Shown: piece after piece, positions 1 to 38,392 of the stretch | How positions within the stretch are numbered: position 1 is the stretch's first letter | How the letters are laid out: every line of letters starts with the position of its first letter | DNA from: Candidatus Altimarinota bacterium | GTDB lineage: Bacteria; Patescibacteriota; Gracilibacteria; BD1-5; UBA2023 | Direction of reading: 5' to 3' | Assembly: GCA_031410215.1 (NCBI GenBank) | Contig: JANNYQ010000076.1 | Coordinates: 1 to 38,392, forward strand | Length of the DNA stretch: 38,392 nucleotides | Program-made: the position numbers and the translations under genes | Notes under the pieces: model-generated | Seen by the model: only the letters and a program-made list of their open reading frames with translations | The model's database searches: none | What the model was told of the DNA's origin: nothing

Positions 1-66
1 GTAATACAGAATGTATAAGAAGTGTAATACAAACATATAAGAAATGTAGTACGAAATTCGGCAGAT
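1..66. repeat. Three degenerate ~22-bp direct repeat units at the window edge
   Basis: Read directly. Units 1-22 GTAATACAGAATGTATAAGAAG, 23-44 TGTAATACAAACATATAAGAAA and 45-66 TGTAGTACGAAATTCGGCAGAT share a GTA(A/G)TAC...TATAAGAA core. The array may continue upstream of the window. Confidence 0.3.
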
Positions 67-248
67 TTTTCGTATTTTTGCTTATAACAAAGGATTTCCC
101 GAGAAAAAAGACCGAAAAATTGGAAAAAACAAAAAAATCTCTCTAAAAAAGAGAGAATTTTCTATTCTCGTGGAATTATGATCGTAAAGTAGTGATAGTC
201 ATCACTAGGCTCGTATCGTCCCGTAGAAATCTGACAAGATTGTTTTAA

Positions 249-324
249 TGGTGGGAACGCCGGGATTTGAACCCGGGACCATCGCCTTAAAAGGGCGTTG
301 CTCTACCAACTGAGCTACGTTCCC
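249..324 (-). tRNA. tRNA-Lys (anticodon UUU), 76 nt, CCA encoded
   Basis: The reverse complement reads GGGAACG-TA-GCTC-AGTTGGTA-GAGC-A-ACGCC-CTTTTAA-GGCGA-TGGTC-CCGGG-TTCAAAT-CCCGG-CGTTCCC-A-CCA. It has a 7-bp acceptor stem, D arm, anticodon loop CU-UUU-AA, T arm with GGTTCAAATCC-type loop, and a 3' CCA. Confidence 0.93.
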
Positions 325-353
325 ATGGATACTGACAGTAGCTAACTCGCGAG

Positions 354-382
354 ATAATATACAAAAAGATTGTTTTGTCGAA
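354..382 (-). promoter_or_regulatory. Candidate sigma70-type promoter for tRNA-Lys (TTCGAC-17-TATTAT)
   Basis: On the minus strand, -35 TTCGAC lies at 377-382 and -10 TATTAT at 354-359 with a 17-nt spacer, about 30 nt upstream of the tRNA 5' end. Confidence 0.3.
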
Positions 383-411
383 TTTATTTTTATTTTTCCT
401 CCGTTTTTCCT

Positions 412-439
412 TTGCATAAGTACTAAAAAGACATATACT
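412..439 (+). promoter_or_regulatory. Candidate promoter of the giant gene (TTGCAT-16-TATACT)
   Basis: TTGCAT lies at 412-417 and TATACT at 434-439, with the ATG at 456. The same TTGCnT...TATACT architecture recurs upstream of der, ftsH and the A2M gene. Confidence 0.4.
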
Positions 440-455
440 CAGCCTCATATTCTCC

Positions 456-3400
456 ATGAAAATTCCCAAATTTTTTTCTCGCATTCTATTTCACAAAACT
501 ATTGCCGCAACGCTCGTCATGATGATCCTCGTATCACAGACGATACATGTGGATTTTTTTGATAGAGTTGAGGCGGGACCTGAGAACTATCGAGATATTG
601 TCTCTATCATCGTCGATCGTGATACCTACAAGCAACAGAGAAGTTCCATCAAAAGGTATGCAGAGGATATCGCAGGATACCTCGGAGGAGTACGGACCTC
701 GATACTCGTCGTTGATCCCAATACTCCAGTGGCGACTATCGCCGCCAAAAATGAAAAATTCTACTATGAAGGTGATGGTGAGAAATGAACATCATCACTT
801 GTTGGTACCATCTTGATCGGGAATATTCCTATTCCTCAGGTGACAAAAGAGGGGCAGGGATTCTCGAGTCTCTATCCATATGTAGACTTCGATGACAAGG
901 TATTTGTCTATGACTCTACGAGTACTCAATACAGATATAATAGTCAAGATCCAAAAGTAGAACAAGTGGATATATGGCATGGCGTCATTAATCCAGCTGT
1001 CGGCCGTGGTTGGTCTGGTGTTACTGATATTGCTAAAATAGGACAGTTTCTCGATAAGACACATGATTTTTATACAAAAAGTGGAAAATTTACCCCAAGT
1101 AGTACTCCACCGAGAGTTTTTTACTATGATCAGTATCTCGAACAGAGTTCACTTGATTATACTCAGATACCCGCTTACGCATTGTTTATCAAAAATGCTG
1201 AAGAGATTGTATATAATCGATTTAGTAAATACTTCCTTGGGTATATAATTTCTGAACTCAACAGTCTCAAAAAAAATGATCAAAGTGATATAGAAAAAAA
1301 TATATTACTAGCTGCTGGAGTTGACCCCGAGACACAAAATAGTGTATTCCCATTGTCACAAATAGGAAAAATGCCGGATATACAAACTCGTATTCCAGCT
1401 ATGCAACTCATGAAACAATTTTATGAGCTGGTCAATAAAAAAACTCTCTGAGATATTCGAGCAGCGGTACATAATGCTTGACGTTATAATAGTGGAACAA
1501 CCGTAGCAGTCGATCAGCCAACACTTTTGATCACTATGGCGGATCAGATTGCTATGAATATTATCAAGTCATCCAATGATAAGTTCGAAAAATATATCGA
1601 TGAGGTAGAAGTGGGGTATGAGAAAAATGCCTGAGCAATAGGAGCTATGCCCCCATTTGATAGTACTACCATCAATGATCCAGTTGATAGAATTAGTCGT
1701 ACATATGCTGCATATATTTTTGGTAAACCAGTATCAGAAATGGATAATATTACTCAATGTAGTATTGCTCGTGGTTCTGACTATATAAGTTGACTATACA
1801 AACAGGGTATACTTGTAGAGGCAAATCAGGCATTCAATGGATATACTACTATCGAGAATGTCAAAAATTTTGAACGAGATGGCAAAAAAAGAGTCAACTG
1901 TGCACCAGGTGGTATAAATAGCCTTAAGACAGATACCTATTGGGGTAAAAATATTATCACTAATATGGATGTTGAGAACTGAGTATTTAAGCAACCATCT
2001 TGGATCGGCGGGTACTATGAGAATATATTTTCTCTCGGTGGTATGAATGAAGTAACTACTATAACGGGTGCTATCAGACTTGCTCATATTCCATGATGAT
2101 CTGATGCTAATACTATAACTCCACTTGCGAGTAACTCTTGTTATGCTGACGGTCTTGCCTATATGCTCCAAGAGCCACGAGGGAAAAATGGTGAAGAACC
2201 ATGGCCTAAAAAAGAAAGTGGAGAGGCAGCATGAGATTCTGCTATAACTTGTCTAACACAACAAGAAGAGCATAGTCATGCCTCTTGGTGAGGTGCTAAT
2301 GTGCCATATGCATCACGATTTCCTCCACATGAATTCGATTGGATAGCGAGTGTTGCTTGACCTGGTGATGATCCTCAGTCATTTGATCCTGCTCTAGCAT
2401 GACCAAAATGAATCTGTGAATTTTGACAAATTGCTATATATATAGCACCAACATCATATTTTTCGGGTGCTACCGTCAACCCAAGGTCGTCAGATTTTGT
2501 CTATGCATGTCTCCCGAGTGCATGAGAAAAATGTACACTTCAACCAGGTGAACTCATATCTGAAAAATGTCTCCCAAGAAATCTCAATCAATATATTGAT
2601 ACACTGGTTCAGTGATGATGAGCAGGTAGTATCTGTCCAGCGGTGAATCCTAAACCGAATGTTCTCTATAAAACTGCATGTTGAATTCTCTGAGATGAAA
2701 AACATGGTGCTGCAGAAGGAGGTAATTTTCGAAATAAATATGAACAAGATATTCCAGGTGGGTGGGGATGAATGTTCAATTCACCTTGTGCCGCACTCGC
2801 AGCAGTACAAAAAGAGAACGGATGAGTAGTACAGACTAATACAGTAATAAATCTCTGTATGGCAGTAGAAGATCCTACTATCACACAAGAGTATTCCTGA
2901 CTCAAAAAAGATCTTACAACATATGAAACTGCGGTATTCAAGGATATTAAAGACTCTCGAGTTTATCATAAATCGCCTACAAATGAAGAGATACAAGCAG
3001 CACAAGAGGCAAATGCTACTCCGTCTATACCAATAGATCATGACAGATATATATCATTTGCTCAGTCTGTTGGATGAGAATATAAGATCAAATATCCCAA
3101 CTTTTTTCGATTTGATCTCGAAAAATTACTCATACAATATCAGATTCGTATAGCTACAGATCTCATGACTATGCGTGGCAAGGAGCGAATTCGTCAATAT
3201 GGTACTTGAGCTGCAACAGCTATCACAGCATTCCGACTTGAGCTCGATCGTCTTGGGAAGGCAGCTTGGGCTGGTATACCATTGTCTGGATGAGCACTAT
3301 TGACAGCCAATCCTCCTGATCCAGCATGCTGGGGAGGACAATTTTCTGATGTACCTCTATGCAAGCCATCTACACCTGGATATAGAACTCCCGAAGAACT

Positions 3401-6400
3401 CCTTGATGGGCCCCTCGCAGATACTGAGATATACGAAGTTATCAGATCTCGCAATTGGTTGCACCCAGATATCAACGGGAAATATAGAACTATTATTTCT
3501 GCCGCCCTTTCCTATGGAGGAGGAGAGACATCGAGTATATCGACGACATCCCCTCAGGACTCAACATGTGAGCTCTCGCGATATATATGATTCACATGAT
3601 CAACTCTCACATGAGCTATTTCTGATACTCACTGTATCAGTGAACCTCCAAGATTCCAAAAATCAAAAGATGGATATGAAATCGCCTATCTCTGACTTAC
3701 TCCATATGATGGAGTTGATGCTGCATGGAACACAGATGAATCAGCGATCGCGAGTGATTATGCTATTTGACTCAATGAGATTGAATGAGTCAATATCACG
3801 CAAGAGTGAAATTTCGGTGCTTCAGGTGATGAGAATAAAATAACTAATCCTGCTACTCAATGTGGACCACCTGATGGTGTACCACTTCTCCAATGGCCGA
3901 GTGCTATCATGTGTTGGATAAAAGCACAATTCCCACCAAAAATCCTCGCAGGCTCATGTGGGCCTACAACTATTTGAATATCGAGTGGACTTTCTTCCGC
4001 AAATTCTCTTCCTATTTCCTCCGTATCATCTGCTATAGCAAATAATATGGTTGGACTCCAGGAATTTTATACTGGCGCACGACTCATAGCAAGTATGCCC
4101 CGATCTAGTATTACATTGCACGATAGTATCACTATAGATCTCACTCTCCAGAAGAAAGATACACTCCTCTCATCTCTTCCAACTAGTAAGGCATACCTCC
4201 AGATGGTTTCTGGTAGTAGTCAATGAAAAAAAATAGAATCCTGAAATTTGAGTAAATACCTCACGATTACTCCATCTGAAATGCAGGTTTGAGAGAAGGG
4301 CACCACCTTCATTATCAACTCACTTGGAAAAATAGCAGATATAGATCTACAAGCATATTATCTTATACCTCTTCCAGATGGTAGCGAACTCCGTATTGAT
4401 ACAGCGGTATTCTCAATTCGAATCACACCAGAATATTATGATCTCCAACTCGAGCAATCAGGTGCTATAGTAGCTGGAATAGATATAACGACAGTCGATC
4501 CTGTGAAACTTCGTATTCAAAAGATATTACAAGATACCATTAGAACTGCTTATACGAATTTTATTGCTATTCGTATTATCGATGATGTGAGTTGAAATAT
4601 CGTATATTCAAACTCCAAGTTCAATCCTACTACAGATACTATTCCCACCACTATTACCAAGAAAACTGGAGTATATAGAGTATCGGTATATGATAGTAGT
4701 GGACTGTCATGAGAGATGACATTTTCAGTACGTTCTGGAACTATATCACAAGTTCGTATAACACCTATTTCTTCTGCAATTGTCAGATGAGAACGTACTC
4801 TTGCTATGGTGCGACTTCTTGATCGTCTTGGTAATACTATCACACCAGATATTCATTCTCTTGATATTGAGGTAACATGAGGATATATTGTTGACTCAGT
4901 AGGACTCAAGAAAACAAAAATGGTTCTCGATGTTATTGAATCACAAGTACCGATAATTGTCGGATCTGATACTCCAGGTATACTCAATATTACGGCTACA
5001 ATAGATTGATGATTGGTTACTCAGACTGATATCACCGTTCATGATACAGCTCGTATTGTGCTCATGCGAGATAGTCTCCCTCGAGTTGGAGGAACTCAAG
5101 TTTCAACTCACATTGAAGTTCAAGATGCTTCAGGGAGCCGTATCGCTTGACTCTCGGCAGTTGCGAGTATTACTCTTCCTGCTGGAGCTGGCTCATTTTC
5201 CAAAAAAGCTATAACTATTACAGATGGTGTTTCTGAAATATTTGACTATATTCCTGGCACTATATCATGAGATCACTCGATATCAATCGATATTGCTGGT
5301 ATCTGATCAGTTTTTGATATAATCTTCTCCTTGCTCCCCGGAGATCCAATGTATATCAATCATATCAGATGAGAGAATAGTATATCGTTTGTCTTGAGAG
5401 ATCGTTACGGGAATATATCAAATTCAAATCTTGCAGGCACTCTTGTTCGCAATAGCGAACTTAGTAAAACTATTAATTTTGTATCTGGGCTATATAACTC
5501 ACCACTTCAGTCAGGATATTTCAAACTAGAAGTACCGTGACTCAAAAATAGTACTATAGTATATTCTGATGATGTATGAAGTCATACGGTAATGGGTATA
5601 TCCAAATATATTGCATATATTGTTGACAGCACCAAAAAAATACAATTTTCCCCTGACTATAATGCGAGGTATACGGTTCTTGCATGAGGTGATTTTGTTC
5701 GTGAATGAGAACAGATTCTCTACGATTCTCTTCCATGACAATCCCAGAGCCTAGCAGTGACAACAGAACTTGTTTCACCGTACAAAAAAGATATTCTTTT
5801 TTCTCTATTTCCAGATGGATCATATCGTCTCGGACAACTTTCTGATACTGCTATACAGACGAGTATATCTCTTTCCAATAATCTACCACTCCTCACTGTA
5901 TCTGATCTTACTTCACATAAGCAAATAGCTCAAGTACTCTATCCAATGAAGAACGTTCTTTTTGATATATGTCAAAAAACTCAACAAGAGCGTTGCGAGA
6001 CAACTCCAATTAAACCAACGATTCGTATCGTACTTCCAGTAGATCCCACTCTTACATCAATTAATACTAATGATATTGTCACTCTCAAATCAGAGAATAC
6101 TGTATTAGCTACTATAGATACTAATGGGAGTATATATATATCTAATGATATACAGATCATACCGGATGATATGAGTGTCCATGGATTATCTATGCGTATA
6201 GTCCAATCAGGTAGAGATATAGCTGTTTTGACTTATGTAACTGATAATACAAAATCTATTGCCCTCAAGGAAAGTCAGTCTCCAAATGTACCTCTCTTGC
6301 TTAATTCAGGATTCTCTCTCTCTAAAATGTCTATTTCCAGTGAGAATAATACTACCTATGGATATCAGACCATTCGAGAATCTCTAGGGCATGATATCGA

Positions 6401-9400
6401 TGATAGCAAAAATGGCCCCTCTCATACCGACTCACTTGGCTCATTATCCGAAGTACCATCTGTAGGATGGTCATCCAATAATACTACGCTTCTCTCATAT
6501 GCTGCTGGTGACACAGTGTGAGAGTCTACTCGGTTTTTTCACACATATACCATGATAAATATGGGTGATCCAGTTGCACACATTGATCATGGTCGTCCAG
6601 GTACTGAGACAGATGGCATAGATCGAAGTATTGGATCTATACTAGAACGAGATACTCGATCTAGTATAGCGAATTTTGCTCACCGAGATATGGATGCTGA
6701 TGGGATAGAGGACTTGATTGTAGTATATCAAGATGGCTATATAGGATTATTATTGAATAGATGAGGTAAATTCAGATCCCGTGGTATGATAGCATACAAC
6801 CGAGATATAGATTCTCAAAACATTATTTTCGCAGATTTTATTCGCGATTGATACTGAGATATACTATGACTTGATAAACAAGGGTCTTTTATCCTCATTG
6901 ATAATTCTAATCGGAAATTTGTTCGAAAGAATATAGTTCTCGAATTATGAGCCCCTCTTCCAAGTCACATATCTCAATTCCGTATCCATGATATGGATGC
7001 TGACGGACGTGATGATATAGTTTATATAACAGCAGGTTGAGAACTTGCTATACTCTATGGTACTCAAATAGCAGGGAATTTTATCAAAAAAATCCTCGAT
7101 CCAACACTTGGACTCACTCTCTCATCTGTGCCCGTCAACGTGGGAGGTGCTATTCGGACCAATACTACCCCACAATTCCAGTGATCTGTCTGAGTTGCTC
7201 CTACCAATTCATCAGGCATAGATGATAGCGTGCTCAAATGAGAAGTATTCTATCAATATAGTCAGCTCAATCCAGCTCCTTCTATTGCTCAAGTGAGTCT
7301 CGAGGTACTTTCAGGTACACTTGATGATATATCAAATGGAACCACAGGAAATAGGGTATCTACATTTATCAGGAGTCAGTATGCTAAGGCCTACGGACTC
7401 AATGTAGAGAAAGTATATACAAATACAACTCATGCAACTCTCTATCCGGATGATCGTATTGCAGCTACTATTCGTATCGAGAACAGCTCATCTCAGATCA
7501 TGAGATGAGTCGAATATCTCGATACTATTCCCAAAATATTTAGTGTAAAAGATACACAAAAATATATTATACGTCGTTCAAATACCAGTATATCAAGAGA
7601 ATATAAGGCTATATGAGATGGCGAATATGATACTCATTTTATTCTCTGAGATATATCCCCTGGAGAAAAAATAGAAGTCATATATGAGATGGTGGCATTA
7701 CCAGCTAGCTACGGAGAGATGATAGTGGGTGATCTTGAATGAGGAATGACTGGAACTGATATATATGGAGATATTGGATTCAAAACATCTACTACTTGTG
7801 GTGCCAGTATGCTTCTCTGGCTCTCATGACCCGACCCAAGAGACTACACGAAATGAACTCATGAGTTTGGTTCCGCAAACTTCCCTGATGGAATGAGTAG
7901 CCGTCTTATTGATATTAATAAGGATAGTATACCCGATAGTATCATGAATAGATCTCGAGAAGATCTCATCAAGGATAAAGAAACTCTTGTGAACTCGAAT
8001 AAAATTAACTATTCTGGACCAATTCTAAATATTAAAAATAATCAGGGTAGTGCTAGTATCGGACTTGACGATAATTTTGCAGATAATCTGAGTCAGACTG
8101 TTGAGGATATTGCTAACTGACTTTCTTGTGGATTTGGAGGTGGCTCATGTATGAGTTTTCCTATGAATTGGGCACCTCTTGCTCCTGGATCAGATCCAGT
8201 TTTATTTGGGAATCCTATAGGTGATGGACTCAAGGTCTGAGAATGACTTCCTATATTTTCAGCCCTTACGGGTATACCAATATATGGTACTTGGGGATGT
8301 TTCCCTATGCCATCTGTATGGCCAGTATCTCCCATTGGATATACAAGTACCTGTTCATCCAATACTCCCAATGCTGGATGATACCTTGGTACAAATGATC
8401 CTACCAATTTTCTTCGTATTTTTGTCACACCGACTCTCACTCTCGGTATGGGTACAGCCATCTGTCTCTGAGGTCCAGCGAGTACCGCCTGACAGATACC
8501 TCCTCGCTGACTCTCTCCTCTGATACAATGAGGAAATTGTATTGTTGTAACTAAACCCATGAATGTGTGTAAGTGAGATGGATCTTCGAGTGATGGTGAT
8601 GTAAGTGCTATATCAGGTCTCGGAGGAGTTGGTTGAGATAGTTGGAATGCCTCAAGTTGTCAACCTCAAGCAAATACTATCACTGAATCAGATAATCGTG
8701 CTCTCACAGAGAGCATTGTAGGATATTTGAGAAATCCGAATCCGAATCAACTCACAGGAATATACTCAAATATGAGTATGCGATGACCAAGATCTAGCAA
8801 TGTATGACCACTCATTGCTATTGGATGAGCTGCGAGTGGATGATCTGAGATAAGTATAGAGGTAGATTCAAATACAAAAATATCTGATATTGGATCTGTT
8901 ATTAAGGTTAAAAATAAACGAATTGCTGCATTCCCAGATTTTGTCATGGATTGGCTTACAAGACAGACGGAAGAGCTCACAACATCGCTCTTCACACCAC
9001 CTAATCTGACGATTATTCCTCCGACGAGCTTTGGTCAAAATGCCCAGGTCGATTCGAGCTATGCTGATTTTTCGAAGAATCTTGGGAAAAAATTCTCAAG
9101 TGCGAATCTGGATAATATCAAACAGGGAAGTAGTACTGTCTTTGCTGCCAAGGGGGGATGAGTACCTGGTACGCTTAATGCTATGAAATCCGCCTATACA
9201 TTGATCGGGAAACTGCCATTTGTCTCGATCAAACAAGTCAATATCCCACTCAATATCCCATGGTTTGATAAGACAGAACTCGCCAAATACCAGAGATCAC
9301 TCGATGGATATAAAAAAGAGATTGATACGACTCTGAAGAATTTTTGTATCAATGATCCATCCCCCGCTTGTCTCGATAAAAAAGCCAAATTCCAAAATGG

Positions 9401-12400
9401 AGCATTCGTCTCGAGTATATCGCAAAATCTCAAGCGCATCGAAGAATATAAAGCATTCCCACTCAAAATACAAAAATATATCACCTGGAAGGAGAGATAT
9501 ATTGCCCAGATTCTCTGCAATATCACCTCGATACAACAGATTACAGGAGGATGGTTGCGGGACAATGGAGTCAGATTCCGTAAGTGGGCTGAACTCTATG
9601 TTCTCATCAAGGCTATTGCCCAGAGCTGGCAACCGATGCTTGATATATTTGCTGACGCCAACAAGAGTTGTGGCGTGTGTCGCAATGAGCGAAACAATCT
9701 CCAATATTGGAAGTTCAAACTTATCTCAGCACTCATTCCATCTATACCAGTACTTCGGTTTCCGAAGTGGCCAGATATTATTCTTGATCTCTCAGATATT
9801 CGTCTAGGGATTAATATATCTATGCCCAATTTTGTACCACGTATCTCTCCCATACGTCTCCCATCACTCCCATCCCTCTCAGCTGGATCACTCTCTGCAT
9901 CTCTATCACTCCCAGGACTCCCGATACTCCCTGGACTTCCTCCTCTTCCAGATCTTCCAGACCTTCCTTCGCTACCAAAAATAAAACTCCCAGACCTTCC
10001 ACCACCACCAAAAATCCCAAAAATTGCAGGATCTATATCGGCATTTTTGGGCATTATGAAGCTGATATCGAAGATGTATTGTTTTTATCAGAAAACAGTA
10101 CTGATACCTGAGTGGCAAGTAGGTGATGTAATAGCACAACGTACAGAACGACAGGGGACATCACCGTTTGATTTTATCAATCTCTCTCTCCCACAATTTT
10201 CTCTTCCATCGATTCGTGAGATTCGAGTCGGTAGCCATGTGAACTCTGAGCTCCGCTCTGATTTTATCTCTGAGTTTTCCCGGTCGGCAGTGCGGCCGAT
10301 CAACGAGTTCCAGACAGATCTCCAGGGTGCGATCCCGAGCTCTATCGGTACGAGTATCACGACCCCAAGCGTGAATGTCGACGTGAGACCAGGAGCTTAT
10401 CTGGATCAAAAATGAAATGAAACACTTCCAGATCGAGTCACAAAAATGATAGCAGATATCGATAAGCAAAAAAATATATTTCTCGAAATCGGAGAATTTG
10501 TCACATATATCACTCGAGAACTCGATGCTCCAGAACTCACTCAGATCAGTACTAATCTGAGTAGATGACTCCGAGTAGCTCGATTAGAGGCAGATCAGCT
10601 AGAGAGTGGGCTCACTGCATACAATAATACACGATTCGATATCCTAAGAGACTACCTGAGTGCTGAGAATGATAACAACGCTCATCTCCAGAATATCGTC
10701 GATCTCATATCTCGTGATATGGTCGGAGAGCCGAGACAACTCATCGCAGATGTATCAGATACATCGAGTCGTGCTACGAGACTCCTCTCCGCATATGATG
10801 AGCTCCAGTGAACTCCGAGTGCGGATCCATCATCTGACCTTGATCGAGGACTCACAGCGTCTCGCACCGCTCTCACGAATCGAGTATCTCGTATGGTTGC
10901 TGAGATATCTCCGACATCCACCACTCCATCATCGTCATCTGCGAATATGGCAAGTGGATATTCTCCGAACTATCAGGGGATCTATATCCGTACTACGAGT
11001 GGAGTACAGACTCGACTCTTTGATTATATTGCTCCTGTGACAAAGGATACCCGAGTAGATACGATCGATATCGATGGAGATGGTGATCTCGACTATATCT
11101 ATCTCCTCGATGGAGCTCTCTACATCAAATATAACTTGACTCAAGTCCCAAATAAGATCGTTGATATAACCACCAAGATATCGAGTATCACGCGTGATGA
11201 TCTCACTCCATATGTACCAGATTATTTCTATGAAGATGTATCGACTCCACACAATCTGAACTACTCATTTACTCCATCGTCTCAGACTGAGCGTGAGTGG
11301 AGAGTAGAGTTCTATGATCAGTATATCGAGTGGGACAAGCTCGATATCTGAGCTCATGATCCACGAATATCTCCGAAGACGACGATCGATATGTTCTCAA
11401 GTATAGCGAGTGTGCCACTTGCATCTCATTCGGGTATTCTGACTCATCGTGTAACTCGCTCTCTAGGGTCTGTTGCTGATACACAGTCATTTATCCTCGA
11501 GTGACGCAGTATCGATATATATACCGGTCCACTGTCACTGTCTCTCTCTCCAGGTCGAGTACTCTATACAGGCGATCGGGGTGTCACTCTGAGCTATCAC
11601 GACCAGACTACTCCTACGATCCGTACCATATCACTTGCCCCACATACTGGATATGAGTTCTCGAGCCCTACTGAGATCACGATAGAGAGGGGACAACTCT
11701 ATGTTATCGGTGCAGAGAGCAACTCTCGCTATACTTATAGTGATGAATTCGTCTGACTCCCGATCCTCCCTGGTATGCGTCTCTATACCTCTGATGCTGG
11801 ATCAGTAGTCAGAGATTTGATAGGTCGCCAGGATATTTCACTTCTCGGTGGTAGTACTTATATCACCTATGATCTCGGACAACGAGCAGATAGCTACAAT
11901 ATCACTCTCCCATATGCCGATGGATACTACTATGCGAGACTCCAGAATCTGACTGATAAAAAACTCGATCGAGCTGGAGTGACTCTCCTTGCACCACAGG
12001 CCGCAAGTGATAATGGTGATCCAATCATCGATCTCCCGACTGAGATAAGGCTCCCGATCTACACGACTCGTAGCTATGAACTCAATGATATCCTCACCGA
12101 TCTCAGTGTAGCGACACTCACAGTAGATAGCGATATCACGATTGACACGAACAATAACGCTATATTCGATGATGACTTCGTATCTGACAGTCCCACAGCG
12201 AAGATATCTCCTCGAGACATCACGTTCGGAGTATTCACACAACCAGGCAAGTATAATATGGTACTCAGAGCCGTCGATGCACTTGGCAATACCACGACGA
12301 TGCCACTCACGGTGACTGCTTATACGCCAATACCACGCATAGAGACTGTCACTGGGACTGGATGGGTCATGGGTAGTATATCTGAGTCACTCGGTGGGAT

Positions 12401-13010
12401 ACCAACTCACTTGTTCCGAGTGAGATCTTGAGAGCAGCCGATCCTCCTCTCTTCAGGTTCTACGCTATCGAGCTCATTTGGATGATTTGCTACGGGTTCA
12501 TTTTTTGTCTCTCCTGAGACGATCACACTCAGCAAGTGACCAAAAATCGGAACCACAACCACAAGAGGTGAGATCACACTCAGTCCTGGGCATCGTACAG
12601 ATATTGCCCCTGCGACTCCGACGGATCCGATGCGGATACTCACGGTCGATGCATCAGGATCGATATCACATATACATATACTCACACTTCCTGATGATGC
12701 CAGATTCATCGATAGTTCAAAGAATACGAGCACAGCTACTGGTGTTATCCTTACACCTTCATCTGGTATCTCTCGTATCGTAACTGCGAGTTCGACAGAC
12801 CCATCGATCCCCGCAGGACAGTATATCACGGATATGGGCTACCGACCACTAGCAGCACTTGCCCGAGATGGCAATATCTATACGCTCGATCCGCTTGTGA
12901 CTCTCAGGTATCGTAGCAGGGACTGATATATGAGTATCGAGATCATTAAACGCGGGATAGTGGTTGCGACGGTGGAGTATCGTATCGATTTTTTCTATAC
13001 GCTGCGGTAA
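456..13010 (+). CDS. Giant secreted/anchored cell-surface protein (~4184 aa) with FG-GAP/VCBS-like, Ig-like, Cys-rich and Pro-rich modules (table 25)
   Basis: By hand reading, the frame with pos mod 3 = 0 has no TAA or TAG from ATG 456 to TAA 13008-13010. Track ORFs starting at 456, 813, 3300, 5757, 6552, 7293, 7893, 8946, 9183, 10893, 11775 and 12630 all share this frame and are separated only by TGA. An upstream in-frame TAA at 417-419 fixes the start. The N-terminus MKIPKFFSRILFHKTIAATLVMMILV looks like a signal peptide or anchor. DxDxDG motifs are present (HRDMDADGIEDLIVVY, IHDMDADGRDDIVYI, IDIDGDGDLDYIYLLDG). Confidence 0.85.
9855..10025 (+). repeat. Pro/Leu-rich low-complexity tract inside the giant CDS
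   Basis: The translation reads RLPSLPSLSAGSLSASLSLPGLPILPGLPPLPDLPDLPSLPKIKLPDLPPPPKIPKI. The DNA is CT-rich with reiterated ctt-cca / ctc-cca units. Confidence 0.8.
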
Positions 13011-13019
13011 TGGTTTCAT

Positions 13020-13046
13020 TTGCTTTTTCTCGATTTTCCCTATACT
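13020..13046 (+). promoter_or_regulatory. Candidate promoter of der (TTGCTT-15-TATACT)
   Basis: TTGCTT lies at 13020-13025 and TATACTGTGC starts at 13041. The same TATACTGTGC decamer occurs at 15970-15979 upstream of ftsH. Confidence 0.3.
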
Positions 13047-13097
13047 GTGCACAAAATAGTACAAAAGAAAATATAATCTCATAACTCTATAGTTCCT

Positions 13098-14576
13098 ATG
13101 CTCGCTCGCGTCACCATCATCGGTCGTCCCAATGTCGGGAAGTCATCTATATTCAATTCGCTCTCAGGTCATCGTATCGCAATCATCTCAGATATCGAGA
13201 ATACGACTCGTGATATCATCGAGTACCATATCGACGATCTAGAGCATGGTATCTCCTATATGATGGCAGATAGTGGGGGTATCGTGAGTGCCGACAATGA
13301 GACACTTCTATCAGATGTACGAGGTCGAGCCAACGATGCAATCCTCGCCTCTGATCTGATCCTCTTCGTCGTGGAGTATGATCGTATGACAGAGTTCGAT
13401 GAATACATCGTGAAGTTGCTTCGCAGGTCCAAGAAGCCAGTACTTGTAGTCGCGAACAAGGCAGACAATCCAAAACGAGCCCTTGAGGCGTATCAGCATA
13501 TGAGTCTTGGACTTGGTGATGTAGTGCCTGTGAGTGCCGTACAGACTCGTGGATTTGGTGAGCTTAGAGTCAAGGTAGCCGAGATGCTCAAGGAACTCGG
13601 ATTTGGTTATGTCCCGAACGAGCTCCATGAGGGTCTTCTCAGACTCGCCATCATCGGTAGGCCGAACGTAGGGAAGTCATCTCTCGTCAATGCTATTGCT
13701 GGAGAGACTCGCTCTATCGTATTCGATATGCCAGGTACCACTCGTGATGCGATCGATACGGTCATCAAGTTCAAGGATGAGGATATCGTCCTCATCGATA
13801 CCGCAGGTATTCGCCGAGCTGGTAAGATCGGATCAGCCAATATCGAACAGTGGAGTGTGATGCGAGCAGAGAAGTCAGTTGAGAGATCCGATGTTGTCGC
13901 AGTCGTGATCGATGCGTTCGAGGGAGTGGCTCATCAGGATGAGCATATCGTCGGTGAGGCTATGAAAGAGAAGAAGGGAATAATCCTCGTTATCAATAAG
14001 TGGGACAAGGTTATGAATAAACCAGGAGTCAACAAGGATACGATCCTCGAGCGATATATGCACTACCTTTCGAAGAAGTTTGACTTTCTCTCGTATGCTC
14101 CAGTCGTATTCACGACAGCGATCGAGAACAAGCGTATCGATCTCGTTCTCGAACATGCGATAGCGATCCGAATCGAGCGGAACAAACGAGTCAAGACCGG
14201 AGTATTCAACAAGTTCCTCGAACAGATCACCTATGATCACGCTCCAACAGGAAACCGCAAGTCGCACAAGCCACGGATATACTACGGATCACAGGTGGAC
14301 GTCAATCCTCCCAAGTTCATGATATCAGTTAACAATGCTGATCACTTTCACTTCTCATATGTTCGCTATATCGAGAATAAGATCCGTGAGGTATTCGGAT
14401 TCGAGGGGACTCCGATAGAGCTCGAACTCAGATCTCGCAAGAGTATGTTCAAGCCCAAGGAGCAAGGTGGATCTCGTGAGGATCATTTTGGAGAAGAGAT
14501 CGTCGAGCTCGAGCAGAAGCTTGCAGATAAGAAGATCGATACCTTCGGTAAAAAGAAACCTCGAAAAAAACGCTAA
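13098..14576 (+). CDS. der: GTPase Der/EngA (ribosome large-subunit assembly)
   Basis: An uninterrupted 492-aa ORF with two tandem GTPase domains, each with a GRPNVGKSS P-loop. It also has DTAG and NK(A/W)D motifs, a C-terminal KH-like region and a basic tail. It ends in TAA. Confidence 0.96.
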   Translation: MLARVTIIGRPNVGKSSIFNSLSGHRIAIISDIENTTRDIIEYHIDDLEHGISYMMADSGGIVSADNETLLSDVRGRANDAILASDLILFVVEYDRMTEFDEYIVKLLRRSKKPVLVVANKADNPKRALEAYQHMSLGLGDVVPVSAVQTRGFGELRVKVAEMLKELGFGYVPNELHEGLLRLAIIGRPNVGKSSLVNAIAGETRSIVFDMPGTTRDAIDTVIKFKDEDIVLIDTAGIRRAGKIGSANIEQWSVMRAEKSVERSDVVAVVIDAFEGVAHQDEHIVGEAMKEKKGIILVINKWDKVMNKPGVNKDTILERYMHYLSKKFDFLSYAPVVFTTAIENKRIDLVLEHAIAIRIERNKRVKTGVFNKFLEQITYDHAPTGNRKSHKPRIYYGSQVDVNPPKFMISVNNADHFHFSYVRYIENKIREVFGFEGTPIELELRSRKSMFKPKEQGGSREDHFGEEIVELEQKLADKKIDTFGKKKPRKKR

Positions 14577-14577
14577 C

Positions 14578-15573
14578 ATGAAACTATCAAAAATCCTCGC
14601 ATATGTATTTGCATCTATTGCCCTCATATTCGAGGGATTTTTTGGCATTATTTCTCTCGTATCATTTGTCATACAAGTCATACTGCTCGCTTTTTGAGTA
14701 TTTCTCTTGATTTGGATGGTTCGCCGTAATAAAATAGGGAATTGGAAACATATCATTCCTCAGTATATACTCACGATGACTGCTACAATCGGATTTTTTG
14801 TTTCTCTCATGCTTGTTTTTGTCCAGTATCAGCATATGGTCCCAGGTATAGTATCGGATATTACACTCTCACATTCTGGACAACAGATTGTATTTATCGA
14901 GATGTCACATATTGCGAGTTCTGATTTTTTTGCTCGCAAAAAAGAAACAATAAAATCACTCTCTGCAAGTGGATATACGATCCTCGTTGAGTGAGTGAAA
15001 CCAGGTACACCAGCAAATCAGGCTCGATTCAACCAATCGATAGGATTCGACCTCACTCCAACACTCTACTCGACTATCGCAGATCTGATATGACTCGATA
15101 GTCAGGATAATCAGTTTCTGTTTGCAGAAATATCTACTGGATCACTCGTATCGGTAGATCTCTCGATCGATGAGATCGTCGCAATAATGGGAACAGGATC
15201 TCAGGTCACTGCAGCATCTGGATCACTCTCATCGAGTATCGAGTCAGATATCAGGACTGCAACGAGAGTATTCACTCCTCGCGAACGACTCTGGACGAGC
15301 TGGGTGGGGCGATGACTCCTGAGTTGGTCACTTAGGAGATCGGGTGATCTTGAGTCACTGCTCACGAGCGGATCACAGGCTCAGCTCTTCACGACGATCA
15401 TCGATCGCCGCAATGATGCGATCATCGCATATATTCAAGCTCATCCGACGACCAATATAGTAGTCGTATATTGAGCCCTACACTTCAACTGAGTATACGA
15501 GTCACTCCAGCGACTCGATCCACAGTGGAGCGTCAAGCATATCGAGAATAGTGAACCATATAGTATACGATAG
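14578..15573 (+). CDS. Membrane-anchored TraB/GumN-family protein
   Basis: ATG 14578 lies 1 nt after the der stop. Track ORFs 14467-14697 and 14707-14994 share the frame and continue across TGAs to TAG 15571-15573 (331 aa). The N-terminus has hydrophobic helices. IVFIEMSHIASSDFF and RRNDAIIAYIQAHPTTNIVVVYGALHFNG resemble the two TraB/GumN signature regions, from memory. Confidence 0.65.
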
Positions 15574-15576
15574 TCT

Positions 15577-15921
15577 ATGATCCAAAAAATCCACATCAAC
15601 CTCTGCTCTGTAAAAAATAAACAGTCTCTCTTTGATATATTTGCATCGACTTTTTCATTTCCTCCATATTTCGGGAATAACTGGGATGCACTCTATGATA
15701 TGATGAGCTCACTCGATCCAGCCGCAACTATATTCCAGGATATGAAAAAGCCACTAACGGGTATCCATATCATACTCGATGGATTTGATGCCTTTGAATT
15801 TGTTTTTCCAGAGACTGATTTGGATCGGTTCCGAGCTCTTCTTATTGATCTCTCGGTATCTCGGGATTTTCGCCCAGATCAACTTTCATTCACATTTGAG
15901 ATCCGATATTCTCAGCAATAG
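15577..15921 (+). CDS. Barstar-family (barnase/RNase inhibitor-like) protein
   Basis: A 114-aa ORF with no TGA. FPPYFGNNWDALYDMM matches the barstar core LPEYYGENLDALWDCL. It starts 3 nt after the upstream stop and ends in TAG. Confidence 0.75.
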   Translation: MIQKIHINLCSVKNKQSLFDIFASTFSFPPYFGNNWDALYDMMSSLDPAATIFQDMKKPLTGIHIILDGFDAFEFVFPETDLDRFRALLIDLSVSRDFRPDQLSFTFEIRYSQQ

Positions 15922-15947
15922 TTTTATCCATATTATGCGACTTTTCT

Positions 15948-15975
15948 TTGCTTTTCTGGCCATTTTTCATATACT
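15948..15975 (+). promoter_or_regulatory. Candidate promoter of ftsH (TTGCTT-16-TATACT)
   Basis: TTGCTT lies at 15948-15953 and TATACT at 15970-15975, with the ATG at 16009. Confidence 0.35.
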
Positions 15976-16008
15976 GTGCCTGTACCTTTGTATATATTTT
16001 TCTTTATT

Positions 16009-17949
<1,941 letters not shown>

Positions 17950-17957
17950 TAGATATC

Positions 17958-17986
17958 AAAAATCCCGAGAGTTTCTCGGGATTTTT
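17958..17986 (+). terminator. Rho-independent terminator after ftsH
   Basis: AAAAATCCCGAGA-GTT-TCTCGGGATTTTT forms a perfect 13-bp stem including the A/T tails, with the T-run at the 3' side. Confidence 0.8.
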
Positions 17987-18004
17987 CTAACTGAAATGCT
18001 TCCT

Positions 18005-18475
18005 ATGTCCTCATGGCTCATGAAATCCGAACCCACAGAATACTCGATAGACCACCTCCAAAGAGATGGATCATCAAGTTGGTTCTGAGTACGCAACTAT
18101 CTCGCTCGCAACTATATGCGAGATCATATGCAACTCGGGGATTGTGTATTTTTTTATCATTCGTCGTGTTCGACTCCTGGTATCTATGGACTCGCAGAGG
18201 TCGTATCACTTTCACACCCTGATGAAACACAGTTCATCGTTGGAGACAAGCACTATGACCCCAAATCAACTCGAGAGAAGCCTATATGGATGTGCGTGGA
18301 TGTCGGTTTCGTCTCGAAGTTCTCGGATATCCTCTCGATCACAGATATCAGATCTATCCCAGAGCTCGCCACGATGAAACTCCTCCAAAAGGGGAGTCGT
18401 CTCTCAATAACACCTGTTACCGATGATGAAGCTGATATGATCATGCGGATTATAGAGAATAGAGATATTTTATAG
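18005..18475 (+). CDS. EVE-domain (PUA-like) protein
   Basis: MSSWLMKSEPTEYSIDHLQRDGSSSWF-G(TGA)-VRNYLARNYMRDHMQLGDCVFFYHS...YDPKSTREKPIWMCVDVGFV...GSRLSITPV matches the EVE/thymocyte-nuclear-protein-like pattern (W.GVRNYQARN, YDPKS, GSRLSV). It is 156 aa and ends in TAG. Confidence 0.85.
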
Positions 18476-19667
18476 AAGTTTTCATCTGTATTTTGCTATA
18501 TTGTTTGAATATATCTGATGTTCCAATTTGTATCTGAGCGTGCACTGCTATATATGGCTTACCATCTTGGGAGAGCCATTTGTAGTGAACTGGACGTACC
18601 GAGAGCTCTATAGCATATTTAGATCTGAAATAGTCTTGTACATATCGGCGAGTATCTCTATCCTCGCTCGCTGGTAATATGAATGGAGAATATGATTTAT
18701 CTGAGAGAGAATAATATACTCGATGATCCTGATGGAGTATTATTACCACTTGAGCGTCGGGAGTAGGGAAAGAAACGGATATTTTTTTCTTTATGATTTC
18801 ATTTTCTCATTTTGATAAATAGAACTCACTTTCGGTGAATATATATATGTTTGCATCAAATCATGTAGATGCTTTTGGTTCCATGAGGCGAGACCAGTCC
18901 ATAAGGGCATTATTAATGTTTCTTATGATCATAATTTCTCAGACACCATTCTCCGTACTTTTGCTGCCAAAAGTATCAAAAGCATCGGTAGTGAGTCAAT
19001 GTCCCAAAGGCACTTCCAACCCTTCGCAAAGGGGTACTCGCTCAGTATTCCTTTCACTTTTGTTTTTTCCTGATTTCTTCATTGTCCATACAGTGCTTCC
19101 CCCCCGAACCCCCATTCATTGCTCGAAAACTTTCTCAGATACAAAATCCTGAAAGTCCCTCTCGATTTTATTTTTCTCATTTTCATTGAGTTTGATATTT
19201 TTGGCTCATTTGTAGTATCTCGAGAATATCGTCTCCAGATTGGTATCCCACGCAAGGAGTGCCTCACCATAGCCAAATGCAAGGATCGCTCGTGCCGTAT
19301 ATTCTCCAATTCCTGGGAGTTTTTTGAGTTGTTGCTTGTCTCTCGGAAATATTCCTATATATTCGCTACTCACGATGTTCGCAGTTTTGAGTAGATTCCT
19401 TGCTCTGGAGTAGTACCCGAGTCACTGATAGTATGGGAAGAATTCATCATAGCTCGCATCCGCTAGACGCTCTATAGTGGGATATCTCTCGAGTATCTTG
19501 GTATAAAAAGGAACCACCCGATCTGCCTGAGTCTGCTGCAGGAGTATCTCAGCGAGCCAGACACGATATCCACTCGTATTACCCGTGTTATATTGTCTCC
19601 ATGGGAAGTCGTGACGTCCATTTTGCTTATACCAGTCGAGTAGGAGTTGCCAAGGGAAGGATTTCAT
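18450..19667 (-). CDS. mutY: Adenine DNA glycosylase MutY-like (HhH-GPD plus NUDIX-like C-terminal domain), lacking Fe-S cysteines
   Basis: Track ORFs 19422-19667 and 18450-18749 share a frame (918-nt offset), and the interval between them has only TGA stops. Motifs seen: LLDWYKQNGRHDFPWR, catalytic-Glu motif LAEILLQQTQ, G(TGA)LGYYSRARNL, HhH LPGIGEYTARAILAF, Asp motif WDTNL, and NNALMDW. The C-terminal part is MutT-like. It is 405 aa and ends in TAA. Confidence 0.85.
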
Positions 19668-19695
19668 AGGATGATAGTATTTATATTTCTTTTAT

Positions 19696-19724
19696 TTGCA
19701 AAAAAAGATTATATTGTATATAAT
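19696..19724 (+). promoter_or_regulatory. Near-consensus sigma70 promoter (TTGCAA-17-TATAAT)
   Basis: TTGCAA lies at 19696-19701 and TATAAT at 19719-19724, 27 nt upstream of ATG 19751. It sits in the divergent mutY/hypothetical intergenic region. Confidence 0.45.
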
Positions 19725-19750
19725 ACTATTATATCATAACAACAAATAGT

Positions 19751-20074
19751 ATGAACCAGAATCCAAAAGATAGTACTCAATATCCAATACTGGAAAAGAG
19801 TCCAGAGAATACACCCCAAGTACTTTTTTATATCAGTGCACTCCGAGACAAATATGCTACCTACAACGAGATACTTGATAGGCTTGATATTGTTGCCGAA
19901 AAAATAAAACAAGTCCCAACACATGTACAGAAAACCGTTGCAGAAATGCTCAAGGCAGATCTCGAAAATACAACCATCAATACTGCCATGTTAACTGCTG
20001 CTATTATGGCCATAAATCCAAAAAACCTAGTACAGAATTCTGCCAATGATGAAAAATTCAAATTGACTGCTTAA
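19751..20074 (+). CDS. Hypothetical protein (107 aa)
   Basis: An uninterrupted ORF behind a good promoter, ending in TAA. I recognise no motif. Confidence 0.5.
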   Translation: MNQNPKDSTQYPILEKSPENTPQVLFYISALRDKYATYNEILDRLDIVAEKIKQVPTHVQKTVAEMLKADLENTTINTAMLTAAIMAINPKNLVQNSANDEKFKLTA

Positions 20075-20095
20075 TTATTTTCACCTTCTCTCAGA

Positions 20096-20470
20096 ATGAT
20101 GCAAAATACTCGTCTCCAGCTCCTTCTAGAGCGTGCTCCCATCACTGATGAAGATCGCCATAATATATCTCGTATCTTCGCTATTCTCTCGAGTGAGAGG
20201 CAAGCCGCACTCATATCTGATTGGGATAGATATATTATCCGATTTATCAGTATACGGGATCAACTTGTAGAGACGGATGCTCGTAGATTCCTCTCGGGAC
20301 TTCAGGCGATCGATATCCTCCTCGATGAGGCCATTGCTCGTGAGGCTGAGAAGCAGGCAGAAAGAGATCACAACAAAAAACAAGTTCGAGCAGAACTAGA
20401 ATGAACCGTCGCATATGATCAGATGCAGAGACTCCGTCGAGTGAAGGCTCTCCAGTGAGTGGGAATCTAG
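20096..20470 (+). CDS. Hypothetical protein (124 aa, charged helical C-terminus)
   Basis: Track ORF 20096-20404 continues through TGA 20402 and TGA 20456 to TAG 20468-20470. I recognise no family. Confidence 0.5.
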
Positions 20471-20608
20471 ATATTAGTCCTGATATATTATCATATATGT
20501 GCAAGTATAAATAGATTTCTAGAATTGCACAATACTCAAATATCTGATAGAGTGCTTGTATATCACACTTGGTCACGTGATCAGCTCTAACCTCATAAGT
20601 ACCCGAGT

Positions 20609-20636
20609 AGACCAATATTATATTGGTCTTTTTCTT
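20609..20636 (+). terminator. Rho-independent terminator
   Basis: AGACCAATA-TTA-TATTGGTCT is followed by TTTTCTTATTT. It lies between the hypothetical pair and the MFS-like gene. Confidence 0.6.
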
Positions 20637-20662
20637 ATTTCTCCTCGTTTTTCTCCTCTCGT

Positions 20663-22228
20663 ATGGATATTGCAGTGACGTCAGATACAACAGCATCAGT
20701 ACTTCCACTTGATCATGGATCCAATCCGATCATCATCTCTATGCAGACAGGCCTGGAGGGATATCGCCTTCGCAATTTTTATATTACCAATAGCTTTCAG
20801 TGATTTGTGTGGATGATTTTTCACTTCTCGGTAGTTTTTTTCTTCTGACTCTTGCTCGATAACCTTGTTCTCGTCGGGCTCTTTCTCGGATTCGCCAATC
20901 TGATCGCATTTTCTATCGATGTCCCACTTGGTATCATCCAACGCTATATTCCAACTCGTCGAATGTTCATCTTCGCTGCGATCTCTCAGCTGATTGCGAC
21001 TGGTATATTTTTTGCGTTTATATTCCAGATATTTGGGATCATCGAATATGTCTCTGGTGTCATCACCCCTGAGTCACTCGAGTCTGGTAAGGCATGGTTC
21101 TTCGGGAGTGCTATCAACTGGATCGGAGTGATCGTGGCATCAGTGTGCTATGGATTGACCAAGGAGATCAACGATGTATCGACATATGGATATGTCCTCT
21201 CACATGCTGATCCGAGTGAATACGGTACAATCCTCGCTCGCAACAATATTACATTTGGTATCGGGTCTCTTATCGGTCTCGTATTGTCTGGTTTTGTATT
21301 ATCTTTTTCTCCAGCAATTGCCGTGATATTCCTCGCCGTCGTGATTGCTGGATTTCTCGCATTCACGATTCGATTTTTCGATAACTCGATGGACTCCGTT
21401 ACTATTGCTGATATGGCGAGTTTCAGAGTCTCTGTACAAAAATGGAACAAGGAAAATGTACGAGAATATATCACCGAAACAGTCCAAAAAGTCGATCTTG
21501 AAAAAATCATCAATGGAGCTAAGTATCTCATGCTCAAGCCAAAACAAACCTCCAAAGAAACAAAAATTCCATGGAAAGATGTTTTTGTTTCCAGTAAACG
21601 AGAATTCTCTATCATCTGGGAGATCTGTATGCATAAGCCTATGCATATATCGCTATTTTGGACTATTACCTTGGTCCTGACATTTGGATTTTGGGACACA
21701 TTTGCATCATCGTTCCTCCTCCAATTCCTCGATCAGATGAAGCCAGGATGGAGCTATATCCTGCTCGCTATGATAGGTATACCAGGTATCGTACTACAGG
21801 AGACTGCGAGCAAGATCGGAACTCGGATAGGACTCAAAACAATTGGGATCATCGGTCTCGCACTTTCTGGCGGTTCTCTTATATTGATGGGAATATTTGC
21901 CATGGGATCGACTTTGAGTCCTGCCATCATACTCTCACTTGCTCTCATCAACTCACTCGGGTACGCCTGCGGTATGTCGACTGGACAGAACCAATTCCTC
22001 GATATGTACAATCGCATTTACGCAGAACACGAGTGACTCACGGAGATCAATGCTAATGCCTCATCAGGTCCTATGAAAGTCATCCAGAATCTTGCGAATG
22101 TGATCTGACTTGTCATTGGATGAGCTCTGGTGGCATTTGGATTTCCTGCATTCTTTATTCTTTTCGGACTTGTCATATTGGCTATACTCGGATGGACAAT
22201 CCGAGAGAAACAGCGAATACAAATTTAG
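20663..22228 (+). CDS. Multi-pass membrane transporter, MFS-like
   Basis: ATG 20663 is in frame with track ORF 20852-22036. The frame continues through TGAs to TAG 22226-22228 (521 aa). Many hydrophobic helices are split by a hydrophilic central loop. The family assignment is tentative. Confidence 0.6.
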
Positions 22229-23199
22229 CTCCACTCCAGTGTCACACTCCGATTCCTCACGATCTCGACTTCTAGATCTCGGAGTATATATGAGAGATCT
22301 TTGTCTTTGAGGATAATTTTCTGTTGCCACTCTCCTCCATACCGCTCACGGATATCCGTATCAAATGCCAAAAAGGTACTATTCTTTTTGAGAAGTCCGA
22401 TTTTATTGATGAGTTTTCGCATGATATCTTCGACTTTTTTTTCCTGTTCATCATGTACTCGTATCGTCACGAACTCAGCAAATGGTGGATATCTGAAGTC
22501 AATCCGCTCACGAGAAAGATAAGTGAGAAATGATCGAGTATTGCCATCCATGATCTCTCTGAGGAGTGGATGATCAGGAGTAAAGGTCTGTATATACAGG
22601 GGGAGTCACTGCTTCTTATAGTATGAGATCTCGTTGTAGATATCTTCCTCGATATGATAAGAGGGGATCGATAGATTGAGCTCAAAAGAGAGCCAGATAA
22701 CCGCTCCAATACTTGGATGTACTATACTCCCACCGATCTGGGTTGTCAGGATAATATCGCTCGTATTGATTCTTGAGTAGAGAATCTCTGTTTTTTCTCT
22801 CGTATCACTATCGATGCGGAGTACTCGAGTATCCTTTGGGAGAAGTATTGTGAGATTTTCCTCGATCTGTTGTATCCCGACTCATACTGGATTTATTCGA
22901 CTCCCATGGCAGCTCGGGCACACGATAGGAAATGGTGCCGCCTGACTACACTGATGACAGATGAGACGCTTGGTAGGAGTTGTATGGTAGGCAAATGCAA
23001 TATCACAGTGTGGACACTTCTCATAATGACCACAATCCGCACAGATCCACGCCCTAGAATTACCTCTTCTTGAATAAAAAATCAAAGACTTTTTTCCTGC
23101 TTTCTTCACTTTTTCCAACACACTGATAATCTCCCTTGATAGACCAGGAGCCTCGATTCGAGCACTTTGGAGTGAGATGATAGTGAGGATGGAGGACAC
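22225..23199 (-). CDS. PriA-like protein: C-terminal half only (Cys-rich zinc region, degenerate helicase lobe 2, C-terminal domain)
   Basis: Track ORFs 22882-23199 and 22225-22551 share a frame (648-nt offset) and are joined via TGA. It aligns from memory to E. coli PriA from about residue 400 onward: KSLIFYSRRG, then CADC..CPHC..CHQC..CPSC, G(TGA)VGIQQIEE, and ERIDFRYPPF. The open frame begins only 22 codons upstream of the GTG, inside nrdR. It is 324 aa and ends in TAA. Confidence 0.7.
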
Positions 23200-23222
23200 G
23201 TAAAAACTAAAATTTATAAAAG

Positions 23223-23669
23223 CTATCCCAATTCTTCCTCGATAAATTTCACAAATCCTTTCACATTATCATGGTTATGGTAGATTGATGCATATCGGAC
23301 AAATGCCACCTCGTCAAAATCTCGGAGCTTGCGGAGAATATCTCGACCAACACGCTTCGAACTGATCGCCTGCTTGTTCTGTGCCCATTCATTCTCAAGT
23401 GTATTGATCGCATCCTCGAGCTTGTCGGGGTCAAATGGTCTCTTCACGAGAGCCTTGAGCATAGAGTTGACGATCTTGGTGCGGTCGTATGGCTCGAGTT
23501 CGCCCGATGACTTGGTCACCATGAAGGATACGAATTCGAGTCGCTCGAATGTAGTAAATCTTGATTCACACTTTTCACACTCGCGACGACGGCGAATAGC
23601 TTTACCATCATCAGTTGTACGAGAGTCGATAACACGAGTATCGAGATTGCGGCATTTTGGACATTTCAT
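23223..23669 (-). CDS. nrdR: Transcriptional repressor NrdR
   Basis: MKCPKCRNLDTRVIDSR...ECEKCESRFTTFE is the zinc ribbon, followed by an ATP-cone. It is 148 aa, uninterrupted, and ends in TAG. Confidence 0.95.
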   Translation of the reverse strand: MKCPKCRNLDTRVIDSRTTDDGKAIRRRRECEKCESRFTTFERLEFVSFMVTKSSGELEPYDRTKIVNSMLKALVKRPFDPDKLEDAINTLENEWAQNKQAISSKRVGRDILRKLRDFDEVAFVRYASIYHNHDNVKGFVKFIEEELG

Positions 23670-23749
23670 GGAGTAGTAAGTTAGTAGGATTGAGGCTCGT
23701 AAGTGTAGGTTTTTTTCACTATCGCGGATGATTTGCTCAGAGTATCTGG

Positions 23750-23773
23750 TAGAGATTCTCTAGGAGAATTATA
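23750..23773 (-). promoter_or_regulatory. Candidate -10 element plus 13-bp palindrome upstream of nrdR
   Basis: On the minus strand, TATAAT at 23768-23773 is followed 5 nt downstream by the perfect palindrome TAGAGA-A-TCTCTA (23750-23762). Confidence 0.3.
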
Positions 23774-23809
23774 ATACCACAGAAATAGATTGAGTCTAAA
23801 TTTGAAGAA

Positions 23810-26800
23810 TTACTGTACTGTAACCTTCTCATATTTGCCAGTTGTGTGGATATCCGGTTGGTACATATAATAGGCCGTGACTGGAGGGAGAAGATACGTG
23901 CCGACATACTCTGGTCGGATATAGTAAGTATAGGTGTATGGCTGATCAGTTCGCCAGATATAGTCCTGAGTGGCGAAGACACGATCGACTCTTGCCTCGA
24001 TATGCGTCCATCAGTTCCAGTATCCATATTCACTATTCGCATCAGTGGTAGTCGAACTCTCTGTTTTGAATACTCATCGTATCGGTCTCCAGCCACCGGG
24101 TATATAGTCCTCGAGAGTGAGGTAGTATTTATTACTATTGCTTGCTTTTGGTGTGACAGTGATACGTACTCGGTAGAGTTCTCCTTTGGTAAACATCCCA
24201 CTGATCACAGGAATTGCTGACATGAATTGTCCATTTGTATCGAGTCACTTGGATTCATCGATTCGCTCGAATACTCGTGAGACACTGAGTTCTGGATGTG
24301 ATATGGGCTGTACTTGGAATATATCGATCGGTTCATCTCGAATTGAGACCTCATAATAGAGGAGCCCGGTTCCAGTGAGTCATGATATATTGAGTGTATT
24401 TCCTATGAACGACCTACGAGTATCATAGCTATATCGATGAGTTCACTTGGCTACACGTACAGGTATCTTGAGTTTGCCAGTCGCTATATCTATCGATGAG
24501 AGTCTATCGCTCGCACTCGAGAGAGATATGAGTGTCATGAGGAGCTGGATGCGTGCCTGTGTCGATATATAATATGACTCGAGGTCAACTCCTCTCAGGA
24601 GCTCGGATACGATATTGGCTGCTGCATCTCGCTCTCCTGTCTGCCCGAGGAGACGAGCATAGATCGAGAGATCAGCCGTATCATCCCAGTACCAATATGA
24701 CTCACTATTGCGAGAGCTCATACGGGATTTGAGGCTCTGTTTTGTAGTAGCATCGAGCCTACCCAGAGAGGCGAGACCAACGTTATACATCAGATAGCCA
24801 TGACGAGAGAGTTTCTTTATGTCTATATAGTTTCCCATCTCATCTGTTCTCGGATGCTTGGTACTGGCGAGTGTTGCGAATATCTCTGCTCTACTATCTG
24901 CATCATCTGTAACAGATATCGTACTGATATAGTTGAGTCCTCGAGATATCACATCATCGGGTATATGTACTCCGAGTTTTCGGAACTCGTAGAGTGACCT
25001 GATGACATATGGTGTGATATGTGTATTGGGACTCGTATCATTTTCCCAGTATTTCCAGCCACCACTCGCATCCTGCATCTTGAGTATTTTCTCTACTCCT
25101 GCTTCGAGATTTTTCTTGGCGGTTATAGTATCAACCTTGATACCGAGAGCTGATCCGAGACTGATGGCGATAGCATTTGGCAGGGTGCTCGATATCGTCT
25201 GTTCGATACAGCCATATGGATAGGCGATGAGTGCTGCGATGACCCGTTCGGGATTTTGTAATGGACTATCTGATACTGAAATAGTGACCTGAGAGTCTGG
25301 ACTCGTGTTCTTGCTCATCTGAGGGAGTGTGAGAGTGACGCCAGTATCTGTCGATCCAGAGACTCGTCGTATATCGGTGATGAGAGGAGGGCGAGCTATA
25401 TAGAGAGTCTTGATCACACTATCGAGGACAACTCACTTGCTATCTCGCAGGGTCAGAGTATAGGGAATATCACCGTTCCATACTTTTCATACTGCGACCT
25501 GATAGTCCTGTCCGATCGCCTGACTCGGCTGGAGAATCAGGGTTTCTGACTTTTGCAAAAGGGAACCACCAGTTCCAATACTGAGATCTAGAGTTGCCCC
25601 AGTTATTTGCGATGTTGAGTTAAATACTGATACTGTGATCGTCGTCGTATCTCCAGGATAGGCGATTGACGGCGCATGCGTCTCGAGTGTATAATCTCGT
25701 CTTACTGATATCGTTTTTTCACTCACTGAGAACTCTGATGATCTCGTCTGTCCGATCGCTATGATACGATAGTCTGTTACATTGTCGGGGAGCTGGAATG
25801 ATACCTTTGCATTCCCATTTTTGTCCGTGAGAACTGACGCATTGTAGTAGGCAGTGTTTCGAAATAGTGTACGCGATGAGATCTGAGATCCTCCACCGCC
25901 CTTGTCTCCACTTCCGCCATTGGATCATTTTCGAGAGAGGAACCGGTTGCGTTCGATACCTATAGCCGTGAGTGCAGTCTTCATCGTGAATGGATACTTC
26001 TGGAAAAACCGAGGGATAATATCGAGATCGATATTGCCGAGAAGTCGGATAAGACTCTCATCAACTACCATCACCTCTATCTCTCCTGATTCTCATTTTC
26101 CAGCTTTATTTGTGAGAGAAATATCTATATCGACGTTTTCACGATTTTTGTAGGTAATCTTGTTTGGAGTTATGTCCAGATTTCATTTTTTGTCTGAGAG
26201 ATCCATGATGATCTCTCCATATCCTACTGCGTATCCTCTAGCCGAGAGACCTCCTCGAGGGAATGCGATGGCCCCGATATATACATTGGGATAAAAACCA
26301 TCATCGATCAGATAGTCTCGCATATATGTCGACCCAGAATAGGCAACATACTCGTGGTCGATGACTCCACCTCGTTCGCGAGTGATATAGAGATGACCTC
26401 CACTCGAAAATGGTGTAGTGATAAGTACACGAGCTGTCTCGCCATCATGGTATATCGTCCGCTCTGGTATGACACGGAGGGTACTATCTCGACTCTGGTA
26501 GTTCCCAGTGAGATATATGAGTGTTTCGTGGATCGACTCTTGTGGTGGTGCTATGTCTGATCGAGTGATCGGGAGGATACGGAGATAATATTCACCAGCA
26601 GTGAGTCACTTGGTATCGAGACTGAGATTGGGAGATAGTATAGATCCACTTTGAATAACAGTATCTATATTATGTATTATCGGAGCTTCTTCATCTCTGA
26701 GAGTTGATACTTGTTCACTCGTATAGACCCTATTGATGAGTTCATATCGGTATTTTTTCGAGAGGCTAGGGTCCCACTTTCCGTGTTTCGGACTGATCGT

Positions 26801-29584
26801 CGCTGTGATCAGAGTTCCAGGTGTCACCATCCGACTCGTCAGAGTCGCCCCGAGAGGATTGTTCATATCAGCCATCTTGTACTGCTGTCCGAGTGCGACT
26901 GCGAGCGTCGCTGGAGTTACGACTGTCTCCCCAGTGATAGGATCTACTATCGTGACCTCAGCTGTATATATGTAGTCATCAGAGAATGATGAGAAAGCGA
27001 CCTCAGTACGGAGTACACCATATCCATCCTTATCAATCGATCCCGTTCCCTCGGTATAAAATTCGGGTGTCGGCTCGTAATAGCATCACCAGAAGCACTC
27101 TCCCCAGTAGCTCATATCGTAGTGGATACTTTTATATATTCGATATGTGAATGGGATACTTCGGATTTGTGATCCATTATAATAACGTGCTTTTACTACT
27201 CACTCGATGGTCAAGTTAGATTGGTATGATTTTTCATACCATGGATATTGCGTGTCGATATTGGCGACTTCTCGGATATTGTTGATTACGCCACCCGTGA
27301 CCTGAGGACTCGAGAGTTGTACCTCGGCGGTGAATGTAGGATTCGAGAATATCTCAACCTGGAAGTTGGTATATCCACTCGTAATATAAGTATTCGTATC
27401 TCACGCAGGTTGTATGGAGACACTATAAGAGCCTAGAGCGGCATCACTCGCGAGTATGAGACTCGTAGCTACAGACCCGTAGTCATTGGCTTTGATGCGT
27501 TTGCTCGCGACCTGTTTTCATTCCTGATCGGATATATTGATGTCGAACTCTTCTCCAGTCGGGATCGTGAGATTCTTTTCATTTTTTCTCAGGTATCACT
27601 TGATATAGACGGTCTCCCCAGGGAGATAGAGTCTGCGATCCGTATGGATATAGGCACTGTAGAGAGATCTATTGTCCCATCCGTAGTCGGATTCTTTGAG
27701 TCCAAAGTTCCATCCAGTGATCCCGTCATTCCATGTACTAACCACATAGCCGAAGTGACCAACTCATCGTGAAACTGCAACAAATGAGTTGTATCGTCAT
27801 TCATAGTCTCCCCACCATTCCGAGGTCAAACTGTATGGATTATTGCCATCGAGTTCTACTGTATTTTTTGCTAGAGTTCCATCTTTTCAGGTTTTCCCCA
27901 GTATGATCCCAGTACCCCATGAGAGAGACGAGAGTGGAGTATAGGTGATATCGTATGATTGTTTGCCCTGATTCCAGCTCTGAGTATAGAGTTGTGATAT
28001 ATTATTGCGGAGTGTGATATCTTGTTCGCTCCGTGGCTCTCCCGTTCGTATATCGGTTGCGAGCAATTGTGTCTTACCGCTGGAGTCGATTTTCATCGTG
28101 ATATGTGTATCGACCACAGAAAATACTCTCGGTGCGACCCATCTGTCCAGACCCGTGATATCTTCTTTGTTTTGGAACGCCATGATATAGAGTCCTGGAG
28201 TGAGTCACTTCGCTATGAATCCATTCACATCAAAGGTTGTAACCGCAGATCCTGGGGTCATTGCGATCGTTTTTTTGGTACAGGCTGATACAGTAGATCC
28301 TGAGAGTAGATCATATACCGATTGTGTATGATCTTTTTTCCTGAGCTCGTTCATCCGCTCGACTCTCGCATATCCCTCGAGACTGATCTGGCAGAGCTTG
28401 ACTTCGTATTCATCCTTGACTCCTTGACTCCGATAGAGTTTTGCTGGAATGACATCACCATATCTGAGTATGGTTTTGTTACCTCATATTCTCAGAGAGA
28501 GTGATGGGATCGCCTTAGCTGTGATATCGAGTGAGGTACTCGTAGATCGACCATATATATCTTCGATACTATCGAGGGAGATTCGATACTCTTTTGACTC
28601 CAAGAGTCTCGCATATACGATTGCCCGATTGGGGGAGAGCTCGAGATCCGCCTCTGTCACATTGATCTCCGGAGATATAGAGAGATGCTTGAGGAACTCT
28701 ATCTTGGCTGATTGTCTATTCTCCATATATTCTCTACTATAGAGTGTCCCAGTATCTGCGAATATATCCGTCGCAAAATGGAACTCGATCCGACTCTGCA
28801 TATCGTACTCTGGCGAGAGTATATCAGTCATTACGCCGCTCGCAGTGAATACATCAAGCGGAGGGAATATGATGGAGGTACTATCGCCCACAACTCCCAC
28901 AGTGATACATCCATCACTTGGATATTCGTATCACTCCAATATATAGGTACCGACTTGTTTTTGGCTGATGGTATGATTTTCGAGAGCTCTTTGTTTCATT
29001 AGGGTCCATGCAGATGGATCTGATTCGATACTACAGCTACGATCGGCCCCCATTTTTTTACTAAACCATCTCACATCAGCAATGTCTATACCACTATATC
29101 CGTATATAGTGAGCTCATAGTTCATATCTCTTGGGAGTCATATTCTCCCCAGCTCTATCCCTCTTGGATCATCGGAGTAGGTGAGTGAGATATTGCGTGG
29201 AAGCTCCCATTTTCTCGTTGTTGTATTATTATACGTCTTGGCATCTATTGTTATGACATCTCACTTGACGAATTTAGTTGGAGATATGAGTATATTTGCC
29301 CCACTCACTACGAAATTCGCCTCTCCAGAAACTGTTGGATCCCATGTTTTCCCATTTTTGGTAATTGCTCACTTGACTGCCTCGGGGTCGAGATATCCGC
29401 CGTAGATAGCAGATGCGAGCCATGGTTTGTTGAATGCGACATTGAGGGATTGTCCTACTTGTTTCTCAGCTCATACCAGTGTGAATACGAGCGTCGTCGT
29501 CGCTAGTGTATATGCGTGATAGCCGAGGAGGCCGACCGCAAGAGTTGCGAGTACTACAAGCAGGTACTGTGGGATTTTTGCCAT
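23810..29584 (-). CDS. Bacterial alpha-2-macroglobulin family protein with thioester motif (1924 aa)
   Basis: Track ORFs 28931-29125, 28484-28900, 27887-28183, 26606-26875, 25487-25726 and 24443-25417 all share the frame of ATG 29584. By hand reading only TGA interrupts it, 26 times, down to TAA 23810-23812. The thioester site YPYGCIEQT has GCIEQ at 25199-25213. MG-domain signatures include HTDRRLYLPGETVYIKG and VVDESLIRLLG. The C-terminus carries LEDYIPGGWRP. The N-terminus has a hydrophobic anchor, MAKIPQYLLVVLATLAVGLLG. Confidence 0.9.
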
Positions 29585-29611
29585 AAAAAAGAGACAGTGA
29601 ATATGTATCTT

Positions 29612-29639
29612 AGTATAGATTTTATGACGATGTTTGCAA
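29612..29639 (-). promoter_or_regulatory. Candidate promoter of the A2M gene (TTGCAA-16-TATACT)
   Basis: On the minus strand, TTGCAA lies at 29634-29639 and TATACT at 29612-29617, 27 nt upstream of ATG 29584. Confidence 0.4.
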
Positions 29640-29647
29640 GAGGAAAA

Positions 29648-30322
29648 CTATATCTGGTAGCGGATTGCCTCGATCATCTTCTCTATATTGGGTTCAAGTG
29701 GTGTTTGAGGCATCTTGGCATCCACGATGACGAACATATCACCAGTTTTTCTATCTTGACTCCGCCCCTTTCCAGACACCTTGAACCGAGTTCCTGGTTT
29801 GGTTCCTGCCTTGACCTTGAGTGTGAGGACTTTGCCATAGACGGTTTTGACTGAGATAGATGTATCATAGAGAAAGTCGAAAAATGGTATTGCAACAGTC
29901 TCAGTGACATCGAGATTCACGATTTCTTTTGTTGGTTCTGGCTCTCTCGCTTGTTGTCGAGACTGTGTACGTCCACCACCGAAGAGGTCTCCGATATCGA
30001 ACTCGACACTACCACTTGATCCGCCAAACTGAGAAAAAATATCCTCGAATCCAGCAGACTGTTGTCTTCCGTTCGATCTCCTCTGTCCACCACCGAACGG
30101 ATTGCCCTCAGTAGAACCTGTCTGATCATAATTCTTTCGTTTTTCTTTGTCTCCTAGTGTCTGATAGGCCTCATTGATTTCCTTGAACTTTGTCTCTGCT
30201 TTTTTATCATTTGTATTGCGATCGGGATGGTGTTCCATTGCTTTCTTTTTGTAGGCTTTTTTTATCTCAGCCTCTGTGGCAGTCTTGTCGACACCGAGAG
30301 AGGCATAATAGTCTTTTGACAT
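29648..30322 (-). CDS. J-domain co-chaperone (DnaJ/CbpA-like, no zinc finger, single C-terminal beta-domain)
   Basis: [11 protein letters not shown]...[16 protein letters not shown] carries the HPD motif. It is followed by a G/F-rich linker and a short C-terminal substrate-binding-like domain, with no CxxCxGxG repeats. ATG 30322 lies inside track ORF 29648-30370. It is 224 aa and ends in TAG. Confidence 0.85.
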
Positions 30323-30414
30323 AGTGTGGTATTGATATAGTAGGAAGACAGTATATCCAAAAAATAACACCTGTCAAAGATACACTTTACTGCTGTTGGG
30401 AGAAATACCAATAT

Positions 30415-30765
30415 CTATTTACCGATTCATTTAATTGCATCATTAATTTTTCTAGATAATGCTCTCGGTATAACCATACTGTCTCATTTGATTTTTATAT
30501 CTTTCAATAGAACAAATTCTTCTTCCGATAATTTCCCCTGTATATACCAGAGAAGATCATCACTCGTGATAGCAGAGTGATGATCTTCTAATTTTTTGAA
30601 AATCGGAATAGATTGCAGTCATCTATATTTCCTATCACCAAGATTTTCTAGTATTACTAATACTTCTTTCGTTACTTGGTGAGTTCCACTCAATCACCCG
30701 AGTAAGTCTGAGTTGATCACTTTTTCCTTATCAGGAAGCCAGGTACTATCAAGTTGTGTTGGCAT
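30415..30765 (-). CDS. Hypothetical protein (116 aa, table 25)
   Basis: Hand translation from ATG 30765 gives MPTQLDSTWLPDKEKVINSDLLG-G-LSGTHQVTKEVLVILENLGDRKYR-G-LQSIPIFKKLEDHHSAITSDDLLWYIQGKLSEEEFVLLKDIKIK-G-DSMVIPRALSRKINDAIK-G-IGK, ending at TAG 30415-30417. It has four in-frame TGA and I recognise no family. Confidence 0.4.
30551..30589. repeat. Perfect 15-bp inverted repeat with 9-nt spacer
   Basis: AGAAGATCATCACTC (30551-30565), GTGATAGCA, then GAGTGATGATCTTCT (30575-30589), followed by AATTTTTT on the plus strand. It lies inside the minus-strand hypothetical ORF. Confidence 0.7.
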
Positions 30766-30833
30766 ATTATAGGAATTGAATACAATACCAATTGTATAAG
30801 TATTGCAAATATTGCAAGTATTAATTATTAGTA

Positions 30834-32702
30834 ATGTCAAAAAATCCAGATCATATCCAACATATTCTCTCTAATCTTCCAAAAACACCCTGAGTCTACC
30901 AGATGAAGGATGCGAAAGGGGGAGTGATGTATGTAGGCAAGGCGAAGAGTCTCAAGAGTCGAGTTGGTAGCTACTTCGTCAAAACGAGCGATCTCTCAGT
31001 GGCTAAGCGTCAGATGGTAACCAAGATCGCAGATATCGAGATCATCACCTGTCAGACTGAGGTCGAGGCTCTCATCCTCGAGACCAATATCATCAAGCAT
31101 CTCACACCAAAGTACAATATATTAATGAAAGATGATAAGAATCTTGCCTACCTCAAGATCACCAATTCTCCAGTTCCAGAACTCATCAAGACTCGCCAAA
31201 AAATCCGAGATGGAGGCATATATTTTGGTCCATATGTATCCGCAGTGGAGCAATCAGTACGAGCATTGCGTCGGATATTTCGCATCAGGAACTGTCGTGT
31301 CAAGTTCGCAAAGAGAAACGACAATATACAAGTGACTGACAAAGCAGGCCTAACACTCCCATGTATCGACTATTATATCGGTCTTTGTCCAGCTCCCTGC
31401 ATGCTCCATAGCTCGAAGATAGGTGAACATAGTACTAATATTACTCGTGTACAAGGATTCTTATCGGGAGAGGCGAGTACGGTATTCTCGGATCTCGAGG
31501 CTAATATGCGAAATAAGGCTCAGGATCTCGACTTCGAAGAGGCTCAGAAAATCAAAGAAACTATCACGGCACTCCGAGGTCTGCATGAACGACAAAAAGT
31601 CAGGGATATAGTCGATTGAAATATCGATATATGTATACAGTATGAAAAGTATGATAAAACATATATAGCACTCACACAAGTAAGATGATCACAGATTGTG
31701 GGAGTATTTCGTCATGAAATAACAATATGAATCGATGAAGGAGAAGATATTATGATAGCATTTCTGATGAGACAATATCTATCAACTGACTCTCCAGATT
31801 TTCCTGATATATTGCTCTGTCAGCAAGAGTTCAGTGATACGGCGTTCACCTGATTTCTCCGATGACAGCGTATCCAACTCGAAACTCCGAAAATCTGACC
31901 AAAAAAAGACCTCCTCGACTTCACACGCGATCAGCTCCGAGAGTATGCGTACAAGCGGGAACTCGCAACCCTAGAGAATAAGAGCCTCACGAGAGCCCAT
32001 ATGGTCAATGTGCTCGAGCGACTCTCGTATCTTGTTCCTACGAAGGGAGAGATCGTGTTCGAGTGCTATGATATATCACATACAGATGGACACTTCACCT
32101 ATGCGAGTCGAGTAGTGATAGTCAATGGCAAACCTGATCCATCGAGATATCGCAAGTACAAGATCAAAACACTTGATGATGGAATGATCGATGACTATGC
32201 TTCACATCATGAAGTGATGATGCGACGGACAATCGAAGGAATCGAACAAAATAATTTTCCTCATCTCATCATCATCGATGGAGGCAAATGACAACTCTCG
32301 AGTGCGATATCAGGTATCAAAGAGGGCATATATACTGCAAAAAGTGACCAAAACTCTATACCTCCTATTTGCTCCATCGCCAAGCGAGAAGAAGAAATTT
32401 TCCTCCCTGGTAACTCAGGCCCCATAATATTCGCCCCGGGTACACCAGAGCTCATGGTACTCCAAAAGGCTCGAGATGAGTCTCATAGATTCTCTATCAC
32501 AGCGAACAGGTCCGCTCGAAGCAAGGCCATGAAAAAAAATATCCTCGAAGAACTCCCAGGCATTGGTCCTGTCACACGACGCAAGCTCCTGAAACTCGCA
32601 GGAAGTGTCGATGGAATCAGGGATATATCATCTGCAGAAATATCCAAAATTTGTAATATTGCTCAAGTGGAGACACTGCGAGATCATGGGATTATCTGAT
32701 AA
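30834..32702 (+). CDS. uvrC: Excinuclease ABC subunit C
   Basis: ATG 30834 is in frame with track ORFs 30903-31619, 32001-32291 and 32454-32699. The GIY-YIG N-terminus reads LPKTP-G(TGA 30891)-VYQMKDAKGGVMYVGKAKSLKSRV. The endonuclease region reads IIIDGGK-G(TGA 32289)-QL, and the C-terminus has an HhH motif (LPGIGPVTRRKLL). It is 622 aa and ends TGA-TAA, so the true stop is TAA 32700-32702. Confidence 0.93.
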
Positions 32703-32741
32703 TTTTTTCACAAAATCCTATTCTTCACTATACTCCGATGT

Positions 32742-33716
32742 ATGTATATCCTCGCATTCGAAACATCCTGTGATGATACCTCTATAGCGGTGATGCGTGA
32801 TGATGAGTGCATATCCCTCTCGACTCGTACTCAGCTCGAGCATGATATCACAGGTGGAGTAGTACCTGAGGTAGCAGCTCGTAGCCATGCGAATGCTATA
32901 TTCCCATGTATCGATGATGCACTTCGTGATGCGGGGATCGAGCTCTCCGATATCGATCTCATCGCTTGTACTGATCGCCCTGGTCTCGCTCCCTCGCTTC
33001 TCACGGGTCTTGTTGTTGCAGATACTCTCGCACTCTCGATGAAAAAACCAATACTAAAAATCGACCATATTGAGAGTCATATATTCGCAAATTTCCTCGA
33101 TCGAAAAGAATCAGATATGGTATTTCCTGCGGTAGTGCTAACTGTCTCTGGCTGACATACTGAGCTCTACCAGTGGAACTCTCTATTCGATCTCCAGATT
33201 ATTGGACAGACTCATGACGATGCTGCATGAGAGTGTTTCGACAAGGTATCGAAGATGCTAGGTATGGGTTTCCCAGGGTGAAAAAAAATTGCCGATCTCG
33301 CAGAGAAATATACAGGGGTATACGAGGGGATTTTCCCACTCGTTCTACTCGATCGTGAGTCTCTTGACTTCTCGTTCTCTGGACTCAAGAGTGCGGTGAA
33401 GCGATATATCGATATTCAGATAGCTACACCTGAGTGACTCACTCAGGATAAAAAGATACAGATTGCCTATGAATTCGAAGAAGTAGTAACGGATATCTTA
33501 TCCAAAAAGCTACTCAGAGCCGCTGAGCAGAAAAATGCTAAAATGATCCTCCTTGCCTGAGGTGTGAGTGCCAATACTAAGCTTAAAAATAAAATACAAA
33601 AGATTGCAGATATTGCTCATATCCTATTCCTTGCACCGACTCGGACAATATACTCGATGGACAATGCGGCGATGGTGGGGATGAGGGCATACTATGAATA
33701 TAGCAAGAATATATAA
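32742..33716 (+). CDS. tsaD: tRNA N6-adenosine threonylcarbamoyltransferase TsaD (Kae1/Gcp family)
   Basis: ILAFETSCDDTS is followed by VSG-G(TGA 33153)-HTELY, HDDAA-G(TGA)-ECFDK, LA-G(TGA)-GVSAN and SMDNAAMVG. It is 324 aa and ends at TAA 33714-33716. Confidence 0.93.
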
Positions 33717-33748
33717 GCTTATTGTCAAAGGGTTTTCTCTATCTCGCT

Positions 33749-33776
33749 TTGCTTTTGCTTTAGCTTCTTATATTAT
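33749..33776 (+). promoter_or_regulatory. Candidate promoter (TTGCTT-16-TATTAT) of the DsbA-like gene
   Basis: TTGCTT lies at 33749-33754 and TATTAT at 33771-33776, with the ATG at 33807. Confidence 0.3.
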
Positions 33777-33806
33777 AGAGTCGTCTATTTTTTATTATTC
33801 TCTCTT

Positions 33807-34721
33807 ATGTTCGGCAAATCAGAATCTTGCACAACCAATTGTGTCACTCCTATTCTCCTCGGTGTTCTCATCATCCTTAATGTGTTCGGACTATTTCTGC
33901 TTATGGGGAACTCATTCTCCCTCCCTGCGAGTATCTCAGTTGATCCTATAGGAGTAAAGAAAGCTCTCCTAGAAATCGAATACTCAAAAGTCGGTGGCAA
34001 GACAAACTATGATATCATGACTCAGGCACAGAACCTCTCAGTCAATGATCCACAGAATCCATCGAATATAGAGGCAATGAAGAAATATATTTCTACATAT
34101 GCTAGTGGAACTAAGGCAACTACTCTACCTACAGCATTAGCAAGTGGCGCTATCATGACACCAACAGAGATCGCAATGATCCTATCTGGTGCTGCTCTCG
34201 AAGGGAACAAATCAGCAGATATCGTCGCTATCGAATACTCTGATATGGAGTGTCCGTTTTGCATCAAACAGTATAGTGAGACAAAAATTCAGGCATCTCT
34301 CTTGGCTCAGTATGGAGACAAGGTTGCATTCGCATTCAAAAATAATCGTGGAGTCAATCATCCTGGAACAGAGGCAAAAGCTCTCGGAGCACTCTGTGCC
34401 AAAAAGGTGGGCTGAGATAAGGCATATAATCAATTCTACAAAGCGATCATGGATGGTACGACACAAGGGAGTGTCTATCCAGTATCCAAGCTTGGAGATA
34501 TCGCCAAAAAGCTCTCACTTGATATGACGAAATGGCAGTCTTGTATTGATAGCAAGGCGACTCTCATAGGACTCGAAGCTGAGACGACTGAGGCTCAGAA
34601 ATATGGAATGTGAGGTACCCCAGGGACACTCCTCCTCAATGTCAAAACAGGGAAGTACACAACGGTCGAGTGAGCATATCCATTTTCATCATTTACTGAG
34701 AAGATCAGCTCTATCCAATAA
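33807..34721 (+). CDS. DsbA-family thiol:disulfide oxidoreductase, membrane-anchored
   Basis: The N-terminus has a hydrophobic segment, ILLGVLIILNVFGLFLL. The thioredoxin-fold active site is ECPFC. Track ORF 33807-34415 continues through 3 TGAs (...YGM-G-GTPGTLLLN...) to TAA 34719-34721, giving 304 aa. Confidence 0.8.
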
Positions 34722-34732
34722 CTGATAGTTAC

Positions 34733-34766
34733 AAAAAATACTACTGAGTACTCAGTAGTATTTTTT
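34733..34766. terminator. Bidirectional rho-independent terminator between convergent genes
   Basis: AAAAAATACTACTGAGT / ACTCAGTAGTATTTTTT is a perfect 34-nt palindrome with A-run and T-run flanks. It lies between the DsbA-like gene (+) and the rRNA methyltransferase gene (-). Confidence 0.85.
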
Positions 34767-34827
34767 ATTTGCGTCTCCATTCACTCGAGAATGTATTGGA
34801 TATCGTATCTCATTTGCGATACTCGAG

Positions 34828-36141
34828 TCAGAGTACTTGCTCAGCATAGGTGATGAGAATATGTTCATCAGTCCCAACTGATACTATAGGCTCACCTCTC
34901 AGGTATTTATCAAGTTCTTTCTCATCTGAAATACTATACTTCGGAGTATTGGTCATATCGAGATATCGCCATGCTCGATTGCTTACCGTGAATCGACCAT
35001 GATCTACTATTCCTATCTGTTCTCCATATCGCATGAGAAATACTCTATCTCTGATTCGTGTTCCTGTCTCGTCATTTTGTACTGCCAGTATCTTGTTCTC
35101 ATGCTCATAGAGAGTCACTCCATTCTGAGATTGCCATGGAGATGTATTGCCACGGAAGAGTCGGAGTTCTTTGTTGTTCGTTATCTGGAATTTCGGCTCA
35201 GATTTTTTCCATGATTTCTCTCCTATCTCCTCATTTTCATTTATCCCATATTTGACTCATAGGGATTTTGTTTTCTTGATTTTTGCCACAAAAAACCCAC
35301 CTGTTCCATCGATATGTGGCCAGAATTTCTTCTGAAAAACTATCTCAAATGCATTTCCATACTTTTCATACATAGTATCGAGCACTCACTCATTCTCGAT
35401 CAGATTGAGTGAACAGGTTGAGTATATCATCTCACCTCCGACTTTGAGCGTATGGAGGGCTGCATCGAGGAGCTTAGTCTGGAGTCGAGCTATTTCCTTG
35501 ATATTTTTGAGGTGCCAGTGTCGAACAGCATCAGTTCACTTGAACAATGTACCTTCTCCACTACAGGGAGCATCCAGTAGTACGCGATCGAATATCTCAT
35601 CATGATGACGATAGAGTTGTCCTGGATATAGGGTGATACCGATATTGGCACTCCCCATGCGTTCCAGATTTTGTAATAGCTGTGGGAGTCGCTCTCGGGT
35701 CGGCTCATTTGCGATGATAAAACTCTTCGGATAATATTCTGCGAGTTGTGTTGTCTTACCACCTGGACTTGCTGCTACATCAAGGATCAAAAAATTTTCT
35801 TCATTGATTGTCGAATTGGCAAGTATATCGACAGGATGAGCTGCAGCGAGCTCCTGAATGTAGAAGTTGCCAATGAGATGATCACTCGAGAATCCGAGTC
35901 GGCGCTCAAGTGGATCGAAGTCAGCACGACGATCCATGGCAAAAACCCTAGCAATAGGAGTTGGTGTGAGTATCCAACCGTCTGATTGGAGGTTTTTTTT
36001 CACTTGTTCCATTTTTCATGGTTTGATACGGATTGTACGGAGTATCGGTTTTTGTATTGCCTCGAGGAACTGTTGCAGTTCTGTTTCGTTGCTCGAGAAA
36101 CAATTATCTCGGAAGTAGGTAATGAATCGGTCGTTGATCAT
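34828..36141 (-). CDS. RsmB/RsmF-family (NOL1/NOP2/Sun) RNA m5C methyltransferase
   Basis: Track ORFs 35536-36012 and 34828-35118 share a frame (894-nt offset). The N-terminal extension across a TGA reaches ATG 36141 (MINDRFITYFRD...RTIRIKP-G-KMEQ). Motifs seen: DVAASPGGKT, DAPCSGEGT and YSTCSL. It is 437 aa. Confidence 0.85.
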
Positions 36142-36145
36142 AATT

Positions 36146-36595
36146 TTAGTATATTTTTCGAGATTCTCTATCGAGATCCCGTTCTTTGAGAAGGTTTTTT
36201 TTCTCCCATTTTTTGCGTCATTTCGCGAGTGCCACCCGTACTTTGAATATATTCCCCTTCGAGTAAATACTCACTGGAACGAGTGTGGCACTCGTTTCTT
36301 TGACTTTTTGTCAGATCCTTAGTATTTCTTTTTTTGACATGAGAATGAGTCGTTCTCGCTTGGGATCGATGATGACTCCAGTACTACCCTTGTATTCTGA
36401 TATATGAGATCCGACAAGTATAGGTCGACCTGAGTGGAGGGTGATATAGGCTCACTTGAGATTGACACTTCCATTGCGTATACTCTTGACTTCACTGCCG
36501 ACAAGGACTATCCCAGCCTCGAACTCTTCGATAACCTCATAGTCGAATAGAGCTTTTTTGTTCTCGATGATGACTTGGTTTGCTACGGTTCACAT
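36146..36595 (-). CDS. smpB: SsrA-binding protein SmpB
   Basis: The hand translation reads [53 protein letters not shown]...[75 protein letters not shown]. It has four in-frame TGA and runs in a different frame from track ORF 36319-36504. It ends at TAA 36146-36148, 4 nt before the downstream ATG. Confidence 0.9.
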
Positions 36596-36658
36596 GCGCT
36601 GGATTATATGGGAAACTTGCGAAAAGTCTATTTTTTGATAAAAAAGTGACAAAAATAT

Positions 36659-36686
36659 TTGTCAATATACAAATATGTGCTAAAAT
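36659..36686 (+). promoter_or_regulatory. Candidate extended -10 promoter (TTGTCA-16-TGcTAAAAT)
   Basis: TTGTCA lies at 36659-36664, TG at 36678-36679 and TAAAAT at 36681-36686. The predicted start near 36693 is right at the beginning of the structured segment. Confidence 0.4.
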
Positions 36687-36692
36687 AACTGT

Positions 36693-36800
36693 ATGATTCC
36701 TTCGGTTTCTTAATTCGGCATTCTGCTCGTAGACGCCCCTTGCGAAGCAGCGCCCTGAAGGAAGTCCTCCAGGGGCAGAAGTACCCTTGGAGTGCCAAAT
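36693..36800 (+). ncRNA. Candidate structured RNA / cis-regulatory leader of unknown class
   Basis: This GC-rich island sits in AT-rich DNA. Outer helix GATTCCTTC (36695-36703) pairs with GAAGGAAGTC (36757-36766). Inner hairpin CTGCTCG (36723-36729) pairs with CGAAGCAG (36743-36750). Loop GCCCCT (36735-36740) can pair with AGGGGC (36771-36776) as a pseudoknot. That pairing competes with CCCTG (36753-36757) / CAGGG (36770-36774). A C(UUCG)G element lies at 36700-36705. Confidence 0.35.
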
Positions 36801-36883
36801 TCGCTTTACTCATTTTATCCTCTTGTTCTATTTGAATTATGAAAATCAACCCAATATACATAATCCTCATTCTCTGACTCAGC

Positions 36884-37054
36884 ATGAGTTCTCTCAGTGT
36901 TACCTATGCGAGTCAACAAAAGTCAGAAACATCAGAAGTTGGACAAACTCATACCACATCACATCCACCACACGATCACCATGAACCTAATCATATCAAG
37001 AAGCTGGATGAGAGTATGCGGCGAAAGCGAGAAGATGAAGAAAAATCCCATTAG
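36884..37054 (+). CDS. Possible His-rich micro-protein (56 aa)
   Basis: MSSLSVTYASQQKSETSEVGQTHTTSHPPHDHHEPNHIKKLDESMRRKREDEEKSH has ATG 36884 and TAG 37052-37054 inside the terminator hairpin. I saw no SD and recognise no family. It could be non-coding. Confidence 0.3.
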   Translation: MSSLSVTYASQQKSETSEVGQTHTTSHPPHDHHEPNHIKKLDESMRRKREDEEKSH

Positions 37055-37067
37055 TGAGTGGGATTTT
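37042..37067. terminator. Hairpin terminator shared by convergent transcripts
   Basis: AAAATCCCA-TTAGTGAG-TGGGATTTT forms a 9-bp stem with T-runs on both strands. Confidence 0.6.
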
Positions 37068-37266
37068 CGGGTAATAGATTAGCAATTGTTTGGCTGATAG
37101 ACTGTATTGTAGTATCTGTTTGATCAAGTAAGCCGAGAGATATGAGAGTTCTGAAAAAATCTGTCAATTTATCGTAAATTACAGAGGGCGGCTTACTAGC
37201 ATTAGCACGAACCTTTTCTATACATAGTACTTTTTGCAATTGTATCCAGTTATTCCATTTACTCAT
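37051..37266 (-). CDS. Hypothetical protein (71 aa)
   Basis: Uninterrupted track ORF MSKWNNWIQLQKVLC... whose last codons run into the 37042-37067 hairpin. I recognise no family. Confidence 0.35.
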   Translation of the reverse strand: MSKWNNWIQLQKVLCIEKVRANASKPPSVIYDKLTDFFRTLISLGLLDQTDTTIQSISQTIANLLPENPTH

Positions 37267-37415
37267 GACTTCTATAGAATAGGGAAGTATACCAACTGAT
37301 GAGATTTCAATATTATTAAAAAATAATCATAAAGACATAGCGCTCACTATATTGACTCATTGTATTTTTTCTCGGATATGGATTTTGAGCGCTACTTTCT
37401 CATTTTCTGACAGCT

Positions 37416-38138
37416 CTAGTATTGTAGTATTTGATGTAGATAGCTTATTGCTCGTCATTGCTCGATGAAGTAAGGTGATGTAGCTATTGTAATATATTTT
37501 ACACGTTTGAGCAAGTTTTTGATGATTTTGATTTTCTTCTCACTCGGAATGTGATCGAGCTCAGGAGCAAATATATCGAGATCCAGATTCAGGACACTAT
37601 TCTCACTCGGTATATAGTCCATATAGGCATCGATCTGGTATTCATTCTCTATACGGATCATAGTACCAACGAGTCCAGACTCTATCGCTGGTACTATATA
37701 GTTTCCGACATTGCAGGAGAGATTGGTGAACTCGTAAGAATATTCTGGATTAGTTATTGCTTTTTCTAGATCGAGATGATTGTCATTGTCCCAGAGATCT
37801 GAGTGCTCATCGATATGTATGAGTTCGAATTCTGCTCGTATGATTCACTGTCTTACAGCATCGAGCCAGAAGTAGAGGGCATGGTTGTGGTTATCGAATA
37901 CGATGATATTTTCACTGAGTTGTACGAAATTCTCGAGTCCGACACACGATCTGATCTCCACATCCTCTATTTCTTCGAAAACTGTCTCAGATCCAATTTT
38001 TACATCATTGATTGTTCCATCGATCAGTGTTGGGATATGCAATATGGGATCTCTCGTGTATTCTAGACGCCTTCTTTCCCATGCGAATGCATTGTTACCA
38101 AGTTTTTGTGTGAGAATTTGTTTATTTGGGTAATACAT
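37416..38138 (-). CDS. Hypothetical enzyme, possibly UPF0489 (C5orf22-like)/arginase-deacetylase-fold family
   Basis: Track ORFs 37845-38138 and 37455-37661 share a frame (477-nt offset) and are joined by TGAs, down to TAG 37416-37418 (240 aa). The metal-site-like motifs IVFDNHNHALYFW and LIHIDEHSDLW recall UPF0489 as I remember it. The function call is tentative. Confidence 0.55.
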
Positions 38139-38392
38139 CGATCGATTGGATTACTAACTCGAATACATCATCTGGAGTCCGATTACTCGTATCGACGACG
38201 ATATCATAGAGATCCATATCATAAATATGGAGTCCATAATACTTCATATAACGATCATTCTCACTTGCTCGTCTCGTCTCGATATTGGCTACTGTATGCT
38301 CGATCGTCTCATGGGTCTCGACACCTTGGCGTGTCGCATCAGCGTATATCCGATGTGCTGCTTCGATCGGAGTCACCGTCAGGAATATCTTG
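38122..38392 (-). CDS. Cytidylate-kinase-like P-loop NMP kinase, C-terminal part (5' end outside window)
   Basis: KIFLTVTPIEAAHRIYADA...ENDRYMKYYGLHIYDMDLYDIVVDTSNRTPDDVFELV resembles the C-terminal half of (archaeal-type) CMP kinases. The frame is open to the window edge. It ends at TAA 38122-38124 and overlaps the next gene's start by 17 nt. Confidence 0.6.
   Translation of the reverse strand, partial: KIFLTVTPIEAAHRIYADATRQGVETHETIEHTVANIETRRASENDRYMKYYGLHIYDMDLYDIVVDTSNRTPDDVFELVIQSIDVLPK

Follow-up and report, generated by a model that had tools for sequence, protein, structure and literature searches.

What is already known about UGA as a glycine codon?

The reading of UGA as glycine (translation table 25) in Gracilibacteria/BD1-5 and Absconditabacteria/SR1 was reportedly described by Campbell in 2013 and by Rinke in 2013, and the recoded clade is the GTDB class JAEDAM01, which takes in BD1-5 and the Absconditabacterales. 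Table 25 in these groups is also the subject of Hanke 2014 (PMC4032931) and of Shulgina & Eddy 2021 (PMC8629427), and the reassignment has been published for both Absconditabacteria and Gracilibacteria together with a tRNA-Gly(UCA) (PMC8629427). Proteomics of BD1-5 gave 97 peptides unique to the glycine translation versus 3 for tryptophan, together with rare peptides that carry other residues at UGA (PMC4032931), and wobble at U34 might, in theory, make UGA and UGG hard to tell apart (PMC8629427). In the extended code of Absconditabacteria, CGA and CGG are added as tryptophan codons, with CGG predicted to be reassigned in some Gracilibacteria as well (PMC8629427).

The initial annotation of the DNA discussed here had pointed out that this code is known for SR1/Absconditabacteria and Gracilibacteria, and both papers bear this out. 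Biologically, then, UGA as glycine is nothing new here, the proteomic proof in BD1-5 included. We are very confident that the window, by which we mean the whole stretch of 38,392 nucleotides that was analysed, follows NCBI translation table 25 and comes from the chromosome of an uncultured CPR bacterium whose type is that of the Gracilibacteria (BD1-5) recoded at UGA. Within it TGA is a sense codon, equivalent to GGN both in evolution and in structure, and no codon other than TGA is reassigned. An episymbiotic or predatory lifestyle would be an analogy drawn from the literature, not from the sequence of the window.

How does the window read with and without TGA as a stop?

With TGA counted as a stop, the longest stop-to-stop ORF (among ORFs of at least 100 aa) is 499 aa, and with stops at TAA and TAG only it is 4196 aa (a 4197-codon ORF at 420-13010), while freeing TAG or TAA instead of TGA gives 499 or 665 aa, which is no comparable gain. 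A non-overlapping set of ORFs that read through TGA covers about 97% of the window, whose content is 23 protein genes and one tRNA. Internal TAA and TAG are zero by construction of this ORF set; off frame they occur at about 2.5% of codons, and at that rate per codon the chance that an ORF runs for about 4200 codons with neither is of the order of 1e-46. Genes are interrupted by one stop codon of the three, TGA, and frameshifts are never involved.

In-frame TGA occurs in 17 of the 23 genes and accounts for 181 of 12,160 codons (14.9 per 1000), which would be 20% of the glycine codons if TGA is glycine. At the 23 gene ends we find TAA 13 times, TAG 10 times and TGA never. The picture first drawn of this DNA, in which standard-code ORFs are shattered into TGA-separated fragments that share a frame, is therefore sound, with 499 aa growing to about 4200 codons on read-through; so is the statement that genes end in TAA or TAG and never in TGA, the 'roughly 24' genes of that account being counted here as 23 plus the tRNA. 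The features are as follows.

1-38392, whole window: coding is sensible only with TGA as glycine and TAA and TAG as stops
249-324, minus strand: tRNA-Lys(UUU), found by ARAGORN and Rfam; the only RNA gene in the window
456-13010, plus strand: giant protein of 4184 aa with 93 in-frame TGA, ending in TAA; sole Pfam match an FG-GAP-like repeat
13098-14576, plus strand: Der/EngA double GTPase, 492 aa, zero TGA; used for lineage placement
14578-15573, plus strand: membrane protein, 6 TGA; TraB/PrgY/GumN-like match weak and below the Pfam cut-off
15577-15921, plus strand: Barstar-family protein, zero TGA
16009-17949, plus strand: FtsH protease, 4 TGA
18005-18475, plus strand: EVE-domain protein, 1 TGA
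18450-19667, minus strand: MutY-like adenine glycosylase, 7 TGA
19751-20074, plus strand: small hypothetical protein
20096-20470, plus strand: small hypothetical protein, 2 TGA
20663-22228, plus strand: MFS-type transporter, 5 TGA; MFS_1 at the same locus in public assemblies
22225-23199, minus strand: PriA-like protein, C-terminal half only, 2 TGA; weak Cys-rich zinc-ribbon match below the Pfam cut-off
23223-23669, minus strand: NrdR, zero TGA
23810-29584, minus strand: bacterial alpha-2-macroglobulin, 1924 aa, 26 TGA; CIEQ thioester motif
29648-30322, minus strand: DnaJ-domain protein, none of its 22 glycine codons TGA
30415-30765, minus strand: hypothetical protein, 4 TGA
30834-32702, plus strand: UvrC, 9 TGA; glycine columns at 30891, codon 355 and 32289
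32742-33716, plus strand: TsaD, 5 TGA
33807-34721, plus strand: DsbA/thioredoxin-like protein, 3 TGA
34765-36141, minus strand: RsmB/F-type rRNA cytosine-C5 methyltransferase, 6 TGA, each in a variable column
36146-36595, minus strand: SmpB, 4 TGA
37051-37458, minus strand: doubtful ORF of 135 codons, overlapping the 3' end of the UPF0489-domain gene
37416-38138, minus strand: UPF0489-domain protein, 2 TGA
38122-38391, minus strand: 3' end of cytidylate kinase, cut by the window edge; weak Pfam match below the cut-off

The giant gene, which is conserved at Gracilibacteria loci, contains in frame the TGATGA at 2094 and the TGATGATGA at 2613 that the initial annotation had reported, as well as a second TGATGA at 5007 that it had missed. 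An Rfam scan of the window returned the tRNA alone, with no tmRNA beside smpB.

Do the TGA codons fall where glycine is expected?

Evidence on the identity of the residue comes from UvrC, whose homologues were gathered with a 241-aa TGA-free segment as query, the full-length matches being aligned as a set of 61 distant, standard-code cluster representatives, each below 45% identity. At the TGA columns 20, 355 and 486, glycine is found in 57, 55 and 46 of the 61, respectively. Taken over all columns, the glycine fraction is 0.379 where UvrC has TGA versus 0.431 where it has GGN, and at most 0.085 at A, D, S and N columns. The summed log-odds at the TGA columns are +12.8 bits for glycine, -3.4 for glutamate as the runner-up and -6.1 for tryptophan, and TGA read as glycine earns 1.59 bits per column versus 1.60 for genuine GGN glycine. 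As a control, the same column scoring picked out the correct residue for every one of the 19 amino acids that could be tested.

Solved structures point the same way. With TGA read through, alignments of the FtsH, TsaD, SmpB, MutY and RsmF-like proteins span the greater part of each solved homologue, and that of UvrC spans each of its solved domains. Of 19 structure-aligned TGA positions, ten have glycine in the best homologue (TsaD 4, UvrC 2, FtsH 2, SmpB 1, MutY 1) and none has tryptophan. The FtsH codons at 16771 (AVA-G-E) and 17002 (EMD-G-F) lie opposite glycines of E. coli FtsH, the TsaD codons at 33153, 33228, codon 180 and 33558 opposite glycine in all four TsaD structures shown, the SmpB codon at 36218 (LAK-G-RKK) opposite glycine in three SmpB structures, and a MutY-like codon within YYQ-G-LGYY opposite glycine in MutY structures. 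The other nine positions, where the homologues have K, R, V, D, M/Y/I, V, L, D/N and A/F, are all in variable columns, and GGN-encoded glycine behaves likewise. The claim that TGA lands on invariant glycines thus holds in the UvrC columns and in the FtsH, TsaD and SmpB structures, every TGA coordinate that had been quoted for these genes (including UvrC 30891 and 32289) was correct, and the TGA columns, far from being dominated by tryptophan or free of preference, prefer glycine.

Generic profiles say the same in a quieter voice. With FtsH, TsaD, UvrC, SmpB and RsmB as input, the eight Pfam families found by all four translations total 1073.7 bits with G, 1059.2 with A, 1053.6 with X and 1049.6 with W, so that the HMM comparison across translations proposed with the initial annotation puts glycine highest, 24 bits over tryptophan. 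UvrC_RNaseH, a ninth family, is listed at 35.2 bits for the G translation and is missing from the W list. For some families the G-minus-W difference is weak (AAA +0.3, RsmB-F -0.8 and GIY-YIG -0.5 bits). The Pfam margin is modest but in the right direction, and a decisive result needed family-specific columns. Counting TGA as glycine, finally, raises the glycine content from 5.9% to 7.4%.

Is UGA decoded evenly in all genes?

The TGA share of glycine codons differs between genes, from 0/34 in Der and 0/22 in DnaJ to 4/52 in FtsH and 93/350 in the giant gene, and the heterogeneity over the 23 genes is significant (chi-square p = 4.6e-4). One might suppose from this that UGA is read as glycine inefficiently or with partial ambiguity, and that TGA is selected against in the genes that matter most; the rare BD1-5 peptides with other residues at UGA and the possible U34 wobble mentioned above would fit such a view. 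We consider it unlikely. TGA occupies catalytically important invariant glycines of the essential TsaD, FtsH and UvrC, and this speaks for decoding that is efficient and accurate; the heterogeneity, for its part, may stem simply from local GC content or from codon bias tied to expression. In our own treatment of TGA share against GC, the overall correlation over all fetched loci was left unused, because standard-code, high-GC contigs contaminate crude ORF calls, and values were taken only from the Gracilibacteria loci and L158. In its strongest form, judged from codon counts in 23 genes, the idea would be that UGA as glycine is costly or slightly ambiguous, and that TGA is purged from housekeeping genes and accumulates in a giant surface protein. 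We regard this too as doubtful, and if it were true, a codon reassignment that is incompletely 'settled' would have left a measurable mark of its fitness effects in the uneven use of TGA.

Could TGA be tryptophan instead?

Evenly decoded or not, TGA might stand for tryptophan (translation table 4), as it does in Mycoplasmatales and several insect endosymbionts. Table 4 restores long ORFs just as well as table 25, and some public pipelines do apply it to such contigs (P0063 is an example). We nevertheless find this very improbable. In alignments with orthologous Gracilibacteria loci, at about 78-89% nucleotide identity to the window, window TGA stands opposite GGN in 533 pairs and window GGN opposite a subject TGA in 617, a total of 1,150 TGA/GGN exchanges versus 7 (2 + 5) between TGA and TGG. 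Glycine codons make up 51% of the non-identical partners of TGA, and the four GGN codons themselves range from 45 to 63%. Tryptophan fares no better in the column scores, the structures or the Pfam comparison, where it forfeits one family, and it would bring tryptophan content to an implausible 2.45%, as against 0.96% from TGG alone. TGG, moreover, is abundant (117 codons) and conserved as TGG in the orthologues, where the substitutes that do occur are F, Y or L, and in the MutY and RsmF structures its partner is W, in keeping with the earlier claim that TGG still encodes tryptophan; the codon cited for the NKWD of Der is indeed TGG at 14001. On the column and codon-exchange tests we reject the tryptophan reading.

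In the same exchange table, the leading partner of every other codon family is the amino acid that the standard code gives it. A reassignment of CGA and CGG to tryptophan was considered and rejected: both codons are frequent (175 CGA, or 143.9 per 10,000; 44 CGG, or 36.2 per 10,000), and their partners are arginine codons (50%), then lysine, not TGG. Plain table 25 therefore applies to this lineage.

Might the TGA codons be true stops in decayed or misassembled genes?

Less probable again is that the standard code holds and that the TGAs either act as true stops, in a genome decaying into pseudogenes, or are errors of sequencing and assembly. Table 11 does fragment every gene, and the public ENA assemblies of this locus have been called in just that way. 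Yet TGA is the sole interrupting stop, frameshifts are absent, the interruptions occupy invariant glycine positions, and about 30 independent relatives share the same TGA usage, TGA in one often standing where another has GGN; independently assembled contigs (SRR20217212 / ERZ28573559), furthermore, are 99.4-99.5% identical to the window. On these grounds decay and error are both rejected.

The relatives were found with the TGA-free Der protein as query, which returned 31 loci. Their titles name Candidatus Gracilibacteria in 28 cases and Patescibacteria group in three, and the nearest are MAGs labelled Candidatus Gracilibacteria by NCBI. Because that label also takes in table-11 lineages (PMC8629427), taxonomy by itself is no proof of the code. 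The exact Der protein has no record in public assemblies, and the NrdR protein is on record there, though on no contig longer than 5.4 kb.

How might UGA be read as glycine?

The idea that the TGAs are selenocysteine codons or programmed read-through sites has next to no probability and is ruled out by TGA frequency and column identity, for although TGA is the Sec codon and ARAGORN tags UCA tRNAs 'SeC' by default, there are 181 TGAs in 17 of 23 genes, at glycine rather than Cys/Sec columns, and the UCA tRNAs seen on other contigs, 71-77 nt in length, lack a long variable arm and show glycine-type acceptor stems.

For UGA as a glycine codon, the literature would supply a dedicated tRNA-Gly with anticodon UCA and the glycine identity set G1:C72, C2:G71, G3:C70 and U73. 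Release factor 2 would have been lost, judging by published work on the group, and we propose that with its loss UGA is no longer seen as a stop. ARAGORN finds no tRNA with a UCA anticodon in the window, and at the 31 related Gracilibacteria loci it finds tRNA-Ser and tRNA-Gln only, again with the UCA anticodon absent. There is no prfB in the 38-kb window, a scope too small to bear on absence from the whole genome. A pattern scan of metagenomes for a glycine-type tRNA(UCA) gave 120 loci, 15 of them with a UCA tRNA, several on TGA-recoded, low-GC contigs. These contigs have zero protein or DNA similarity to the window or its relatives and, being unlinked to this lineage, support the general mechanism only.

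Why does the code matter for annotation?

The consequence is chiefly a practical one. The default table 11 shatters every gene in the window, confirming the initial annotation's view that recoding governs the annotation of each of them, and at the same locus public ENA assemblies carry an 86-aa fragment and a 394-aa piece of a 521-aa transporter. Table 4 turns each recoded glycine into tryptophan, as in P0063. Table 25 is needed to annotate this contig correctly, to assign its proteins to families, to predict structures and to estimate completeness; the initial claim that the whole window is recoded with TGA as glycine is borne out by ORF structure, codon exchange, homologue columns and structures alike.

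How does the window compare with known systems?

Set beside table 4 as used in Mycoplasmatales, Hodgkinia, Nasuia and Zinderia, the window shares a UGA that is sense, an expected loss of RF2 and a reduced genome, whereas its amino acid is glycine, not tryptophan, and its TGG has not been displaced by TGA. With the extended code of Absconditabacteria, a sister lineage, it shares the background of UGA as glycine, while its CGA and CGG stay arginine. With the published table 25 of Gracilibacteria/BD1-5 and Absconditabacteria/SR1 it has in common TGA at glycine sites, TGG as tryptophan and stops at TAA and TAG only; its GC content of 0.425 lies inside the 0.21-0.53 range of that group, and in the features compared within the window we find no difference between the two.

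Gene structure of the window

It had been claimed that the whole window is recoded, with TGA read as glycine, and the ORF structure bears out the recoding. With all three standard stops in force, the longest stop-to-stop ORF in the window (GC content 0.425) is 499 aa; freeing TGA alone extends it to about 4200 codons (420-13010, +), and freeing only TAG or only TAA gives 499 and 665 aa, respectively. Since about 2.5% of off-frame codons are TAA or TAG, a 4200-codon stretch free of both is not chance. Non-overlapping ORFs bounded by TAA or TAG, chosen greedily, cover 97% of the window; with a few spurious antisense ORFs swapped for frames with homologues, they yield 23 protein genes plus a tRNA-Lys(UUU) at 249-324, with 181 in-frame TGA in 12,160 codons. 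As the initial annotation held, the 23 genes end in TAA (13) or TAG (10) and never in TGA, and its in-frame positions proved exact: TGA in FtsH (16771, 17002), TsaD (33153, 33228, 33558), UvrC (30891, 32289) and SmpB (36218), TGATGA at 2094 and TGATGATGA at 2613 in the giant gene, and the TGG at 14001 for the Trp of Der NKWD. The giant gene carries an additional in-frame TGATGA at 5007.

Protein genes of the window
456-13010, +, giant protein, 4184 aa; sole Pfam match one FG-GAP-like repeat (residues 2078-2137)
Der
membrane protein
barstar-family protein
FtsH
EVE-domain protein
MutY
two small unknown proteins
MFS transporter, 521 aa
22225-23199, -, PriA-like C-terminal half, 324 aa; Cys-rich zinc-ribbon match below Pfam cut-off, and C-terminal region
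NrdR
alpha-2-macroglobulin, 1924 aa, CIEQ thioester motif
DnaJ-domain protein
one unknown protein
30834-32702, +, UvrC
TsaD
DsbA-like protein
RsmB/F methyltransferase
SmpB
UPF0489 protein
cytidylate kinase gene, end only
37051-37458, -, doubtful ORF, 135 codons

Related Gracilibacteria loci conserve the 4184-aa ORF, which occupies one third of the window and has a hydrophobic segment at its N-terminus; its product is probably a giant surface protein. No helicase core adjoins the PriA-like ORF, because NrdR abuts it upstream, and an identical 324-aa call is present in L154, from a population about 99.4% identical to the window; this primosome protein has been either split or truncated. The stretch of some 0.8 kb from smpB to the UPF0489 gene (36596-37415) holds only the doubtful 135-codon ORF; neither Rfam nor ARAGORN found an RNA gene in it, and no tmRNA adjoins smpB.

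The residue encoded by TGA

Codon exchange with relatives speaks for the glycine reading. The Der protein, a code-neutral query because it is free of TGA, retrieved 31 related loci (28 titled Candidatus Gracilibacteria, three Patescibacteria group), about 78-89% identical to the window in DNA and therefore diverged enough for substitution analysis. All loci were translated with TGA masked as X and aligned to the window proteins, and codon pairs were tabulated at aligned sites. Window TGA stands opposite GGN in 533 pairs and window GGN opposite a subject TGA in 617 (1,150 together), against TGA/TGG pairs of 2 and 5 in the two directions, 7 in all. Glycine codons form 51% of the non-identical partners of TGA, the same measure being 45-63% for the four GGN codons, and every other codon family has its own standard amino acid as first partner, ATG and TGG being single-codon families with no synonymous partner in the table. 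TGG was said still to encode Trp, and it does: it is kept at 698 of 925 aligned positions, with F, Y or L otherwise substituted, as expected for Trp, and TGG matches W in the structure alignments of MutY and RsmF. TGA is a sense codon, the equivalent of GGN, and it alone is reassigned.

Distant UvrC homologues of standard-code organisms point to the same residue. A TGA-free 241-aa segment served as query, and full-length matches, 61 proteins below 45% identity, were aligned to the masked window protein. Glycine occupies TGA column 20 (P-x-VY) in 57 of 61, column 355 in 55 and column 486 (DGGK-x-QL) in 46, and is the plurality residue at column 285; the remaining TGA columns are four variable ones and that of the C-terminal residue. 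The glycine fraction is 0.379 at TGA columns, 0.431 at GGN-encoded glycines and at most 0.085 at A, D, S or N columns. Codetta-style log-odds sums at the TGA columns give G +12.8 bits, E -3.4 and W -6.1, or 1.59 bits per column for TGA as glycine versus 1.60 for GGN, and the method returned the correct residue for 19 of 19 testable amino acids. The UvrC gene itself ends ...HGII-TGA-TAA, so that the TGA at codon 622 adjoins the true stop. The alignment is already over there in 48 of 61 homologues; this TGA is harmless under table 25, and it is the sole site where TGA as a stop yields an equally plausible protein.

In alignments of the masked proteins to PDB chains, TGA fell on glycine at 10 of 19 positions and on Trp at none: 4/5 in TsaD (in all four structures shown), 2/2 in UvrC, 2/4 against E. 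coli FtsH (AIA-G-E, EMD-G-F), 1/3 in SmpB, 1/2 in MutY and 0/3 in the well-aligned domain of RsmF. The other positions (D, N, K, R, V, A, L and others) are variable columns. The proposed HMM comparison also came out for glycine: with FtsH, TsaD, UvrC, SmpB and RsmB translated four ways, the eight Pfam families common to all score 1073.7 bits with G, 1059.2 with A, 1053.6 with X and 1049.6 with W, while a ninth, UvrC_RNaseH, scores 35.2 bits with G and disappears with W. TsaD (+15.8 bits), SmpB (+6.0) and the UvrC domains account for most of the gain. The AAA, RsmB-F and GIY-YIG scores barely differ, so generic domain models discriminate weakly here, and it is the family-specific columns that carry the argument. 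Composition agrees with glycine: TGA raises Gly from 5.9% to 7.4%, and Trp is 0.96% from TGG alone, where table 4 would give 2.45%. The recoding is thus confirmed, and its reading as glycine supported.

Uneven use of TGA and public annotation

Beside the main finding, two sightings interest us most. One is that the TGA share of glycine codons differs among window genes (chi-square p = 4.6e-4), being low in Der (0/34), DnaJ (0/22), FtsH (4/52) and MFS (5/46) and high in the giant protein (93/350) and SmpB (4/12). TGA is followed by G in 43% of cases and by T in 15%, GGA by these bases in 30% and 33%. Such patterns could come from avoidance linked to expression or from an influence of context on how UGA is decoded.

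The other is L158, a contig (Logan SRR22387826_21069, 5071 bp, GC 20.8%) reached through the public UvrC representative P0063.

Genes of L158
1-612, -
719-1270, -
1401-2183, +
2190-2864, +
3165-5033, +

Its 1,497 codons include 98 in-frame TGA, 4 GGN and 9 TGG; TGA has almost completely displaced the GGN box as glycine codon, compared with TGA shares of 5-33% in Gracilibacteria loci and 20% in the window. The lone GGA of its UvrC lies where the window protein has Asp. Our literature search found no description of such an extreme. P0063 (622 aa) as deposited contains 32 W and 1 G, with W in invariant glycine columns (PWVYQ, DWWKWQL, LPWFWVKT), and is an annotation error: table 4 was applied to an organism with UGA=Gly, a mistake that propagates into protein databases. 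The window locus 19920-26696 is present in public assemblies (L155, L156 and L157 against L154, 99.4-99.5% identical where measured), where the ENA gene calls are broken up under table 11 (one fragment of 86 aa, another of 394 aa from the 521-aa MFS gene) and Logan calls of 961 and 324 aa read through TGA.

Decoding of UGA

Published work on the group suggests that UGA would be decoded by a tRNA-Gly(UCA) and that RF2 would have been lost (PMC8629427; bioRxiv 10.64898/2026.05.24.727570). No UCA tRNA occurs in the window (tRNA-Lys only) or in the 31 related loci. A metagenome scan for the anticodon-loop, T-arm and acceptor-end pattern of a Gly-type tRNA(UCA) gave 120 loci, 15 with a UCA tRNA. 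Six (L044, L106, L111, L115, L133 and L137) are low-GC contigs whose ORFs are unbroken only under TGA read-through, and their UCA tRNAs, of 73-77 nt, have Gly-type acceptor ends (GCG...CGC, U73); in L115 (GC 0.346), TGA makes up about 45% of glycine codons. ARAGORN labels these six tRNAs 'tRNA-SeC'. No tie between the metagenome UCA-tRNA contigs and the window lineage was found, and public copies of the window population reach at most 5.4 kb.

Relation to known codes

NCBI's 'Candidatus Gracilibacteria' also includes table-11 lineages (PMC8629427), so the label alone is no proof of the code, which is established here by direct tests rather than by label; it is solely NCBI labels and shared TGA usage that would place the contig in the recoded clade. 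Proteomics bore out UGA=Gly in BD1-5, where 97 peptides were unique to the Gly translation versus 3 to the Trp translation (PMC4032931). The features of table 4 (TGA as Trp) are not those of the window. PMC8629427 reports CGA and CGG as Trp codons of Absconditabacteria, and CGG as one in some Gracilibacteria; here the only exchange partners of both are Arg and Lys codons, and we reject that extension. The features of table 25 testable within 38 kb are all found, and every annotation in the window depends on that table. The phenomenon is not a new one, and the code, as had been said, is known: it is table 25, already published for SR1/Absconditabacteria and Gracilibacteria/BD1-5.

What the first reader, a model, noticed from the sequence alone, without database searches (positions are those of the whole stretch)
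456..13010. Single 12.5-kb ORF: ~4184-aa giant surface protein hidden by ~90 in-frame TGA codons
One frame is free of TAA and TAG for 12,555 nt, while the standard-code track shows only pieces of 60-410 aa.

Features of the product:
- An N-terminal signal/anchor helix.
- A long Cys-rich extracellular region (about 1450-4000), which fits the DsbA-like gene in this window.
- Tandem beta-sandwich/Ig-like segments at about 4300-5700, for example RITPISSAIVRGERTLAMVRLLDRLGNTITPD and HIEVQDASGSRIAGLSAVASITLPAG.
- FG-GAP/VCBS-type Ca-binding repeats.
- A DUF11-like segment.
- A Gly/Cys/Pro-rich core and an LPxLP tract.
- More Ig-like and FG-GAP units toward the C-terminus.

The N-terminal stretch (YRDIVSIIVDRD...GTILIGNIPIPQV) weakly recalls the alpha/beta region that precedes gingipain/C25-type modules. 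This resemblance is speculative.

In a small-genome CPR organism, a gene occupying a third of this window is a strong candidate for host or prey attachment machinery. Most of its length has no assignable family.
Basis: partly seen in the sequence, partly recalled or inferred. Interest (0 to 1): 0.85.

Follow-up and report, generated by a model that had tools for sequence, protein, structure and literature searches.

The report
Conserved giant Gracilibacteria surface protein
The 12.5-kb reading frame is a real single gene, read with UGA as glycine, that encodes a 4184-residue cell-surface protein found as one giant gene in at least 88 Gracilibacteria species; it probably helps these tiny host-dependent bacteria attach to other cells, but over 90% of its length matches no known family.

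Summary
Window 456-13010 (+) is one frame of 4184 codons with 93 in-frame TGA, no TAG, and TAA only at the end. TGA encodes glycine (code 25). This is shown by housekeeping genes in the window and by this gene itself: orthologues have Gly codons, never Trp, at the window's TGA columns.

The ORF is neither chimeric nor an artefact. Relatives occur in at least 88 species-level reference genomes, nearly all Gracilibacteria. In about 55 of 58 loci with both ends present it is a single 3600-4700-aa ORF. It is collinear end to end and often lies just upstream of der/ftsH. dN/dS against an 80%-identical orthologue is about 0.15, with purifying selection in every 300-aa bin.

Architecture supported here:
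- a conserved N-terminal hydrophobic signal or anchor;
- an N-terminal alpha/beta domain with many invariant polar residues;
- two kinds of repeated ~90-aa modules, probably beta-sandwiches;
- FG-GAP calcium-binding repeats, the only significant Pfam hit;
- a weak DUF11-like unit;
- a strongly conserved Gly/Cys/Pro core, a long-helix bundle, a proline tract and an amphipathic helix, none with a PDB or viral fold match.

The gingipain/C25 idea and the "Cys-rich" emphasis are not supported. A role in host attachment is plausible and matches published proposals for Vampirococcus, but it is inferred. Verdict: new member of a known kind.

The parts
456..13010 (+). Complete CDS of the giant protein (4184 aa plus TAA stop); 93 TGA codons read as Gly
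   Evidence: collinear single-ORF orthologues
483..557 (+). N-terminal hydrophobic segment (aa 10-34) after a K/R-rich start: Sec signal peptide or uncleaved membrane anchor; conserved small residues (A-x-A-like) at aa 38-40
   Evidence: Kyte-Doolittle 19-aa peak of 1.66; KD at or above 1.6 in 61 of 77 orthologues, with a conserved SQTI.VDFFD..A motif; helix in the AF2 model
576..2180 (+). Conserved N-terminal domain (aa 41-575): alternating beta/alpha fold (aa ~40-220), then a helical region; invariant D144, K148, W174-H175, K201, D225, E249, R255, D308, R343, D353, D363, C435, R439
   Evidence: no significant fold or Pfam match
2253..2855 (+). Lineage-specific insertion (aa 600-800) holding 9 of the 36 Cys; present in only about 20-40% of orthologues
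   Evidence: Occupancy 0.18-0.53 in the 77-sequence alignment; missing from L001-L005, present in L006; Cys positions
2856..4055 (+). Conserved region aa 801-1200 with invariant H838, P841, D861, R864, K1009, Y1074 and the CGPPDGVPLLQWPSAIMCW motif (C1136, C1153)
4581..5420 (+). Tandem type-A modules of ~90 aa (aa 1376-1462, 1513-1565, 1575-1655) with a conserved D..GN motif (D1456/N1460, D1649/N1653); probably Ig-like beta-sandwiches
   Evidence: hhalign probabilities 84-96%; weak Invasin_D3 hits in orthologues; invariant D/N
5790..6245 (+). Type-B modules (aa 1779-1833, 1862-1930), related to the two C-terminal modules
   Evidence: hhalign probabilities 88-97%
6663..7085 (+). FG-GAP / integrin-alpha-type calcium-binding repeats (aa 2070-2210) with invariant DxDxDG..D loops (D2078/2082/2086, D2131/2135, D2179-2187)
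   Evidence: Pfam FG-GAP_3 E 1.9e-11; found in 8 of 11 diverse orthologues; PDB profile hit 8w20_C at 7e-7; internal repeat at 8.6e-7; invariant Asp
7383..7715 (+). DUF11/DUF7927-like beta-sandwich candidate (aa ~2310-2420)
   Evidence: Sub-threshold Pfam hits at the equivalent position in P0001 and P0002 (E 0.007-0.065) and in one more orthologue; hhalign 74% to a type-A module
8097..8675 (+). Gly/Cys/Pro-rich conserved core (aa 2548-2740; GLSCGFGGGSCMSFPMNWAPLAPG...), with family-wide conserved Cys 2558, 2565, 2670, 2695, 2705, 2735
   Evidence: Conservation peak; 267 representatives found with this region; no Pfam or PDB match
8931..9875 (+). FPDFxMDWxxRQxxE motif (aa 2826-2840), a variable linker, then a beta-hairpin and a bundle of 39- and 50-residue helices with CxxCRNER (aa 3072-3079); the best-conserved block of the protein
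   Evidence: Alignment A2; conservation; AF2 model of window aa 2903-3319, pLDDT 81-91 over the first helices; no PDB or BFVD fold match
9876..10250 (+). Conserved proline tract (LPDLPSLP.I.LP.LPPPPK.PK), an amphipathic helix (aa 3191-3213, conserved C3209) and a PEW..GD.IAQ.TER motif
   Evidence: Pro positions at least 95% conserved; the helix carries 3-7 charged residues in every orthologue, so it is not a membrane span; extended tract plus helix in the model
10353..10940 (+). Fast-evolving helical / coiled-coil-like spacer (aa ~3300-3495)
   Evidence: Lowest conservation; pN/pS 0.46 against L008; weak apolipoprotein/TRIM25 coiled-coil matches to the profile
10953..13007 (+). C-terminal region (aa 3500-4184): DIDGDGDLD acidic loop (aa 3539-3547), beta-rich segments, and two type-B modules (aa 4003-4081, 4102-4178) ending in a conserved FFYT motif
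   Evidence: Homologous in all orthologues at 35-41% identity; hhalign repeats; faster evolution than the rest

Best explanation
Window 456-13010 is one functional gene of a Gracilibacteria (BD1-5) genome that uses genetic code 25, where UGA is glycine. It encodes a 4184-aa protein that is exported through an N-terminal hydrophobic signal or anchor, so essentially all of it lies outside the cell.

It belongs to a vertically inherited orthologous family that is usually single-copy. The family is present as a 3600-4700-aa gene throughout the Gracilibacteria and often lies next to der and ftsH.

Inferred mechanism: the protein is a long modular envelope fibre. A membrane-proximal N-terminal alpha/beta domain is followed by repeated beta-sandwich-type modules and calcium-binding FG-GAP repeats, which are interaction modules typical of integrins and bacterial adhesins. 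Next comes a disulfide-stabilised Gly/Cys/Pro core, which fits the DsbA-like gene in the window, then a helical bundle with a rigid proline tract and an amphipathic helix. The distal C-terminal quarter evolves faster. The protein most likely mediates contact with the host or prey cell envelope in these host-dependent bacteria.

Shown: ORF integrity, the genetic code, conservation, purifying selection, the FG-GAP repeats, the internal repeats and the conserved novel blocks. Inferred: export and topology, adhesion, the disulfides, and any host-contact role.
For: ORF and code. At the window's 93 TGA columns orthologues have GGN 33% and TGA 15%, matching the GGN-column profile, with no Trp.

Independent intact orthologues: L003 is a single 4070-aa ORF. 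About 55 of 58 complete loci from 88 matching reference genomes carry one 3600-4730-aa ORF. There are 24 full-length database representatives, collinear at 23-29% identity.

Synteny with der/ftsH.

Purifying selection: dN/dS about 0.15 against L008, and every 300-aa bin has pN/pS of 0.12-0.46.

Export signal.

Interaction modules: FG-GAP_3 at E 1.9e-11, with invariant Asp loops; repeated modules; weak Invasin_D3, DUF11 and PKD hits.

Family-wide conserved Cys. DsbA/thioredoxin-like neighbour.

Literature: Vampirococcus (Absconditabacteria) has membrane-localised giant proteups up to 4163 aa with DUF11/integrin domains proposed to mediate host recognition, plus alpha-2-macroglobulins like the one in this window (PMC8080830). 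VCBS-repeat adhesion proteins were detected in Gracilibacteria proteomes (PMC11452946).
Against: There is no direct evidence of surface localisation, expression or host binding.

The family is conserved end to end across a class-level clade whose members live in very different habitats and presumably have different hosts. That is unusual for a host-specific adhesin and fits a conserved structural or mechanical role as well.

Only about 3% of the length has a significant domain assignment. The Ig-like folds were not verified structurally, and the N-terminal model is poor (pLDDT 40).

The N-terminal domain has many invariant polar residues, which could mean enzymatic activity. It is unknown whether the N-terminus is cleaved (A-x-A at aa 38-40) or anchors the protein.

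Some orthologues are disrupted by frameshifts or a stop codon; these could be assembly errors or real inactivation.
Confidence: 0.55

Rival explanations
1. It is a core envelope scaffold, not a host adhesin: a conserved wall-spanning or S-layer-like structural protein, or part of a cell-division or cell-stacking apparatus, needed for Gracilibacteria cell architecture whatever the host.
For: The architecture is near-universal and collinear across 77 orthologues from genomes of 21-59% GC and many habitats. The gene often lies next to the housekeeping genes der and ftsH. Purifying selection is strong. The most conserved parts are novel non-adhesin blocks: the Gly/Cys/Pro core, the helical bundle and the proline tract.
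Against: FG-GAP and Ig-like modules are typical of ligand binding. The C-terminal quarter evolves faster, as expected for a distal interaction surface. No S-layer, SLH or cell-wall-binding domain was found.
Confidence: 0.25
2. It is an enzyme-bearing attack protein. The N-terminal domain (or the conserved core) would be a hydrolase, for example a clan-CD/C25-like peptidase, held on a long stalk to degrade the prey envelope, as proposed for giant proteins of other predatory bacteria.
For: The N-terminal domain has many invariant polar residues, including H175 and C435. It has an alternating beta/alpha fold, and gingipain K appears among the weak Foldseek hits (rank 14, prob 0.90, E 0.048). The giant-gene preprint links giant proteins to cell-wall degradation in other phyla (10.1101/2023.11.21.568195).
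Against: There is no Peptidase_C25 or other enzyme family hit in the window protein or in 23 other family proteins scanned, and no PDB sequence or profile match. H175 and C435 are about 260 residues apart; by my recollection the clan-CD dyad is usually about 30-50 residues apart. The enzyme-like domain would sit next to the membrane anchor, away from the prey. The model is low-confidence, and the better-ranked Foldseek hits are generic alpha/beta folds.
Confidence: 0.12
3. It is not one gene. The frame would be a chimeric assembly, a pseudogene, or several adjacent genes that only look fused because TGA is ignored.
For: In five of the six first-fetched relatives (L001, L002, L004, L005, L006) the region is broken by frameshifts, by one TAA, or by a stop close to the contig end in L002. 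Standard gene callers report pieces.
Against: The breaks fall at different, non-homologous positions and, in the L001 and L005 zones, coincide with homopolymer runs. About 55 other genomes have an uninterrupted ORF. Conservation and purifying selection are continuous across every 300-aa bin. TGA columns align with Gly codons.
Confidence: 0.03

Closest known systems
Giant membrane proteins of the Absconditabacterium Vampirococcus lugosii (for example VAMP_16_20, 4163 aa, 'hypothetical protein'; PMC8080830)
   Same: Both come from code-25 CPR lineages. The size is nearly the same (4163 vs 4184 aa). The Vampirococcus proteins are predicted to be membrane-localised, the set as a whole carries DUF11 and integrin-type domains, host recognition and attachment is proposed for them, and the genome also encodes large alpha-2-macroglobulins.
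   Different: None of the 80 listed loci is titled Absconditabacteria. The paper treats the proteins as a set and does not describe this conserved family, its collinear architecture or its novel core.
Integrin-alpha / FG-GAP (VCBS-type) repeat adhesins
   Same: There are significant FG-GAP_3 repeats with invariant DxDxDG calcium-binding loops. VCBS-repeat proteins in Gracilibacteria proteomes have been flagged as adhesion candidates (PMC11452946).
   Different: Only about 140-250 of 4184 residues are FG-GAP-like, with 3-4 recognisable blades, so a complete seven-bladed propeller was not shown. The rest of the protein is unrelated to integrins. NCBIfam VCBS models do not hit.
Bacterial Ig-like fibrillar adhesins (invasin/intimin Big_1, RTX/BIg giant adhesins)
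   Same: It is a long extracellular protein with tandem ~90-aa repeated modules that carry a D..GN motif (which I recall as typical of Big_1/invasin domains) and give weak Invasin_D3 hits.
   Different: There are only a few highly diverged repeats, not tens of near-identical ones. There is no RTX region, no LPXTG or T1SS signal, and no significant Big_x Pfam match. Most of the mass lies in non-repetitive conserved domains.
Gingipain / Peptidase C25 N-terminal alpha/beta subdomain
   Same: The topology alternates beta and alpha. By eye there is an 'hydrophobic strand-G-N/D-x-P-x-P ... Y-x-D-F-D ... aromatic-H/R-G' motif order similar to what I remember of C25. Foldseek gives a weak match to Kgp 4rbm.
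   Different: Pfam C25 does not hit any member, the Foldseek hit is not significant, and no His/Cys dyad with C25 spacing was identified. This is a resemblance only.

Membership tests
Genetic code 25 (Gracilibacteria/Absconditabacteria: UGA = Gly) | In-frame TGA in conserved genes falls at positions that are Gly in homologues | tested here: met
   FtsH (AxES, MDxFD), TsaD (SGxHT, AxGVS) and UvrC (GKxQL). In the giant gene, orthologues have GGN or TGA at 48% of aligned codons in the window's TGA columns, against 52% at GGN columns, and Trp is absent.
Genetic code 25 (Gracilibacteria/Absconditabacteria: UGA = Gly) | Genes end only with TAA or TAG | tested here: met
   All long ORFs in the window close at TAA or TAG, and many carry in-frame TGA.
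FG-GAP / integrin-alpha-type repeat proteins (Pfam PF13517/PF01839) | A significant match to the FG-GAP repeat profile above the gathering score | tested here: met
   FG-GAP_3 at E 1.9e-11, 44.8 bits against a cut-off of 26.9, in 2 stretches; found in 8 of 11 diverse orthologues.
FG-GAP / integrin-alpha-type repeat proteins (Pfam PF13517/PF01839) | Conserved DxDxDG-type calcium-binding loops | tested here: met
   D2078/D2082/D2086, D2131/D2135 and D2179/D2181/D2183/D2187 are at least 96% conserved in 77 orthologues.
FG-GAP / integrin-alpha-type repeat proteins (Pfam PF13517/PF01839) | Seven repeats that form a complete beta-propeller | tested here: inconclusive
   Only 3-4 units are recognisable.
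Peptidase C25 (gingipain) / clan CD | A match to the Peptidase_C25 profile | tested here: not met
   No hit at E up to 1 in the window protein, at E up to 0.1 in 13 homologues, or at E up to 0.01 in 11 full-length orthologues.
Peptidase C25 (gingipain) / clan CD | A caspase-like fold with a catalytic His...Cys dyad | tested here: inconclusive
   The AF2 model has pLDDT 40 overall. Gingipain K appears at rank 14 with E 0.048. The invariant H175 and C435 are about 260 residues apart, far more than the spacing I recall for clan CD.
DUF11 (PF01345) / DUF7927 beta-sandwich repeats | A profile match above the gathering score | tested here: not met
   Only sub-threshold hits were found (E 0.0063-0.065, 14-17 bits against cut-offs of 24.6-31) in P0001, P0002 and one other orthologue. 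In P0001 and P0002 they fall at the same relative position, window aa ~2310-2420; the position of the third was not reported.
Bacterial Ig-like domain adhesins (Big_1 / Invasin_D3) | Tandem Ig-like domains recognised by profile or by structure | tested here: inconclusive
   Internal repeats are shown by hhalign at 84-96%. Invasin_D3 appears only at E 5e-4 to 1.6e-3, below its cut-off. There is no structure for this region.
Giant surface/membrane proteins of code-25 CPR bacteria (as described for Vampirococcus) | More than 1000 aa, an N-terminal membrane or secretion signal, adhesion-type domains, and a CPR genome with a reduced metabolism | tested here: met
   4184 aa; N-terminal hydrophobic segment; FG-GAP repeats; orthologues come from Gracilibacteria MAGs. 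Description of the kind: PMC8080830. The reduced metabolism of the source genome was not assessed here.
Giant surface/membrane proteins of code-25 CPR bacteria (as described for Vampirococcus) | Demonstrated surface location or a role in host attachment | not testable with these tools
   This needs proteomics, imaging or genetics.

The most novel reading that the evidence does not exclude
This family could be the clade-defining contact or feeding apparatus of the Gracilibacteria. It would be a roughly 4000-aa envelope machine, conserved across the lineage, whose most conserved parts (the Gly/Cys/Pro core, the FPDFxMDW motif with the long-helix bundle, and the rigid proline tract with the amphipathic helix) are new folds that do the mechanical or membrane-active work at the host interface, not merely passive adhesion.
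Probability: 0.2. Interest if true: 0.75.

Novelty: new member of a known kind. Interest (0 to 1): 0.5.

Why it matters
Gracilibacteria have small genomes and depend on hosts, and how they contact those hosts is unknown. A gene that takes about 1% of a ~1.3-Mb genome (the size reported for the closed Gracilibacteria genome in PMC6851277) is kept intact as one ~12-kb ORF in dozens of species and is under purifying selection along its whole length. That makes it very likely central to their biology.

This work turns a 'hypothetical giant ORF' into a defined orthologous family with signature motifs, a domain map and clear targets for structure prediction, metaproteomics and imaging. It is also a practical warning: standard-code gene calling shreds this gene into dozens of fragments, which is how most copies appear in public databases.

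The general idea that code-25 CPR bacteria carry giant surface proteins for host interaction is already published, so the conceptual advance is moderate.

Tried and rejected
1. A full-length homologue search timed out, so I split the query.

I used database homologues (P0002, P0007) and the window's longest TGA-free stretch instead.

3. I briefly thought the C-terminal ~1000 aa was lineage-variable. That was an artefact of BLAST HSP reporting: direct comparison shows 35-41% identity in all orthologues.

4. The idea of a second transmembrane helix after the proline tract was rejected, because every orthologue has 3-7 charged residues in it.

5. PDB sequence search, full-length profile search, Foldseek against PDB and against BFVD gave no significant match except through the FG-GAP repeats.

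6. NCBIfam gave nothing.

7. HMM-to-sequence self-search found no repeats apart from FG-GAP. Profile-profile comparison was needed.

8. An exact look-up of the window's Der protein found no source contig.

9. The giant-gene preprint and the Gracilibacteria genome and proteome papers do not describe this family.

10. A phage origin was not supported: there was no viral fold match, and the neighbours are housekeeping genes. PHROGs was not run.
Full report
**1. Observation**

Window 456-13010 (+) is 12,555 nt long and starts with ATG. It contains 93 in-frame TGA codons and no TAG, and its only TAA is the terminal codon. Across the window, each frame carries TAA or TAG at about 1.4-2.3% of codons. 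A random frame of 4184 codons would therefore hold roughly 60-95 of them, yet none is seen. Many other long ORFs in the window also carry in-frame TGA and close at TAA or TAG. The only tRNA found is tRNA-Lys at 249-324 (-).

**2. Genetic code**

With TGA marked as x, conserved motifs in housekeeping genes of the window place x where Gly is expected (the Gly expectation rests on my knowledge of these families):
- FtsH: ARAVAxES and EMDxFD
- TsaD: VSGxHT and LAxGVSAN
- UvrC: DGGKxQL

A non-circular test on the giant gene used a codon-aware alignment with loci-derived orthologues. At the window's 93 TGA columns, orthologues have GGN in 33% and TGA in 15% of aligned codons. That is almost the same profile as at the window's own GGN columns (40% and 12%). 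Trp does not appear, whereas it makes up 63% at TGG columns. TGA supplies 93 of the gene's 350 Gly codons. This is code 25.

**3. A real single gene**

Homologue searches found few but clear relatives. In L003, from an independent Logan assembly, the orthologue is a single 4070-aa TAA/TAG-free ORF with 15 TGA. It is collinear with the window protein and is followed by der and ftsH, as in the window, L001 and L004.

A scan of species-representative genomes with the best-conserved block (alignment A2) found 88 genomes that encode a relative. Nearly all are titled Candidatus Gracilibacteria or Patescibacteria group, some 'Peribacteria'. Their record names point to glacier-fed-stream, groundwater, sludge and human or dolphin oral sources. 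In about 55 of 58 loci with both ORF ends present, the match lies in one ORF of 3600-4730 aa. These ORFs contain 0-263 in-frame TGA, and TGA use rises as GC falls from 59% to 21%.

An exhaustive HMMER search found 267 representatives. Of these, 24 are full-length proteins of 3587-4642 aa, all collinear with the window protein at 23-29% identity.

The few disrupted orthologues (L001, L004, L005, L006) are broken at different places. The L001 and L005 zones contain homopolymer runs, and L004 has a single TAA. These are errors or recent lesions, not conserved gene boundaries.

Against the closest complete orthologue (L008, 4198 aa, 80% identity, 4182 aligned positions), dN is 0.131 and dS is 0.868. 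Every 300-aa bin has pN/pS of 0.12-0.46, and the last ~900 aa evolve fastest. The frame is therefore coding and constrained throughout.

**4. Anatomy (amino-acid numbering of the window protein)**

*N-terminus.* A K/R-rich start and a hydrophobic segment (aa 10-34) are conserved in 61 of 77 orthologues. They are followed by SQTI.VDFFD and small residues at aa 38-40. This is either a Sec signal or an uncleaved anchor. No other membrane span is conserved.

*aa 41-575.* This is a conserved domain. An AF2 model of the orthologue P0007 is poor overall (pLDDT 40), but aa ~40-220 reach 65-83 and show alternating strands and helices. Many polar residues are invariant across 77 orthologues: D144, K148, H175, K201, D225, E249, R255, D308, R343, D353, D363, C435 and R439. 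Foldseek gives no significant match. The top hits are generic three-layer alpha/beta folds, and gingipain K appears at rank 14 with E 0.048.

*aa 600-800.* This stretch holds 9 of the 36 Cys. It is a lineage-specific insertion present in about 20-40% of orthologues.

*aa 801-1200.* This region is conserved, with an invariant CGPPDGVP...C motif.

*aa 1376-1655.* Profile-profile comparison shows tandem ~90-aa type-A modules (probability 84-96%) with an invariant D..GN motif. A second module type at aa 1779-1930 recurs at the extreme C-terminus, aa 4003-4178 (88-97%). Weak Invasin_D3, PKD and DUF11 hits in some orthologues fit beta-sandwich folds.

*aa 2070-2210.* FG-GAP repeats are the only significant Pfam hit (E 1.9e-11). 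They have invariant DxDxDG Asp loops, match a solved FG-GAP-containing esterase by profile, and occur in 8 of 11 diverse orthologues.

*aa 2310-2420.* There are sub-threshold DUF11/DUF7927 hits at the same position in two orthologues.

*The most conserved part.* It has three elements:
- The Gly/Cys/Pro core at aa 2548-2740 (GLSCGFGGGSCMSFPMNWAPLAPG...), with six family-wide conserved Cys.
- FPDFxMDWxxRQxxE at aa 2826-2840, then a block at aa ~2925-3140.
- A proline tract LPDLPSLP.I.LP.LPPPPK.PK, a conserved amphipathic helix (aa 3191-3213) and PEW..GD.IAQ.TER.

The window's own TGA-free stretch, aa 2903-3319, was modelled with 49 homologues. Mean pLDDT is 67, and 81-91 over the first part. The model shows a beta-hairpin, helices of 39 and 50 residues, a second hairpin, the extended proline tract and the helix. 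Neither PDB nor BFVD holds a similar fold (best E 1.3 and 0.8).

*C-terminal third.* aa 3300-3495 is a fast-evolving helical spacer. aa 3500-4184 is conserved at 35-41% identity in all orthologues.

**5. Context**

The window also encodes a 1924-aa bacterial alpha-2-macroglobulin with 26 TGA, a DsbA/thioredoxin-like protein, an MFS transporter and a MutY-like glycosylase. By eye I also assigned Der, FtsH, UvrC, TsaD, SmpB and NrdR from the translations. Pfam hits on the called genes of the related loci support Der and FtsH. This is a chromosomal housekeeping neighbourhood, not a mobile element.

**6. What it most likely is and does**

The protein is exported and almost entirely extracellular, with interaction modules (FG-GAP, repeated beta modules) and conserved Cys that are likely disulfide-bonded. 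The Vampirococcus study reports that the ten longest proteins of that code-25 CPR predator (1392-4163 aa) are membrane proteins with DUF11, integrin and fibronectin domains. The authors propose that these form the fibrous surface and mediate host recognition, alongside two alpha-2-macroglobulins. The largest, VAMP_16_20 at 4163 aa, is annotated only as hypothetical (PMC8080830). A Gracilibacteria metaproteome study flagged VCBS-repeat proteins as adhesion candidates (PMC11452946).

The best-supported reading is therefore a giant envelope fibre involved in contact with the host. I put this at about 0.55, because localisation and binding are untested. The end-to-end conservation across a class-level clade fits a conserved structural or mechanical apparatus at least as well as a host-specific adhesin. 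The rivals are:
- a core envelope scaffold (0.25);
- an enzyme-bearing attack protein (0.12);
- not a single gene (0.03).

**7.

The observation, the code, the signal/anchor, the FG-GAP repeats, the Gly/Cys/Pro core, the LP tract and 'mostly unassignable' are all right. The Ig-like and DUF11-like calls are plausible and partly supported. 'Cys-rich' overstates the case: Cys makes up 0.9% overall, and the densest part is a lineage-specific insertion. The C25 resemblance stays a resemblance: no profile hit in any member, and an insignificant fold hit.

**8. Novelty**

Full-length members already sit unnamed in public protein sets, and most other copies are standard-code fragments. The general kind, giant surface proteins of code-25 CPR bacteria, is published. 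I found no description of this particular family in the papers searched.

What is new here:
- the recognition that this is a conserved, collinear family, often next to der/ftsH, spread across the Gracilibacteria;
- its domain map;
- its novel conserved blocks.

I rate it a new member of a known kind, with interest 0.5.

Noticed in passing
window 23810-29584 (-): A second giant gene of 1924 aa with 26 in-frame TGA. It is a bacterial alpha-2-macroglobulin (MG2, bait region, A2M, TED and bMG10 domains). The same pairing of a giant hypothetical protein with A2M is reported for Vampirococcus.
   Followed up: partly
window 13098-14576 (+) versus 456-13010 (+): Der/EngA has no TGA in 492 codons, while the giant gene uses TGA for 27% of its Gly codons (93 of 350). 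TGA-Gly usage is very uneven between neighbouring genes.
   Followed up: no
L084 (JBDHUY010000003.1), whole locus; also L016, L047-L049: The orthologue in L084 (3596 aa) and five other long ORFs in that locus contain no TGA at all, either as a sense codon or as a stop. Across the family, TGA count per gene ranges from 0 to 263 and tracks genomic GC (59% down to 21%).
   Followed up: partly
L001 9986-10050 and 16209-16465; L005 15724-15892; L006 3021-3162; L004 8856-8858: Some orthologues are interrupted by frameshifts (the L001 and L005 zones contain A7, A6/A5 and T5 homopolymer runs) or by one in-frame TAA, each at a different position. These could be assembly indels, phase variation or recent pseudogenisation.
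   Followed up: partly
window 2253-2855 (aa 600-800 of the giant protein): A Cys-containing segment (9 Cys) is present in the window, L006 and close relatives but absent from most orthologues. It is a lineage-specific insertion within the N-terminal third.
   Followed up: partly
window 22225-23199 (-) and 23223-23669 (-): By eye, this ORF looks like only the C-terminal zinc-finger half of the primosomal helicase PriA. It lies directly downstream of an NrdR-like gene. The N-terminal helicase part was not seen.
   Followed up: no
P0015 (2029 aa; ENA ERZ1426830 contig, no DNA available): A distant relative (25% identity) of the N-terminal domain only, in another giant protein with a different gene context (next to RNase J). 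The N-terminal domain may be shared by a second giant-protein family.
   Followed up: no
L056 and L060 (both from isolate GL98_UP_metabinner_9): Two separate contigs of one MAG each carry a copy of the conserved block. This is either strain heterogeneity in the bin or a rare duplication of a gene that is otherwise single-copy.
   Followed up: no
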